From a virus: a DNA stretch of 64,000 nucleotides. The position numbers were made by a program, and so were the translations under genes. The stretch is taken from positions 32,001 through 96,000 of the IMG/VR virus record IMGVR_UViG_3300020048_000055. One strand, given 5' to 3'. This document shows, piece by piece, positions 1 to 64,000 of the stretch (position 1 is the stretch's first letter; every line of letters starts with the position of its first letter). The notes under the pieces were generated by a model. The model saw nothing but the letters and a program-made list of their open reading frames with translations, did not search any database and was not told where the DNA came from.

Positions 1-1281
1 GGTGACGGTGAAAGTTATCTGGTTCCATTTAGAAACCAAGGCAACATTACTTGTAACAGCAGAAGCAAAGTTGTATTCAACATTATCCTTCATCCAATAC
101 TGAAAGGTATTGTGTTCCAAGGTCGGGTCAGAAGCAGGTTTCGCTACCGGAGAACCTGAGTTTACTGTCACAGGGCTACCGTCGAAGGTGACGGTGAAGG
201 TTATCTGGTTCCATTTGGAAACCAAGGTGAGGTTGCTTACAATGTGAGTATCAAATCCATATGCTGTATCCCCAATGAACCAACCAAGGAAGGTTTTGTG
301 TGCCTGTACAGGGTCAGCAGGTTTAGTTACAAAATCGCCTGAGTTTACTATTACTGGAGTTCCATCAAAGGTGACGGTGAAAGTGACTCCAGCCCATTTC
401 GATACCAATGAAAGATTGCTGGTGACAGGCTTGGAGAAGTCATAGGCAGAACCATCAAGAAACCATCCCGTAAAGGTGTTGTGTATCCTTATAGGGTCAA
501 CAGAGGGTTTCGTTACCAAAGAACCTTCGATTACAGTGACCGGATTCAAGCCGTCAAAAGTTACGGAAAAGGTTATCTGATTCCACCTAGCTATCAAGGT
601 GATGTCACTTGTTACAGGGGTAGCGAAGTCGTAGGCAATATCGCCGTTATACCAACCAGTAAAAGTATTGTGTTCCAATACAGGGTCAGAAGGTTCAGTT
701 ACTTCTGAGTTGAAATCTACATACTGTGAAGATACATCAGACCCCATGTTAGAATCGAAGGATATAGTGTAGGAATTGATATCCCAACTTGATTTCAGGG
801 AAATATCACTTGTTACAGGGGTAGTGAAGTCGAAAGGAGTGTCATTCTCCTCAGTAGTATCCCCATCAACAAGGTACCAACCAAGGAAGGTTGAACCAGT
901 TTTGGTAGGGTCAGAAGCAGGTTTCGTTATCGGAGAACCTTCAAGTACCGTTACCATATCAACATCATCTGTAAAAGAAACTGTAAAGGTTATCTGATTC
1001 CACATAGCTATCAAGGTGATGTCACTGGTGACGGGGGTATCAAACTTATAAGCAGTACCCTCAAGAAACCAACCCGTAAAGGTATTGTGTTCCAATACTG
1101 GGAAGGGTTTGGGTTCGGTAGCAATCCCTCCAGATTTGATGCTTTGTGAAGCAACTCCAGAGTCGAAAGTAACTGTGTAAAACACAGGAGCTTCAGGAGC
1201 AGGAGCGGAAAGGGTATTGCCAGTATCGCAACCAACTACCAGTGTAGCAAGAACCAGAACCAGAACCATGAGCTTTTTCAT
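1..1281 (-). CDS. Early lipoprotein with tandem InlB B-repeat (Listeria-Bacteroides/Flg_new) domains; 3' end runs off the window
   Basis: Not in the ORF track. GGAGGTACTT-ATG at 1281 reads MKKLMVLVLVLATLVVG|CDTGNTLSAPAPEAPVFYTVTFDSG...HNTFTGWFLEGTAYKFDTPVTSDITLIAMWNQITFTV. This has a lipobox and recurring TVTFD...F.GW....F..PVT....L...W units; DNA repeats at ~1, ~187, ~371 and at ~573/~990. Confidence 0.85.
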   Translation of the reverse strand, partial: MKKLMVLVLVLATLVVGCDTGNTLSAPAPEAPVFYTVTFDSGVASQSIKSGGIATEPKPFPVLEHNTFTGWFLEGTAYKFDTPVTSDITLIAMWNQITFTVSFTDDVDMVTVLEGSPITKPASDPTKTGSTFLGWYLVDGDTTEENDTPFDFTTPVTSDISLKSSWDINSYTISFDSNMGSDVSSQYVDFNSEVTEPSDPVLEHNTFTGWYNGDIAYDFATPVTSDITLIARWNQITFSVTFDGLNPVTVIEGSLVTKPSVDPIRIHNTFTGWFLDGSAYDFSKPVTSNLSLVSKWAGVTFTVTFDGTPVIVNSGDFVTKPADPVQAHKTFLGWFIGDTAYGFDTHIVSNLTLVSKWNQITFTVTFDGSPVTVNSGSPVAKPASDPTLEHNTFQYWMKDNVEYNFASAVTSNVALVSKWNQITFTVT

Positions 1282-1300
1282 AAGTACCTCCGTTTTTTAG

Positions 1301-1351
1301 TACCTTACATATATAATATATAGGACTTTTACGAAAAGTTCAAAACTTTTT
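1301..1351 (-). promoter_or_regulatory. Conserved early sigma70-type promoter element, copy 1
   Basis: TTGAAC-N17-TATATT; 25-bp and 18-bp blocks identical to those at 24886-24936 and 56077-56127. Confidence 0.85.
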
Positions 1352-1357
1352 TACGAA

Positions 1358-1389
1358 TTTACTACGAATTCGTCAAAACTCGTAGTAAA
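1358..1389. repeat. 10-bp perfect inverted repeat (stem-loop) upstream of the early promoter
   Basis: TTTACTACGA-N12-TCGTAGTAAA; TACGAA also occurs at ~1330 and ~1352. Confidence 0.6.
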
Positions 1390-1420
1390 AACGTCAATTT
1401 AGAAAAAGATCAAGCAGTTC

Positions 1421-4400
1421 TTAGACTGAAGGAACCTCTACATTAGCCTCGGGATTGGTTGTAGATGCAAGGAATTTTTTATTTGTATAATCATTCATAA
1501 CATCTACAAACATTACATCATCCCCATCCATTCCTAGGGCATGGGTATGATTCAAAATCATATCATACAAAATGGCACCCATGGCAACCATATCACTGTA
1601 AGAAGGTACTGCTTGAGAGAGTACTTCTGCTAAAGGCCCTTGAGCAGGAAGGTTTGGACCAAGTAATTCACCACTTGCACCAAGAGAATATCCACTAATA
1701 TCCGTAGGGATTATGGAAGTAATTGCATTTGCCCTAACAATTGGAGCATCTGTAATCGTACTACCCTCAGAAGTACCGAAGAAGATGTTACCATTATTTT
1801 GAAGGTTATTAATTGCAACCCTAACGGCTTCTGCGAGGGTTTCCGTTGCTATAGAAGCTTTTCCATTAATAACAGTATTTTGAGCATTATTCTTAGCAGT
1901 AATGAAAGTTTTCATTTTAGTAAGATCCTCAATCAACTGGTCGATATCTTGAGCGACCCTTGTATCTGTTGCAAGAGCAAAACTTATATCGGTAGTCTCA
2001 TCATCATCCCCTGATAGGGTAATTACTGAAGTTTGAGATATAAGACCATCAGAATAAGAATTAGCTGAAGATAAAGTAGCTTCATCCTGATCATCAATGT
2101 AGGAATCAGTAGCAGATATTTTGCTTTGGAGAGCAGTCATATCACCTTGGTAGGTTACAAGGGAAACTAAGTTCTCAGTTTTTGATTCTGAGTCTACAGA
2201 GAGTACACCTGCTGTTCCGACACCTCCTGCATCAAAGGTTAGAATATTTGAATCAATAGACCTATCAATGATAGCTTGAGAAACCTGAGTAGCATCTTGA
2301 AAGATTGCATTTGCAGATTTAACAGAATAAACTTTAGTATCAACGTCATTGGCACCTGCTTCTTTTACCGTTTTGGATGCAACAATATCTATTAACTTAA
2401 AGTTTGTTTTATTGAGGTCGAAGGTTATACCACCAAGTGCTTTGAGACGTAAATTGAGGGCAGTATTGCTCCAACCTTTTGGTGCCTTTGTTGTGAATAT
2501 TGCAGGACTATTATTTTCGGCATAGTCGGCTTCTGTATCAATAACAACATCTGCACCATCTTTAATTACTTGATACTTAGAAAGAGAATGTTCGATAGTA
2601 GAAGCGTCACCCGTGGTTTGGGTGAATACGGGATAGTAGTTATCGCCTGTTACAACCTTTCTGATATCAGCGAGAGACTCATCTGCATCAACGAAACCTG
2701 TAAGGTCTGCGAGGTTTGTAGCAAGGTGTGAAGTATCGGATTCGATGGCATCGAGTCTTGCTTTTTGAGAATCGTCACTGGTATCATTAGCATTTATCCA
2801 ATTTTCAATTTGGGTAATATGACCATAAACAGTAGTTGAGTCTACCACAACATTTGAGTCTGTGTCTGAGTAAGTAGCAGGAACTCCCGGCATGGCAGTC
2901 ATATCCGCTTTAGAGCCAAGTTCAAGTCTAAGGTCGAAAAAGGCATCATTAGTAGAAACATAGTCAAGAAGGTTTTCAATAGTTCCAGAGGATTTAGTAA
3001 AATTAGCGATTGAGAATAACTTATCATCCCCATTTACAGAATCACCCTTAAAGACACCATCATACTTTGCCTCGAACGAGTTCATTTTATCCATACCAAT
3101 AAATGTACGAATAGAACGTATAGAGTTTTCAAGAATCTTGAAACGTGAAGGACGTTCACTGTTTCCGAGTAGGTCAGAGAACAGTTTGCTTCTATTACCA
3201 CTTGAGATAGGTTTAGATTCAACACCAGTGTCAGAGACATTATTGGTAACAATTTCTTCACTATCTATATCGAACCAAGTTGTATTTTTTGATGCTACGT
3301 CATTATTTATTACAGCACCTGATATAGGGGTTATCCCACTTGGGTCTTCTGTAGTAAGGATACGTTTTGGAGTTGCATAACTGAGCTTAATCATATTTGA
3401 GATAATATTATCTGTGATATCATAGAGTTCAGCACCTGCACCAAGAGACTCAGTATTGAAGTGGTCATAGGTTGAAGCGGAATTATCTGACATTTTTCCG
3501 AACACTGTTTTAAGGAGTGCATTTACGTCAGAAGAAACTGTATAGCTTGTTTCGACTACAATATTACCATCACTGATATAGTATCCGGTATTTTCCAAGT
3601 CAACACTTACTACAGGAGTATAAACTGCTGTCTGTCCTGTTCCAGTTTTTGTGTACTTAGTGATAAGGGTATCTGCAACTTCTTGTAGGGTTGCAATGTG
3701 ATAGGTATTATTTACGTAAGAAGACTCTACGTCTTTATTGTAGATTGTACCAAGTCTAGTATTTACAAAGTTTGAGTAATTTTCTTCTCTACGAACTCTG
3801 GAATAAATCTCACTTACTACATCATGAAGGTTTGTTTGTTTCTTAATGTTTCTTGCAGTAACATCATTGTAGACAGATCCATTTAATAGGATATTAGAAC
3901 CATCAATCCTTTCTTCGTCATTGATATACTTGAGACCACTCCATTTAGAAAGTCTTAAACAGAAATCCTTTACTGAGCTAATATTTCTATTGAAAGAATG
4001 GATTGCGGATTCACCATCGGTATAGTTACCAGTTAAATCAGTTGCTCCATTATTTGCCTGACCTGTCATGAATCCGTAAATTTTATCCAAGTCTGTGGTA
4101 AGGATACCATCTTCAAAGTCACGATTTTTATCAAGCATACGAGAAAGTACATCAAGAGAACGTTCGATTGTGTCTATTCTATTACTTACACTTTTCATTA
4201 AGCGGTCTGGATAATCAGAATGGGTAGCTTCATTAGCATTAAAGTTATGGATAGGAAGAATGTCTTTTCCTAATGTATCTACAAGAACGTCCAAGAATGA
4301 TGCGTAAGTATCATAATCTTTTTTGCTTGTAGGAAGAGTAGGGGTATATTCAGTCAGGTCTTCCAGACCTATTTCCGTAGCACCTTTTAAGACTTTACCA

Positions 4401-7400
4401 TTAAATGTTCTAAGACCATCTAAATTATTTACCGCAGTACTTGAAAAATCCTGATAAGAGTTATTATAGTTTAGAGTAAAGGAATAAAGTTTCTTAGATA
4501 GAAGGTCAATTCTTGAACCATATTTATCAAAAGGAACTGAAGCAGAATCGTCTGCATCATGATAGGTTTGTTCAAGGTCATCGGTAGCACCATCAAAATA
4601 AACTTCCTTTATAATGTGTTCAATATTTTCTCTGATAGTATCAAGTCTTTGTGGACGTGAATCAATATTGTCTCTTCCATTTATGTTTTTTGTGAGAGCA
4701 TCAACCTTTATGCAGATACGATTTACTGCATCGTTCAAACCATCGAACTCATCATTTGTAGTTCCAGTTAAGGGGTTGAAAGTTTCAGGAGTAACTGCAA
4801 ATTGTTTTAGTCTGTATGCGTCAGTAGTTTCCTCTTCCAGAGAAGTTGTTCTTACATCTTGAACTGCGGGATGAAGAATGTCAGGGTAAGTGGAACCTTT
4901 TACTTCAATTAAGTTTATGAGTTCACTACCATTTGAGGTTCGAGCATTTTCACCATTTACTTCTGCATCGAGTCTATCAATACGACCTAGTTTTAAGTCA
5001 TCTAAGCTCTTGATATATTTTTGAATTCCTGCATCTTCTAATGTAGGGGAATCACTTATTAATGAATATACTTCACCTATTTTGATATAAAACTCATCCG
5101 TTGGGTGTGCAGTAACATAAGCTTGGGTAACTTCAAAGTATGAAACTTGAGAAACAATATTTGATGGGTCAGCCTGATCAAACAATTCCTTACAAAGTGC
5201 CCTTACAAGACGGTTAAGTCCAAGTTGAGTTGGGTCTTGATTTACTGAGTCAGTATTAATTTGAGCTTCACGGAGACCGGGTATTGTAGGAGCATCAGAA
5301 CCACCAACAGAAGTTTCCACCATGAGTAAACGTTCCTGTGTTTCCTTAGCGGCTTTTAACAACAGACCCACCGTTGACTGGATACTTTGTGCTTTTCCAG
5401 AAGTATCTACAATTAAGCTTAAGTAGTCACGAATTGCATCTACCTGCTCAGGAGTATAACTATATTTAAAAGTTCTGTCAGAAGGTGCTTCCGTCTGATA
5501 CATGTCCGAGTATATTGAACGAGTACTTGCAGTTGAATTAGCCACGTTATCCTGACGAACAATAATTACAGGGCTTTCTTCATCTACTTGTGTTTCAACA
5601 TCGATGTACTGAGGAATAATATTTCTTGCATCAGAGGTTCTTTCTGTGATAATACCCAAGTAATTCTTGAAACATGCTGGGTCATTTTTATACTTGAACT
5701 CATATATTGGGAGTTCATAGGTAGCTTGAAGGGCACTAAAGTCATCCAAGATTCCATCAGTATTTGTATGCAATGCACCTGAAGAAACTATATTCTTAAA
5801 GTTTATAGAAGACCCTACATCGAAAGACTGAGCTACAACCCTTGCAAGTACGTTACCTTTCTTAAAAATAAAGTCATGAGTAAGCTCATTTGTTTTGTCA
5901 GCATCGAAGTCTGGCATGAATACTTTTAGGGCGGCAAGGGCATCGATATAAGCTTGAGAGCCTGTATCCCCAATTGTATGTAAGGCAACAAAATTATTAA
6001 TAGCAGGTTGAACAGCACTGGTAAAATGGGTAGAGATTAATTTTTGTTCAATTCCATTTTTAATATTGGAGTCGGAAACTTCGTAGTTTGATAAAGACTT
6101 CACTGTAGAAGTAGCAAAAGATTTCTTTTGTCCCGAAGTATTTACTTCAAGGTTTGCAAGTTCAACAACCGTTGCACCAGAAAGATTGTACTTAATTTTA
6201 TTTTCAATTTCAAGTACTCTATCTGTTCCCACGAAAGGAATGAATGAACCATCTTCATTAGCAATAGAAGACTCGGTGATAAGAGACTTTCCTACTTTGA
6301 ATCCTCTCAATTTTGCCGAGTTGATAGTACCATCTTTTCCATTAAGTAAACCATGAACAGTGTTAGTTGTGGATACTGCATTTCCCTCATGAGTGGATAG
6401 TCTTGAAAGAGGGATTAAGTCGTTGGCTGACCAAGTTTCAGGTTTTTCTAAAGAAACATAGGTAAGTTTTTTTGTGGCAGGGTTATAGGTTAGTGCTAAC
6501 GACCCTGTATCCTCATATAAACTTAAAGTTCCATAAATCTTTTCTTCACCATGAAGAACAAGAGAACCCTGTACTAACTCTGTACCAATATTAAGATTGG
6601 TGTTGTCAATAGTGTTTATTGAAATATGGTCTTGAAGGTACTGAATAACGGCTTGACCTGATACAGCATTAAGAACACCGTTTTCTGCATTATCTACAAG
6701 AGACTGAGAAACGTAATTCTTGAAAAGTCCATCAACATCAAACTGTCTATCCCATACTTCTTTCTTCGATACGAATACTTTATATTCTTTACCATAGCAA
6801 GGAATAGGTGCTTGAGAAGTTCCATCTTGAATAGCAATACCATAACCTTGCCCAATCTCTGCGGAGAGAATATATTGACCATAGGGGTTTTGTACTGAGG
6901 AGTTATTCTTAGAAACTTTCCATCTATATCCAAACTGTTGAGTATTGTTATAGGTAAAATATCCCTGAGGAATTTCTTGCCAGTCTACATGTAAACCCTC
7001 TGTAGTTGGATTAAGAGCAACATATAATTTAATGTCAAGTGACTCTAAATCAACCGACTTAAATCCATCCTGCATTGGACCCCATAACACTAAATCACTT
7101 ACATCCAAAGAGGCGTTTAATGAAAGACCTGCATAGTTGGCATCGTCCAAAGGTTCAGTACTAAATGTTCCGAAATATCTCTTGATAGCGATACGGGGAA
7201 TATCTTTGAATATTCCATGTTTAATATATTTTATTTGAGCAACTTTTCCATTACCAAAAGTTACAGCAGGTACGATGAATGTGGTAAGACCCTCACCATC
7301 AAAGAGAATTGAAAGGTCAGTTTCCGAGAAATATCCATGAAGTCTGTCAAAGAAATCCTGATTTTCTTCTGTTACTGTATAGCGAGTAATCCCATCACAA

Positions 7401-9037
7401 AGAATGAAACCATATTCTGCCACACCATTTACGGAGGGTTTCATGTAACCTACAGGAATATCACCATCGGCATATTGTTTAACCTCTCCACAATCTACTA
7501 TAAGATTATATTTAGAGGTTGAAGTACCGATAGATACAATAGAGTTAAAGTATTCATTTACTGTGTGAGTTTTAATTCTACCATTGAAACCAAGGAAGTA
7601 TTCTGTACCGGCTTCAAACTTTGCAGAGGGTGTACGAAAAAGTCCATTGCGGATAAATAATGCTCTATCCCCTATTTCATAATCGGCGTTATATACATTT
7701 GAGAAATAAACACCTAAGATGTTTTGACGTGCACCTATACGAATATCTGCATAAACAGCTCTACCCTTATTATAGGTTGAACCATGAAGAGGAACAAAAG
7801 TTTTACCAAAGAAAGTAGAAATCTCTTTTGAAACATGGAAATCATAGTATCCACCAAAAGTATTTGCTACCAATTTAGCATGATACCCTGTTATAATATC
7901 TTCTGCATTATTAAGGTAGTTGCTACTGTTAAGAAGGAACTCAGTTATTTCTCCGTCAGATACAAAGGAGATTGCTTGATTAAGTGCGTTTCTAATTATT
8001 ACTATCAACGGGTCAATACTTGACTGACCTTGTATTAGAGATGTGGTATTTAAGTTTATAACCAATAAAGATTCTGATGGTATAGCAAAAGTTCCAGCAT
8101 AGTGTTCTGCAAGATTAATGAAAGCTTCATCCTGATAATCGGTAACTGAGTTTGAAGAAGGATATACTGAACTATTCATCATTATGAAAGCAGATTTTCC
8201 ATCCATTCTAGTAATTCCGAAAAATCCAGTATTTGGGATTGAGGTTGAGTTGCTTGGAGCAGTATATAAGAAATCCACAGTAAGAGAATTGTCTTCCTCA
8301 CATCCAATAGCAAATACTCTAACTGGGTCTGTTTCTGAAAAACGAGCTTTTTCACCAAAGATTCCCTCAAATACATTGAAGTCTATAACTCCACGACTAT
8401 CTCCATCAGGTTGAATCTCAAGAGTAGTATATACTTCAGTCCCATTGAAAGGTGCATCGGTAACAAAACCGATGTGAATAACTTTAGAGTAAGAGGAATA
8501 CGATTCTTCTGGATTTATTGTAAGTTCACCACGAATGAATTGCTTCTTACCGTTTACCAGTATTGGATCATCATTATTATCAAGGACATATCCACCCCTA
8601 ACATATACTGATTTACCTATGCTTTCGGTGAAGGAGAAATTTGGATTATATTCAGTAAGAGATGATTTTGTACTGGTATAAATAATCTTACCAATAGGAA
8701 GAACGTGTACTGGTTGACCTACTTCTGCATATTCAAGAGCAACACCCAAACTTCTTGTGTGCCAATTTGTATTGGTAAGAACAAGATATGAATGATTGTC
8801 AGTTGACTTGTCTCCAAGAGAATCTAAGTAAGCGTAATCTTCATCTATCGCAATAGATACCGGTTGACCACGTTTAATTGTTTCTCCTGCAAAATAGGAG
8901 CTAAGAGGTTGTAGCCATTTAGTGGAAGTTGGTTCATCTCCCTCTGTCTTGTAGGCATATCTTAACTGACCAGTTCTATCAGATATCCAAGTAAGACCGT
9001 CCTTATATTCTACATTTGTTACGTCATTCTCTGCCAT
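1421..9037 (-). CDS. Giant tail fibre/virion protein (2538 aa) with tail-collar-like motif and internal Peptidase S74-like chaperone
   Basis: IPVGYMKP...GFILCDG collar-like motif (~7260-7470); GSSINFKNI...LPIYEFKYK...LGIITE...VGLLLKAAKETQERL S74-like motif set (~5310-5815); recurring R(I/L)DxI/L coiled segments in the C-terminal half. Confidence 0.7.
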   Translation of the reverse strand: MAENDVTNVEYKDGLTWISDRTGQLRYAYKTEGDEPTSTKWLQPLSSYFAGETIKRGQPVSIAIDEDYAYLDSLGDKSTDNHSYLVLTNTNWHTRSLGVALEYAEVGQPVHVLPIGKIIYTSTKSSLTEYNPNFSFTESIGKSVYVRGGYVLDNNDDPILVNGKKQFIRGELTINPEESYSSYSKVIHIGFVTDAPFNGTEVYTTLEIQPDGDSRGVIDFNVFEGIFGEKARFSETDPVRVFAIGCEEDNSLTVDFLYTAPSNSTSIPNTGFFGITRMDGKSAFIMMNSSVYPSSNSVTDYQDEAFINLAEHYAGTFAIPSESLLVINLNTTSLIQGQSSIDPLIVIIRNALNQAISFVSDGEITEFLLNSSNYLNNAEDIITGYHAKLVANTFGGYYDFHVSKEISTFFGKTFVPLHGSTYNKGRAVYADIRIGARQNILGVYFSNVYNADYEIGDRALFIRNGLFRTPSAKFEAGTEYFLGFNGRIKTHTVNEYFNSIVSIGTSTSKYNLIVDCGEVKQYADGDIPVGYMKPSVNGVAEYGFILCDGITRYTVTEENQDFFDRLHGYFSETDLSILFDGEGLTTFIVPAVTFGNGKVAQIKYIKHGIFKDIPRIAIKRYFGTFSTEPLDDANYAGLSLNASLDVSDLVLWGPMQDGFKSVDLESLDIKLYVALNPTTEGLHVDWQEIPQGYFTYNNTQQFGYRWKVSKNNSSVQNPYGQYILSAEIGQGYGIAIQDGTSQAPIPCYGKEYKVFVSKKEVWDRQFDVDGLFKNYVSQSLVDNAENGVLNAVSGQAVIQYLQDHISINTIDNTNLNIGTELVQGSLVLHGEEKIYGTLSLYEDTGSLALTYNPATKKLTYVSLEKPETWSANDLIPLSRLSTHEGNAVSTTNTVHGLLNGKDGTINSAKLRGFKVGKSLITESSIANEDGSFIPFVGTDRVLEIENKIKYNLSGATVVELANLEVNTSGQKKSFATSTVKSLSNYEVSDSNIKNGIEQKLISTHFTSAVQPAINNFVALHTIGDTGSQAYIDALAALKVFMPDFDADKTNELTHDFIFKKGNVLARVVAQSFDVGSSINFKNIVSSGALHTNTDGILDDFSALQATYELPIYEFKYKNDPACFKNYLGIITERTSDARNIIPQYIDVETQVDEESPVIIVRQDNVANSTASTRSIYSDMYQTEAPSDRTFKYSYTPEQVDAIRDYLSLIVDTSGKAQSIQSTVGLLLKAAKETQERLLMVETSVGGSDAPTIPGLREAQINTDSVNQDPTQLGLNRLVRALCKELFDQADPSNIVSQVSYFEVTQAYVTAHPTDEFYIKIGEVYSLISDSPTLEDAGIQKYIKSLDDLKLGRIDRLDAEVNGENARTSNGSELINLIEVKGSTYPDILHPAVQDVRTTSLEEETTDAYRLKQFAVTPETFNPLTGTTNDEFDGLNDAVNRICIKVDALTKNINGRDNIDSRPQRLDTIRENIEHIIKEVYFDGATDDLEQTYHDADDSASVPFDKYGSRIDLLSKKLYSFTLNYNNSYQDFSSTAVNNLDGLRTFNGKVLKGATEIGLEDLTEYTPTLPTSKKDYDTYASFLDVLVDTLGKDILPIHNFNANEATHSDYPDRLMKSVSNRIDTIERSLDVLSRMLDKNRDFEDGILTTDLDKIYGFMTGQANNGATDLTGNYTDGESAIHSFNRNISSVKDFCLRLSKWSGLKYINDEERIDGSNILLNGSVYNDVTARNIKKQTNLHDVVSEIYSRVRREENYSNFVNTRLGTIYNKDVESSYVNNTYHIATLQEVADTLITKYTKTGTGQTAVYTPVVSVDLENTGYYISDGNIVVETSYTVSSDVNALLKTVFGKMSDNSASTYDHFNTESLGAGAELYDITDNIISNMIKLSYATPKRILTTEDPSGITPISGAVINNDVASKNTTWFDIDSEEIVTNNVSDTGVESKPISSGNRSKLFSDLLGNSERPSRFKILENSIRSIRTFIGMDKMNSFEAKYDGVFKGDSVNGDDKLFSIANFTKSSGTIENLLDYVSTNDAFFDLRLELGSKADMTAMPGVPATYSDTDSNVVVDSTTVYGHITQIENWINANDTSDDSQKARLDAIESDTSHLATNLADLTGFVDADESLADIRKVVTGDNYYPVFTQTTGDASTIEHSLSKYQVIKDGADVVIDTEADYAENNSPAIFTTKAPKGWSNTALNLRLKALGGITFDLNKTNFKLIDIVASKTVKEAGANDVDTKVYSVKSANAIFQDATQVSQAIIDRSIDSNILTFDAGGVGTAGVLSVDSESKTENLVSLVTYQGDMTALQSKISATDSYIDDQDEATLSSANSYSDGLISQTSVITLSGDDDETTDISFALATDTRVAQDIDQLIEDLTKMKTFITAKNNAQNTVINGKASIATETLAEAVRVAINNLQNNGNIFFGTSEGSTITDAPIVRANAITSIIPTDISGYSLGASGELLGPNLPAQGPLAEVLSQAVPSYSDMVAMGAILYDMILNHTHALGMDGDDVMFVDVMNDYTNKKFLASTTNPEANVEVPSV

Positions 9038-9075
9038 ATATAAATCCTTTTTTGAGTTATTAAAAACTTGATAAA

Positions 9076-9085
9076 TAATTAGTTG
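9076..9085 (-). promoter_or_regulatory. Putative late promoter motif CAACTAATTA
   Basis: Same motif upstream of many structural genes (listed in findings). Confidence 0.6.
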
Positions 9086-9108
9086 TTTATTTGAGTTATC
9101 TAATTATA

Positions 9109-11343
9109 TTATCCAACTATTGTCCAACCTTTATCAGTTGCAATCAACCTATCTTCTGCTGTCAATAAGCTTGCTCCGTAATTTCCTGTAATTGTAATAG
9201 TTTGTGCAGTAACCGGAGAAAACAAATTATTAAAAATATCTACCAATGCACTCTTACTTAAATTACAACTTGCATATGAAATTGTAATTTTAGTGTTTAG
9301 TAAAGTTGCTTTCCCTAATGCAGTACAAGTATTAAACATCTGATAAAAGTTTGTACCTAAACTTGTATTAATAAGTGGAATCGTTTGTAAGGAAAAACAA
9401 CTCTTAAACATATAAGAAAAGTCTGTACATTTACTTGTATCAATAAGTGGAACCGTTTGTAATGACTTACAATTATAAAACATATAAGAAAAATCTGTAC
9501 CTAAACTTGTATCAAGAAGCGGAATCATTTGTAAGGAAGGACAATTATAAAACATCTGAGTAAAGTTTATACCTAAACTTGTATCGAGAAGTGGAATAGT
9601 TTGTAAGGCAGGACAACCATAAAACATCTGAGAAAAGTTTGTACCTAAACTTGTATCAATAAATGGAATCGTTCGTAATGAAAGACAACTACTAAACATA
9701 GCATAAAAGTTTATACCTAAAAGTGTATCAAGAAGTGGAATCGTTTGTAAGGCAGGACAACCATTAAACATAGAAGAAAAATCTGTACCTAAACTTGTAT
9801 TTAGAAGGGGAACCGTTTGTAATGCAGGACAACTACTAAACATATACGAAAAGTTTGTACCTAAACTTGTATCAAAAAGTGGAATCGTTTGTAAGGCAGT
9901 ACAACCAGAAAACATAGAAGAAAAGTCTGTACCTAAACTTGTATCCAGAAGTGGAATAGTTTGTAATGCTTTACAACTACCAAACATAGAATTAAAGTTT
10001 GTACCTTTACTTGTATCAATAAGTGGAATCGTTTGTAAGGCAGTACAATTATAAAACATCTGAAAAAAGTTTGTACCTAAACTTGTATTAAGAAGTGGAA
10101 TCGTTTGTAAGGAAAAACAATTAATAAACATACCAGAAAAGTATGTACCTAAACTTGTATCAAGAAGTGGAATCATTTGTAAGGCAGAACAATAAGAAAA
10201 CATAGAATAAAAATCTTTACCTTTACTTGTATTGAGAAGTGGGATAGTTTGTAAGACAGCACAACTACTAAACATAGTAGAAAAGTTTGTACCTAAATTT
10301 GTATTGAGAAGTGGAATCGTTTGTAAGGAAAAACAACTCTTAAACATCTGAGAAAAGGTTGTACCTTTACTTGTATCAATAAGTGGAACCGTTTGTAAGG
10401 AATTACAAGTATGAAACATAAAAGAAAAGTCGGTACCTAAACTTGTATTAAGGGGTGGAATCGTTTGTAATGAACTACAATTATAAAACATAGAAGAAAA
10501 GTTTGTACCTAAACTTGTATCAAGAAGTGGAATCGTTTGTAAGGCAGTACAACTACCAAACATAGAAGAAAAATCTGTACCTGAACTTGTATTTATGAGT
10601 GGAATAGCTTGTAAGGAATTACAAATATAAAACATATAAGAGAAGGTTGTACCTGAACTTGTATTTAGAAGTGGAAGCGTTTGTAATGAATTACAATTAT
10701 AAAACATAAAATAAAAATTGGTAATATTATTTAATCCTAGACTAAAAGATTCTAACAACTTTAAGTTTTGAACATTAAGTAGAGTAATTAAACTTCCATT
10801 TCCTGAAATATCCAAAAAGGAATTGTATTTACTTGGTGCTGAAGTATGAAAAACCCCTAAGTTTACTGAGGTCAAATTAAAAGTTTCTTGAGGTGTAATC
10901 GTAATTAATACCTGCTTATAACCTAATGTAGAAAGATTTCCACAAGTTGCATAGTCATATTTATGTTCAGCTTTCACCCCTGCTACAAAGTTTTCGGTAA
11001 CTCCATCGCCCCAATCCACGGAATAATCTCCTGAGATTGTAACTGCAACGAAATTTGAGTCATGATCATAAACTGGATAGAGACCGATTACTTTTTCCTC
11101 AGATTCCAAAATTGCAGGAATTGTCAACCAATCAGAGGGTCTTGAGTAAGGGGTAATATTATTAACAGTAGTTGTATATACGTCCAACCACTCAGCTTCT
11201 GTCCATTCTTTTGGAGCTGAACCATCGTCGAATTTCATAAGAGGAACATAGTCTCTCAAGATGTCAGAGGTTGTACCTAATTTTGCTTTCATCAGATTTT
11301 TCGTTTCAGTTAAATAATTCAATTTGTTCAATAATTCGCTCAT
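9109..11343 (-). CDS. BspA/DUF285-type LRR protein, paralog A (19 full 24-aa repeats)
   Basis: N-terminal LNYLTETKNLMK helix, RPSDWL, PKD-like VDWGDG...HKY, then repeats LQTIPLLDTSLGTxFxxMFxxCxx, then cap LGKATLLNTK...KGWTIVG. Confidence 0.9.
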   Translation of the reverse strand: MSELLNKLNYLTETKNLMKAKLGTTSDILRDYVPLMKFDDGSAPKEWTEAEWLDVYTTTVNNITPYSRPSDWLTIPAILESEEKVIGLYPVYDHDSNFVAVTISGDYSVDWGDGVTENFVAGVKAEHKYDYATCGNLSTLGYKQVLITITPQETFNLTSVNLGVFHTSAPSKYNSFLDISGNGSLITLLNVQNLKLLESFSLGLNNITNFYFMFYNCNSLQTLPLLNTSSGTTFSYMFYICNSLQAIPLINTSSGTDFSSMFGSCTALQTIPLLDTSLGTNFSSMFYNCSSLQTIPPLNTSLGTDFSFMFHTCNSLQTVPLIDTSKGTTFSQMFKSCFSLQTIPLLNTNLGTNFSTMFSSCAVLQTIPLLNTSKGKDFYSMFSYCSALQMIPLLDTSLGTYFSGMFINCFSLQTIPLLNTSLGTNFFQMFYNCTALQTIPLIDTSKGTNFNSMFGSCKALQTIPLLDTSLGTDFSSMFSGCTALQTIPLFDTSLGTNFSYMFSSCPALQTVPLLNTSLGTDFSSMFNGCPALQTIPLLDTLLGINFYAMFSSCLSLRTIPFIDTSLGTNFSQMFYGCPALQTIPLLDTSLGINFTQMFYNCPSLQMIPLLDTSLGTDFSYMFYNCKSLQTVPLIDTSKCTDFSYMFKSCFSLQTIPLINTSLGTNFYQMFNTCTALGKATLLNTKITISYASCNLSKSALVDIFNNLFSPVTAQTITITGNYGASLLTAEDRLIATDKGWTIVG
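9318..10720 (-). repeat. 72-bp coding tandem repeat array (LRR modules) of paralog A
   Basis: 72-nt period, e.g. 9723 to 9795. Confidence 0.9.
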
Positions 11344-11360
11344 TTGTAGCTTCCTTTATA

Positions 11361-12596
11361 TTACCAAGTAAGACCTAATAAATTACCGTACTTTTTATTT
11401 TCAACAGTAGGGGATTCATTAGCTTCATCATTATTAGTTGTACCAATTACATTATAGGTAACAACGTCCCCATTCAGGGAATACACCAAAATAGTTAGGT
11501 GGTATTCAGAAGAGGGAGTAAGTTCTTCAATTACACAGCCAGTTGTTTTGCAGTCAGTTACAACCATCTCTTTATGACCTGGTACTAAAATAACAATTTT
11601 ATTAAAGAACTGTTGGTCAGCAGGTTTCACTTTTAAGTTAACTCTTAGAGAAGTAGCAGAACCAAAAACCGGTACTGCTGAGTAGGAGTTTAATGTAACC
11701 TCAGAAGTATCAGAGAAATACCCCTTAACTATATCTATAGCGAAAGGACTTATCTCCAAACTCTTATTTTCTTTCAAGCCGTTTCTTTTAATAAACTCTG
11801 TAGAAAAAGGGTTGGACACCATATCAGAAAGGTTGTCTGTACTAGAACCGAAGTTCTTTTCACTTAAGAAGCCTAAGATAGCTTCCTCTGTAAGGGGTAC
11901 ATCATAACTATCATCTATATGATTATCATAATTGCTAAGTTTCTGTGGAAGTATTTCATCATCAATAGTTCTATCCATAAGTATTTGAGATGAGTGAACC
12001 TTTATCGTAAGCTGTATTGGAATTATACGTGACTTAGAAAGCCAATCTGCTTCATTATAGCTTGGATTATATTCTATAGTCTCGAAGGTAATAAATGTAG
12101 GAATGAGAAGTTGTTGTCTTCTCCAATTAACCGCATTATATAGCCAAGTAGGGGACTGAGGGTTTTGTTCCCAAGTAAGAATTTGTTGAGCCACCCGAGC
12201 GTCATCATCTCTTGCAAAAAAGCAAGTAGCTTTATATTCAGCTTCAACTTGCATTGAACGAATAAAGGTTCCGGTATTTACACAGTAGATACCATTAACC
12301 ATTTGACCTGCACCATTTCTGTTTTCATCTTCTTTCCAATTTGATTCTTGGTAAAAAGATATGAATGGCATATTCAAGGAAACGGGGGTTATGTCTACTG
12401 TATTTTCTTTTGTGGTATCAACCAGTTCCATTCTACGTCTAAAACACATATCATCTTTAGCGTAAACTATTCTTGTAAGGTCTTTTTGAAGAAGAACCTT
12501 AGCAAGATAATAGTTTATTGCAATTTTTGCTGAGAGGTGTATATTTACGAAAAGGTCGTGATTGTAATACTTTTCGTGCTGATATTCTATTGCCAC
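11361..12596 (-). CDS. T4 gp15-like tail terminator/neck protein with C-terminal FN3-like domain
   Basis: IVYAK...MPFISF...YKATCFFARDDDA..AQQIL resembles the gp15 family; C-terminal IEELTPSSEYHLTILVY is an FN3 signature; AAGGA RBS before GTG. Confidence 0.5.
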   Translation of the reverse strand: MAIEYQHEKYYNHDLFVNIHLSAKIAINYYLAKVLLQKDLTRIVYAKDDMCFRRRMELVDTTKENTVDITPVSLNMPFISFYQESNWKEDENRNGAGQMVNGIYCVNTGTFIRSMQVEAEYKATCFFARDDDARVAQQILTWEQNPQSPTWLYNAVNWRRQQLLIPTFITFETIEYNPSYNEADWLSKSRIIPIQLTIKVHSSQILMDRTIDDEILPQKLSNYDNHIDDSYDVPLTEEAILGFLSEKNFGSSTDNLSDMVSNPFSTEFIKRNGLKENKSLEISPFAIDIVKGYFSDTSEVTLNSYSAVPVFGSATSLRVNLKVKPADQQFFNKIVILVPGHKEMVVTDCKTTGCVIEELTPSSEYHLTILVYSLNGDVVTYNVIGTTNNDEANESPTVENKKYGNLLGLTW

Positions 12597-12608
12597 AATT
12601 AATTCCTT

Positions 12609-14696
12609 TTATCCAACGATTGTCCAACCCTTTCCAGTTGCAATTAATCTGTCCTCTGCGGTTAATAAAGATGCTTCATAGTTTCCCGTAATCGTAATAG
12701 TCTGACCAGTCACTGTTGCTAAATTAGTAAAAATATCAACCAATGCACTCTTACTTAAATTACAACTTGCATATGAAATTGTTGTTTTCGTGTTTAGTAA
12801 AGTAGCTTTTCCTAAAGAAATACAACCAAAAAACATAGAAGAAAAATTTGTACCTTTACTTGTATCAAGAAGCGGAATCGTTTGTAATGAAGAACAATAA
12901 ACAAACATACCAGTAAAATTTGTACCTTTACTTGCATCAATAGGAGGAATAGTTTGTAAAGAAGTACAACCATTAAACATATAAGAAAAGTTTGTACTAT
13001 TGCTCGTATCAAAAAGTGGAATTGTTTGTAAGGAAGAACAATTATAAAACATACCCGAAAAGTTTGTACCTAAACTTGTATCGAGAAGTGGAATCTTTTG
13101 TAAGGAAAAACAACCATTAAACATAGAATTAAAGTCCGTACCTAAACTTGTATCAAGAAGGGGAACCGTTTGTAATGAAGAACAACCATTAAGCATCTCT
13201 AAAAAACTTATTCCTTTGCTTGTATTTAGAAGTGGAATCGTTTTTAATGAAGAACAAGATTGAAAAATAGCAGTAAAATTGGTACCTAAACTTGTATCAA
13301 GAAGTGGAATAGTTTGTAAGGAATTACAACTCTGAAACATAGCAGAAAAGTTTGTACCTAAACTTGTATCAAGAAGGGGAATCGTTTGTAAGGCAGGACA
13401 ACCATTAAACATAGCAGAAAAGTCGGTACCTTTACTTGTATCAATAAGTGGAATCGTTTGTAAGGAAGCACAACCATAAAACATATAAGAAAAGTTTGTA
13501 CATTTACTTGTATTGATTAGAGGTATCTTTTGTAAGGCAGTGCAAATATAAAACATACCAGTAAAATTTGTACCTAAACTGGTATCAGTAAGTGGAATCG
13601 TTTGTAAGGAACGACAACTACTAAACATCTGAGAAAAGCTTGTACCTTTACTTGTATCGAGAAGTGGAAACGTTTGTAATGTAGTACAACTACTAAACAT
13701 ACCAGAAAAGTCTGTACCTAAACTTGTATTAAGAATTGGAACCGTTGGTAAGGCAGTACAACCATTAAACATATAAGAAAAGTCTGTACCTAAACTGGTA
13801 TCAATATGTGGAATCGTTTTTAATGAAGAACAATATTGAAAAATAGCAGTAAAATTGGTACCTAAACTTGTATCAATAAGTGGAATAGTTTGTAATGAAG
13901 AACAACCATTAAACATACCCAAAAAGTTATTACCTGAACTTGTATTAATAAGTGGAATCGTTTGTAAGGAAGTACAACTATTAAACATAGAAGTAAAGTT
14001 TGTACCTAAGGTTGTATCAAGAAGTGGAATCGTTTGTAAGGAATTACAAGCCTGAAACATCTGAGAAAAATTTATAATATTATTTAGTCCTAGACTAAAA
14101 GATTCTAACAACTTTAAGTTTTTAACAATAAGTAGAGTAATTAAACTGCCATTTCCTGAAATATCCAAAAAGGAATTAGATTTACTTGGTGCTGAAGTAT
14201 GAAAAACCCCTAAGTTTACTGAGGTCAAATTAAAAGTATCTTGAGGAGTAATCGTAATTAAAACCTGCTTGTAACCTAATGTTGACAGATTCGAGCAAGT
14301 TGTATAGTCATAACTATGTTCAGCTTTAATTCCTGCTACGAAGTTTTCAGTAACACCATCTCCCCAGTCTACGGAATAATCTCCTGATATTGTAACTGCA
14401 ACAAAATTTGAGTCATGGTCATAAATTGGATAGAGACCGATTACTTTTTCCTCAGACTCTAGAATTGCAGGAATTGTCAACCAGTCTGAGGGTCTTGAGT
14501 AAGGGGTAATATTATTAACAGTAGTTGTATATACGTCCAACCACTCAGCTTCTGTCCATTCTTTTGGAGCGGAACCGTCATCATATTTCATGAGAGGAAC
14601 GTAGTCTCTCAAGATGTCAGAGGTTGTACCTAATTTTGCTTTCATCAGATTTTTCGTTTCAGTTAAATAATTCAATTTGTTCAGTAGTTCGCTCAT
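12609..14696 (-). CDS. BspA/DUF285-type LRR protein, paralog B (17 full repeats)
   Basis: N-terminus nearly identical to paralog A; identical 5' flank TAATATAAAGGAAGCTACAA-ATG. Confidence 0.9.
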   Translation of the reverse strand: MSELLNKLNYLTETKNLMKAKLGTTSDILRDYVPLMKYDDGSAPKEWTEAEWLDVYTTTVNNITPYSRPSDWLTIPAILESEEKVIGLYPIYDHDSNFVAVTISGDYSVDWGDGVTENFVAGIKAEHSYDYTTCSNLSTLGYKQVLITITPQDTFNLTSVNLGVFHTSAPSKSNSFLDISGNGSLITLLIVKNLKLLESFSLGLNNIINFSQMFQACNSLQTIPLLDTTLGTNFTSMFNSCTSLQTIPLINTSSGNNFLGMFNGCSSLQTIPLIDTSLGTNFTAIFQYCSSLKTIPHIDTSLGTDFSYMFNGCTALPTVPILNTSLGTDFSGMFSSCTTLQTFPLLDTSKGTSFSQMFSSCRSLQTIPLTDTSLGTNFTGMFYICTALQKIPLINTSKCTNFSYMFYGCASLQTIPLIDTSKGTDFSAMFNGCPALQTIPLLDTSLGTNFSAMFQSCNSLQTIPLLDTSLGTNFTAIFQSCSSLKTIPLLNTSKGISFLEMLNGCSSLQTVPLLDTSLGTDFNSMFNGCFSLQKIPLLDTSLGTNFSGMFYNCSSLQTIPLFDTSNSTNFSYMFNGCTSLQTIPPIDASKGTNFTGMFVYCSSLQTIPLLDTSKGTNFSSMFFGCISLGKATLLNTKTTISYASCNLSKSALVDIFTNLATVTGQTITITGNYEASLLTAEDRLIATGKGWTIVG

Positions 14697-14713
14697 TTGT
14701 AGCTTCCTTTATA

Positions 14714-15226
14714 TTATTGAGTTGTTAAAGAGCCTTCTATAGAAAGAAGACCTGTTGCAGTATCTATTTTACATTCTTTAAACTTGGTATTTGTTATTAT
14801 GTTAATCTTAGTATAGACGTAGGTTGCATCTTCAAGAACGGCTTCTTTTTGAATATCTGAGCCTATCCAAAGGGACACTTTATATTGGAAGGAAAAGTCA
14901 AAAATAGGGGTAGTTCCTACGATCTTTGAGTTTATAGTTCCGTCAATTCGGGTATAAGCACTTGAATTTCCTAACAATTCTATTAATCCTGCTTCGATTA
15001 AAGGAACCAAAGTATTAGTAATTGTTAGTATACCCTGAGAAAAGCGTTGTCCGAGGTCTATAAATCCGTCATAGTTTCCAGTCTCAAACTTTATTACTAT
15101 GGGGTCTGTAGTTTTTATGGCATTTACTTCTGAGCTATCTGCAATGGAGGATTCAGTTCCGTCACTTAATTCCAGTTGTACTTGATCATCCATTTTTGTA
15201 TCAATCTGTTCCACTTCGTTTTCCAT
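14714..15226 (-). CDS. Hypothetical protein (probable start MENEVEQ at 15226)
   Basis: AGAGGAAA RBS before ATG 15226; late-type motif at 15261-15270. Confidence 0.65.
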   Translation of the reverse strand: MENEVEQIDTKMDDQVQLELSDGTESSIADSSEVNAIKTTDPIVIKFETGNYDGFIDLGQRFSQGILTITNTLVPLIEAGLIELLGNSSAYTRIDGTINSKIVGTTPIFDFSFQYKVSLWIGSDIQKEAVLEDATYVYTKINIITNTKFKECKIDTATGLLSIEGSLTTQ

Positions 15227-15294
15227 TATGTTTCCTCTTAAAAATGTTAATATATATAATAAGTTAGTTGTAAACATTAAGGATTATAAAGATT

Positions 15295-15663
15295 ATGAGT
15301 TTAAGGAAAAAGCTTTCAAGAACACAGTTTAGGGCAGATAAGATGTCCAAACGGGGTACGGGAATATTTGTAGAAACTACAAATAATATGATGTTAATTG
15401 GGGAATGTAGTTGTGGAGCGTATTTATATCATTATATAAAATCCGAACCTAACAATATATTCAATGTGTATTGTGCAAATCCTGATTGCGATATACAGGA
15501 TGCACGACAACCAAATCCAAAATCTTTCTTTTACACGGATGAAGAATTGACAAATGCTAAGGAAATAGTACTTTTCATTCAGAAAGCCCACAACAAGAAA
15601 GAATACACGGAAGAAGAACTTGCAAGTATCCCACTCCTATATGGGGTACCAAGTGGCAAGTAA
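15295..15663 (+). CDS. Zinc-finger hypothetical protein
   Basis: CSCG and CANPDC cysteine pairs. Confidence 0.6.
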   Translation: MSLRKKLSRTQFRADKMSKRGTGIFVETTNNMMLIGECSCGAYLYHYIKSEPNNIFNVYCANPDCDIQDARQPNPKSFFYTDEELTNAKEIVLFIQKAHNKKEYTEEELASIPLLYGVPSGK

Positions 15664-16477
15664 AAAGTTTTCATATTCTAGGATTGGTTGTTTTGAGGAA
15701 TGTAAACAAAAGTATCATCTTAGATATGTAAAGGGTATTGTAGTTGACCCTGCTACACAAGTGTTGTCAGACGTTACTGCAAAAGGACTTGCTTTCCATG
15801 AGTTTGCAGAACACTATGAAACTTCTTGGGATGAAGAACGCATAAATAAAGAGATGCGCTCCTACGAAGAACAATATAAAGAAGGTGCCGCTTATTTTCC
15901 GTTGGATGACAAGGTAAGAAAGCTCATTGATTTCTACAAAGTAATTGTTGAACCTTTTACTAAGACTGGAAAAGTGGAAAAAGAAACTTGGCTTAATGGA
16001 ATAATTAAGGGTGAAGCTTTCTGCGGTGCAATCGATTTGCTTATAACTCATGGTGATGGAACATATCATATCATTGATTATAAATCTGCAAAGACTGCAA
16101 CTGCATCCAATTACAAAGGTCAGCTTTTACTGTACGCATATATGCTTGCCATGGAAAAAGAAATTCCTATGGAAAACATAGATAAAAAAATTACACTTTC
16201 TGTATTTTTCCCTTTTTGCAAAGAAGAAACCTACAAGAAATGTCTTAAGTCTATAAAGTATACCTCTCAGGACGTATTGGATAATTTGGAAAAAATTACT
16301 TCAAGCGTAGATAAGATTAATACAAAAGACTGGTCAACCCACAATTCACTCGATGTAAGTCCTACCTCAACTTGTAGTTGGTGTGATTATATCGGACACC
16401 CTGAATATTGTCCTATAATGTACAAAGCAGGATGGAGAGTAAAACGTGGAACTAAGTTTATACTAAAGGATAAATAA
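15653..16477 (+). CDS. PD-(D/E)XK Cas4/AddB-like exonuclease with 4-Cys cluster
   Basis: FSYSR..FEEC...Y, G..FH, GAIDLL, IIDYKS, QLLLY, C-terminal CSWC-x8-C; probable GTG start at 15653. Confidence 0.85.
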   Translation: MASKKFSYSRIGCFEECKQKYHLRYVKGIVVDPATQVLSDVTAKGLAFHEFAEHYETSWDEERINKEMRSYEEQYKEGAAYFPLDDKVRKLIDFYKVIVEPFTKTGKVEKETWLNGIIKGEAFCGAIDLLITHGDGTYHIIDYKSAKTATASNYKGQLLLYAYMLAMEKEIPMENIDKKITLSVFFPFCKEETYKKCLKSIKYTSQDVLDNLEKITSSVDKINTKDWSTHNSLDVSPTSTCSWCDYIGHPEYCPIMYKAGWRVKRGTKFILKDK

Positions 16478-16479
16478 TT

Positions 16480-16833
16480 ATGGAAGATAAGTTTACGATA
16501 AAGCCAATAACTGCTATTCAATTAAAAAACAGTTACGAAAAGAATGGGGAATCTCCTTTTGTAGGAGGAATTATAATGATTACAACTCCTACCTGTACAA
16601 AATGCAAAGCAATTTTGAAAGATGAAGAAAAACTTAGGGAGCTTCTCCCCATTGGAATGTTCCTCTATGAATACAATGATGAAGAAGATGGGATGAAAGT
16701 TCTGATGGATATGAAACTTTCCAGTGTACCTATTATGCTGTATGTAAACACGTTTGATGATCTTAGACACTTCAGAACAATTTCTAACATCAAGGATTTG
16801 GAAAACTTTTTAGTTTCTCTCGATTCCTTGTGA
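16480..16833 (+). CDS. Thioredoxin-like protein
   Basis: TPTCTKCK CxxC motif and SVP cis-Pro motif. Confidence 0.7.
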   Translation: MEDKFTIKPITAIQLKNSYEKNGESPFVGGIIMITTPTCTKCKAILKDEEKLRELLPIGMFLYEYNDEEDGMKVLMDMKLSSVPIMLYVNTFDDLRHFRTISNIKDLENFLVSLDSL

Positions 16834-16861
16834 GTGTACTAATTAATTATAGGAGACACAT

Positions 16862-16993
16862 ATGAATGAAATTACTTTAGACGGAGTACCTGTAAGTGTA
16901 CAGCAATTGAATGAAGCGAAGTCTAACCCTACTGTTAGAATAGTAGAAGACTCACCCGGTGTTTTTAAGACATTGAAAAGGCTTCAGGGTTAA
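16862..16993 (+). CDS. Small 43-aa protein, possibly a head component
   Basis: Not in track. AGGAG RBS; MNEITLDGVPVSVQQLNEAKSNPTVRIVEDSPGVFKTLKRLQG; late-type motif at 16837. Confidence 0.65.
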   Translation: MNEITLDGVPVSVQQLNEAKSNPTVRIVEDSPGVFKTLKRLQG

Positions 16994-16999
16994 AAAATA

Positions 17000-17956
17000 A
17001 TGCTATATTCAACAATACTAATCGATGTATTCAACCTTATTCACAAAAAAAAAGAAAAAGAAACTGATGCGAAGAATATAGCTAACTCGGTTATTGACTT
17101 TATTGAGACAGTAATAAAGCCTAAACTAGAGAACACTGAATCCAAACTCTATTTACTTTTCGACCCGATGCCAGTAAGTGACTTAAATATTTCAAATCAA
17201 TTTAGAACTTTCACTACTACGAGAAACACAATTAAGTCTACTTACAAAGCTAAAAGGGAAAAAGACCCAATAATTATTGAAGTTGCAGATTTTCTCTTGA
17301 AATACTTTTCTTATAGAGACCCTGCCTATTATTTGGTAATATCTGAAAAACATGAAGCGGATGATTTTGTAGAGTCACTTGTAAAAGATTCAGGTAAAAC
17401 ATTACTTATAAGCTCAGACTTTGATTGGGCGAGATATCTTTCCTCAGAAGTGAGCATGTCAACTGGTGATATAAATCAACCATTTACTACCTCAGATTTT
17501 ATTGAGAAGTTTGGGTACTTACCTTCCATTAAAAATGTTACGGTAAACAAAGCACTCTTCGGAGACCCCTCGGATAATATTGATGGACTTTTTTCCAGTA
17601 AGTTTAAGTATAAAGAACTCGGTGAACAAGCTATGGCTTTTATCTCAAAAACAGATGAAAACTTAAATGATTTTGTTGGAAGGATTAAGGCATACACATT
17701 TAAGCAATTATTTGAGCTTAAAGTTAGAAATCCTGAGGAAGAGCTTTTCTATCAAATAAATTGTTTTGAAAAAAAGAACTTAACAACTCAATTTTTCTTA
17801 AACATTGCGTTAGTAAGAAGCTTATGTTCCGATGCTAATAAGTTTGTAAAACACTTTTCAAAAAGAGACAATGGTTTCTGTACTCTAATTGATAAGACCC
17901 TTTCTAGGGGAGAATCAAAAAAGAATACATTTAGGTTCGGAAAAGTAAAGATTTAA
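17000..17956 (+). CDS. rnh: T4 RNase H / FEN-like 5'-3' exonuclease
   Basis: LIDVFN, LLFD, YKAKR, EADD, SSDFD, GDPSDNIDG motifs. Confidence 0.85.
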   Translation: MLYSTILIDVFNLIHKKKEKETDAKNIANSVIDFIETVIKPKLENTESKLYLLFDPMPVSDLNISNQFRTFTTTRNTIKSTYKAKREKDPIIIEVADFLLKYFSYRDPAYYLVISEKHEADDFVESLVKDSGKTLLISSDFDWARYLSSEVSMSTGDINQPFTTSDFIEKFGYLPSIKNVTVNKALFGDPSDNIDGLFSSKFKYKELGEQAMAFISKTDENLNDFVGRIKAYTFKQLFELKVRNPEEELFYQINCFEKKNLTTQFFLNIALVRSLCSDANKFVKHFSKRDNGFCTLIDKTLSRGESKKNTFRFGKVKI

Positions 17957-18002
17957 TGGGATTTATGTTAATATATTATTAACTACTATGGAGGTTATTA
18001 AA

Positions 18003-18314
18003 ATGAGTACAAAAATAAGTTCAGGTAAAGTCACTCTTATCAAACATTCGGAAGAAGATATAGTAAAGCTATGCCAAAGTTTATCTGGGGATATCCTTTC
18101 TTCAGTATTGAAAAAATATAAAGAGTCCAATAAAACCATAGATATGTATGGGATGTTATCCGACACCTATGCAGATATAATTGGATTGTGCTCAAAAATG
18201 ATGAATGAAGATAATATCCTTTTTAATGAATCTTCCTTTTTTAGTGCATTATCCAGCAGGTTAGCCAGTAAGAAAACCCCTGTAACAAGGAGTTTCCCTA
18301 AAGATGGCATCTAA
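18003..18314 (+). CDS. Hypothetical protein
   Basis: GGAGG RBS before ATG 18003; overlaps next gene. Confidence 0.6.
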   Translation: MSTKISSGKVTLIKHSEEDIVKLCQSLSGDILSSVLKKYKESNKTIDMYGMLSDTYADIIGLCSKMMNEDNILFNESSFFSALSSRLASKKTPVTRSFPKDGI

Positions 18315-19323
18315 TTTATATGTAATGAGTGATGTACAGTTTCAAGCCTTGAATGGTTGGAACTATGAAATAGGAAATAAGTTTTTAGATTGGTTTGAGA
18401 CTTTAGAAGTAAAGCCTAATTCTTACTTTATACAGCTTGGAGACATGACAGAAAAAGATACAAATCCTGGTGATGTTGTACGGCAACTGGAAAGATTCTT
18501 TTCAATCTGTGCAAAGAAGTTTGTGAAGTCATATATCCTTGTAGGAAATCATGATATGAAACTTTATCATGGTAAGGTACAAATCTCCTTTGCTTTTGCC
18601 GAAGAAAAAGATAAAATTGAAGTAGTACGAGACCTTTCAAACATTGAGATTGATGGAATGAATATTCTGGCAATGCCTCATGTAAGGGTTAGGGGAAAAA
18701 CTCTCCATGAGTTTTATAATAAGAAAACCCCTGAGGAATACTTAAGCCTAATTAAAAATGGAAAAACCAAGTTTGACCTCGCTGTAGGGCATTGGCAGAA
18801 GCAGGGAGCAGAAGGTTCCCCAGAATGGATTAGGGACGGAGTAAGCACTGATAATCTTCCAGTAAACAAGTTTATGTTGGGTCATATTCATAATAGACCG
18901 GATACTGATTATCTGGGTTCAGTATGGCCCCTTAAGGTTTCAGAAGAGTTTAGTGAGTTTGGTAGGGTAATTGGATTAGTAACGAAGACTGACAAAATAG
19001 AATATTCTGAAATAGAAATTCCAAGGTTTTGTAAGTATGATACTATCACATATCCCGAGCCATTTGTAAAACCCTTAGATACTTTAGTTCATGTATATAC
19101 TGTTGAAGGTTGTAAAAATATTGGTATAGCCCAAGAGTTTTATAAAGATGTGTATATTCGGTCTACAGGTAACAATAAAAAAGAAGAGGAAGAAACAATA
19201 TCCTCTGAGGAAGACTTCCTCTTTACGGATTACTTAGATGCCTTTAACAAGTACTGTGCAGAAAAGAAACCTAAGCTAAATAGAAATGTTTTAAAAATAA
19301 TTACAAATCACTTGAAAATATAA
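18304..19323 (+). CDS. Mre11/SbcD (T4 gp47-like) metallophosphoesterase nuclease
   Basis: SD.Q, LGD, VGNHD, GH, GHIH, YLGS motifs. Confidence 0.85.
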   Translation: MASNLYVMSDVQFQALNGWNYEIGNKFLDWFETLEVKPNSYFIQLGDMTEKDTNPGDVVRQLERFFSICAKKFVKSYILVGNHDMKLYHGKVQISFAFAEEKDKIEVVRDLSNIEIDGMNILAMPHVRVRGKTLHEFYNKKTPEEYLSLIKNGKTKFDLAVGHWQKQGAEGSPEWIRDGVSTDNLPVNKFMLGHIHNRPDTDYLGSVWPLKVSEEFSEFGRVIGLVTKTDKIEYSEIEIPRFCKYDTITYPEPFVKPLDTLVHVYTVEGCKNIGIAQEFYKDVYIRSTGNNKKEEEETISSEEDFLFTDYLDAFNKYCAEKKPKLNRNVLKIITNHLKI

Positions 19324-19327
19324 TTGA

Positions 19328-19918
19328 ATGACTAATCTTATAACTGAGGTTAGTCATTTGAGTTATAATGAACAGATAATAAATACGATGGTAAAAAAAT
19401 CATTTGCACTTGATGGGGGATTTGGGTTTAAGATATCCGATCCTCCAAAGTCTGCGGCAATGAATGTTCAAAAGAATCCATTTGATGGATTTGGTGTTAT
19501 TAATACCACTCTTATAAAAGATGAAACTTATAAAAAGTTTACAAGCAACTTTATCCCCTTTTACTGGGAAGCAAAGTTTATGAAAGAGGTTTCTGCTTTC
19601 GCTCTTAAACGAATTGAAATACATCAAGCCTACTACTTAAATAACACCTTAAAACTTCCAGAAACTTTCTCTATAGTACCTCTTGGGATATACGCCAAGC
19701 GTGGAGAAGTTAGAATCTATCTGTTTGAATGGGAAGCTCTTTCTCAACTCTATGAGAATGGTTTTTCTATTCATAAGAAGTTTTTAGAAAAGTTACCTTT
19801 TAATAAAGTTGTATTAAAAGAAGGTTTATTCTCAATAGACCACATTATAACTAAAAAAACATTACTCGATTTATACGGGTATGATATTTACATGGAGAAG
19901 AAAAATGCCACGGATTAA
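19328..19918 (+). CDS. RecU-like Holliday junction resolvase
   Basis: PFDGFG...WEAK...IEIHQ..YL matches the RecU-type D..G / EAK / HQ pattern. Confidence 0.6.
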   Translation: MTNLITEVSHLSYNEQIINTMVKKSFALDGGFGFKISDPPKSAAMNVQKNPFDGFGVINTTLIKDETYKKFTSNFIPFYWEAKFMKEVSAFALKRIEIHQAYYLNNTLKLPETFSIVPLGIYAKRGEVRIYLFEWEALSQLYENGFSIHKKFLEKLPFNKVVLKEGLFSIDHIITKKTLLDLYGYDIYMEKKNATD

Positions 19919-20132
19919 ATATTCCTGTTCTAAATGCAATGCTATAAAAAATGTTTCTTTTGTTTTAGGCACTCCTGCTGAGGTTCCAATTTGTGAAGAA
20001 TGTAATATCCCTATGTCAAGGGGATTTGCAAAGACTGACCTTGGAGAGATAGAGACAGATGAAATGACGAATATACGTCTTATGATGAAAAACTCTCAAT
20101 CATATACAGGAAAAGATAGAATTGCTTATTGA
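19905..20132 (+). CDS. FmdB-like zinc-ribbon protein
   Basis: MP..KYSCSKC...CEEC..PMSR; GGAG RBS. Confidence 0.7.
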   Translation: MPRIKYSCSKCNAIKNVSFVLGTPAEVPICEECNIPMSRGFAKTDLGEIETDEMTNIRLMMKNSQSYTGKDRIAY

Positions 20133-20133
20133 C

Positions 20134-20143
20134 CAACTAATTA
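20134..20143 (+). promoter_or_regulatory. Putative late promoter CAACTAATTA before the portal gene
   Basis: Recurring motif. Confidence 0.6.
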
Positions 20144-20160
20144 ATCAAGGAATAAACTAA

Positions 20161-22347
20161 ATGGCAACAAACAATTATATATCGGGAACAGCACCTAAAA
20201 GTGCTATCATTAAATCTACTTTTCATGATAGACTATCCTCTTTTTATGGATTCAGACAAACCACATCTGGTGGGCAAAACACTTCTCTTGAGAAAAGAAC
20301 AGGTGTAAAATTTGTAAAAGTAGACTTAAATAATCAAGCATATCGAGTACAAAATGCAAGCTTAGGAAATGTTTTTGATTCAAGACTTCTATCATCAAAA
20401 CTTGAAAAATACTTTGATGCGTGGATGTCCGAGACAAGTCTTTCCTATGATGATATTGCTGACAGACAAGCTCGTCTTAATGAACTTTCCTTCATGCAAT
20501 ACAATGAACCTTTCGTATCTCGTGTAGTTCAATTAGTGGCTGATGAAGCCACAAACTTGGATGAACAGGATAGACTTATTTCTATATCTTCTCCTAATGG
20601 AAACTTTATTGAAAAATGTTATGAACTATTCTCACAGTGGGGAATAACTCAACAACGTATCCATGGGGTAATGTGGGATCTTGAATTGTATGGAGAAGCT
20701 TTCTGGACACACAAGGTAACTCAGCGAGGGGTTGAAAGAATATTCCCTGCCAAAGTAAATCAAGTTATGGAACGTTTAGAGTTCAACCCCCTTCACATGG
20801 CAGAATACCTTTCTCAGAGAGACGGTTTTATGTCTGCCAATAAAAACCGTGGAGCTAAAGTTGAAGCCCTTCTTGCAGGTCTTAAAAACAAAGAAGATAC
20901 TTTCGATATAGATGAAAACTTTTCGGACATGTTTGATACAAAACTTCTGGGGTTTGAATTTCATGATGCAAACTATATTCCTCCTTGGGACGTTTCCCAT
21001 TTTAGATTTAATGCAGACCACTCTGAGTTTTTCCCTTATGGAAGACCCCCTCTAATAAGTTGTTTAGCACCTTTCAAACAATTATTTGCCGCCATGACGC
21101 TTCAAGGTATTGCAAGAACGATGTCTTTTCCAGTTACCTTATATAAAGTAAAAACAGTTGAAGGTATGAATCCTACAATGTCTTTTGATTATGTAAATGA
21201 AGTTAGAGAAGAATACGAAAATATTGGTGTATCACCTAATTCTACAGGGTCTGAACTTTATTCTATAAATACAAAGATGTGGGTACCGGATTCCTTACTT
21301 GATGTACAAATACTAAAATCAGAAGTAGAAATTGATGCTATTGATGATATTGCTTTGTTTCAAGACCGGGTAGCTGTAGCTACGGGTATTCCAAAAGGTT
21401 ACTTAATTCAAGATGAATCCACCTTTGGTACTTCTGCTGTTGCCCTTGTTGAACAATGTAAACCTTTTGCCAGACATGTTTTTGCTATTCAATCTGCTTT
21501 CCTTGATGGACTTGGAGAATTAATTAGATTGCATTTTGCTATTACAGGCGAGTTTGATTATAACACGCCCTTTACTTTAGCTATGAGATTTCCTTCAATA
21601 GAAATGTCAGAAGATAAACGTACCAGTAGAACCGCTTCACTGGAACTTACTTCTGCGGTTATGGATTTTATTAAAGGTGCAATTGGTATGGGAGAAGAGG
21701 ATTTGCTTCCCTCAACAGTAGCTACCGATATCATGACAAAGTATTCTTTCTTAGACCCAACCGATGTTATGAAATGGGTAAAACTAAGTGGACTTGCTAA
21801 GTTAACTTCAAGAGCTTCCGATGAAGATGGTGGAGATGGTGATGGTGGAGACGATATTGATTTTGACTTTGGAAGTGATGTAGGGGATTCAGGGGATGAC
21901 ACCAGTGCTGAAGATACTACGGATTTCGATGTGGATGAAGCAACTACTGAGGAACTGAAAGATTCTATCCGAAAAATGAAAAAAGCTACTAGACTTCGTG
22001 AAAAGAAACAACGGGTTAAAGCTTTAAGACAGCTCAAACAGAAACGGTTGAAAGAAATTTCTGAAAGATATCAAGAATCTAAAACCGACCTTTACTTTAC
22101 TCTTTTGGAAAAAGAACACATCCAAGAATGGAAAGGTGACGCAAAGCATACAAAGCTTGTTTCAAAAATAACTGAAAACTCCAATTTCTATGAATCCATT
22201 AAGATTTTTACAAATGAAAAAATGAAGAATGGTGGAAGACTTAAAGAAGAAGTTTATAGTCCAGCAGATATGATAAATGATACATTATCAGATGATTCTC
22301 CCATAGATAACTCTATCTCGGAAGCAATAAATGATATTATAGGATAA
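20161..22347 (+). CDS. gp20: T4 gp20-like portal protein with acidic, protease-site-rich C-terminal extension
   Basis: V...ADEAT, L.LYGE.F, SHFR, PYGRP, DDI..F.......IPKGYL, FAR.V..IQ motifs of T4-type portals. Confidence 0.85.
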   Translation: MATNNYISGTAPKSAIIKSTFHDRLSSFYGFRQTTSGGQNTSLEKRTGVKFVKVDLNNQAYRVQNASLGNVFDSRLLSSKLEKYFDAWMSETSLSYDDIADRQARLNELSFMQYNEPFVSRVVQLVADEATNLDEQDRLISISSPNGNFIEKCYELFSQWGITQQRIHGVMWDLELYGEAFWTHKVTQRGVERIFPAKVNQVMERLEFNPLHMAEYLSQRDGFMSANKNRGAKVEALLAGLKNKEDTFDIDENFSDMFDTKLLGFEFHDANYIPPWDVSHFRFNADHSEFFPYGRPPLISCLAPFKQLFAAMTLQGIARTMSFPVTLYKVKTVEGMNPTMSFDYVNEVREEYENIGVSPNSTGSELYSINTKMWVPDSLLDVQILKSEVEIDAIDDIALFQDRVAVATGIPKGYLIQDESTFGTSAVALVEQCKPFARHVFAIQSAFLDGLGELIRLHFAITGEFDYNTPFTLAMRFPSIEMSEDKRTSRTASLELTSAVMDFIKGAIGMGEEDLLPSTVATDIMTKYSFLDPTDVMKWVKLSGLAKLTSRASDEDGGDGDGGDDIDFDFGSDVGDSGDDTSAEDTTDFDVDEATTEELKDSIRKMKKATRLREKKQRVKALRQLKQKRLKEISERYQESKTDLYFTLLEKEHIQEWKGDAKHTKLVSKITENSNFYESIKIFTNEKMKNGGRLKEEVYSPADMINDTLSDDSPIDNSISEAINDIIG

Positions 22348-22353
22348 TGAAAA

Positions 22354-22521
22354 GTGAAGAAGTTTACAATCTATTTATGTCGTTGGCAAGTATCAGGGAT
22401 ATTAATGATGCCAGTACTTGCCCTTTGTACTAATCTTGGTACTGTCTGGTCAGTGATAATTGCCCAATTTATCGGTTCTCTTATTTTTTGGTTCATTGAT
22501 AAGAAGATTTTCACTTCTTGA
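22354..22521 (+). CDS. Small membrane protein (GtrA-like, 55 aa)
   Basis: Not in track. GTG start; MKKFTIYLCRWQVSGILMMPVLALCTNLGTVWSVIIAQFIGSLIFWFIDKKIFTS with two hydrophobic segments. Confidence 0.65.
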   Translation: MKKFTIYLCRWQVSGILMMPVLALCTNLGTVWSVIIAQFIGSLIFWFIDKKIFTS

Positions 22522-22546
22522 CTTTCTTAAGTGTTTTATTTATATT
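22518..22546 (+). promoter_or_regulatory. Sigma70-type promoter giving a probably leaderless transcript
   Basis: TTGACT-N17-TATATT ends 6 nt before ATG 22553; no SD. Confidence 0.65.
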
Positions 22547-22552
22547 TTATAC

Positions 22553-22855
22553 ATGAAGAAAGAAACCATTGAAAAGATTCGTGCTTACAGAACTGGAGTT
22601 CATCTCTCTCAGGAAACAAAAGAGAAAATAAGTAACACCAGCAAAAAAAGGGTGTTTACTGAAGAAACTCGCAATAAAATGACCCGTGGTAACATTGAAA
22701 TCAATGGTAAACGGGTCATTTGTGTTGAAACGGGTAAAGAATATGAAAGCATTTCAGAAGCTTCCAGAGACATACATACCGCCCCTATCTGTATTTCTCG
22801 GGTATGTAATGGAAAGAAAAACTCCATCCATGGACTGTCTTTCAGATTTTTATAA
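22553..22855 (+). CDS. NUMOD3/NUMOD1 DNA-binding protein lacking a nuclease domain (100 aa)
   Basis: HLSQETKEKIS and FTEETRNKM (NUMOD3-like); KRVICVETGKEYESISEASR...ISRVCNGK (NUMOD1-like HTH); true start probably 22553. Confidence 0.75.
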   Translation: MKKETIEKIRAYRTGVHLSQETKEKISNTSKKRVFTEETRNKMTRGNIEINGKRVICVETGKEYESISEASRDIHTAPICISRVCNGKKNSIHGLSFRFL

Positions 22856-23272
22856 AACCTTTTTTTCATCACACAAAGAGATAAATTCTTTCACATCCTC
22901 GCTACTGTAATAGTCACTCCCATGAAAATACTCAAACATGGAGAGAAGATGCCTGCTGGTATAAGTTCTCATACAGGTACGATCAACATTGTGAATAGCA
23001 TTCAAAAGATTTGCCAACGTACCTACAGGAATCGACATCCCATGCCCAGTCGGAAGACTTTCCTCGGCAAACAATACATCTTCCATGAATGCTTGAGCTT
23101 CTTTACGGTACCCCTTAGAATTGATGGGTTCAGTGGAATTGATATGTTCCTCGATAAGCTTACACAACTCCTTCACGCAAAAATCTTCATCCCGATTATT
23201 AAACCGATAATGAACCTCAAACAAAAAGTGATTGTAGGTAGCTTTTGCCATCTTAGTAATAATTGGATTCAT
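22850..23272 (-). CDS. Hypothetical early protein
   Basis: AAGGAG RBS; last gene of the early operon. Confidence 0.7.
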   Translation of the reverse strand: MNPIITKMAKATYNHFLFEVHYRFNNRDEDFCVKELCKLIEEHINSTEPINSKGYRKEAQAFMEDVLFAEESLPTGHGMSIPVGTLANLLNAIHNVDRTCMRTYTSRHLLSMFEYFHGSDYYSSEDVKEFISLCDEKKVL

Positions 23273-23282
23273 GTGTGGCTCC

Positions 23283-23564
23283 TTAAATTATGTCTACCAG
23301 AGGATACCCAATCTCTGTTCCTATCTTTTCGCAAAGTTCCAAAGCCGTATCATCATTTAAGTCCATTCCCAGAAATTCGATAATAAGATATCCGAAATCC
23401 CCTGTTCTTTGGTTTTGAGAATCCCCCTGAAGGAATACTCGGTAGTTATCCTTGTTTAGGTGAAACCATCTTTTTAATCTTAAATACAGTATAGGATTGT
23501 GTATCGACTGTATTTCATATGTATGACCACAAGCAGGGGTAGACATATATAAACCTTTAAGCAT
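23283..23564 (-). CDS. Hypothetical early protein
   Basis: AAGGAGG RBS. Confidence 0.7.
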   Translation of the reverse strand: MLKGLYMSTPACGHTYEIQSIHNPILYLRLKRWFHLNKDNYRVFLQGDSQNQRTGDFGYLIIEFLGMDLNDDTALELCEKIGTEIGYPLVDII

Positions 23565-23575
23565 AATTATCCTCC

Positions 23576-24148
23576 TTAAAAATATGAAATATTGAGGTCT
23601 TCAACATCCACAATTCTTTCTTCATTTTCCGGTGTTTTCACACAGACCCTTTTAGAACACAGACTTTTTTTGTCAGGGTCGCAAACATATCCAACGGGTT
23701 GTCCCTGATAGGAGAGCTTGTGCTGAGAGGGAAGAATCTGACTGGTATAATGTACACTGTATGAAGGTGACATCTCCTGTTCAAAGAAGTCTGGGTTTAC
23801 CATTTTAAGGTAACTATCTTCAACTTCTGAAAAGGAAAGAATAAATTTCCGGAGTTCATTGTAATCAGATGCAGACTGAAAAGTGAATTCCATGTCGCTT
23901 TTTCTTGCTGATTGATTACTGCAACAGATGAAATTATCATCAAGAAAATACGCTTTCATTCCTACAAACTGATCGGTACATAACCACTTGGTAATGTAAC
24001 ATTCAGTAAGTCTTTTGAATCCTTCTTCATCGAATTCAAGGGTCTCGTAGATACCAAGTCTTTCTGCAATGGTATAGATGCAGGTTTCAGTACGGGGTTC
24101 ATATTTTGCCCTTACGATGAGGTCTCTTATTTTCATACATACTCCCAA
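23576..24148 (-). CDS. Hypothetical early protein
   Basis: Overlapping operon organisation; real start may be the ATG at 24136. Confidence 0.7.
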   Translation of the reverse strand: MGVCMKIRDLIVRAKYEPRTETCIYTIAERLGIYETLEFDEEGFKRLTECYITKWLCTDQFVGMKAYFLDDNFICCSNQSARKSDMEFTFQSASDYNELRKFILSFSEVEDSYLKMVNPDFFEQEMSPSYSVHYTSQILPSQHKLSYQGQPVGYVCDPDKKSLCSKRVCVKTPENEERIVDVEDLNISYF

Positions 24149-24351
24149 TTACCGACTTGCTGTCGTTTGTAAATTTGCGATTGATGGTTTATGAAAAAGG
24201 TTGCATCGGAGTTTGTGCTTACGACCGATTTAAGTTCCCCGTTTTTCATCTTTTTGCTCACGGTGTCGATAATGTGGTCTGAATCAAACTCGATGACAAA
24301 AGTAACACCAGCTTTTCTCATGGTGCGTTTCACGTTGGTTTTAGTTTCCAT
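24133..24351 (-). CDS. Hypothetical early protein
   Basis: AAGGAG RBS; TAATG stop/start coupling. Confidence 0.7.
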   Translation of the reverse strand: METKTNVKRTMRKAGVTFVIEFDSDHIIDTVSKKMKNGELKSVVSTNSDATFFINHQSQIYKRQQVGNWEYV

Positions 24352-24683
24352 TAGAGTCTCCTTGCTAATATTTCGTTGGCTTCATCAAGATTCTGGCGGG
24401 ATTTTTCAAGGAGTTTTTCCTGCCGTAGAACTTGAGAGTTGAAATACGCTACCTGAGCAAAATTGGCATTCTCTTTGTCATTAAAAATTGTGTTTAGAAC
24501 ATCCTGATCACTCAATAGAATTGAGGAGTTACCAATGCTTTCAATCAAGACTATTTCATGGTAGAAAGGTTCAGGGCTGAACTTGAATCGTTCCACGAAA
24601 CGGCAAGGGAGAGCTTCTACGGGGTGTCCCATACCCATAAAGTTTGAATAATACTGAATTGTAGTGAAGTCGGTTATATTCAT
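24351..24683 (-). CDS. Hypothetical early protein
   Basis: GAGGTG RBS; ATGA overlap with upstream gene. Confidence 0.7.
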   Translation of the reverse strand: MNITDFTTIQYYSNFMGMGHPVEALPCRFVERFKFSPEPFYHEIVLIESIGNSSILLSDQDVLNTIFNDKENANFAQVAYFNSQVLRQEKLLEKSRQNLDEANEILARRL

Positions 24684-24871
24684 TTTTTCACCTCAAATAG
24701 GGTGCATCCAAAGTCAGGGGCTGTAATGAGGTAAACTTCCATACCACTGTCGTCATGGGCAGTTGCATAAATATCAAATCCTGAAAGATTCAGGTTAAAA
24801 GACCATGCTCTTCCAACTTTATCACAACTTTTATCCTTCAACCAAAACTTACAATCCTTACAATGACCCAT
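24680..24871 (-). CDS. Small Cys-rich early protein
   Basis: CKDC...C...FGC; AAGGAG RBS directly after the early promoter. Confidence 0.7.
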   Translation of the reverse strand: MGHCKDCKFWLKDKSCDKVGRAWSFNLNLSGFDIYATAHDDSGMEVYLITAPDFGCTLFEVKK

Positions 24872-24885
24872 TTGTATCTCCTTAT

Positions 24886-24936
24886 TACCTTACATATATA
24901 ATATATAGGAGTTTTAATAAAAGTTCAAAACTTTTT
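24886..24936 (-). promoter_or_regulatory. Conserved early promoter element, copy 2
   Basis: Same two identical blocks as copies 1 and 3; TTGAAC-N17-TATATT. Confidence 0.85.
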
Positions 24937-24946
24937 ACATCTAAAT

Positions 24947-24973
24947 AAAAAAAAGAGCCTTTCGGCTCTTTTT
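24947..24973 (-). terminator. Intrinsic terminator (potentially bidirectional)
   Basis: AAAAAGAGCC-TTTC-GGCTCTTTTT hairpin, GAAA loop on - strand, followed by a U tract. Confidence 0.85.
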
Positions 24974-24987
24974 ATCGTAAGTTTTGA

Positions 24988-26352
24988 TTATTTGAAGTCT
25001 TTTGGCATATTTTTCTGGAATCTTTCGTTCACAGAAGCAAGGTCAGAAATGTCTTCCCGTTCCTCAGAATACCCTGCATTTTCTAACATACGTTTTCTGT
25101 CAGAAGCTTTAACGGCGGTAGAGATACGAGCTTCCTCGGATACTCTGGCATCACCATCAATATTTCTCATATTCTTATAGAAAGAAGCTTGTGCTTCACG
25201 AAGGGTTTTTGCTCCACGAATATGTTTTTCATAAGGAACAATAGCTTCACCATAGCGGTTATACAAATCACCCCAATAGGATTCAATGTTAGCACCCTTA
25301 TTTTCACGGAAGTTTACATACCCTGAAACACGGTCTTCAAATCTAGGTTCAACATGAGCATCTGGGATGCTGTCAATCTCAACTTTTTCTTGAAGTGAAG
25401 CAAGGTTTCTCTTTGCAAGTTCAGCTTCGGTTTTGTAACGAGCTTCTTTAAGTTGAATTCTTGAAACAAGATTACTTAATTGCTTGTTTTCCTCATTGAG
25501 TGCAATAATACTCTCATTCAATTGATTTGAATTATCAGTAATTTCTATCAAGTTTTCAGTAAGTTTTGAAACTTCAACGTTTAGTTTAGAGTTTGATTCC
25601 TTAAGAGTTTTAAGCTCTAATGCAGTTTCCTTACGGGATTCTCTGAGAGATTTCACTTCTCCTACCATAACTTTAATATCAGCAGAAAGAGTATCTCTTT
25701 CTGTGAGCGTAGTAGTTAAGCGACTTTTAAGATTCTCATTTTTCTTTTCAAGAGAATTATTTCCAGAACTCAATTCTTTGTTTGTTGCGGTAACTTCTGC
25801 AAGGGTAGAACTTGTTTCCTCAAGCTTGGAAGTAAGTTCTTCAACTTTAGATTCTGAATAAACAGAAAGTTCATTCTTAGCTACTGTGGTTCTTTCAATT
25901 CTGCTCTCACGAAGTTTAATCTTTAAGTTCAACTTATTGTTTTCTTGCTTGAGTTCTTTGTTATGGGAAATAAGTGATTCACAAAGTTCTTTATAGTTTA
26001 CATTTTCTTCATTGAGATAATGAGCTTCCATAGCAACAGCTTTGGCACTCTCAGAAAATTCCTTTAATGATTCAATACCGAACTCTTCCTTGAACTCAAC
26101 AGTTTCCTGAATCATAGTTTCAAGTTTAGTTCTTTCGTCGATAAGTTTTGTTTCAACAATCTTTTTAAGTTCAGGTGCGGCACCAATCTCGAAAGTGTGA
26201 AGAATTTCTGCAAGTTCTTTTAGTCTTTCTGAGGGGTTCTTAATTTCATCGGCTTCTTTCAAAAAGTTGTTTACATATTTAACAAATACTTTTTCCTCTA
26301 TTTTGCTAAGACCAGAATCCTGTTCTGGTGCTACAACTGCATTTACGTCCAT
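24988..26352 (-). CDS. Putative nested in-frame scaffold protein (internal start M263)
   Basis: AAGGAAAGG then A-rich spacer then ATG, in frame, immediately after the protease domain. Confidence 0.55.
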   Translation of the reverse strand: MDVNAVVAPEQDSGLSKIEEKVFVKYVNNFLKEADEIKNPSERLKELAEILHTFEIGAAPELKKIVETKLIDERTKLETMIQETVEFKEEFGIESLKEFSESAKAVAMEAHYLNEENVNYKELCESLISHNKELKQENNKLNLKIKLRESRIERTTVAKNELSVYSESKVEELTSKLEETSSTLAEVTATNKELSSGNNSLEKKNENLKSRLTTTLTERDTLSADIKVMVGEVKSLRESRKETALELKTLKESNSKLNVEVSKLTENLIEITDNSNQLNESIIALNEENKQLSNLVSRIQLKEARYKTEAELAKRNLASLQEKVEIDSIPDAHVEPRFEDRVSGYVNFRENKGANIESYWGDLYNRYGEAIVPYEKHIRGAKTLREAQASFYKNMRNIDGDARVSEEARISTAVKASDRKRMLENAGYSEEREDISDLASVNERFQKNMPKDFK

Positions 26353-27138
26353 TATTTTTTCCTTTCCTTGAATAATCTTTGATTTAGGTGCGCTTTCATG
26401 AAGCTGACCTGTTTGTTCACCAGTTCCTGCAACGGGTGTTGTCTTATTATATTCCATGTTCATTGCTGAGTTATCTCCAAATACTGCCTGTGAAGGATTC
26501 AATACTATGTCAGCAACACGTTCTATCTGATAAGTTCTTGGGTCAACTACTCTATCGCTTCTTACTTCACCGAAGCCTGAGGAACTGAAACCTACACGTC
26601 CACCACAATCAATAATTTCCTGTGCTAAATGTCCATAGGGTCCTACGAAAGTACCTATACCATATACAACACCGTCTTTACCAATTTCCATATCCAACCA
26701 AACAATTGAGGAATCCTTAAAGTAACCGGGTGAGTCACCTTCTGGATGATCACATAATCCACAGAGACCTTTCCATACATCACTCTGTTTCGTTACTACA
26801 TTTTCCCAAAGTTCTTCTGTGTAAAGCCGATTATTTGCGTTTACATTGCCATAACGCCCAACTGGAAACTTATAATACTTACGTTCATTTGATTGAACGT
26901 TTGCTTCTTTTAAGTTTTTAAGTACCCTATCAAGAATGTCCGAGTTTACACTCTCCTGAAGTCTTAAAGATTCTAGATCTTTAATTAAATCATTGGCAGT
27001 TTCTTTGGTACTTTCATACAATCGAGGACCAGCTTTTATAAAGCCTTCCTTTAATGATTCTGTTATTTCATCATTACTTAACCGAATGTAAGTGTCGTTT
27101 GGCGTACAGATTGTTTCCGTCAATCTCATTAATGCCAT
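24988..27138 (-). CDS. gp21: T4 gp21-like prohead protease fused to a long coiled-coil scaffold
   Basis: NANNRLY, GLCDHP (His), VGFSSSGFG (Ser), ADIVLNPS (Asp); ~450 aa heptad-rich tail with many LxE sites. Confidence 0.85.
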   Translation of the reverse strand: MALMRLTETICTPNDTYIRLSNDEITESLKEGFIKAGPRLYESTKETANDLIKDLESLRLQESVNSDILDRVLKNLKEANVQSNERKYYKFPVGRYGNVNANNRLYTEELWENVVTKQSDVWKGLCGLCDHPEGDSPGYFKDSSIVWLDMEIGKDGVVYGIGTFVGPYGHLAQEIIDCGGRVGFSSSGFGEVRSDRVVDPRTYQIERVADIVLNPSQAVFGDNSAMNMEYNKTTPVAGTGEQTGQLHESAPKSKIIQGKEKIMDVNAVVAPEQDSGLSKIEEKVFVKYVNNFLKEADEIKNPSERLKELAEILHTFEIGAAPELKKIVETKLIDERTKLETMIQETVEFKEEFGIESLKEFSESAKAVAMEAHYLNEENVNYKELCESLISHNKELKQENNKLNLKIKLRESRIERTTVAKNELSVYSESKVEELTSKLEETSSTLAEVTATNKELSSGNNSLEKKNENLKSRLTTTLTERDTLSADIKVMVGEVKSLRESRKETALELKTLKESNSKLNVEVSKLTENLIEITDNSNQLNESIIALNEENKQLSNLVSRIQLKEARYKTEAELAKRNLASLQEKVEIDSIPDAHVEPRFEDRVSGYVNFRENKGANIESYWGDLYNRYGEAIVPYEKHIRGAKTLREAQASFYKNMRNIDGDARVSEEARISTAVKASDRKRMLENAGYSEEREDISDLASVNERFQKNMPKDFK

Positions 27139-27235
27139 TTCTGTTCTCCTATTTCATACGAAGTTCATTTAATTACTTTTCACTTACGAAAGTAAACTTA
27201 TACCTATTTAGTTCAACTTTAATAGAAAGACTAAA

Positions 27236-29089
27236 TTATCCAACTATTGTCCAACCCTTATTTGTTGCAATCAATCTATCCTCTACGGTTAATAAAGATG
27301 CCCCAAAATTTCCCGTAATAGTTATTGTTTGTCCAGTGACTGGAGAAAACAAATTAGTAAAAATATCAACCAATGCACTCTTACTCAAATTACAACTTGC
27401 ATAGGAAATTGTTGTTTGCGTATTTAGTAAAGTTGCTTTCCCCAATGCAGTACAACCACCAAACATCTGAGAAAAGTTTGTCACTAAACTTGTATTAAGA
27501 AGTGGAATCGTTTGTAAGGCAGTACAATTATAAAACATCTGATAAAAGTTTGTACCTAAACTTGTATTAATAAGTGGAATTGTTTGCAATATAGTACAAC
27601 TATAAAACATCTGAGAAAAGGTTGTACCTTTATTTGTATTAAGAAGTGGAATCGTTTGTAAGACAGTACAACCATAAAACATCTGAGAAAAATTTGTACC
27701 TAAATTTGTATCCAGAAGTGGAATCGTTTGTAAGGCAGTACAATTATTAAACATATAAGAAAAAATTGTACCTTTACTTGTATTAATAAGTGGAATCGTT
27801 TGTAAGGCAGTACAACCAGAAAACATACCAGTAAAGGTTGTACCTAAATTTGTATCAAGAAGGGGAATAGTTTGTAATATAGTACAACCATTAAACATAT
27901 TAGAAAAGTTTATACCTAAACTTGTATTAATAAGTGGAATCGTTTGTAAGGCAGTACAATTATAAAACATATGAGAAAAATTTGTACCTGAAATTGTATC
28001 AATTAGTGGAATAGTTTGTAAGGAACTACAATTATTAAACATCTGGAAAAAGTTTGTACCTAAACTTGTATCAATTAGTGGAATAGTTTGTAAGGAACTA
28101 CAACCATAAAACATAGAAGAAAAGGTTGTACCTAAACTTGTATCAAGAACCGGAATAGTTTGTAAGGAACTACAACCATAAAACATAGAATTAAAAATTG
28201 TCCCTAAATTTGTATTAAGAAGGGGAATCGTTTGTAAGGAAGGACAACTCGCAATCATAGAAGAAAAGGTTGTACCTAAACTTGTATCAAGAAGCGGAAT
28301 CGTTTTTAATGAAAAACAACTCGCAAACATATTAGAAAAGTCGGTACCTAAACTGGTATTTAGAAGTGGAATCGTTTGTAATGATTTACAATTATTAAAC
28401 ATCTGGAAAAAGTTTGTACCTAAACTTGTATCAAAAAGTGGAATCGTTTGTAAGGAAGAACAACCATTAAACATAGCAGAAAAGTTTGTAATATTATTTA
28501 AGCCTAAACTAAAGGATTCTAACAACTTTAAGTTTTGAACATTAAGTAGAGTAATTAAACTACCATTTCCAGAAATGTCTAAAAAGGGATTATATTTATT
28601 TGGTGCTGAGGTGTGAAAGACCCCTAAGTTAACCGAAGTAAAATTAAAAGTTGCTTGAGGGGTAATCGTAATTAATACTTGCTTATAACCTAATGTTGAC
28701 AGATTCGAGCAAGTTGCATAGTCATAACTATGTTCAGCTTTAATTCCTGCTACGAAGTTTTCGGAAACTCCATCACCCCAGTCTACGGAATAATTTCCTG
28801 AGATTGTAACTGCAACGAAATTTGAGTCATGGTCGTAAACTGGATAGAGACCAATTACTTTTTGTTCAGATTCCAAAATTGTAGGAATTGTTAACCAATC
28901 AGCAGGTCTTTGGTAACTATTATAAACATCTAACCAATCAGCTTCGCTCCATTCTTTTGGAGCTGTTCCGTCATCATATTTCATGAGAGGAACATAGTCT
29001 CTCAAGATGTCAGAGGTTGTACCTAATTTTGCTTTCATCAGATTTTTCGTTTCAGTCAAGTAATTTAATTTATTCAGTAATTCACTCAT
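27236..29089 (-). CDS. BspA/DUF285-type LRR protein, paralog C (14 full repeats)
   Basis: Same N-terminus (7-aa deletion) and C-cap as paralogs A and B; late-type motif at 29114. Confidence 0.9.
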   Translation of the reverse strand: MSELLNKLNYLTETKNLMKAKLGTTSDILRDYVPLMKYDDGTAPKEWSEADWLDVYNSYQRPADWLTIPTILESEQKVIGLYPVYDHDSNFVAVTISGNYSVDWGDGVSENFVAGIKAEHSYDYATCSNLSTLGYKQVLITITPQATFNFTSVNLGVFHTSAPNKYNPFLDISGNGSLITLLNVQNLKLLESFSLGLNNITNFSAMFNGCSSLQTIPLFDTSLGTNFFQMFNNCKSLQTIPLLNTSLGTDFSNMFASCFSLKTIPLLDTSLGTTFSSMIASCPSLQTIPLLNTNLGTIFNSMFYGCSSLQTIPVLDTSLGTTFSSMFYGCSSLQTIPLIDTSLGTNFFQMFNNCSSLQTIPLIDTISGTNFSHMFYNCTALQTIPLINTSLGINFSNMFNGCTILQTIPLLDTNLGTTFTGMFSGCTALQTIPLINTSKGTIFSYMFNNCTALQTIPLLDTNLGTNFSQMFYGCTVLQTIPLLNTNKGTTFSQMFYSCTILQTIPLINTSLGTNFYQMFYNCTALQTIPLLNTSLVTNFSQMFGGCTALGKATLLNTQTTISYASCNLSKSALVDIFTNLFSPVTGQTITITGNFGASLLTVEDRLIATNKGWTIVG

Positions 29090-29129
29090 TTGTATAGTTT
29101 CCTTTATAGTATTTAATTAGTAAGAAAAT

Positions 29130-29160
29130 AAAAAAGGATACCCTTATTTAAGAGTATCCC
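29130..29160 (-). terminator. Intrinsic terminator
   Basis: GGATAC.CTTA/TAAG.GTATCC hairpin followed by a U tract on the - strand. Confidence 0.65.
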
Positions 29161-29183
29161 TCCTTTAGAAAGAAAATAAAAAC

Positions 29184-31304
29184 TTAGAGATATTCTCCAC
29201 CATCAATATCTGAGTATTGATTAAGTATTTCACCACTTGTTGCTGGCATTGTATTGGTTGAGGATACTAATGCATTAGCTTTTACAATGCTTGTTACAGC
29301 ACCTTCGGCTAAATTTACTGTACCTTCAACTTTAATACCTGTAGCAGGGTCAGTACCTACCTGAACTCTTGATATAGGAGAATCAACGAATCCAGTTCCT
29401 TCCTTTACCGGAATATAATCCTCAGTAACGTTTGCAGTAACACTATCAATAACTGATTGGAGATCAGTATCTACGATAAGGGTACCAGTAACAGAAGGGA
29501 GAGTAATAGTAATGTTAGAATTTTCGGCAGGGTTCTGAACGATGGTAGCTTTAGCTCCCGGTATAATTACCGTTCCACCAAGAGTACCTACTTGGTCTAT
29601 TACAACTACAGTATCAGCACCTGCAACGATTGTATTTACACCCTCTGTTTCTGCGGTGTAAGTGAACGTTCCATCACCATTAATGGTAAGAAGGAAACCT
29701 GCAACTGCATCACCAAGGGCATAAGAGGCACCACCGTTTACGGTGAATGAACCAGTACCAGTTTCAGATACTGTGAAGATTGTAGAAGCAGGGGGGGTTA
29801 CAATAGATGACTCAAGGCGTTGAATACCAAGATTTTTTCCACCATCAATTGAAACTGAAGTTGCATCTTCAATGAGAGAAGATTTGTTTACGTTGTTAAG
29901 AGTATCTGAAGCTTTGTAGATACGACCAACTTCGGAATTGGTATCAACATTTACAAGAGCTTTAGGGGCAGATACCAGTATGGTATTTCCACCTACAGGA
30001 GAAGATACCTCAACTGCACGACCATCACCAACAAACTCAGGAGAACCTTCATGAAGAACACCATCTGCAAGGATACCTTTTAAGGTTGCTTCATTGCTAA
30101 GAACATTCCATACGGCACCGGAACCTGAGGAATATGATTCAACAATAAGCCAGTCACCATTATTAACACGGATTGCACCTTCATCACCTTCAGAAACTAT
30201 CGTACCCGTATTTGTAATGTAGAGGGTATCACCTGAGATAATCCAGTAATCACCTTTAATAAGGGTTTCGTTATTATCATTTTCAGTGGAAGTATCGGAA
30301 ACAGTTTTATCTGCGTCAGTAGGAAGAACTACTTTGCTTGTCCACATTCCCTGATATTCCATTGCACCAATAATGGTACTTGGAAGTTGGTCAAGATAAA
30401 TCTTACCCATTCCATCAAGGTCAGCTTTTGTAGAGAATACTCTCTGAAGAACGTCTTGAAGAGAAGTGATAACGGAGTCACCTGCATTATATTCAGTGAA
30501 AGCGTCAGAACCTGCTCTACGAGTAAGGGCTTGAGTAAGAGTAATATCATTTGCATTTGACCCAAGGTCAACAACTTGATATTTCTTAATTATTGTTACA
30601 CCAGCACCATTATCAATGGTATCTGAGGTACAAATTACAAGATTACCCTTTGAGATATATACTTGACCAGTAGATACCCCTGCGGTAGCACCAGAGTCTC
30701 CAGTTATTTCACCAGAATCGGTATCTATAGCAGTTACGTTATTATTTTCTACATAGTAAAACTTACCAGGATAACAATTAGCTTCAGAGGTGAAAACTCC
30801 ACCGTACTCAAGCTTGTGTCTATCAAGGTCAACTATTGCTTTCTGAACATCGAGAGCATCAGAAAGAATACTTGTACCCGCAGGATTGAAAGTTGTTTCA
30901 ACAGCAGATCCACCAGAATTGTTTACTCTAATCCATTTCTTTGCAGAAGTTCCTAGATCATAGTTTTCTTTGTTGGCATCATTATATACATAGATAAGGA
31001 AGTCAGAAACTCTAGCATTAACTACTTTTCCCGTACCATCATCGGCAATAATGAAATCCGCTGTTACTTCATACATATCTCCATAGTTTGGAGTAGAAGG
31101 GAGTGCTGAGATGTCACCTACGAAGTTTAGGGTGTTTAATCCACCAAACTTAAAATGTTTTCCATCTGGGCCAAGATTGGGGCCATCACCAATGTAAAGT
31201 TGTTTACTACCTTTATCAAAAAAGATTTCACCATTACCAAGACGACCCTCTGCCGTTATTTTACTTGCTAATGATCCACGAGAGACTCTAATTTTCTGTG
31301 CCAT
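29184..31304 (-). CDS. Tail fibre-like protein with Mtd-N-like N-terminus
   Basis: IRVSRG...GEIFFD...LYIGDG N-terminus; KADL..GKI..QLP...G..EYQG.W; C-terminal IDGGEY. Confidence 0.6.
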   Translation of the reverse strand: MAQKIRVSRGSLASKITAEGRLGNGEIFFDKGSKQLYIGDGPNLGPDGKHFKFGGLNTLNFVGDISALPSTPNYGDMYEVTADFIIADDGTGKVVNARVSDFLIYVYNDANKENYDLGTSAKKWIRVNNSGGSAVETTFNPAGTSILSDALDVQKAIVDLDRHKLEYGGVFTSEANCYPGKFYYVENNNVTAIDTDSGEITGDSGATAGVSTGQVYISKGNLVICTSDTIDNGAGVTIIKKYQVVDLGSNANDITLTQALTRRAGSDAFTEYNAGDSVITSLQDVLQRVFSTKADLDGMGKIYLDQLPSTIIGAMEYQGMWTSKVVLPTDADKTVSDTSTENDNNETLIKGDYWIISGDTLYITNTGTIVSEGDEGAIRVNNGDWLIVESYSSGSGAVWNVLSNEATLKGILADGVLHEGSPEFVGDGRAVEVSSPVGGNTILVSAPKALVNVDTNSEVGRIYKASDTLNNVNKSSLIEDATSVSIDGGKNLGIQRLESSIVTPPASTIFTVSETGTGSFTVNGGASYALGDAVAGFLLTINGDGTFTYTAETEGVNTIVAGADTVVVIDQVGTLGGTVIIPGAKATIVQNPAENSNITITLPSVTGTLIVDTDLQSVIDSVTANVTEDYIPVKEGTGFVDSPISRVQVGTDPATGIKVEGTVNLAEGAVTSIVKANALVSSTNTMPATSGEILNQYSDIDGGEYL

Positions 31305-31355
31305 ATTTATTTCCTTTTATTTCTAAAAATTTAACTAAAAAAGTTATTTAAGTAA

Positions 31356-32654
31356 TTAGTTGATGTGTTTTCCATAAAGTATTACATCACCAAATTCACC
31401 TGCATATATTGCTATTTTCCTGTTAGAGAAAGAACTATCTAAATACCATCCATCAAAATATCCCCCTGAGTCTGAAACTGGAGTCTGAAGTACAAGACCG
31501 CTAAGTGTTGTGTAACTTGCAGAAGATGCCCCACTCATTCCATTTAATATGTATGTGACAGTATATGTATTTAAGGAATACATAATATAATAATTAGTAG
31601 GTGAATAAATAATAGAAGAATACAAAGAACTTATTGAGGTTGAGTCGGCATTTCCCTCCTTAATTGAGTTTAATGTATACCCATTATAAGTTTTAATTGT
31701 AAAATCTGTAGGAAGGATTTCATTGAAAAACTTTATTGGAAACGAAGTTTCTACAATGTTTCCATTGTTTGGGCCACTCGAAAAGTCTGATGAAATTAAT
31801 TCATAAACAGTTACCGTAAATAACTTCTTTGAAAATCTACCTGCAATAAAAGAATAATTAGGATTACTTAAACTTAAGGTTTCTTGTGTGTAAGGTTCGG
31901 TTAACTCATACCCCTCTATACTTATTCCTTCAAGTATTTGTTCGTAAGAGGTTTCTACCGAAATAGGTAAACTATTTATCACTACTTTAGTGAATCCCTC
32001 TATTGTATCGGAAGTTTCATCTAATTCGCACTGTAATCTTTGTAAAAGTTCAATAGTAACTGAACCCTCTAAATATACATATAGTTTTGTAGAAAGGAAT
32101 ATTCTATTTTCTAAACTTGAGAGAGATTCTCCATCTTCTCCTAAAAATAGCCCATTGAAAGAATACATACAATTTTCAAAAAGAATTATATCTCCTTCCA
32201 AAAAACAAATGGATGAACCCATTTCCGTTATTAGAGAACCCTTATTAACTAAAGACCCCTTTATAACTAAGGAGCTTCCTGAAAGTAAGGTAATTGTACC
32301 TATATTAATAAATTCTGAGTTTATTGTTAATTTTCCATTCCTTCCTAAAGTAATATCTCCGGTATTGGTATAAGAATCATTGGTTATAAAGTTTCCAAAT
32401 TCCCGAATTACAATCTTTCCTGAACTTACAAAAGGTACATTTATCTCTAAAACAGCATCATCATAAACTGTTAGCTCCCTAATTAAAGCTTCTTGAATAG
32501 AGTTTATTTCATCACTATTATAAAGGTCTATATATTTATAGGTATCGTTTGACATTTTTATAGCTTTAGAAACTCCCCCCATATGTTTTGAAAAACATAT
32601 TAAATTATTCTCTCTTTCTGATCTAATTGGATGTGAGGCTCTTGGTAATTTCAT
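31356..32654 (-). CDS. Virion accessory protein with C-terminal InlB B-repeat
   Basis: YTVTYILNG...FDGWY...GDVILYG; N-terminus resembles that of 32698-37773. Confidence 0.6.
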   Translation of the reverse strand: MKLPRASHPIRSERENNLICFSKHMGGVSKAIKMSNDTYKYIDLYNSDEINSIQEALIRELTVYDDAVLEINVPFVSSGKIVIREFGNFITNDSYTNTGDITLGRNGKLTINSEFINIGTITLLSGSSLVIKGSLVNKGSLITEMGSSICFLEGDIILFENCMYSFNGLFLGEDGESLSSLENRIFLSTKLYVYLEGSVTIELLQRLQCELDETSDTIEGFTKVVINSLPISVETSYEQILEGISIEGYELTEPYTQETLSLSNPNYSFIAGRFSKKLFTVTVYELISSDFSSGPNNGNIVETSFPIKFFNEILPTDFTIKTYNGYTLNSIKEGNADSTSISSLYSSIIYSPTNYYIMYSLNTYTVTYILNGMSGASSASYTTLSGLVLQTPVSDSGGYFDGWYLDSSFSNRKIAIYAGEFGDVILYGKHIN

Positions 32655-32697
32655 GTATATATTCTCCTACAAGCATAATGCGTAATTATCGTGAACA

Positions 32698-35600
32698 TTA
32701 TACAGTCTTCCAAAAGGCAGTTAGAACCAAATTTACCAACAATCCTGAAGTGCTTGTTCTCACTACCGAATTCTGGTCTTTCCAAACATCAAAAGTAAAT
32801 CCTGCTTTTGTAGGAGAAAGAAATGTAAAGTTTGTATCAACGTTAAAAGAAGCTATATTTGAAACATTGTTTGTTCCACCATTTAGTGAATAAGTTATTG
32901 TATAGGTGATATAAATCCAATTAGCTGTCAAACTTAAGGAATTGAAAATACCCGTAGTGGAAGTTAGTTGAACCCCAACTGGGTCTGTCCATTTTACGAA
33001 AGTAAAACCTGATTTTGTAGGAGAAAGAAAAGTAAAATTGGTATCAACATTAAAAGAAGCTATATTTGAAACATTATTTGTTCCACCATTTAGGGAATAC
33101 GCTATTGTGTAAGTGATATAATTCCAAAAAGCGTTCATAACCAAATTCACCAACAATCCTGAAGTGTTTGTTCTCACTACGGAGTTTTGGTCTTTCCAAG
33201 AACTAAAAGTAAATCCTGATTTTGTAGGAGAAAGAAAAGTAAAATTGGTATCAACATTAAAAGAAGCTATATTTGAAACATTGTTTGTTCCACCATTTAA
33301 CGAATACGCTATTGTGTAAGTGATATAATTCCAAAAAGCGTTCATAACCAAATTTACCAACAATCCTGAAGTGCTTGTTCTCACTACCGAATTCTGGTCT
33401 TTCCAAACATCAAAAGTAAATCCTGCTTTTGTAGGAGAAAGAAATGTAAAGTTTGTATCAACGTTAAAAGAGGTTATACTTGAAACATTATTTGTTCCAC
33501 CATTTAGGGAATACGCTATTGTATAGGTAATATAATTCCAAAAAGCGTTCATAACTAGATCAGAGAATACTGAGGAGGTGTTTGTTCTTACTACAGAGTT
33601 CTGGTCTTTCCAAACATCAAAAGTATAACCTGCTTTTGTAGGAGGTACAAATTTTGCCTGATTATCTACACTAAAATAAGTAGGATTTGACCCAACTACT
33701 TCGGATACATAATTGTGCTGAGTATAAACTTCTGGTAAATGTTTTATTTTATATAAAGTTTGAATGTCAGACAATTCGATAGCTTTTTTATAAAAAATAA
33801 AATCACCAAAAAACCCTGTATAGCTATAGCTATTATAGGTAGAAGCCTGTTGCCATTTACCGAACAGGAGATTTCCAGAATAGGAACATATTCCTACATG
33901 GCTTCGGGTAGCTTTTAATACCGAGTTTATATAAATCTTTTGGGATATTCCATCCCAAGTTATAGTAAACATGTATCGAGTTATTCCTGTAAAAGAAATT
34001 CCATGATACCATTCATCTATCGGATCTTTCCAAGAAACTTCCCCATATTTATAAAACTTTGCATTATCACTTCCTAGAGCCATTTTACCTGCATTTACAT
34101 CTTGCCAGAAAGAGAAGGTGTAAGCAGTTAGATTTTCCACGAAAGGTACTTTAATAAAGCCGTTATTAAAACAATGGATTCCATCCGTTGTAGGTCTACA
34201 CCCATAGTTTGTTCCTAAACTTCTTGTCCCTGATAGATATTTCCCTGTACCAATATAGATTGCTTCAATTGTTACTAATGAGGTAGCACTAAAGTTCATA
34301 TCAAGAAAATAAGCAACATAACTAAAGTTTCCACAAGAAGCAGATATAATAGTTTTCTCATTAGCCTTAATGCTTTTTGAGACATAGAAATGCATATCTG
34401 TTTCAATAGATATTGTTTGATCAACTGAGGAGGTTAGGACGTAAATTACTTCTTGATTTCTAGGGTCTTTAGTTAATCTCCACATTGCTCCATTTGTGTT
34501 TACTGTGAAAACGAGTTTTCCACTTGACAGCACATAAGAGCAGTTAGTTAAATATATAAAACTACTTGAATCGTCGGATGTAAAATTATTGTTTCTAAAG
34601 AAGGTATTACCTACTGGGTCATCAGGAAGTTTTGGGAGAGAAAAGTTCATTCCAGAATTATTTAAAACAAGATCTTCTTGGGCGAGATATTCTCCATTGC
34701 CTAGATAGAAAGATGATATGGTAGAGTTTCCACTTGAGGTAGAAGGGTAGTGATACCAGTTCCATTTCCACTCCCATCCATCATTAGGCACATTAAAAAC
34801 GAACTCTTGAAAAGTAGGTTCTTGAAAGTTCCATGCCCAAGACATTGTTCCACCTGACCAATCACTTCTCCAAATATAGAATCTGGGATAACCAACCCCT
34901 TTAATAGAGCCTCTTCCCGCTCTTGCTCTAATGTGTACGGTTTTCCCTCCGATACCCAAAGTCCCACCATATGAACCATAATCGGTAAAGTTTATTTTTG
35001 GAGAAGGTAATAGCACAAGTGTTCCTGCGGGGTCATCAGGTATTTCGGGTAAAGAAACATCCGCAAAGGTAAAGTTTAAGTCAGGGTTTTCTGGAAGTTT
35101 ATAATCAATGAAGTTCCAGAGAGAACTTGTATATTCATACACTTGGTTTTGTAAATATCCGAATTGACCCGAAGTAGCTACGGGACTTGTAGAGTTAAGT
35201 ATTTTTATGGGATTACCAATTTTTCTCCAAGTATAATCCGTAGGGATTAATGATGGGGAGGTAGTTGTTTTACTTACACTTGAACCCTCATATAGTTTTC
35301 CAACTGGATTATTACTGAGATTACTTCCGAGTAAGTCTGTTGCATATTTTCTCCAAGAGAAAGTGGTTGTTCCTCCATTTAGGATATATGAAATATTAAA
35401 AGTTTTTGTTTGTAGGTTTGGAATAATATCATAGTCATTATCTATTCCAACAATAGGTAAGAAAGGGGAAAGGGCTGTCGAACTTTGTACTGTATATATA
35501 TTAGGGGAACTTAGTAGCCAAATAGTTCCAGAGGTGACTGCATTATATCCAGTTCTTAGTGCAGTAGAAGTCTTATCTGGGGAAAGTTTTAAGCATTTTA

Positions 35601-37773
35601 CGGGAATGGATTCATCCTCATAATCGGGAGGAGGGACTGTAGAAATATCTACGCTATTTCCTAAGATATAAGTTTTAAACTTTTTCTTAGTAGTTGCTAA
35701 GTAGTTAGAAATAAAATAACAGTTAATTCCTGAACCACTTGAATCCCACTTACGGGTTACGAAGTTGTAGGTGTAAATTAAATAGGTTTCTCCATATGTA
35801 AGACCAAGAAATAATCCAGAAGCAGAGGAGTAATTTGGGCAGGTAAGTCCAAAGGAAAACTCAAGGAGTTCTGTAGGTTGAACACTGAAGGTGCTTGTGC
35901 TAAAATGACAAGAGGGGGCAACAACCCTTAATGACTTTTCATTTGTTATTGGGTCACTTACTATAGTTCCTGTGGTAGACCAATTAACTAGCGTATCATT
36001 TGAAAAATTATTTAGTTTGTTATTATAATTAGAAGTAATAGACTTTCTGTTTAACCACTCGCCATTGAAAGAGTAACCTTTAGGCTTAGAGTCAAGAGTC
36101 AATGTTTGAGAATCACCATAATATTTCATTTGGTCAGAAACTTCCGAAAACTTTACTAAAGAAAAAACCTTTGAGAAAATTATTCTAAACTTCATAAGTT
36201 CGTATTTTACTAGAACTGAATAGGGGGTATTAAATCCATTTCCTGTTAAAGTATTAATAGGGTTATAGTTTCGATTAAAGCTTGTAGTGTTTTGGTAAGA
36301 AACTATATTTGAGACAAGGTTAAAAGTTTGTGAAATACTAATAAAACTTGAAGGAAGGGTACTGGTTACAGTTCCTAAGACATTCTTTTGAAAACTAAGT
36401 GCAAAAGTAGTTGGGGTTAAATATTCGGCTTTTGTTGAATCGTTTACTGAGGTTTCAAGTAAGCTGTTCTTATAAAGTTCCTTTACAATTGAAATAGTAT
36501 AAAACCTTGGAACATCATGGGAGATGAGAATTAAGTTCTTACTCATTTTATTTGAGAAATTATAATAATTAAAGGGCGAAGTTTCGTACCAACCTAAGAA
36601 GATTCTTGTTTGATCGGAAATAGTTATAGGGGGTGTTGGTACTCCAAGAATACTGTCTCTCCAAAGATTTTCTATTTTATAATCAGAAGAATCGAAAAGG
36701 AACTTAACTAAATACAGATAGTCGTAGTTTATAACAACAGAATCACTACCTATACTATTATTACCAGAGGGTATAAAATACTGAGGATATTCGTTTATCT
36801 GATTATAAGAATAGTTTATAGTATTTACAGATAATGTTTTAGGTCTTGAAAAAGATCCTGAAGTGTTTGATACATAAGTTTTCGGTATAGGTAATTCATA
36901 GTGAACAAATATTGAAGATGGGGAGATAGTAACAACATCTAATTCTGAGTCTTTATTTAAGGTAGTTGTAAAGTTTAATTCTAATAGGCTTCTGTCAAAG
37001 TAGTAGCTTAATACCTTAGGGTATGCTTGAGCAAGAGAATATCTTACAACAGTATTTAAGTTTAATTTTTCCTCAAAATAATTATACAGTTTATTATTAA
37101 TTACTAGAGAGCTTTTACTAATAGCTTCTTGACCTGAGTAAGATTCTGCTAACGAATAGGTAGATAGGTCTGTATTTTGTCTATAGAAGTGTTGAGTATA
37201 ATTAAACTTAAAGTTATCACTGTCTGAAAGTTTTCCTGAAATGGAACCTATTTCATAATTCCCATTTACTTGAATAGTATCTGGTTCTCCCTCAATAATA
37301 ATTGTACCACCATTCTTAAAAATTATATTTGAAAGAAGGCAACTATTAAATTTAGACGAGTATCTTAAATACAATGTGGAATTATCTATTACAATGGTTG
37401 ATCCATCTTGGATATCTAAATAACAATCTCCTAACATTCCTGCTTGATTCAAAGAGTTAAAGGTTGTCTGGTCATATCCTAAATAATAATTTGTGTTAGA
37501 AATATATAGAGTTGTTCCAGAGTATAAGTGTAATGTACCATAATGAAAAAAGTTTGCACTTAAGGTAAGTCTTCGTTGTTGTTTAGATACAATAACATCA
37601 CTAATACTTTTAAGTGTAGTTGGTACTGAGATTGTATCAGTACCAAACACATCAATCCACTTCCAAGTAGTCTGGGAGTCCTTTATTGCCTGAGCTGAAC
37701 CCCCACGGTCTCTACTATAGTAGTGTCTTTCTCGTTCAAGAATTGTTGATTCTATTTTTGGTTTTACTTGCAT
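32698..37773 (-). CDS. Large virion adhesin with LamG-like domain and tandem InlB B-repeats
   Basis: YTFSFW...TITWDG...KIYINS...GFFGDFIFYKKAI...I..LY (LamG-like); four-plus 69-aa YTIAYSLNGG...PTK.G.TF..W repeats. Confidence 0.7.
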   Translation of the reverse strand: MQVKPKIESTILERERHYYSRDRGGSAQAIKDSQTTWKWIDVFGTDTISVPTTLKSISDVIVSKQQRRLTLSANFFHYGTLHLYSGTTLYISNTNYYLGYDQTTFNSLNQAGMLGDCYLDIQDGSTIVIDNSTLYLRYSSKFNSCLLSNIIFKNGGTIIIEGEPDTIQVNGNYEIGSISGKLSDSDNFKFNYTQHFYRQNTDLSTYSLAESYSGQEAISKSSLVINNKLYNYFEEKLNLNTVVRYSLAQAYPKVLSYYFDRSLLELNFTTTLNKDSELDVVTISPSSIFVHYELPIPKTYVSNTSGSFSRPKTLSVNTINYSYNQINEYPQYFIPSGNNSIGSDSVVINYDYLYLVKFLFDSSDYKIENLWRDSILGVPTPPITISDQTRIFLGWYETSPFNYYNFSNKMSKNLILISHDVPRFYTISIVKELYKNSLLETSVNDSTKAEYLTPTTFALSFQKNVLGTVTSTLPSSFISISQTFNLVSNIVSYQNTTSFNRNYNPINTLTGNGFNTPYSVLVKYELMKFRIIFSKVFSLVKFSEVSDQMKYYGDSQTLTLDSKPKGYSFNGEWLNRKSITSNYNNKLNNFSNDTLVNWSTTGTIVSDPITNEKSLRVVAPSCHFSTSTFSVQPTELLEFSFGLTCPNYSSASGLFLGLTYGETYLIYTYNFVTRKWDSSGSGINCYFISNYLATTKKKFKTYILGNSVDISTVPPPDYEDESIPVKCLKLSPDKTSTALRTGYNAVTSGTIWLLSSPNIYTVQSSTALSPFLPIVGIDNDYDIIPNLQTKTFNISYILNGGTTTFSWRKYATDLLGSNLSNNPVGKLYEGSSVSKTTTSPSLIPTDYTWRKIGNPIKILNSTSPVATSGQFGYLQNQVYEYTSSLWNFIDYKLPENPDLNFTFADVSLPEIPDDPAGTLVLLPSPKINFTDYGSYGGTLGIGGKTVHIRARAGRGSIKGVGYPRFYIWRSDWSGGTMSWAWNFQEPTFQEFVFNVPNDGWEWKWNWYHYPSTSSGNSTISSFYLGNGEYLAQEDLVLNNSGMNFSLPKLPDDPVGNTFFRNNNFTSDDSSSFIYLTNCSYVLSSGKLVFTVNTNGAMWRLTKDPRNQEVIYVLTSSVDQTISIETDMHFYVSKSIKANEKTIISASCGNFSYVAYFLDMNFSATSLVTIEAIYIGTGKYLSGTRSLGTNYGCRPTTDGIHCFNNGFIKVPFVENLTAYTFSFWQDVNAGKMALGSDNAKFYKYGEVSWKDPIDEWYHGISFTGITRYMFTITWDGISQKIYINSVLKATRSHVGICSYSGNLLFGKWQQASTYNSYSYTGFFGDFIFYKKAIELSDIQTLYKIKHLPEVYTQHNYVSEVVGSNPTYFSVDNQAKFVPPTKAGYTFDVWKDQNSVVRTNTSSVFSDLVMNAFWNYITYTIAYSLNGGTNNVSSITSFNVDTNFTFLSPTKAGFTFDVWKDQNSVVRTSTSGLLVNLVMNAFWNYITYTIAYSLNGGTNNVSNIASFNVDTNFTFLSPTKSGFTFSSWKDQNSVVRTNTSGLLVNLVMNAFWNYITYTIAYSLNGGTNNVSNIASFNVDTNFTFLSPTKSGFTFVKWTDPVGVQLTSTTGIFNSLSLTANWIYITYTITYSLNGGTNNVSNIASFNVDTNFTFLSPTKAGFTFDVWKDQNSVVRTSTSGLLVNLVLTAFWKTV
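32700..33650 (-). repeat. 207-bp coding tandem repeats (about 4.5 copies)
   Basis: Near-identical units; ~120 bp at 32730-32850 matches 33351-33471 (3x207 apart). Confidence 0.85.
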
Positions 37774-37776
37774 AGC

Positions 37777-40572
37777 TTAACCACCTATCGGGGTTTCACT
37801 TACACCTGCAACAGGGAATTCAATATCGTCTCCGAATACTCCACCATCAATACAAGAGTTGTCTGTAAGCAATACACCTGAAACTGCGGGAAGTTCTACA
37901 TAGATAGTTTCTACGGGTAAATCAATATAGGTGAAGGGATCTTTGTATTGTAGGGAATCTGGAAAAAGTTTACGACCCGGTACAATAAAAGTATTATTTG
38001 TTTCGTCATTTCCTAAACCAATAAACTTTGTAACCTGAAGTCCACGCTTGGTTATTTCGTTAGTTGTCTGGTTTATTTTACCAATTAATACATCTTGACC
38101 AATCTCTATATTTTTTAGTCTTGAGTCAATATTCTCATCAACAGATTCAGGTAAAAACTCATCTATAAAGGATTTATCAGTTGAACCAAGTTCATCTATC
38201 TCACTTCCCATGGCAAGTCTCATTGCCGCAAAGAGTGCATTATTTACCTGTTTTATTTGAGAGTTTATTAGCTTCCGTTTATTATCTGTACTTATTGGCC
38301 CAAAGATTGGGATATAGTTTTCATCCCCTGAAACAAACTCAGCCCAATCTATATTGGTTAATAATATACCACTTCTTGAAGGAAGGATGAGAGTAATGTT
38401 TGAGGTTACTTCGGTATGAGCAAAAAGGTTGGTTAAATAGTTATCTACTAAAGACCCATCACTTGCAAAGCCTGTTCCAAGATTATTTCTATTTCCAAAA
38501 ACAAGGTGTCTCAAACCTACGTTGTCTACATTTAATGTAGGTGCATGAATCTCAACTATTGTTGCAGTCTCATCAGTATCAACTCCAGTAGCATCGGTTG
38601 TAGTATGTTCTTCAATTGAAGTTGACATAATAAAACCATCACGAATTGATTTGGTAAGTCTACGAGGTAACAGTGCAACAGAGGGTATTTTTCCAATAAT
38701 AACGGAGTCAAGCTCTGGCATAATAACACTAATATTTGAGGAAACATTTTCAGAACTTAATATTCTGGTTAACCAGTTAAGTGTATTATCAATAAGAGGA
38801 TTTTGAGGATTAGCTAACTCAATACCATTTCTTGTTCTAGTAGGTACTCCATCAACCAACACGGTATCTGGAAGAACTCTAATATCCCCATAAACAGTTT
38901 CAGAGAAGGATGCGTTTGCATCTCCAACTTGAAGATTATGATGGATAACAACACCATTAGCTATTGAGTCCTCAATGTTAGAGTTTTCAATTGTATTATT
39001 TGCAGAAACGGAATCTGTGTATTGTGTATATCTTGGAATAAAATTTGATTTACCAATACCAGAATTATCTGTTCTTGACTGATCAATTAATCTTATCCCT
39101 GCTACAACGATTGAACCATCGGCATGTTCATACAAACCAATTTTATGGTCTGCTCGAAGTTTAGGTGAACCCGTTCTTCCTGCGGTATATTCAGAAATTA
39201 CATTAGGGTCTCTGTCACCAGTAAGAATTGTATTTATACCAAAGTTAATAACAGAGATTCTATCACTATTATCAATCTTTTCCCAATGAGCGACTGAAGC
39301 ATCATTGTCAACTGGAGAGTTTGTCCAAACAATCCAGTCACCTTTATTTAATTCAATCTTCCTTGCATATTGACCATTGGCAAAACTGCTGGATTGGTCT
39401 GAATAGCTGATGTTTGGGTAAATGTTAGTTGTCTGTACGATGTAGTAGTCACCATCAGAAGGTCCGTCATTAAAAGAGGGCCATTGTGTTTGGTAAGCAA
39501 CTTCATTATAATGTTGTGCTAAAGTAGCTGAATCATAAGTAGATTCATCTAATGGATTCCATGTACCTTTATACTGAAGACTTCCAAGAATTGTATCTGG
39601 GAGTTGTGCTAAAGGTATCTTACCTGTTGCATCTATCTGAGCTTTGTATTGTAAGAGGAAAGCTAAAGATTGTTCTACGTTTGTAAGATTTCTAACACTT
39701 GCAACATGGTCTTCATTAAATGTAGCCATCATATCATCAGCAATTGTGTTTGATGTATGAAGGTCTATATCAATTGCATCTGTATAACCTGAGGGAATAA
39801 GAAACCAAATTGCTATATCATTGAGAGAATCTTTAAGGTGATAAATAAAATCACCTTTTTTAAGAGAACGTCCTGCGGGTCCTGTAAGAGTTGTTGTTGA
39901 AAGTCTATCAGGAGTAAATGTAGATACCACAAGATTGTCAACGCCAACAAGATACATTGTTCCAATTTCTGGAACAATCAGAGCGGCGGCAGTTTGAGAG
40001 TATATTGCACCACGGTATGAAAGTTTTTCTGTTTCTAATTCTTTAAGGGCATCGGAAGCATTTGTGGCTACTATGTTTGAGTTTGAGTTATCAAAGTAAG
40101 TATCACTGGCACTACCACCAGAATTATTCATTCTTAAGAAAGTTATTTCTGAAGTTATTCCAGTTACTGAGTCTAATACAGAACTTGTTACTAAAAGAAT
40201 ATCGCCCTTTCTAAAGTCGAATTCCAGAAAGGCAGGATCAGGAGTTGCGGAGTCCTTTACATTTGAGGAAAAAATCCAAAAATCACCTGTGGTTGCATGT
40301 AAGAAAATGTCGTTGTCAATATGGGTTGAACCCGTTACTATACCACGATAGATAAGACTTTGAGTAGCTCTTGGTCCGGCTATTGCGATAGGAGCAGAAT
40401 TTTTTAAGTCAGGGCGACCAACATAAAGGGTTCCCTCATCCCATGGAGTAACTGAGTCTGTATCATTATTAGTAGCTTGCCAGAAGAGTTGACCATCGGC
40501 TAATCCAGTTCCTTGGAAAAAACCTGTTACGAAATTACGATCACCTCTAGTTATTTTTAATAAGTTTGCCAT
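37777..40572 (-). CDS. Tail fibre-like protein, paralog of 29184-31304
   Basis: LKITRG N-terminus; R.NNSGGSA; KL.Y.G; GKIPLAQLP...YKGTW; GDWIVW; LP.VSG.LL...IDGG. Confidence 0.6.
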   Translation of the reverse strand: MANLLKITRGDRNFVTGFFQGTGLADGQLFWQATNNDTDSVTPWDEGTLYVGRPDLKNSAPIAIAGPRATQSLIYRGIVTGSTHIDNDIFLHATTGDFWIFSSNVKDSATPDPAFLEFDFRKGDILLVTSSVLDSVTGITSEITFLRMNNSGGSASDTYFDNSNSNIVATNASDALKELETEKLSYRGAIYSQTAAALIVPEIGTMYLVGVDNLVVSTFTPDRLSTTTLTGPAGRSLKKGDFIYHLKDSLNDIAIWFLIPSGYTDAIDIDLHTSNTIADDMMATFNEDHVASVRNLTNVEQSLAFLLQYKAQIDATGKIPLAQLPDTILGSLQYKGTWNPLDESTYDSATLAQHYNEVAYQTQWPSFNDGPSDGDYYIVQTTNIYPNISYSDQSSSFANGQYARKIELNKGDWIVWTNSPVDNDASVAHWEKIDNSDRISVINFGINTILTGDRDPNVISEYTAGRTGSPKLRADHKIGLYEHADGSIVVAGIRLIDQSRTDNSGIGKSNFIPRYTQYTDSVSANNTIENSNIEDSIANGVVIHHNLQVGDANASFSETVYGDIRVLPDTVLVDGVPTRTRNGIELANPQNPLIDNTLNWLTRILSSENVSSNISVIMPELDSVIIGKIPSVALLPRRLTKSIRDGFIMSTSIEEHTTTDATGVDTDETATIVEIHAPTLNVDNVGLRHLVFGNRNNLGTGFASDGSLVDNYLTNLFAHTEVTSNITLILPSRSGILLTNIDWAEFVSGDENYIPIFGPISTDNKRKLINSQIKQVNNALFAAMRLAMGSEIDELGSTDKSFIDEFLPESVDENIDSRLKNIEIGQDVLIGKINQTTNEITKRGLQVTKFIGLGNDETNNTFIVPGRKLFPDSLQYKDPFTYIDLPVETIYVELPAVSGVLLTDNSCIDGGVFGDDIEFPVAGVSETPIGG

Positions 40573-40642
40573 CTATATAATCCTTTTAAAAGTGACTTTC
40601 ACTATTAAAAATTAGTTGAAGTTTTTTCGAATTAGTATTTTC

Positions 40643-41488
40643 TTAATTTCTAAAAGTTCTTGTTATCCCTGCCGCTGAGTATATTCCACAGTCTATGTCA
40701 CCTATATTCCATAGGACTTCATTTATGTTCTCTTGCACAACAATAACCCCATCTTCCGATTCACCTTCTGTTTTTTGATAGTAAAATCCTGTAGGATTGT
40801 TATCCTTTCCTATTTGAGGAAGAATATATTTAGAGTTCTTAGGACCACCTCTAACGATAAATTGTGCCGTGGTAGTATCATCATCAGCTTTCCTTAAATG
40901 AACCAAGTCATCCTTAAAAGGTCCATAAATACCGGAATCTGAACCAAAAAATCCTGTGTGTCCTATGTATCTATAGAAAGATATAGCAAAGGGATATTCA
41001 ATATTAGAATCAATATTAAGGGAATCTATATAAGTAGAATCCTTAAACTTAATAATCCCTGTGGTCTGGTCTATCTCTGGATTTCCTAACATATAACTCA
41101 TTTTTTGATAAACACCTGCTTTCATTAAAAACAGTTTATGGTTATATGTCCCATCAGTACTAAACAAGTCTGGAATTATATTTGATACAAATGCCGAGCA
41201 GTACAGATAATTAGTACCCTTAATTCTTTTCAAGGGTACTTTTTCATATTTTGCGAGTATTGCTTTCTTCTCAATAATAAGCCCTGCCCATTCTCCATAC
41301 TTAAAGGAAATAGAACCATCAGCCACAGTTTCAGTAGCCATGATACTGGGAGCGGAAAGAGGAATTAATTTACCGTCTCTCCAAATTTGTTGAGGCAATA
41401 CTATTTGACCCTTAGTTACTAAGTCTTCCTCATAGGGGAGTCTATAATCCTCTACGCTTGAGGTTAACTGTTTTTCATCTATTATCAT
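40643..41488 (-). CDS. Putative baseplate/fibre-associated protein
   Basis: IIP..F...Y...D..TG.I.F...SFYRYIG domain shared with the next two genes; C-terminal IDCG. Confidence 0.55.
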   Translation of the reverse strand: MIIDEKQLTSSVEDYRLPYEEDLVTKGQIVLPQQIWRDGKLIPLSAPSIMATETVADGSISFKYGEWAGLIIEKKAILAKYEKVPLKRIKGTNYLYCSAFVSNIIPDLFSTDGTYNHKLFLMKAGVYQKMSYMLGNPEIDQTTGIIKFKDSTYIDSLNIDSNIEYPFAISFYRYIGHTGFFGSDSGIYGPFKDDLVHLRKADDDTTTAQFIVRGGPKNSKYILPQIGKDNNPTGFYYQKTEGESEDGVIVVQENINEVLWNIGDIDCGIYSAAGITRTFRN

Positions 41489-44400
41489 ATAACCCCACTT
41501 ATTGAAATCCCTTTAAACTCAATCCCTGAGTTCTTGGTAATTCCAACCCTAACTATTAGTTTACCGGATCTTACTGCTCTTCCGAAAGTTACTCTTTTTG
41601 ATTCTGCTGTAGAAGAACCTGCATACATAGATGCATCTCCATTATTGAAAGGCTTAGAGAATCCATCATACGGAAGATTGCAGTCAATCCATCCCGAGTT
41701 CAAACCTTCTGAATCGCTTATGTAGGTTTGTGATATGGTGTCTAAACCTAATAATTTAGCATAAATTAAAACATTGTTTGTAGAACCTGACAGGTCATCT
41801 TGAACAAAAAATTCCTTTCTATCCTCTGATACTTCAAAGTTTAATATAAAGCCATTAGAATCTTTTAAGATAACTTCAGATAAGGATTTATCTGAATTAA
41901 TAAATTTCTCTAATGTTACCCATCTCACCTCTTCTGTTCTCATCCACTCTCTTGGTTCATCAGATGAGAAAAAAGATTGAGTGAGTAAACTTCCGGTTGT
42001 TCCCAAGTAATCAATAAAACTACTTGTTAAATAATAATGTTTCCCTTCGGGCCATTTATATTCATTAACGGCTTCCACAAAGTTTCCGTCAACCATTCTA
42101 TTTCTTCCAATCTTCATCAACTCACTTATATAAAAACCATTGCGTATAGAAGTAGAGGATGAATAAACTTTACCACATTGATTTAGTCCGTTTGTTGGAT
42201 TAGCGTTATAGGTTGGATAAATGTAAGTAGAAATACCTGAGGTAAGTCTTTCTGTTTCTACCGAATTGTCAATTCTAGTATTAAATAATACTATCTCTGT
42301 TTCAACAAATGAAGAACCTGTTACATCATATACTTTTGTAGTGAATGAGAAGTTTTCAAAAATCCTATTAGACTCAATTGTTGTAGAATAATTGCTTATT
42401 ATTATATCAAAGAATCTATCTGCATCATCTGCCTCGTTATTCTTATCTACTGAGAATCCTGTTACCGGTAGATATTCATTGGTAACTGAGTTTTTAATGA
42501 ATACACTATTATCAGTACCCTTTATATTTTCATAAAGAGCTTTCAATAGCGTGGTAGAAATATTTACAATAAATGAGAAAGGTAGTTTATAAATACCAGA
42601 ACATGCGTGAGTGTTTGTTTTTGCATTAGGTAAACTTGGGTCAAAGTCCGAAGTATTTACATCCCCTACCCCAATTGAAGAAGGCTTAAAAGGTAAAAAC
42701 AATTCATAGGTCTTTGTCTTTGTTCCGTTGGTATTTTGAGTTATGGTTACTGGCAGGGAGTTGTCAATAACTAAAGAGTAGGTATGAATTCCAAGGGTAT
42801 CTACATCGGTAGTAGGAACAATATCTGCAAGAATACCTTTCCAGAATTTTTCACCAAAATCTTTTTTACTGTAAGGGTCAAAATCTTTTACAATGTGAAG
42901 AGCATTTACTACCTGTCTATTGTCTTTTGTGTAATCCAAGTTTGCTTGACCTACAATAGTGCTGTCAATTATAGCAGAAATAGTTGAGGTATCACCATAA
43001 TATACAATTCCCGTTCTTTCCTCAGAATCTGGTATCCCAACAGTAATTCGTTTAGCACCCAATTCATTTATGTTAAAAGCATTTCTGAGGGTGTTTAATG
43101 TACCATTATTTTTTATACTTTGAATAACATAGTTTGTGAGAATAGTTTTAATTTCCAATTTAATGGATTCGTCATTTATTGAGGAAGGTCTCTTTGGTAT
43201 AAGCTTTGTAAATAAATCATTTATTCTACTAAATGCTTCATAAATTGTAACGTTACTAAAGTCTAACCAACCTGTAGCACCGTTTTGTTTCCAGTACCAA
43301 GGATTATTATCTGGGTCATAAGCGGCAAGGATTGCATAACAAGCATCTTGATAAGCTCTATCCAACTTTTCCCAGTCATGACCATTCCAAACACACCAGT
43401 CACCGGCAGTATATTGAACTGAGTCAATTGTTGTTTGTACTCTGGCAGGGTCATTTTCAGCAAGGGCTTGAACACTTGGAGAAATTATTACGAACCAACC
43501 TGCCTGTAAGGTATCTATATAATCTTCTTTTGATAAGTCTTCTTCGCTTACGGCTGAAGCCAAATCTGCATTTGTAGGATAAACCCCGAGCATAGTTTCA
43601 AAGCACCAAGTACCCTTGTAAAGTAATCCACCATAAGCAACCGCATCAGGCAATTGTCTTAAAGGAACTTTACCTGAAATCAAATCTGCTTTATATCTTG
43701 TAATTAAGCTTAGGGCTTCAGTAAGTGTTCCACCATCAAATACTCTACGAGTGGCTTCATCTAAGTCATCATTAATTGCATTTTGGTCAAAAGGTAATGC
43801 ACCAACATTAATTCTATCTGCTTTTAGACAAGTAGTTAATGCACCATTTGCATTTATTTCCAGTACTTCACTATCAAGTTTAATTTTGATTAAGTCTGAG
43901 GAATTTCCCTCTGTATCAAACTCTTCATAATAAAAAGGTTCCGAAAGGTTTACATATTTTTTATGGTTGTAACCAAAAGCACCATATATAGGAATTGCCC
44001 CATTAGCAAACTTTGCAGGATATTCATTCTTAGCAATAGTTGCACCGTAAGTTTGTATAGAACAACTTTGAACTACAGCACCAGATGCTTTCGTAGCAAG
44101 AGTCACCACAGTATTTTCCTTAAAGAAAATACTTCCATTATTTAATGATGCAGTTGTTATGAAATTACCTCTTACAGAGGAACTCTTAATATTTATTACA
44201 AAAGTATTAAAGGTATTATCATAGATAAACGTTGAAAGCTTATCAAAATTTACCGAGGATAAATCTGTCTCAGTAATTTCCTCAGGTGATGTGAAAGAAA
44301 CTTCATCAAAGTTTGAGTTCCTAACCATTATAGTAGGAGACACTCTTTTCAATACTACCAAATCACAATTTATACCAAGAACATTATCTAACACAAAAGT

Positions 44401-46104
44401 TTTTCCTGTTTCGGAAGATAAAGTAATAGTTGCATTTTTTAAGGAAACATTTCTAATTCCAAAATCACAGGGAGTATTTAAAGAGTCATCAATGAATCTA
44501 ATAGCTAAATTATCAAGAGCATTTACTCCTTCAATTATTACTTTGTTTTTATCTTCACCAACAAACTCAATATCTCGGAAAGAACTCAAATCCAGTGTAT
44601 TTGAATTTACAACATAGTTTCCATTTCTGATAAAAATAGTACCTGTTAAATTTGGATACTCGGATTTTATTGAAGACAAGATATCATTGAAAAAATAACC
44701 TTCTGTATTTTTTACAACATAGTCTGAGGATTTTGTTTTATGCCCACCCTCCTGTGAAATTACAACATTGTGGATTCGAGGACCATAATAATCTGGAGTA
44801 ATTAAATCACTATAACCAGAAAGAGGTATTGACCCAATTGCAAGAGAAGGGGGAATCTTTCCATTAGCTACTGCAATTGGAAAACCTGTATTATAGGTAT
44901 TAAGTTCTTTAGTTACAAAGGGCCAGTACTGTTTCTTTGTAGAACTCCAGTACATTAAAGCTAAAACTGCCTCATCCCTTCTTTCAATAGTGAACTCATA
45001 TTCTCCTGTGAAATCTGCAATCATTTGAGTTTTTGTTATCATCACATAAGACTTTTCAGTTGAATCTCTAAGAATAATAGAAGGTTCATTAAATAGTACA
45101 GAAGAACCCTCTATATTATTCTTAGAAAGTTTTACATCAAGACCTGCGAAAGTAAGTTTATAGTTGGTTTTTACTGAGGAAGTAAACTCTGTTGCATTTT
45201 CGTTTATAAATGAAATCTCAAATGGCATAACACCAAAGGTAGAGGATACTTGAACTGGATGTACTCTACTCACTATTGCACTTATTTCTGCGGTAGCTGA
45301 ATCATCATAACCTTTTACAGGGTCTTTTGTTGAAGTATAAATAAGAGGAATTAAAGACTCGAAAGAAAGAGCAATACCCTCATTATTATCCGCTCCATCC
45401 CAACCATAGGTTGTAACAAAGTCATCGGACACCTTATTTGCCATTGAAATTATTTTTGAGGTTATTAGTTCATTGGAAATGCTTGAAACATTGATTGGAA
45501 TTTCAATTTCTGTTAAAGGTAATACTACACCATCAAGACCTAGACGGTCTTGTCTGAAACCCATATCACCTACATATTGAAAGAAACTAAACAGTGGAGG
45601 ATTTAAATGGTCTACTCCTACAGGAACTTTACCATAGAATGTAAGTACGCCTGAAAAAGTATCGAACACCCAGTCACCCACGCCAAAGGGAATCTTTTTT
45701 CCTCCAGACGTTTTGAGGGAATAGTTGTAGATATCCTCAGAGAAGTTGAAAGGAATTATTTGTTGTAAGTTATTCCCCTGACTATCTAAAAGAACGAAAG
45801 CATTATCTGTACCAGCATCTATGGCACTGAATACATAATCCTTGAATCTTTTTACTATAGGTATGGTTTCCGAGTCTGATTTCTGCCAAGAAAATATCCC
45901 ATTATTATCTAAGGAAGTAATTCCCTCATTTCGAGCTTCATCTCCAAGAGGTATTTTATCTCCATACGTCCATAATTGACTTGGGGTAATAGTGAAGCTT
46001 GAGTTAATGGGTTCCTCGAAAAACTCTCTTTTTTCCTTAGAGTCGGAAGTTCCTAAATAGTGCTTAAATATCTTGTTTGATTCTTGTTCTGTGGTTAGTG
46101 ACAT
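41485..46104 (-). CDS. Large modular virion protein (1539 aa) with a pectin-lyase-like beta-helix segment
   Basis: Shared N-domain (IIPFNF...PFG..WV.D..SG.LTF); TIFIRNGNY...IEFVGE...IIEG beta-helix start; GKVPL.QLP module; shared C-domain (GWIDCN.PY.G...VTFG...VRVG). Confidence 0.6.
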   Translation of the reverse strand: MSLTTEQESNKIFKHYLGTSDSKEKREFFEEPINSSFTITPSQLWTYGDKIPLGDEARNEGITSLDNNGIFSWQKSDSETIPIVKRFKDYVFSAIDAGTDNAFVLLDSQGNNLQQIIPFNFSEDIYNYSLKTSGGKKIPFGVGDWVFDTFSGVLTFYGKVPVGVDHLNPPLFSFFQYVGDMGFRQDRLGLDGVVLPLTEIEIPINVSSISNELITSKIISMANKVSDDFVTTYGWDGADNNEGIALSFESLIPLIYTSTKDPVKGYDDSATAEISAIVSRVHPVQVSSTFGVMPFEISFINENATEFTSSVKTNYKLTFAGLDVKLSKNNIEGSSVLFNEPSIILRDSTEKSYVMITKTQMIADFTGEYEFTIERRDEAVLALMYWSSTKKQYWPFVTKELNTYNTGFPIAVANGKIPPSLAIGSIPLSGYSDLITPDYYGPRIHNVVISQEGGHKTKSSDYVVKNTEGYFFNDILSSIKSEYPNLTGTIFIRNGNYVVNSNTLDLSSFRDIEFVGEDKNKVIIEGVNALDNLAIRFIDDSLNTPCDFGIRNVSLKNATITLSSETGKTFVLDNVLGINCDLVVLKRVSPTIMVRNSNFDEVSFTSPEEITETDLSSVNFDKLSTFIYDNTFNTFVINIKSSSVRGNFITTASLNNGSIFFKENTVVTLATKASGAVVQSCSIQTYGATIAKNEYPAKFANGAIPIYGAFGYNHKKYVNLSEPFYYEEFDTEGNSSDLIKIKLDSEVLEINANGALTTCLKADRINVGALPFDQNAINDDLDEATRRVFDGGTLTEALSLITRYKADLISGKVPLRQLPDAVAYGGLLYKGTWCFETMLGVYPTNADLASAVSEEDLSKEDYIDTLQAGWFVIISPSVQALAENDPARVQTTIDSVQYTAGDWCVWNGHDWEKLDRAYQDACYAILAAYDPDNNPWYWKQNGATGWLDFSNVTIYEAFSRINDLFTKLIPKRPSSINDESIKLEIKTILTNYVIQSIKNNGTLNTLRNAFNINELGAKRITVGIPDSEERTGIVYYGDTSTISAIIDSTIVGQANLDYTKDNRQVVNALHIVKDFDPYSKKDFGEKFWKGILADIVPTTDVDTLGIHTYSLVIDNSLPVTITQNTNGTKTKTYELFLPFKPSSIGVGDVNTSDFDPSLPNAKTNTHACSGIYKLPFSFIVNISTTLLKALYENIKGTDNSVFIKNSVTNEYLPVTGFSVDKNNEADDADRFFDIIISNYSTTIESNRIFENFSFTTKVYDVTGSSFVETEIVLFNTRIDNSVETERLTSGISTYIYPTYNANPTNGLNQCGKVYSSSTSIRNGFYISELMKIGRNRMVDGNFVEAVNEYKWPEGKHYYLTSSFIDYLGTTGSLLTQSFFSSDEPREWMRTEEVRWVTLEKFINSDKSLSEVILKDSNGFILNFEVSEDRKEFFVQDDLSGSTNNVLIYAKLLGLDTISQTYISDSEGLNSGWIDCNLPYDGFSKPFNNGDASMYAGSSTAESKRVTFGRAVRSGKLIVRVGITKNSGIEFKGISISGVI

Positions 46105-46154
46105 AAATTATAAATTTCCTTTTTAAAACATTCCTATAGAGTTAGTTGAAAACT

Positions 46155-48215
46155 TTAGGTTGTTGGAATTACTTCAATATTTCTAAAACGTATATTACTT
46201 GTTTTTAGAAAACCAATACGAATGAAGATTTCTCCACCAATAGCTTTTTTACCAAAAGTTATTTTTTTCTTGTTTAGAGAAGATCCATGAACAATTAAAC
46301 ATGCGTCCCCATCATTAATAGGGTCTGTTACCCCATTGTAACAACTGTTAGCATCAAACCATCCACTCTTATTAAGCACCTTTGTGAATAAAAGTGCATT
46401 GGTAAACTCATGAGAATCAATATCTTCCTGTGCGTTTACTAAGTCATTAATTGTAATATAAACCCCATTGCAAACAGGGATTGTAAACTTGAAGGTTGCC
46501 CACCGAATTCCTGAAGGAGATATATCCGTTGTATAGTTTGGTCCTGATACTTGAATTACATTAGAAAGAGATTGATTGAGAAACACACCATTTGTCGAGT
46601 AATCACCTGAGGGCCATTTAAATATTCCATTTATAAGTTGAAGTTCTAAGTTGTCTAATAAAGATTCTGTTGAATCATACTCAGAACCAAATGAAAGAGG
46701 ATAGTTACCTGTTCCAGATTTAACCCGTATGGTTTCATCACTTACTGAATCAACTCGTATAGGATACTCAGAAGTATATATGGTATGAAAATCAGTCTGG
46801 TCTAACTTCATGCTCTTTAACTCAAAGCTAAAGTTTTCAGAATAGATATTCGATGGAATAGTTATGAGTCGAGTATGATTATGTACAGGCTGAAAACTAG
46901 GATAAGTTATTAATGGGGAAATCTCAAAGGTTTCCTTTAGTGTAGAATAGTTTTCATACAGCATAGGGAACTCATTACGCTTGAATGAATCATACAAATA
47001 AACTTTTGCATCCATGTGAAGTGAATCATTAGACCTTAAAGCAGGTACTCCTGAAATATAAGACCCACTACTTACTAAATCCCTTATTTTTGTTTCGTTA
47101 ATTATTCCAAAAAGGGATGAGGATAGAACTCTAACATCCTCGAATCCAAATATAACCTCTTTTGTGTAATAATAGGTTTGTTCAAATGCGTATCTAAGTT
47201 GAATAGCAAGCCTTTTCTTATCAAGAACATTTGATGGGAGGGAAGCTTGAGCTATTGTGCAAAACATTTTTATCTTTTTGTATACTTTAATATTATCCAA
47301 GTATCCAGATTTTTCTATATGAAAAGTACCTAAACTTCCTAATACAGAGTTTGAAGTTGGTTGAACAGTAAGATTAAAGGTATCTATATTAATTCCATTT
47401 ACTAAAAGATTAATACTTCCTTTCTCTTGGTTATAAAACTCTGGTAGTTCAATTGTTATAATATTGTCTGAGTAAGTTATATTTCTTTCTTCATTATCTA
47501 AAACATACTGAGCCGTAAATTGAATAGGAGCAGAAGCAACTAAATCAAAACCCTCAAAAGTTGAAGGTGCATCAGGAGTAATTATCTCAATTCTACTAAC
47601 GAGATCAGAAACCTTTACATCTACATATTCTTTATCAACAATACTTTTATTGTATTGAGGGATATACCCATTAACCATGGTCGTAGTGCCATCATTAAAT
47701 AAGATTCTATCAGGCCCAGTACGTCCACAGTATCTCCAGAAGGTAAAAATAAACTCTGAAGAAAATCCCTCAGGTATTCCACCCAAGAAACTTAGAGTTC
47801 CAGAGTTTCCATCCACTACCCAATTATTTAATCCAAAAGGTACTGTGTTTCCAGCCGTGTCCTTTAACTCAAAATCATAGTTATCCCCAAAATCGAATGG
47901 AATTATATTAAAGAGAAGATTATTAAAAAAGGTTGCCTTAGTTCCATTAACTAAAATAAGATGTAACTCTGTTACTTTTCTTACTATAGGTATATTCTCA
48001 CTGAAAGCTTGTATCTGATAAAATCCATCAGTATCAATTTGTCCGACCGGTGCGACATTTGGAATGTATTGAGCATCCATCCAAATGTTTTGGATCTTAA
48101 CATGATTTTCTGACTTTCTAGATTCCTCGTAGGTAGCTAAATTTGGATTTGTATTAGCTACTTCCTGAGATGCTTTATACGATGCTATGCTATTGTATTT
48201 TTCAAAGTTGTCCAT
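46155..48215 (-). CDS. Modular virion protein, paralog of the 1539-aa protein (shared N- and C-domains)
   Basis: IIPFDF...PFG.NNWVVD..SGTLSF; RWATF...GWFDAN..YNG...ITFG...IRIG. Confidence 0.6.
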   Translation of the reverse strand: MDNFEKYNSIASYKASQEVANTNPNLATYEESRKSENHVKIQNIWMDAQYIPNVAPVGQIDTDGFYQIQAFSENIPIVRKVTELHLILVNGTKATFFNNLLFNIIPFDFGDNYDFELKDTAGNTVPFGLNNWVVDGNSGTLSFLGGIPEGFSSEFIFTFWRYCGRTGPDRILFNDGTTTMVNGYIPQYNKSIVDKEYVDVKVSDLVSRIEIITPDAPSTFEGFDLVASAPIQFTAQYVLDNEERNITYSDNIITIELPEFYNQEKGSINLLVNGINIDTFNLTVQPTSNSVLGSLGTFHIEKSGYLDNIKVYKKIKMFCTIAQASLPSNVLDKKRLAIQLRYAFEQTYYYTKEVIFGFEDVRVLSSSLFGIINETKIRDLVSSGSYISGVPALRSNDSLHMDAKVYLYDSFKRNEFPMLYENYSTLKETFEISPLITYPSFQPVHNHTRLITIPSNIYSENFSFELKSMKLDQTDFHTIYTSEYPIRVDSVSDETIRVKSGTGNYPLSFGSEYDSTESLLDNLELQLINGIFKWPSGDYSTNGVFLNQSLSNVIQVSGPNYTTDISPSGIRWATFKFTIPVCNGVYITINDLVNAQEDIDSHEFTNALLFTKVLNKSGWFDANSCYNGVTDPINDGDACLIVHGSSLNKKKITFGKKAIGGEIFIRIGFLKTSNIRFRNIEVIPTT

Positions 48216-50922
48216 TGATACTTTCCTCTAAAGATGAAATAAGTTTTTTAACATTTAGTGATTGACCTTTTACCAAGCCAACTCTTACAGCTAATGAATT
48301 GTAATTCAGATTCAAAGGAGACCTTCCAAAAGTAAACCATCTTCTAATTTTTCCAGATCTTGATAAATCTAATCCCGCATAATTTTTGTCTTGATTTGTA
48401 AAAGAAGACTTTCCTGTGAATGGAGTGTTTAAGTTTATCCACTTATTTGAAATCATAGTATCTAAGTTTACGGGACTAATCCACATAAAAATATCTTTCA
48501 AGGTTCCATTTAAGTTTTTGTCAAAACCTTTCTCATCAATTCTTGAGATATCTATATACCCATTAAATATCTTGTTACAAGGAATTAGTAACGTAATCCA
48601 TCTTACAAGTGAGCCTTCACAAGAGGTAGTCTCAAAGATAGAGTAATCAGGACTCTCAAAAGGTGTATAATCATAAGGAGTAAATACCGCTATGTCATTA
48701 ATAATCTGTAATTCCTTTCTATATCTAGGGTCTGTTCCAGTTAAAGAAATCGTAGAATCAAATTTTTCTAACACAGGTGATTCAGTATCATTAGGGGGAT
48801 AATTGTCTGCATCATCTTCGATATAAATATATCTGTATGCCTCCACTGTAGACATATCAAATCTTATTTGATTTGATGTAGTGGTTCTAGAATTTATAAC
48901 TGTTCCAAATAAGTTTTTTGCAAAAGTATCTATTGAAAATACCCCTAAGAAATCTAATGGCAACTGTATTGATTTAGATTTTATTGAAAGTGTACCATCA
49001 GTCTCTACAAAATCAAGTACTAGTTTAGAAATTACAGTTAGTTTTGTAATTGGGTCAACATAAGAATAGTGTCCTAAATCAATCGGAATATATCTATTGG
49101 TTCTTACGTTAGTAATTTTTGTTTGAAGAATTATTCCAGTATTATTATTTGATGCTTTGACACCTGAAACTGTAGTATCTAAGAGTGGAGCAAAAATATC
49201 ACTCAAACTTATCACAGGAGAAGCAGGTACTGCATAGTTAAAGGTTACACCCTTTGTAGTATATACATCGGTACCAATTGTGTGTCTGTATTTAATAGAA
49301 TGAACACCTTCTTCAATTGTGCTTGAAGAAAATGATATTGCAATACCATTATAGGAGCCGGTAAAACCGGGTGTTTCTTTGTAATAATCCTCAAATTTTT
49401 CTACAACTATTCCTTCATATCCTGAACCAATATGAATAGATTCATCTAATTCCAAAGTTGCAACTACTACATCATCAATTAGGACTTGAACAGTACCAGT
49501 ATTTGTAGGGTAAAACTTATTAGAGATAGAGGTTGTTAAACTTCCAAAATAAGCAGAAATTTCTTTGTTTGTGAAAGTATCAAAAACATTTACAACCTCT
49601 GAGTTTAATTTTATCTCAACAACATTAATATTTGGAGGAAGTCCCGGCTCCACCTTACCCGCAAGATTGGCTACAGCAGTTACACTAGCTTCAAGGGTTT
49701 GAAAGGCTTTATTGTAAACTTCTAAAGTCTGTCCAATAGTGTATCCAGTTATATTAAACTTTCCATCAGAGAAATCTATAAGATTATCTACGTCCTGATG
49801 AAGTATCTGTAATGATGCCCATTCTAATGATTCTAAAGGGAAATCCGTAATATCTTTTAATAGGTGGGTATGAGGTTGTGTCTTTGAATATACGGAAGAA
49901 AGTTTTCCATCTGCATTTACAATTATTGTATCTTCGTCTATTGGAAGATCACGAACATTTACTTGAAAAACCTTAGAGAACTCTACAACTTTATCTTCAA
50001 TGTAATCGTCAATTCCCTCAATTCTATCGGGAGTAATAGTATAATTTCCACAAGGACCACCATCAGTTCCTGTGCCTGTTCCGGTAGAAGATAATCCTTC
50101 AATAGTATATACAGAAAGTAACGAAGGGTTTATGCTTAATTCACCTTCATCATTTTTTATAATTGAAAGAGCATCAAACTTAACATCAGCATACGTTCCA
50201 CCAGAATCTTGGGTAAGTTTTATTGCAGAGCTACTTGATGCTAAAAGTTTATTTAGCTTTATTGAGGATTCAATCGAAGCAAGCCTTGCTGAAAGGGAGG
50301 TGACATTTTCAATGCTTACAGTTACTGTTCCTGTTCCTGTTCCTGTTCCTGTTCCTGTTCCCTCAATAGGGTCTCCATTGACATCAGAAAAGGAACCATC
50401 CGAATACAGTTGTCCCTCAGCATTTTTCTTTACTGAGTATTCGTCAATCTTAATATCAGCAGAGATAGTTTTTAACTTATCATCAAACTTAAATTGAACA
50501 CCATTACCGGTTGAATTAGAGAATATTTTTGTTTTAAGTAAAGAATAAATAACGGGTTCTAATGATGCAGAGTTTATATCTTCAAGCTTATGGCTATGCT
50601 CAGGTATGTCCTCAGCTAAAAGTGTTGATGCTTCTACAATGTTTCCATTTTGTCCGAGGATGAATTTTGTATAAGTACCCGGTACAGGACTGGAAGAGCT
50701 ATTGGAAATATTAAACGAGACAATACCACCAGTAGACTTAAACCATTTGTCATCAGAATTATTATCATCTATGTATATAAGCCAATCCCCGAGGGCATAA
50801 TGAATACTATTAAAAACACCGGCTTCGGTAATATAAAACGAGGCAAACTGTACCTCAGGGTCTGTTATTATTGGAAGCATTCCATTGGAGGGAGACCACG
50901 TTCCTGTATATTGAGTTGCCAT
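48202..50922 (-). CDS. Modular virion protein with fibre H-x-H motifs and the shared C-domain
   Basis: YTGTW/GDWLIY N-terminus; HSH and HTH motifs; RWIT...WINLN.PF.G...TFG...VRVG. Confidence 0.6.
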   Translation of the reverse strand: MATQYTGTWSPSNGMLPIITDPEVQFASFYITEAGVFNSIHYALGDWLIYIDDNNSDDKWFKSTGGIVSFNISNSSSSPVPGTYTKFILGQNGNIVEASTLLAEDIPEHSHKLEDINSASLEPVIYSLLKTKIFSNSTGNGVQFKFDDKLKTISADIKIDEYSVKKNAEGQLYSDGSFSDVNGDPIEGTGTGTGTGTGTVTVSIENVTSLSARLASIESSIKLNKLLASSSSAIKLTQDSGGTYADVKFDALSIIKNDEGELSINPSLLSVYTIEGLSSTGTGTGTDGGPCGNYTITPDRIEGIDDYIEDKVVEFSKVFQVNVRDLPIDEDTIIVNADGKLSSVYSKTQPHTHLLKDITDFPLESLEWASLQILHQDVDNLIDFSDGKFNITGYTIGQTLEVYNKAFQTLEASVTAVANLAGKVEPGLPPNINVVEIKLNSEVVNVFDTFTNKEISAYFGSLTTSISNKFYPTNTGTVQVLIDDVVVATLELDESIHIGSGYEGIVVEKFEDYYKETPGFTGSYNGIAISFSSSTIEEGVHSIKYRHTIGTDVYTTKGVTFNYAVPASPVISLSDIFAPLLDTTVSGVKASNNNTGIILQTKITNVRTNRYIPIDLGHYSYVDPITKLTVISKLVLDFVETDGTLSIKSKSIQLPLDFLGVFSIDTFAKNLFGTVINSRTTTSNQIRFDMSTVEAYRYIYIEDDADNYPPNDTESPVLEKFDSTISLTGTDPRYRKELQIINDIAVFTPYDYTPFESPDYSIFETTSCEGSLVRWITLLIPCNKIFNGYIDISRIDEKGFDKNLNGTLKDIFMWISPVNLDTMISNKWINLNTPFTGKSSFTNQDKNYAGLDLSRSGKIRRWFTFGRSPLNLNYNSLAVRVGLVKGQSLNVKKLISSLEESINGQL
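50326..50361. repeat. (TGTTCC)6 microsatellite encoding a Gly-Thr linker
   Basis: Six perfect hexamers. Confidence 0.85.
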
Positions 50923-50986
50923 TATTTCTCCTACATTCTATTAGTATTTAGTCGTGCAACTAAATAAATATGAAAAAGGATGTTTT

Positions 50987-51169
50987 ATGAAATACTTGAA
51001 GAAGATTATTGAACTTTCTCTGAAATCTGTGTGTTGGGTTTTTGTTATTATAGGTCTATTTTTCAAATCAATTGGTACTTTGTTCACAGGTTTTGGTAAT
51101 TATCTATTTGTAGGAGTTGATTGCATAATTAATTTTGATTGCGACCAAAAATATTTCGACAAGTTTTAA
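50987..51169 (+). CDS. Small membrane protein
   Basis: AAGGA RBS before ATG 50987; hydrophobic stretch; CAACTAAATA at 50957. Confidence 0.55.
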   Translation: MKYLKKIIELSLKSVCWVFVIIGLFFKSIGTLFTGFGNYLFVGVDCIINFDCDQKYFDKF

Positions 51170-51176
51170 AATAAGA

Positions 51177-51198
51177 AAGCTCCAATTTCTTGGAGCTT
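51177..51198. terminator. Bidirectional intrinsic terminator
   Basis: AAGCTCCAA-TTTC-TTGGAGCTT between convergent genes. Confidence 0.8.
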
Positions 51199-51216
51199 AT
51201 TTATTTTATTCAGAAA

Positions 51217-51417
51217 TTAAAAATGCATAAGGTTTCTGTAGGTCTTACCATGTGGGTATTTATCAGAAACATTAGAAAGAGCAGCGGCAATAAGCTCACT
51301 TACATTATCCTGTTCAGGGTCAAATCCACCAGAAGCTAATAGATGACTAATTTCATCAAGTACAACCTCTTTAATGTTGGATAGAGTTTCGGAAGCTTTT
51401 GCTAAAACATCTTTTTT
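51217..51417 (-). CDS. -1 frame extension of the 51402-52250 gene (programmed frameshift or single-base indel)
   Basis: Open -1 frame KKDVLAKASETLSNIKEVVLDEISHLLASGGFDPEQ...LMHF* without its own start; entered at in-phase A_AAA_AAG (51411-51417). Confidence 0.6.
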   Translation of the reverse strand, partial: KKDVLAKASETLSNIKEVVLDEISHLLASGGFDPEQDNVSELIAAALSNVSDKYPHGKTYRNLMHF

Positions 51418-52250
51418 AGTATCCCTGTAGATTCATCAATTTTAACTTTAATTTTTCTTACTCTATGAGAAACACCTCGTTCATTTTCATCGTAGCATTT
51501 TCTTTGAGCAATTGCATCTAATCGATTTTCTTCTGAAGTAAGTTCTTCCCATCTCCCTTCGTAAAAACCCTCGACAATCCATTCATCCTGTGTCTTTCGT
51601 ACATAAGCCTCATGTAGGTTCATTTCATCTTTTGATACTTTATTACCATAAGAAGTAAGTTCTTCAACTACATTATCTACCCAATCAGAAACCTCATAGG
51701 AAACTTCATCAAAGCTTTTATCAAAAGGGTATGTAGAAGTCATTAAGTAATTTATAACATCAAGATTTTCATCGACTACTAGATTATAAAATGAATTCTT
51801 AAGGGATATAAGACCCCTTACAAAACTCGACGTATCCTTAAACTCTACGTTTTCAAGGGGCTGTCCAAAAATCTTAGTTTCTTTAACTTTCTTCTTCTTT
51901 TCGTCTTTCTTTTCTACTTTCTTTTCTACTTTCTTTTCTACTTTCTTTTCCTTAGATGCTTTAACTCCCGCAGTCCAATCGGCTTTTTCTTGTGCATTTT
52001 TAAAATCTGGAATGTAGTCAGAGGATGCATCATAGTCAAAGCCTTTATCATACATTTTTGAGCCTTTTTTAGCTTCGGCTTCTTGTAGTCGTTTAGCACC
52101 GGCACCCCTTGCAATTGATTCAAAACATTGTGAATATCTTGAAGCATTTACTTCATCATCAGCAGTTGTTTCCATACCATTTCCATAAATTTCTTCAAAC
52201 GTTTTATCGCCATTTTTAGTAGAAATTATTCCCTCTTGTACTCGTCTCAT
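51402..52250 (-). CDS. Putative head internal protein (multi-module, LxE sites)
   Basis: RRVQE|G, KRLQE|A, KVKE|T, NLHE|A, IDE|S separate distinct segments; (KKVE)n 12-bp repeat near 51910-51950. Confidence 0.65.
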   Translation of the reverse strand: MRRVQEGIISTKNGDKTFEEIYGNGMETTADDEVNASRYSQCFESIARGAGAKRLQEAEAKKGSKMYDKGFDYDASSDYIPDFKNAQEKADWTAGVKASKEKKVEKKVEKKVEKKDEKKKKVKETKIFGQPLENVEFKDTSSFVRGLISLKNSFYNLVVDENLDVINYLMTSTYPFDKSFDEVSYEVSDWVDNVVEELTSYGNKVSKDEMNLHEAYVRKTQDEWIVEGFYEGRWEELTSEENRLDAIAQRKCYDENERGVSHRVRKIKVKIDESTGILKKMF

Positions 52251-52251
52251 T

Positions 52252-53415
52252 TTATTCCCCTTTTCCTTTATTGTTCATTCGTTCTCTGCCAGTATTAAAA
52301 CCTTCTTGAGAATCCAAGTAGTCCCCATCATTGAATGAAAGTGTAGTTCCTTTTCTATCTGAAAGTTCATAGAACTCAATAAGATCAGAAACAAGTAATC
52401 TCTCTCTTTCACCAATATAATCCCCGTTATTATCAATAGGACGTAAGGTAGCAAGTGAATCAGATTTATTTATTGGTAATACTGCATAGCGGTTTGAACC
52501 ATCAGTAGCAAACGCAATATCATAAACATTCAGAGTAGATTCAGATAATTTTTCATCCCCCTCTTCAGAACTAGATTCATAATCTTCGTCTTCATAGTCA
52601 TGGGCATCAAGGATTATTTCTGAAAGCTCAGGTGATCTAAAATAAAGTACAAAGTCTTCCATGGAGAAATTAAACCCATCATTAGGATAGGTTCCTCCAA
52701 TTTGGGTATAGTCACTAAAAGAGATGTCTTTGTATTCAACTTGAACTAAGGTTACAGGATGAAAACTATATCCACCGCTACAAACAGTATCAATATCTAC
52801 CGAGTTCTGTAAGTCCTTTACCTGTTCCATAAACTCAGGATTAATAAACTCAAGGAAACCTTTAATATCAAATGATTCTTTTTGTGCTTCTGTTGCAGAC
52901 ATTTCCATAAATGATTCTTCACCATTTTCATCTTTTATCAAACAGAACTGGCAAAGAAGGTCTTCGAGATAAGCTAATTCCTGAACCGCAAAATGATTTT
53001 TTACAAAATCAAAAGATTCTTGACCAACAGGCTTTACACCAGTCATCTCAAAGAAATCAATTAGCGTAGTAGCATTTTCAATTATTTCATCCTCTGACAT
53101 TCCAGAGTCTTCATCATTATTAGGAACAATGGCATCAAAATATTCTGAAAGGTCAATAACTATACTTCCAAACTCAATATCAAACTCATGCATTGGTACG
53201 TCTTCTAAAGCTTCCGTTCCCCAATCATACCCATGAACTTCTACCGAAAAAGTTCCATCCCCATAGTTGAAGCAAACATTATCTAACTGAAGTTTCTTTG
53301 TCTCTTTTCTATAGGTTCCTATCTTTCCTGTAACAAACTTTATTCCGTTACCTCTAAAATCTTTTGCCTTTACGGTATATCCAGCGCCCGGTCCTTCTTG
53401 TAATCGTTTAATCAT
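52252..53415 (-). CDS. Acidic putative head internal protein
   Basis: MIKRLQE|G leader; KLSE|S before a C-terminal module. Confidence 0.6.
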   Translation of the reverse strand: MIKRLQEGPGAGYTVKAKDFRGNGIKFVTGKIGTYRKETKKLQLDNVCFNYGDGTFSVEVHGYDWGTEALEDVPMHEFDIEFGSIVIDLSEYFDAIVPNNDEDSGMSEDEIIENATTLIDFFEMTGVKPVGQESFDFVKNHFAVQELAYLEDLLCQFCLIKDENGEESFMEMSATEAQKESFDIKGFLEFINPEFMEQVKDLQNSVDIDTVCSGGYSFHPVTLVQVEYKDISFSDYTQIGGTYPNDGFNFSMEDFVLYFRSPELSEIILDAHDYEDEDYESSSEEGDEKLSESTLNVYDIAFATDGSNRYAVLPINKSDSLATLRPIDNNGDYIGERERLLVSDLIEFYELSDRKGTTLSFNDGDYLDSQEGFNTGRERMNNKGKGE

Positions 53416-53432
53416 AATAATATTCCTTTATA

Positions 53433-54491
53433 TTAGAACGGGGATTTATTTCCTGAAACCAAGTCAAAATCTAAACCATCTGAACTATCAATCAGAGATT
53501 TCCAATCAGAAGTACCTACGGATTCTTCAGTTCCTTCATCTTCAAAAGACTGACCATTATCATATCCTTCTCCATCATCATCATCATCAAAATCAGGCTG
53601 TGGGTCTGGACCAAAATCATCGCCTACTCCATAAGTATCGTCACCTTCAAAGCTTTCAATTGTAGTATTGTCGATAGGTGCAGAAGAAGGTCTCTTTACC
53701 ATTCTCTTCATTGGGTCAACTGGTGGCAAGTTCTGTTTATTTAAAGCACCAATAAGATCCGTATCATCATCGTCTTCACTGATAAGGTCGTCATTTTCAA
53801 GAATATCATTGAAGTCTAATGTTTTTGGTTCTGAGGGATTATTAGCCTTAGAAACTGATTTCCAATCTTCTACAGAATCCTCACCATAGAATTCATCACT
53901 GTATTCATCATCATCAGAAACCTCATCGAATGAATACTCACCTGCATTATTATCCATAGAATACTCAGCATCCATATCCTGACCAATTGCATCATCATCA
54001 AAGGTAAGTTCAAGGCTAAGTTTGTGTTGTTTTTCTTTTAGGGAGTTTGATTCACTAATTCGTTTTGACCTTGAATCTTGTTTAAGATATTTATCAAGAA
54101 TAGAATCTGCAAGAACTGCTGATTTTGGCCCAGTTGAAAGGTCTGGTGTAGTATTAATACCTGCATCAGAGGTCATAACATCCCCAGAATCGCCACCTTG
54201 GTCGGTATTAATTGTGGGCTTTCCTCTTGAAACAATACTCTGAGAGCGAGTATCCTTGAGAGGTACAGAGTTTAGATATTCCATAAGCTGATTAAGTGAG
54301 CTTTGGTCACTTCCATTTACAAGAGCATCTAAAATTTCAATGTCTTTTTTAATATTTAGTGGAATAACTCTTGCAAGCTCTCCATTAAATTGTAAGGCGT
54401 CTTTCGATAGAGCATCAAGAATGTCTATAGTTTTAAAAATAAAATCCTGCGCCTTTTCGAGAGAGTTAAATAATGAGTCTGTGTTTGCCAT
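53433..54491 (-). CDS. Highly acidic putative prohead core protein
   Basis: AAGGA RBS before ATG 54491; helical N-half, D/E-rich C-half; RISE|S and SLKE|K. Confidence 0.6.
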   Translation of the reverse strand: MANTDSLFNSLEKAQDFIFKTIDILDALSKDALQFNGELARVIPLNIKKDIEILDALVNGSDQSSLNQLMEYLNSVPLKDTRSQSIVSRGKPTINTDQGGDSGDVMTSDAGINTTPDLSTGPKSAVLADSILDKYLKQDSRSKRISESNSLKEKQHKLSLELTFDDDAIGQDMDAEYSMDNNAGEYSFDEVSDDDEYSDEFYGEDSVEDWKSVSKANNPSEPKTLDFNDILENDDLISEDDDDTDLIGALNKQNLPPVDPMKRMVKRPSSAPIDNTTIESFEGDDTYGVGDDFGPDPQPDFDDDDDGEGYDNGQSFEDEGTEESVGTSDWKSLIDSSDGLDFDLVSGNKSPF

Positions 54492-54581
54492 ATTCTTTGT
54501 ATTCCTTTTTTCAAAGACCATACCCTAAAGTGAATATAGTCATAGCGTTTATTCTATTATTTATACCAAGTATAAATCAAC

Positions 54582-55004
54582 TTAATTAGTTTCATTCTTT
54601 TCAAAACATTCAATTAGATTTAATTCTTCCTTGAGAACCCCAGTTCTTTTTAATATAAACTCTTTATTATTTAGTTGTATTAGTTTTTTAGAAGAAATTA
54701 TCGCAATTTCAGATAAATCTTTAAGTTCTAATTCAAGCCTTTCCACCATAGAACTATACTTCTTCCGTATTTTCAATTCTGTCTTATACATATCACACGT
54801 ACAATCTTGATTAAACTCACCCTTCTCTCCAAAAGAACCCTCTAAAGGTTTACCACAATATACACATACAATCGTATCGGGAAAAACTTCATCATCAAAT
54901 CCATTCAAAAACAACGAAGAACTCGATGTAAGTGTCCCAACCTTTAAGTCAGATTCTAAAAAAGTTTCTATAGAATTATTTAATACGTTTTCGGTTAATA
55001 TCAT
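54582..55004 (-). CDS. Zinc-binding coiled-coil hypothetical protein
   Basis: CVYC...CTC; AAGGAG RBS. Confidence 0.6.
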   Translation of the reverse strand: MILTENVLNNSIETFLESDLKVGTLTSSSSLFLNGFDDEVFPDTIVCVYCGKPLEGSFGEKGEFNQDCTCDMYKTELKIRKKYSSMVERLELELKDLSEIAIISSKKLIQLNNKEFILKRTGVLKEELNLIECFEKNETN

Positions 55005-55509
55005 ATTTACTCCTTAAATCATTAGCTACAGACTGTTCACAGGGAGAACCCTTTTCTAAGTTTGTTAAAACACTAGGTTTATACTTTAACTTCAACATGG
55101 CTTCTATTCTCTTATAATCCTTTTTCATTCTAGGATACGTTAAAAAATTATCTAAGGCAAAATGTAAACCATAAAGACTTGCTATACTTACACAGACTGA
55201 ATTGATAGTTATAAACTCAACTGAATCTGGAGATATGTAAATAATCTTTAAGATGCTCAAAAATAAAATATATATTAGTGGAGGAATGATTAAAAAATCA
55301 AAACCCGAGTTATATTTTATATAGGGGCTTTTATAGATAAAAAAGAAATAGAGGTTTAACAGGAGAAAACTTATAAAAAAATAACAAAAAAGAATGTCAA
55401 GATTGTTTGTTTTTTGCAGGTTTACCGAGATAAATAATGACAGTATTGGAGCATAAAAAAGGTTAATCCAACCAAACTTAGTCAACTTGAAAAATAATTT
55501 TAGGTTCAT
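54976..55509 (-). CDS. Membrane protein (about 4 TM segments)
   Basis: Four hydrophobic stretches. Confidence 0.65.
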   Translation of the reverse strand: MNLKLFFKLTKFGWINLFYAPILSLFISVNLQKTNNLDILFCYFFISFLLLNLYFFFIYKSPYIKYNSGFDFLIIPPLIYILFLSILKIIYISPDSVEFITINSVCVSIASLYGLHFALDNFLTYPRMKKDYKRIEAMLKLKYKPSVLTNLEKGSPCEQSVANDLRSKYDINRKRIK

Positions 55510-55529
55510 AATATATTAGTTTTAAAATG

Positions 55530-55557
55530 AAAAAAGGAACAGATTTCTCTGTTCCTT
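55530..55557 (-). terminator. Intrinsic terminator after gam
   Basis: AAGGAACAGA-TTTC-TCTGTTCCTT with U tract on the - strand. Confidence 0.85.
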
Positions 55558-55569
55558 GTAGGTTTAGTC

Positions 55570-56058
55570 TTAGTACTTTATGTAGAAAACATCAACCCCT
55601 TCTACGATTTCGGCTTTCACCAGTTTCAAGGTGGCAGGAGGAAGATTCTTCACCACATCTTTGACGATTTCCTTCTTGATACGGACAGCACTGGTAAACC
55701 CATGTTTTTCCAGAAGAGCAATGGTCTTTTCCATATCCACTACCTTGAGCATATCAGGGTTTTTTCTGAATCCAAGCATGTATTTACCATATTCGATAAA
55801 CCTTGCCTTTTTCGTGAAAAGGGTTTCCCGATTCTCAGTAACATAGGTTTCAACAGCATTCTGACGTGCCACGATACTGGCTGTAAGGTCTTCAATTTGC
55901 TGTGCATACTGAGCACTGATTTCGTTCATCTTGAGAGCCATCTCAGAACGAATCTTGGTAAGCTCATCATTGGCTACTTCCGCTTCCAGAAGAACATTCT
56001 CTATCGTTTTTTCAGTTACTTTGATCGCTTTTACTGCTTTTACTGCTTTGGTTCCCAT
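55570..56058 (-). CDS. gam: Mu Gam-like host-nuclease inhibitor (DNA end-binding)
   Basis: Coiled N-half, Y...NRE.LF.K, LGFRKNP, VRIKKEI.K..V, C-terminal G...FYI. Confidence 0.85.
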   Translation of the reverse strand: MGTKAVKAVKAIKVTEKTIENVLLEAEVANDELTKIRSEMALKMNEISAQYAQQIEDLTASIVARQNAVETYVTENRETLFTKKARFIEYGKYMLGFRKNPDMLKVVDMEKTIALLEKHGFTSAVRIKKEIVKDVVKNLPPATLKLVKAEIVEGVDVFYIKY

Positions 56059-56076
56059 GTTTATCCCCTTTTTTAG

Positions 56077-56127
56077 TACCTTACATATATAATATATAGG
56101 ATATTTTCAAAAAGTTCAAAACTTTTT
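56077..56127 (-). promoter_or_regulatory. Conserved early promoter element, copy 3
   Basis: Same identical blocks as copies 1 and 2. Confidence 0.85.
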
Positions 56128-56133
56128 AACGAA

Positions 56134-56586
56134 TTAATAATCTTTTTTTTGCTGTAGTAAAATAAGGAATTCCGAGATATTTCCCTCATATTTCTTTACT
56201 TTTTGTAAAGAATTTACAATATCGTTGAAAGAACTTACTAAGGCATCATAATAGTAGTTTTTTTGCTGTTCAGTCTCTTCTATTAATTGAGCCAATTCAA
56301 TAACCCTCTGATTATCCGCTTTTGCAGAGTTTACATCATACGAAGCCATAGAATTTGAAAATACACCCGGTAAATTATACGCATTTCCATATCCCGATTG
56401 TCCCGCCGAAACATACTTATCAAGTATAGCCTGATGCTCCAACTTCATATCAAGATGGTCATTAAGCGCATCATTGAATTGTTTCAAGTCTTGCTGTAAT
56501 GCCTGTGTATTTAGGGATGCATTTTGTATACTATTTGTCAAAGCATTTTTTAATGCTTCTAAGGTCATCTTCTTTTTCTCTTCCAT
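56134..56586 (-). CDS. Coiled-coil hypothetical protein
   Basis: GAAGGA RBS; late-type motif at 56607. Confidence 0.65.
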   Translation of the reverse strand: MEEKKKMTLEALKNALTNSIQNASLNTQALQQDLKQFNDALNDHLDMKLEHQAILDKYVSAGQSGYGNAYNLPGVFSNSMASYDVNSAKADNQRVIELAQLIEETEQQKNYYYDALVSSFNDIVNSLQKVKKYEGNISEFLILLQQKKDY

Positions 56587-56640
56587 TTGGTATATTCCTT
56601 CTTATGAATTAGTTGTGTTTGATTGTATGGATGAAAAGCT

Positions 56641-58149
56641 CTAACAAGTAATTGTTCCCTCTACTATTGAAAGACTCTTAACATAGTCTCTTGTGAAAGT
56701 TTTTTCATTATCATAACAATAAAAGCTTCCTCCAACCTTTATAGGGCAACCTTCCAAGGAAGTTAATTTATTATTATTGCAGGAAAAATCATATCCAACC
56801 CCTTGTGGGCACCCTTCCAAACTTATAAGTTTGTTAGAAAAGCACTTATAACTTCCACCTACTTGTATAGGACTTCCTATTAAACTTGTTAAGGAAGTAT
56901 TAGAACAATTAAAATTCTCTGGAACTGTTTCAGGGCTTCCTTCTAAACTAGTGAGAAATTTAGAATACGAACAATCAAATCCCATCACCTTTTTAGGACT
57001 TCCAATTAAATTGATTATCTGAGTCTTTGTACAGTCAAAATCCCCTTCAACCTCCTGTGGACAACCCTCTAAGCTTGTTATCGGATTTGAATTACACCTG
57101 AAGTCTCTCCCTATTCTTTTTGGACTTCCTACTAAACTTGTAATATTATTTCTAGAACAATCAAAGTTTTCGGCAGGGGATGGACAATGCTCTAAAGAGG
57201 TTAAAAGATTGTCTGAACAGTAAAACCCTCCCTGTACACTTCTAGGACAATAAGCTAAACTTGTCAATTTATTATTAGAACAATCAAACTGTCTCTCCGT
57301 TAGTCTTGGTCCTCCAGATAAACTTGTAAGAACATTGCCAGAACAAGAAAAATATCCCCCTATAGTACCAAAGTTTATTTTTCCAAATGACCTTAATCTC
57401 ATATAAGAAATATCACAATCTCCATCAACATGTACAAATCCATCAGAATCTATGTGGAAGTCAATATCACGCTCTTTTAACATTTCTAAAGTCAAATCTA
57501 CGGAAAAATCTCTGTTTATTTTCTTACCTAAAAGTTTAGCTTCTTCAATTGAAGTTTCAATAATCGATTCTTCTATTATTCCATATAACCATTCTTCCTT
57601 GTAATCATCGTCCTTTTCATCAAAAATCTCAAGTTGACCCGTAGGGTAAATTGCTAAAGCTATTTTATTCCAAGACTCTGTTTCAACCTTATTTATAAAA
57701 TATATAAATGTTATACCTTGTTGAGTATAGTCTTTCCAGTACTTGTCAGTCTTCTGAAAGGCTGTACACCACTTCGCTTCAACTTTTCCTACATATTTTG
57801 ACGCAATTAATTTACTCGCTTCATAATGAAATGGTACAATACCAATAATATTCTCATCCTCATAAGCTAAACCAAAATCCGTACCTTCTAAAAGTCCTTG
57901 TAATCCATTTAATTTAACTTTATTTTTTCTTCCTGTCTTTGATTCGGTTTTCATTAAAACTTCAAAATCTGAATATTTCAAATCCTTTATGTTGTTCCAA
58001 TTAATTTCATTTTCTCTATTTGGGTGTTTAGCAAACCAGTCAATTACTTGGGATTTTTCATCCTCAGATAATTCTGGTATTTTTTTTATGAGGTGGTCTT
58101 TCTTCTCAAGCAAATGGGTAGCTTCATATATTTTCTCAAAATTATACAT
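56641..58149 (-). CDS. Conserved N-domain plus 21-aa LRR array protein, paralog D (about 10 repeats)
   Basis: IYE|ATHLLE|K leader; KWCTA domain; VGGxFxCxxNxLTSLEGxPxx repeats. Confidence 0.85.
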   Translation of the reverse strand: MYNFEKIYEATHLLEKKDHLIKKIPELSEDEKSQVIDWFAKHPNRENEINWNNIKDLKYSDFEVLMKTESKTGRKNKVKLNGLQGLLEGTDFGLAYEDENIIGIVPFHYEASKLIASKYVGKVEAKWCTAFQKTDKYWKDYTQQGITFIYFINKVETESWNKIALAIYPTGQLEIFDEKDDDYKEEWLYGIIEESIIETSIEEAKLLGKKINRDFSVDLTLEMLKERDIDFHIDSDGFVHVDGDCDISYMRLRSFGKINFGTIGGYFSCSGNVLTSLSGGPRLTERQFDCSNNKLTSLAYCPRSVQGGFYCSDNLLTSLEHCPSPAENFDCSRNNITSLVGSPKRIGRDFRCNSNPITSLEGCPQEVEGDFDCTKTQIINLIGSPKKVMGFDCSYSKFLTSLEGSPETVPENFNCSNTSLTSLIGSPIQVGGSYKCFSNKLISLEGCPQGVGYDFSCNNNKLTSLEGCPIKVGGSFYCYDNEKTFTRDYVKSLSIVEGTITC

Positions 58150-58167
58150 TTTCAAAGTCCTTTTTAC

Positions 58168-58752
58168 TTATTTAAGTCTTACATCAGAAGCAATAGTTTC
58201 AGCATACCCCATTATTTCTTTAGAAAGTTGTGCCAAATGCTTCGTAATATGAACCCCATTTGCTTGAGTATCGCTGTGGATAGCACTCCATTTTCCAGTG
58301 CCTTTAGGACCAGGAAACGTAAAGATTGAAAGGTTATTTTTAGCTAAATCTTCCCAATGACCTTGGTAATAGAACGAGGGGTCGTCGCTATATACTTTGC
58401 AATCTGAACTTTCTATTAGTAATTCTATTGTAGCTGTCTTATCCTCGAACGTCATTGCTTTCCAATCTACTATAGAAATTATCTCAGAAACTTTATAACA
58501 TCTTACCGCAACAGTGTAGTATCCCGCCATTACAGGGAAAGGTGATTTGAATTGTGCTAAAGGTTGACCTTTCTTAAACGTAGAATATACAAGAAATACC
58601 ATTTCTAATAAATCATTCTTAGTGTAAAAAGTAGCTGATTTGAAAGCCCAGCGATACTCCTCAGAGTATCGTATTTGGAGGTGTTTGTCAGTAAGTGAGG
58701 AAACACCATATTTACCCAAATCAACAAAACTAGTCTCTTCTATATGTTCCAT
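58168..58752 (-). CDS. Hypothetical protein
   Basis: RBS GAGGAG lies inside the 3' end of the upstream endonuclease gene. Confidence 0.7.
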   Translation of the reverse strand: MEHIEETSFVDLGKYGVSSLTDKHLQIRYSEEYRWAFKSATFYTKNDLLEMVFLVYSTFKKGQPLAQFKSPFPVMAGYYTVAVRCYKVSEIISIVDWKAMTFEDKTATIELLIESSDCKVYSDDPSFYYQGHWEDLAKNNLSIFTFPGPKGTGKWSAIHSDTQANGVHITKHLAQLSKEIMGYAETIASDVRLK

Positions 58753-60023
58753 ATACTTTTAATCTCCTCATTATATTTTATTCGTACCAACTTAATGTTG
58801 TTATCTATACAATATTTAGTTTTTATTGAATCATTTTTTTGTGTTCCATAAAGCCTTTCTACTCCACCAAAGTAATTAACGGGTAAAAAATGTTGTATCC
58901 CATCAAACTCTATTAAATAAGACAATTTTTCATTTTCAAATACAGCAAAGTCAAAAGGGAGAGGGAGTTTATTTCTACATTCCTTAATTCTATATTGTTC
59001 AACAAATGTTGCATTAATATTCTGTAAGTGATTCCTAATTTCTTGTTCCCCTCTAGAGGACTTGCATTTAGGACAACCTTTTCCATGTAAATGGCTGTTT
59101 GGAACTTGAAAAAAACTTCCATGTTCTAAACAACAAATCTCTACTTTTGATTTTGCATTTAAATAAGATACTTTAGAGTAATCATAGTTATCCTCATGTA
59201 CTTTTTTAGCTTTCTCAATAAAGTCAAGGGTTGTTGAAGTTTGTTTCCCTGAACATATTAGACAACCTCTACCTTTTAAATGATTATCAACTGTTTGCCA
59301 AAAACTTCCATGTTCTTTACAAATAATTTCTACTTTTGATTTAGCTGTAATATATTCAACTTTAGAGTAATCAAACTTTTCACCATGAACTTTTATTGCC
59401 TTAATTAAAAATTCCGACTTTGTAGATACTTGTCTCTTTGAACTTTGTTCTCCTGAACATATTAAACAACCATGACCAGATAAATGACTGTTAGCAACTT
59501 GAGAAAACTCACCATGCTCAGGACAAATAATTTTCACTTTTGAGGATGCATTTGTATACTTTACAAGAGAATAATCATATTTATCTCCATGAACTTCTAT
59601 TGCTTTTGCTTTTGATATAAACTCCAGAGTTGTTGGACTGTACATCCCAGAACATTTTGAACACCCATTTCCACTTAAATGATTATAAGGGGATTGAAAG
59701 AAACTCCCATGTTTTTTACAAATAATATAAACTTTCGAATCCGTATTTTTATATTCAACTTTAGAGTAATCATATTTATCCCCATGAACCTTTATAGCTT
59801 TATCTATAAACTCAGAGGTCGTTGAGGTGTTACTTCCAGAACATATTCGACAACCACTTCCAGAAATATGGTGATCTGCACGTTGAAAAAAGCTTCCATG
59901 TTCTTTGCATATAATCTCAAGTTTTGATTTAGTATTAGTATAGTTAATATTAGAGTAATCATATTTTTCACCATGAACTTTTATTGCTTTTTTTATAAAA
60001 TCGTTTGTTTTTAACTGTTTCAT
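58740..60023 (-). CDS. DUF723-repeat putative homing endonuclease with C-terminal PD-(D/E)XK domain, copy 1
   Basis: Five F..KA..VHG.KYDYS...C..HG.F.Q....HL.G.GC..C repeats; LPFDF...IEFDG.QH. Confidence 0.8.
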   Translation of the reverse strand: MKQLKTNDFIKKAIKVHGEKYDYSNINYTNTKSKLEIICKEHGSFFQRADHHISGSGCRICSGSNTSTTSEFIDKAIKVHGDKYDYSKVEYKNTDSKVYIICKKHGSFFQSPYNHLSGNGCSKCSGMYSPTTLEFISKAKAIEVHGDKYDYSLVKYTNASSKVKIICPEHGEFSQVANSHLSGHGCLICSGEQSSKRQVSTKSEFLIKAIKVHGEKFDYSKVEYITAKSKVEIICKEHGSFWQTVDNHLKGRGCLICSGKQTSTTLDFIEKAKKVHEDNYDYSKVSYLNAKSKVEICCLEHGSFFQVPNSHLHGKGCPKCKSSRGEQEIRNHLQNINATFVEQYRIKECRNKLPLPFDFAVFENEKLSYLIEFDGIQHFLPVNYFGGVERLYGTQKNDSIKTKYCIDNNIKLVRIKYNEEIKSIWNI

Positions 60024-60053
60024 CTTTAATTAGTCAGGGATAGTTTAAAATAG

Positions 60054-60078
60054 AAAAAACCAGTATTTCTACTGGCTT
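60054..60078 (-). terminator. Intrinsic terminator (duplicated at 61359-61383)
   Basis: AAGCCAGTA-GAAA-TACTGGTTTTTT on the - strand. Confidence 0.8.
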
Positions 60079-61328
60079 TATAATTTAATCTCCTCATCAT
60101 ATTTTATTCGTACCAACCTAATGTTGTTATCTATACAATATTTAGTTTTTATTGAGTCCCTCTCTTTAATTCTGTTAAATCCCTCTATTCCACCAAAATA
60201 CGTTACTGGAACATAATGCTGTCTTCCATCAAACTCTATTAAATATGATAATTTCTCATTTTCAAATACAGCGAAGTCAAAAGGTAGGGTGTATTTATCT
60301 TTACACTCTTTAATCCTGTATTGTTCTACAAAACTTTCACCCTTATTCAGTAATAGACTTCTAATTTCTTGTTCCCCATGAGAGGAGTTACATTTAGGAC
60401 AACCAACCCCCTCTAAATGATTACAAGATCTTTGAGTGAAAACTCCGTGTTCTTTACATACAATATCAACTTTAGATATAGAATTTTTATATTCTACTAA
60501 GGAATAATCATATTTATTTTCATGAACTTTTTTCGCCTTTTCTATAAACTCCAAAGTAGTTAACTTCTGTTTCCCAGAACATGCCATACACCCTTTCCCA
60601 GATAAATGACTATTAGCAGTTTGAAAAAAGCTACCATGTTCTGGACAAACAATCTCAAGTTTTATTTTTGCATTTGTATAGTTAGCTCTGGAATAATCAT
60701 ATTTGTCCCCATGAACAAATTTTGCCCTTTCTTTGAACTCAAGGGTTGTTGGTTGTTTTGTTCCTGAACATTCGGGGCATTCATGCTTTGATACATGACT
60801 ACTGGGTGTTTGTGAAAAAACTCCATGTTCAGGACAAATGATTTTCACTTTAGATGTTGAATTAATATAATCCACAAGAGAATAATCGTATTTATCTCCA
60901 TGAACTTTTTTAGCTTTTTCTATAAACTCTGAAGTTGTTGATTTTTGATTTCCTGAACATTTAGGGCAACCTTGCCCACCTAAATGATTGTTGGGAGTTT
61001 GGGAAAAAACACCATGTTCAGGACAAATAATTTCAACTTTTAATCCCCTGTTAGTGTATTCAACTTTAGAGTAATCATATTTTTCCTCATGAACTTTGAC
61101 AGAATTATTTATAAAATCAAAGGTAGTAAGTTTCTTATTCCCTGAGCAGAGTAAACAGCCTTTTCCCATTAAGTGATTCTTTGCTAATTGAAAAAAGCTA
61201 CCATGTTCTTTACATATAATCTCAACCTTTAACCTTGACCCTATATATTCAACTTTAGAGTAATCATATTTTTCACCGTGTACTTTAATTGCTTTTTTTA
61301 TATAATCGTTTGTTTTTAACTGTTTCAT
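60078..61328 (-). CDS. DUF723-repeat putative homing endonuclease, copy 2
   Basis: Same architecture; near-identical N- and C-termini to copy 1. Confidence 0.8.
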   Translation of the reverse strand: MKQLKTNDYIKKAIKVHGEKYDYSKVEYIGSRLKVEIICKEHGSFFQLAKNHLMGKGCLLCSGNKKLTTFDFINNSVKVHEEKYDYSKVEYTNRGLKVEIICPEHGVFSQTPNNHLGGQGCPKCSGNQKSTTSEFIEKAKKVHGDKYDYSLVDYINSTSKVKIICPEHGVFSQTPSSHVSKHECPECSGTKQPTTLEFKERAKFVHGDKYDYSRANYTNAKIKLEIVCPEHGSFFQTANSHLSGKGCMACSGKQKLTTLEFIEKAKKVHENKYDYSLVEYKNSISKVDIVCKEHGVFTQRSCNHLEGVGCPKCNSSHGEQEIRSLLLNKGESFVEQYRIKECKDKYTLPFDFAVFENEKLSYLIEFDGRQHYVPVTYFGGIEGFNRIKERDSIKTKYCIDNNIRLVRIKYDEEIKL

Positions 61329-61358
61329 TTTTAATTAGTAAGAGTTTGTTTAAAATAG

Positions 61359-61383
61359 AAAAAACCAGTATTTCTACTGGCTT
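61359..61383 (-). terminator. Intrinsic terminator of the tail tube gene
   Basis: Identical to 60054-60078. Confidence 0.8.
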
Positions 61384-61401
61384 TCATTAATCTAATTACT
61401 A

Positions 61402-62022
61402 TTAAGCTTTTACAAGACCCTGACCGTTCAAGAAGGGTTCGTGTTCATCATAATCGAATATGAAGTCTACTGTGTAAGTAAGTCTTTCAGAACCTTCACG
61501 TTTGAATTTTGGCTCTCCTACTTTTATTACATAGATATTACCATATTCCCAGGAAGCATTTGCATCTGAGGAAGAAGGTGAACCTGCGCCGAACAATGAA
61601 CCATCCTCAGCTTTCCAATCAAGAGTTGAAGGGATATAAGCACCAGCTAAGGCTTTAACTTTTATATCACCCATCACGGCGGCCCAGTTTGCTGAACCCC
61701 CAGTTACTGCATCAACTACTTGAGATTTCCAAATAGTGAACTGACCATAAAGGTTGTAAGAAGCGTCGAGGGAGAAGTTGATACTAAACTTCTTTTCCTG
61801 AACTACTTTCGGTTTAGGGCGATTAATTTCATTTCCATGATATTCTTTTTTATCTGTTTCGATACTTGATTCAGGAGGTTCAAAACCTTCTGCACGAACT
61901 GAAACTAACGAATGGGAATCTTCCCAAGGGAATCGTATCCAAATGTCATACATATTACTGTATGCGTCTGCTTTTGCGTTTACAAGAGCGTCAACTGCTC
62001 TATTTACTCCGGTTTTTGCCAT
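61402..62022 (-). CDS. gp19: T4 gp19-like tail tube protein
   Basis: N.YDI.I...VRA....P.......YHG....P....FSINF..D...Y..F..W...V.D..TG and final V.F.FD pattern. Confidence 0.7.
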   Translation of the reverse strand: MAKTGVNRAVDALVNAKADAYSNMYDIWIRFPWEDSHSLVSVRAEGFEPPESSIETDKKEYHGNEINRPKPKVVQEKKFSINFSLDASYNLYGQFTIWKSQVVDAVTGGSANWAAVMGDIKVKALAGAYIPSTLDWKAEDGSLFGAGSPSSSDANASWEYGNIYVIKVGEPKFKREGSERLTYTVDFIFDYDEHEPFLNGQGLVKA

Positions 62023-62106
62023 ATTACTCTTTCTCCTAATAATGTATAAATGATATCTTACTTTAATTAGTTGCGTTCATTTTCATGATTAATAATAACA
62101 ACCAAT

Positions 62107-62134
62107 ACTAAGTTAGTTGGAGGTTTTATGTTAA
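62107..62134 (+). repeat. Direct repeat (with 63456-63484) flanking LRR paralog E
   Basis: ACTAAGTTAGTTGGAGGTTTTATGTTAA vs ACTAAATTAGTTGGAGGTTTTTATGTTAA. Confidence 0.75.
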
Positions 62135-62151
62135 AAGAAATCTTTTCAAAA

Positions 62152-63414
62152 TTATACATATATTCCTCCTTCTACAGAACATAAACTTTCCACTTGATTC
62201 TTAGTAAACTTTATTTCATTCCAAGAACAATCAAAATGCCCTCTAACTGATTGTGGACTTCCTTCCAAACTTGTCAACTGATTATTATGACACTTAAAAT
62301 ACCCACCAACTGATCGTGGACTTCCAACCAAACTTTTCAACTGATTTTTAGAACAATCAAAATACCTACCAACTGTTTGTGGACATCCTTCCAAACTTGT
62401 CAACTTATTATAAGAACACTCAAAACTCCCACCAACTGATTGTGGACTTCCAAATAAACTTGTCAACTGATTTCTATTACACTCAAAATACCCGCCAACT
62501 TCTTGTGGACTTCCTATTAAACTTGTCAACTGATTATTATGACAATCAAAATACCCACCAACTGATTGTGGACTTCCTTCCAAACTTGTCAACTGATTTT
62601 TAAAACAATCAAAATCCCCACCAACTGTTCCAAACTTTATTGTTCCAAACGATTTCAGGAATTTTTCATATAAATAACAATCACCCTCAACGTTTACAAA
62701 CCCTTGTGAGTCAACAGTGAAATCAATTCCCCACTCTTTCAATAATTCCAAAGTTAAATCTACAGAGAAATCTCGGTTTATTTTCTTACCTAAAAGTTTG
62801 GATTCTTCTACAGAAGTATCAATAATTGATTTTTCTATTTTTTCATATAACCATTCTTCATTGTAATTATCATCATCTTCACTAAAAATCTCAAGTTGAC
62901 CATCAGGGTAAATGGCTACTGCAATTTTATTCCATGAAGATTCTTCTTCATCCTTATTTATAAAATATATAAATGTTATACCTTGTTGAGTATATTCTTT
63001 CCAGTGCTGGTCTGTTTTCTGATATGCTGTACACCACTTTGCTTCAACTTTTCCAACATACTTGGAAGCAAGTAATTTACTGGCTTCATAATGAAATGGA
63101 ACAAGACCAATAATATTCTCATCCTCATAAGCCAATCCAAAATCAGTACCTTCTAGTAATCCCTGAAGTCCATTTACCTTAACTTTATTTTTTCTTCCAG
63201 TCTTTGATTCGGTTTTCATTAAAACTTCAAAATCTGAGTATTTCAAATCATTTACATTATTCCAATTAATCTCATTTTCACGATTTGGATGTTTAGCAAA
63301 CCAGTCAATTACCTTAGACTTTTCATCGTCTGAAAGCTCAGGAATCTTTTTAATGAGGTGGTCTTTCTTCTCAGTTAAATGTGTTGCTTCATAAATCTTT
63401 TCAAAATTATACAT
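62152..63414 (-). CDS. Conserved N-domain plus 21-aa LRR array protein, paralog E (6 full repeats, 63-bp period)
   Basis: N-terminal ~230 aa highly similar to paralog D; homogeneous VGGYFxCxxNQLTSLxGSPQS repeats. Confidence 0.85.
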   Translation of the reverse strand: MYNFEKIYEATHLTEKKDHLIKKIPELSDDEKSKVIDWFAKHPNRENEINWNNVNDLKYSDFEVLMKTESKTGRKNKVKVNGLQGLLEGTDFGLAYEDENIIGLVPFHYEASKLLASKYVGKVEAKWCTAYQKTDQHWKEYTQQGITFIYFINKDEEESSWNKIAVAIYPDGQLEIFSEDDDNYNEEWLYEKIEKSIIDTSVEESKLLGKKINRDFSVDLTLELLKEWGIDFTVDSQGFVNVEGDCYLYEKFLKSFGTIKFGTVGGDFDCFKNQLTSLEGSPQSVGGYFDCHNNQLTSLIGSPQEVGGYFECNRNQLTSLFGSPQSVGGSFECSYNKLTSLEGCPQTVGRYFDCSKNQLKSLVGSPRSVGGYFKCHNNQLTSLEGSPQSVRGHFDCSWNEIKFTKNQVESLCSVEGGIYV

Positions 63415-63477
63415 TTATATTTCCTTTAATATTTAAGTGAAATCAACCTCACCTAACTAAATTAGTTGGAGGTTTTT

Positions 63478-63891
63478 ATGTTAACTGAAAAAGAGCTTAT
63501 TGGAGTATTTGAGGAAAAGAGTATTCCCGTATTACAAAAAATGTTAAATGTAGAAGAATTAAGGGTATATGCCTATGAGTTTCCTGTAAAGTACTTAGAA
63601 GAAAATGGGAGGGTTGACATGATCTTAGAGATAGTTCAGAATAAGAATCTGTTTGATAAGACAAACCCGATAATAGCCTTGGAGTTTAAAAGGGATCATA
63701 TCAAGCATGGGCCTATTGACCAGATAAACTTCTATCTTAAAGTTTTAAGCAAGAAGATGTACAGACCTAATGTAAGTGGTTGGCTTGTTGCTCCCTCTTT
63801 TTCAGACCATGAGATACAGGAAGCAAAAAAGAGTAATATAAAATGCCTATTGTTAGACGAGAGTGGAAATGTTAAGTTTGTTAGAATGTGA
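63478..63891 (+). CDS. NucS/DUF91-like PD-(D/E)XK endonuclease
   Basis: EK...EFP...GRVDMI...ALEFK...QI..Y...GWLVAP; GGAGG RBS before ATG 63478. Confidence 0.7.
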   Translation: MLTEKELIGVFEEKSIPVLQKMLNVEELRVYAYEFPVKYLEENGRVDMILEIVQNKNLFDKTNPIIALEFKRDHIKHGPIDQINFYLKVLSKKMYRPNVSGWLVAPSFSDHEIQEAKKSNIKCLLLDESGNVKFVRM

Positions 63892-63921
63892 GACTAATTA
63901 TGAATACTTAAGGAAGTTAAG

Positions 63922-64000
63922 ATGAAAAAATTATTACTAAATACAACCTTTTCACATGATGGATATTTGGGAACCGAACAAGGAAGAATAGTTATATTTG
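63922..64000 (+). CDS. Start of a hypothetical gene (truncated by window end)
   Basis: GACTAATTA motif at 63892; AAGGAAG RBS; ATG 63922. Confidence 0.5.
   Translation, partial: MKKLLLNTTFSHDGYLGTEQGRIVIF

Follow-up and report, generated by a model that had tools for sequence, protein, structure and literature searches.

A multigene family of DUF285-type leucine-rich-repeat proteins in a very large phage, probably diversified by recombination and selection

Three genes in the window analysed here, a stretch of 64,000 nucleotides from IMG/VR virus record IMGVR_UViG_3300020048_000055, encode proteins that, judged by their profile matches, are DUF285/BspA-type leucine-rich-repeat (LRR) proteins. 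The reading that we favor, with a probability of roughly 0.6, is that they belong to a multigene adhesin family of a very large phage with a T4-like portal, and that this family has been diversified by ordinary recombination and selection. The LRR proteins would be carried on the virion as accessory fibers at the neck, collar or baseplate, and several different binders per virion would broaden or hedge host recognition. Diversification would be a germline process on an evolutionary timescale, driven by the ordinary recombination of the phage together with diversifying selection, with no dedicated diversity-generating machine involved.

Gene A (9109..11343, minus strand, 744 aa; DUF285 E-value 2.3e-83) consists of an N-terminal region (10741-11343), 20 modules of 72 bp (9301-10740) and a C-cap with the stop codon (9109-9300). 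The corresponding parts of gene B (12609..14696, minus strand, 695 aa; E-value 1.6e-67) lie at 14094-14696, 12798-14093 (18 modules) and 12609-12797, and those of gene C (27236..29089, minus strand, 617 aa; E-value 5.5e-51) at 28508-29089, 27428-28507 (15 modules) and 27236-27427. Tandem Repeats Finder reports an array of period 72 in each of these open reading frames, at 9322-10723 in A (19.5 copies, 0% indels), 12813-14060 in B (17.3 copies, 1% indels) and 27449-28490 in C (14.5 copies, 0% indels). An earlier note on this DNA had described paralogs with nearly constant ends and modules of exactly 72 bp, and both descriptions hold: the N-terminal regions (201, 201 and 194 aa) are 90-95% identical as protein and 88-92.5% identical as DNA, the caps (62-63 aa) are about 89% identical, and the arrays fall into in-phase rows of 24 aa. 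The module counts were obtained by cutting the arrays into these rows with the degenerate first and last modules included; the 19, 17 and 14 modules given earlier are within one of ours.

The family is also larger than the three genes first described. A fourth copy, D, lies outside the window (G000:C1:107648-108876), where its assembly breaks within the array at a contig end of the same record. Copies E, F and G and a divergent eighth member are found on two contigs other than the record, which probably belong to the same megaphage; the join between G000 and G001 is backed by a unique 54-bp overlap and is the only contig join with such backing. E, F and G could represent paralogs within one genome or homologs from co-occurring strains. 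The record thus holds at least four copies, and the whole genome probably seven or eight. Copies A to G carry 20, 18, 15, 11, 15, 16 and 15 modules, respectively, and every copy apart from D at its contig end is a complete open reading frame.

All 94 interior modules of the family differ from one another (94/94 unique). They share a framework in which F9, C16 and L19 never vary and M12, F13, T3 and P23 hardly do. Entropy reaches 2.2-2.8 bits at positions 11, 14, 15 and 17, with moderate variability at positions 10 and 18; the fixed framework with hypervariable positions that had been noticed before is therefore real. So are the recurring "codon alleles": there are 27 dipeptide types at positions 10-11, 33 at positions 14-15 and 22 at positions 17-18, a few of them common. 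They are combined almost at random, with 91 of 94 six-position haplotypes distinct and linkage solely between adjacent codons. Ser, Asn, Tyr, Thr, Gly and Gln are abundant among the variable residues, which carry almost no charge.

The DUF285 assignment (Pfam E-values 1e-51 to 1e-83 in a profile search) is accompanied by a sequence match in the PDB to the BspA-type LRR protein 4fs7 (E-value 2.6e-24) and to other 24-residue LRRs such as LGR4. An AlphaFold2 model of the gene C protein (pLDDT 87) comprises low-confidence helices at residues 1-58, a beta-sandwich at 60-190, and then an LRR solenoid with a cap; Foldseek returns 4fs7 as its best match, and full-length look-alikes occur in uncultured phages (TM 0.68). 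The beta-sandwich is PKD-like and contains a DWGDG motif, and the combination of this N-domain with DUF285 is found in more than 1,000 protein clusters. The predicted plan would thus be a short helical segment, possibly a docking or oligomerization element, a PKD-like beta-sandwich, 11-20 LRR turns of exactly 24 aa and a conserved C-cap. In the alignment to LGR4 with DSSP bridges, the variable positions fall in the segment that follows the second beta-ladder, while the canonical concave LxxLxLxxN strand positions (Q20, T21 and P23) are conserved. Based on the hydrophobic pattern, the DSSP bridges at module positions 8 and 21 and the LGR4 alignment, the variable residues would form one long exposed stripe on the non-concave side of the solenoid, where they could bind variable host-surface ligands, probably glycans.

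Selection on these positions is strong. At codons 11, 14, 15 and 17 of the 94 modules dN is about 1.0 and dS about 0.15 (pN 0.57 vs pS 0.14), giving a pairwise omega of about 7-9, while the framework codons have a pS of 0.20 and an omega of 0.25. Parsimony on the tree counts nonsynonymous and synonymous changes of 60/1, 58/3, 43/1 and 50.5/2.5 at the four codons, with per-site binomial p-values down to 8.5e-06, although site-wise tests of this kind are inflated by recombination; the tree-based omega of 1.8-2.7 is lower than the pairwise one. Amino-acid changes at the four codons, and more weakly at codons 10 and 18, accumulate several-fold faster than silent ones, and therefore each module is unique. 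Each position uses its own synonymous codon (CAG throughout for Q11 and CAA throughout for Q20; ACA for T3 and ACG for T21), which attributes the low dS to descent, not to codon bias. Five codons (1, 8, 18, 21 and 23) hold most of the synonymous diversity, so some nucleotide-level constraint on the scaffold is possible. These results support a family of putative binders under focused diversification and agree with the diversifying binder proposed in the earlier note, whose suggested check, an alignment of all modules for mosaicism and per-site dN/dS, thus found the excess at the four codons and, as described below, mosaic paralogs.

We examined the genomic neighborhood for indications of where the proteins act. 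Genes B and A belong to a minus-strand gene string that starts with a 187-aa open reading frame (14714..15277, minus strand; no family match) and includes, between B and A in the same operon, a 411-aa open reading frame (11361..12596, minus strand) and, directly downstream of A, a 2538-aa protein (1421..9037, minus strand; no family match), presumed from its size and context to be a fiber or structural giant. The 411-aa protein has no Pfam or PHROG match; its structural lead in the ESM Atlas, to PF16724 clusters (TM 0.36-0.42, feature score 0.80), suggests a possible resemblance to T4 gp15, the tail-sheath stabilizer of the neck. Upstream of C lies a 706-aa protein (29184..31304, minus strand), a paralog (28% identity over 297 aa) of a 931-aa protein at 37777-40572; it forms part of a series of very large proteins encoded on the minus strand. 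Judged by tail-fiber N-terminal motifs, the 706-aa protein is presumably a fiber; it has no database match supporting this assignment, and none of the large neighboring proteins matches a named fiber family. A T4-like portal gene (20161..22347, plus strand; Pfam Portal_T4, E-value 2.7e-08, exceeding the cut-off) marks the surroundings as a virion structural region; it lies 5-7 kb from the LRR genes, on whose strand proteins of 700-2500 aa run. The motif ACTAATTA occurs 25-32 nt upstream of gene C (29114..29121, minus strand) and also precedes the portal gene (20136-20143), the 2538-aa gene (9076-9083), the 706-aa fiber-like gene (31353-31360) and copy D. Its 12 matches compare with 6.9 expected, most of them directly upstream of gene starts and correctly oriented, and it is a putative promoter.

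Homologs elsewhere have similar neighbors. A distant homolog in another phage (L030) is encoded between a head-tail adaptor with a collagen-like fiber and head-closure, neck and tail-terminator genes; in Klebsiella phage ST16-OXA48phi5.4 the PKD-like and DUF285 part is fused to "tail protein I" adjoining a tail collar fiber gene; and the homolog in Synechococcus phage S-CBWM1, annotated as a putative tail protein, lies among fiber genes. Both here and in two other phages, the neighbors of genes with this architecture are predicted virion structural genes (neck, fiber), and the virion display suggested earlier is plausible on this ground. It is unlikely that the proteins are instead ejected or intracellular effectors, such as binders or decoys of host defense or envelope proteins, whose LRR surfaces are in an arms race with host proteins. 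LRRs are classic scaffolds for protein-protein interaction, virions of large phages contain many internal proteins, diversifying selection of this strength suits any host-parasite interface, and the LRR proteins have no signal peptide or recognizable fiber or baseplate attachment domain, their N-terminal 58 aa being modeled at low confidence. However, the architecture recurs in three independent phage contexts among neck, fiber or baseplate genes, once as a baseplate-protein fusion; the LRR genes lie between the portal and giant fiber-like genes with an upstream motif in common; and uncharged, polar and aromatic variable residues would suit glycan binding.

The paralogs have exchanged sequence. 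Framework dS between modules (0.23) is below the N-terminal dS between paralogs (0.30-0.49), framework identity is 0.866 within genes vs 0.867 between genes (p = 0.66), and none of the 21 gene pairs shows a register preference. All paralogs draw the scaffold codons of their modules from one pool, and positional correspondence between the arrays is wholly lost. In the N-terminal tree, A pairs with B and C with E, and G is an outlier; the groups in the C-terminal tree are (A,G,F) and (B,E). AU tests reject the groupings of the opposite gene end (p = 0.00036, 0.016 and 0.008). Since the two gene ends have different histories, DNA was exchanged by homologous recombination, gene conversion or unequal crossing-over. 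Exact shared tracts of at least 48 bp number 6 (null 0.7) and those of at least 60 bp number 2 (null 0.01); they cross module borders, and the longest, between D7 and E6, is 72 bp. The module recombination proposed earlier is thus borne out as exchange between paralogs, but not as reuse of whole modules.

Such exchange might be frequent: gene conversion among the seven or eight arrays, driven by recombination-dependent replication, could create new combinations of variable codons at a high rate within each phage population, so that sibling virions differ. This would be a recombination-based diversity generator independent of reverse transcriptase, and the closest defensible form of an analogy to lamprey variable lymphocyte receptors (VLRs). 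The single module pool, the linkage equilibrium of the three variable codon clusters, the incongruent trees of the gene ends and the shared tracts across module borders are all compatible with it; the assembly break within array D could reflect a graph branch from population variants; and a plus-strand block at 15620..19918 encodes, by PHROG matches, two exonucleases, an SbcD-like nuclease and a resolvase-like protein. We nevertheless regard it as improbable. Many long identical tracts would be expected, yet only the two of at least 60 bp occur among about 110 modules, and the silent-site difference of about 0.2 between modules is far older than an infection cycle. The adjacent recombination block named in the earlier note is present, but it is generic phage recombination and repair, and nothing ties it specifically to the LRR genes. 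In about 430 kb we found no silent cassettes or module copies outside genes, no incomplete "germline" acceptor gene, no template-like non-coding copy of the repeats and no evident dedicated diversification enzyme, and reverse transcriptase (RVT_1) had no match at E-values up to 1 in the incomplete contigs G000, G001 and G002. Together with shared tracts of at most 72 bp, this argues for recombination and diversifying selection on an evolutionary timescale; ordinary recombination with selection on virion adhesins is most likely, rather than programmed, lamprey-like assembly.

Neutral drift of unconstrained surface residues in an old repeat array is very improbable. DUF285/PARCEL repeats in general have variable hydrophilic residues set between conserved hydrophobic ones (PMC2996958), but drift predicts an omega near 1, and the dN observed at the four codons exceeds the N-terminal dS by a factor of 2-4 and the framework dS by a factor of 4-7, with the binomial p-values given above. 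In the L030 array, used as a control, synonymous sites between modules are saturated (framework pS about 0.6), as expected of an old array, and those of the window's arrays are not.

Targeted hypermutation of the four codons, by a diversity-generating retroelement (DGR) or another mutator, is scarcely credible. It is suggested by an NNT pattern resembling AAY-templated DGR variable regions, the first two bases being variable (nucleotide diversity 0.5-0.7) and the third largely fixed (T in 318/376, or 85%; C in 1/376), and by an excess of nonsynonymous over synonymous changes of more than 20 to 1. The largely fixed third base also indicates that the variable codons are no older than the scaffold, contrary to what would be expected of old balanced alleles. 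Against a mutator stand the lack of a reverse transcriptase match and of a template-like repeat in the contigs searched; framework adenines (CAA, ACA, TTA, GAT) are nearly invariant, unlike in adenine-specific mutagenesis; a single TR/VR pair would not account for some 110 separate targets over 8 kb; and alleles form networks of single-step point mutations, such as GGT-AGT-AAT at codon 15. The earlier note had likewise set DGRs aside. The window's proteins do resemble the DGR product Mtd of Bordetella phage BPP-1 and its relatives as putative phage binders with variability at a few codons, an NNY-like codon pattern and a Ser/Tyr/Asn/Gly-rich variable surface, although on an LRR scaffold, not a C-type lectin or Ig fold.

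VLRs of lamprey and hagfish are assembled somatically from an incomplete germline gene and hundreds of flanking silent cassettes with AID-like deaminases. Like the window's proteins, they have 24-residue LRR modules, constant caps, variable module number and diversity focused on a few positions per module. However, only the generic LRR fold is held in common (weak matches, E-value 1e-3), the copies here are complete genes with no cassettes in the roughly 430 kb searched, and VLR diversity lies on the concave beta-sheet, whose strand positions are conserved here; the VLR logic proposed earlier is therefore not supported.

Plant NLR and RLP LRRs evolve by birth-and-death, unequal crossing-over, conversion and positive selection on solvent-exposed LRR positions. 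This family shares that evolutionary mode with them and with the Trichomonas BspA-like family (PMC2843621). In plants, however, the selected residues are the concave xxLxLxx positions, and both sets belong to cellular genomes, whereas here the whole family probably resides in one phage genome, with its scaffold homogenized across dispersed genes. The Goslar DUF7941 "fibre cloud", proposed for host recognition, likewise comprises several paralogs with a common N-module, different from the one here and reported to be exclusive to chimalliviruses, and different C-terminal binding domains including LRR and beta-helix (bioRxiv 10.64898/2026.04.21.720040); its paralogs differ by whole domains, those of the window by point-wise variation in one repeat scaffold.

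Viral DUF285 proteins are known from Aureococcus anophagefferens virus (38 genes), Vibrio jumbo phage pir03 (ORF200 and ORF287), Sphingomonas phage PAU (gp103), Klebsiella phage ST16-OXA48phi5.4 (gp35) and Synechococcus phage S-CBWM1 (a tail protein). As here, there are often several per genome, and some are annotated as tail proteins or lie among fiber genes; they are 27-33% identical to the window's proteins, have putative functions, and are described without analysis of focused positive selection, a common module pool or mosaic ends. Variable DUF285 arrays were published in 2010 as PARCELs (Roske et al., BMC Genomics 11:430, PMC2996958), where horizontal transfer and intragenomic shuffling were proposed to disperse these multigene families, and the families to serve as "reservoirs of sequence variants". 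Both have tandem arrays of variable copy number, mostly unique units, and highly variable hydrophilic positions alternating with conserved hydrophobic ones. The canonical PARCEL unit is 25 aa, not 24; its defining DNA dyad symmetry is undetectable in the window's arrays above a codon-shuffled null; and PARCEL proteins belong to cellular microbes, often as lipoproteins, whereas those studied here are phage proteins with a PKD-like N-domain and no membrane signal. This phage family with variable arrays is of a known kind, and where the PARCEL study left selection versus neutral drift open, an omega well above 1, focused on a few codons, is measured here.

The window carries three minus-strand genes for leucine-rich-repeat (LRR) proteins of the DUF285 type: A (9109-11343, 744 aa), B (12609-14696, 695 aa) and C (27236-29089, 617 aa). 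Each contains a tandem array with a period of 72 bp in which indels are essentially absent, and slicing the arrays into 24-aa rows gives 20 in-phase modules in A, 18 in B and 15 in C. The N-terminal regions (194-201 aa) of the three proteins share 90-95% identity and their caps (62-63 aa) share approximately 89%. These in-phase arrays and nearly constant ends confirm the observation of the earlier note that three open reading frames combine invariant termini with repeated modules. All three proteins score above the curated cut-off of 25 bits for Pfam DUF285 (PF03382): A at 276 bits (E = 2e-83), B at 225 bits (2e-67) and C at 172 bits (6e-51). The whole record, of which the window spans bases 32001-96000, is 108,876 bp long and rated 37% complete; it contains 17 DUF285 matches, every one of them inside A, B, C or a fourth copy, D.

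The AlphaFold2 model of C (pLDDT 87) has the LRR fold, a solenoid of LxxLxLxx(N/T)-type turns with periodic beta-bridges. In this model residues 1-58 form low-confidence helices and residues 60-190 a beta-sandwich, followed by the regular solenoid and a C-cap. The repeats align with 24-residue LRRs in the register L19-x-x-I22-x-L24-x-x-T3 and are matched in phmmer searches by the solved BspA-type LRR structure 4fs7 (E = 2.6e-24) and by LGR4 (1e-9 to 1e-12). A Foldseek search with the model also returned 4fs7 as the top PDB match, ahead of many LRR ectodomains, and in BFVD it found full-length look-alikes from uncultured phages (TM 0.68).

Gene D starts at G000:C1:107648 on the plus strand of the record (contig G000) and is interrupted by the contig end. 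Scanning IMG/VR with the N-terminal domain retrieved two other contigs, both from metagenome 3300020048: G001 (IMGVR_UViG_3300020048_000018, 178 kb), which carries genes E and F, and G002 (143 kb), which carries gene G. The 3' end of the record (G000:C1:108823-108876) and the reverse-complemented 3' end of G001 have a 54-mer in common, whose sequence is unique across the three contigs, and the join at this overlap completes D in frame as a 520-aa protein with 11 modules. Therefore, at least G000 and G001 probably belong to a single genome of about 290-430 kb, which the assembler probably broke at the LRR arrays. The three contigs have no genes in common beyond multicopy families and a few weak matches, which makes the additional contigs likely to be other parts of the same phage; G002 is probably another piece of this genome, and the GC content is 0.34 in all three. 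The best reading of E, F and G is as additional paralogs. Searches of viral and metagenome collections recovered no near-identical strains, and the metagenome scan yielded relatives at 43-47% identity only.

The 94 interior modules of the seven genes are each unique in both DNA and protein. Within the module, F9, M12, F13, C16 and L19 are fixed, and positions 10, 11, 14, 15, 17 and 18 are variable and polar, with 91 of the 94 six-position haplotypes being distinct. The variable residues are mainly S (22%), N (16%), Y (13%), T (12%), G (10%) and Q (9%), and charged residues are nearly absent; an uncharged composition of this kind would suit glycan binding. Synonymous codons are used by position: Thr3 is encoded by ACA versus ACG or ACT for Thr21, Gln11 always by CAG and Gln20 always by CAA, and Ser4 by AGT, Ser10 by TCT and Ser18 by TCC or TCA. 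Since synonymous codon choice is position-specific, the scaffold codons are identical by descent.

Selection is concentrated on a few codons. Across the 94 modules, framework sites have pS 0.20, pN 0.054, dS 0.23 and dN 0.056, with omega of 0.25, and codons 11, 14, 15 and 17 have pS 0.14, pN 0.57, dS 0.16 and dN 1.06, with omega of approximately 7; in A-C alone, omega at these four codons is approximately 9. Parsimony counts on a FastTree topology gave 60/1, 58/3, 43/1 and 50.5/2.5 nonsynonymous/synonymous changes at codons 11, 14, 15 and 17, respectively (binomial p = 8.5e-06, 0.036, 0.0025 and 4.9e-05). Of the 376 instances of these codons, 318 end in T and one in C, so the variable codons are no older than the scaffold. 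This uniformity speaks for fast turnover and against ancient balanced alleles. L030, a full-length homolog from an unrelated siphovirus-like contig, served as a control: it shares the N-helix, beta-sandwich, 24-aa LRR and cap, but the synonymous sites of its modules are saturated (framework pS of about 0.6), and therefore the signature of low dS with high dN is particular to the family of this phage and is not a property of DUF285 arrays generally.

Five lines of sequence comparison point to exchange between the paralogs. Framework dS between modules (0.23) is lower than dS between the paralogous N-terminal regions (0.30-0.49), which could not be so had the arrays predated the duplications and since evolved separately. 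Modules of one gene and modules of different genes have the same framework identity (0.866 and 0.867, respectively; permutation p = 0.66). None of the 21 gene pairs showed a preferred register or collinear arrays, including A/B and C/E, in which the N-terminal DNA is 92% identical. The two ends of the genes conflict: N-terminal DNA groups A with B and C with E and leaves G as an outlier at 81%, and in C-terminal DNA A, G and F cluster at 89-93% and B pairs with E. AU tests on the C-terminal data reject (A,B) (p = 0.00036) and (C,E) (p = 0.016), and on the N-terminal data reject (A,G) (p = 0.008). Finally, long exact in-phase tracts are modestly more numerous than a column-shuffle null predicts, with six observed against 0.7 at lengths of at least 48 bp and two against 0.01 at lengths of at least 60 bp. 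The longest of them, 72 bp shared by D and E, spans a module border, and no multi-module conversion tracts were found among the arrays. The conflicting ends are not explained by an assembly chimera, which would leave the grouped C-ends 100% identical and not at the observed 93%; only two exact tracts exceed 55 bp, neither of them in A, B or G. The variable clusters 10-11, 14-15 and 17-18 are in mutual linkage equilibrium, which either short-tract exchange or recurrent mutation under selection, or the two together, could produce. The suggestion of a diversifying and recombining family of LRR binders is thus upheld by omega of about 7-9 at four codons, by the conflicting gene ends and by a single framework pool.

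A stronger reading, to which we would give roughly one chance in ten, is that the seven or eight dispersed arrays serve as mutual donors in frequent short-tract conversion and so constitute a generator of adhesin diversity that is independent of reverse transcriptase. Conversion would then take place during recombination-dependent replication, and the virions of each burst would differ in their combinations of variable codons. The role of the codon-homogenised scaffold, and the reason for its maintenance, would be to provide homology for these exchanges.

The earlier note had also proposed assembly by module shuffling in the manner of lamprey variable lymphocyte receptors (VLRs), and this programmed form of diversification is not borne out. 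A module profile used in nhmmer searches of the three contigs matched only inside complete open reading frames, so there are no silent donor LRR cassettes there; all LRR genes are intact and none is an incomplete acceptor. The recombination nucleases in the window are generic. The location of the variable residues is different as well. Lamprey VLRs vary on the concave strand, whereas here the canonical concave strand, assigned to L19-Q-T-I22-P-L24-x-x-T3 by alignment to 24-residue LRRs, is conserved at Q20, T21 and P23. The hypervariable residues lie within segment 10-18, between the buried F9, M12, F13, C16 and L19, and DSSP places beta-bridges of the C model at module positions 21 and 8. The hypervariable residues probably form a stripe on the lateral or convex side of the solenoid. 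A diversity-generating retroelement (DGR), which the earlier note had already disfavored, is rejected: the three contigs, about 430 kb of an incomplete genome, contain no RVT_1 match at E up to 1 and no additional repeat copy that could act as a template, framework adenines are nearly invariant, and variation extends to non-A sites, unlike the adenine-only template differences of DGRs.

In A, B and C the array is preceded by a PKD-like beta-sandwich with a DWGDG motif (residues 59-194 of C, 28508-28915), which had no family match in Pfam searches. With E cut-offs of 1e-3 and 1e-10 the domain matched 1,797 and 1,194 representative clusters, respectively, and DUF285 followed it in 10 out of 10 sampled clusters. 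It seems to be a very common partner domain, N-terminal to DUF285 arrays, that has gone undescribed. An eighth family gene on G001 (G001:C1:98439-100475, minus strand, 679 aa) has only the N-terminal helix motif in common with the family (55% identity over 22 aa, E = 0.004), and repeats of the LRR_5/BspA-like type, as judged by eye, replace the beta-sandwich and DUF285 array. The N-helix may be a portable docking module.

Genes A and B are part of a tight string encoding proteins of 187 aa, B, 411 aa, A and 2538 aa, and C is flanked by genes for 706-aa and 716-aa proteins. A T4-like portal gene (20161-22347) is located 5-7 kb from the LRR genes. The 411-aa reading frame between B and A (11361-12596, minus strand, GTG start) gave weak ESM Atlas leads to the T4 gp15 tail-sheath-stabiliser (neck) family (TM 0.36-0.42). 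If this likeness is true, the LRR genes lie in a neck-gene neighborhood, as does L030, whose gene has a head-tail adaptor with a collagen-like fibre on one side and head-closure, neck, tail-terminator and major tail genes on the other. In Klebsiella phage ST16-OXA48phi5.4, the PKD-like and DUF285 part makes up the C-terminal two thirds of "tail protein I", whose gene adjoins a tail collar fibre gene, and the homolog in Synechococcus phage S-CBWM1 is a "putative tail protein" among fibre genes. Based on the structural gene neighborhood here and on the homologs in these three phages, we favor the reading that the LRR proteins are accessory adhesins carried on the virion and docked through the conserved N-terminal helix. 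An intracellular or ejected effector role is a live rival to this assignment. Virion display through an N-terminal anchor, as had been suggested from the sequence, is thus plausible in its first part from gene context, and the anchor role itself we infer.

Several features of the family are known from other DUF285 proteins. The PARCELs described in 2010 are DUF285 arrays in which hydrophobic positions are conserved and hydrophilic ones highly variable; most of their units are unique, and they form multigene "reservoirs" (PMC2996958). The LRR family here likewise matches a DUF285/TIGR02167-type HMM and has the amphipathic pattern, but its unit is 24 residues long without indels as opposed to 25 residues in PARCELs. 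Dyad symmetry in the consensus module did not exceed that of 500 codon-order shuffles (p = 0.83-0.99), in a test cruder than the MEME-based one of that paper. Among viruses, Aureococcus anophagefferens virus has 38 DUF285 genes (PMC10720644), Vibrio jumbo phage pir03 has two DUF285 ORFs (PMC7765460), and BFVD holds many viral DUF285 entries. Paralogous host-recognition proteins with a shared N-module are present in jumbo phage Goslar (bioRxiv 10.64898/2026.04.21.720040). What is new here is a quantified evolutionary mode within one phage genome and not a new kind of system. To our knowledge, the combination of a scaffold homogenised across dispersed genes, conflicting gene ends and omega well above 1 at defined sites is undocumented for DUF285 proteins.

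The family represents a clean natural "library-like" repeat protein, whose scaffold codons are fixed and in which every 24-aa turn has four variable codons of the NNT type, giving about 110 unique turns in one phage genome. Repebody and DARPin scaffolds are of interest to binder engineers, and the present scaffold could be of similar interest. If the proteins are virion adhesins, this very large phage relies on a family of LRR binders to hedge its host recognition, in place of the usual trimeric fibres or a DGR. The pattern of selected sites provides concrete residues for testing ligand specificity.

A short motif, ACTAATTA, is found approximately 20-50 nt upstream of C, D, the portal gene and the genes for the 2538-aa and 706-aa proteins. 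Sites in gene orientation, 4-50 nt upstream of starts, are at 9076-9083, 20136-20143, 29114-29121, 31353-31360, 60027-60034, 61332-61339 and 62064-62071. The motif precedes portal, fibre-like, LRR C and HNH genes, with 12 matches against 6.9 expected, and is a candidate promoter element.

The very large minus-strand proteins neighboring the LRR genes are encoded in a long run and lack a family assignment; no Pfam, PHROG or PDB sequence match would name them as fibres. Those encoded at 29184-31304, 37777-40572, 40643-41488, 41485-46104 and 46155-48215 share pairwise segments at 25-49% identity, which suggests a family of modular, fibre-like proteins named by no library. A 1691-aa protein (32698-37773, minus strand) carries a 207-bp tandem repeat in 4.5 copies (32708-33644) and Listeria-Bacteroides repeat domains (Flg_new, E = 4e-26); its 432-aa neighbor (31356-32654, minus strand) has one Flg_new domain and a similar N-terminus. 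We also observed a second pair of repeat-protein paralogs (56641-58155 and 62152-63414, both minus strand), which are 69% identical and have a homolog on G002. The pair flanks two paralogous HNH endonuclease genes (58740-60023 and 60078-61328), and its C-terminal 21-aa (63-bp) repeats, GSPQSVGGYFDCxxNQLTSLE, look like another type of LRR.
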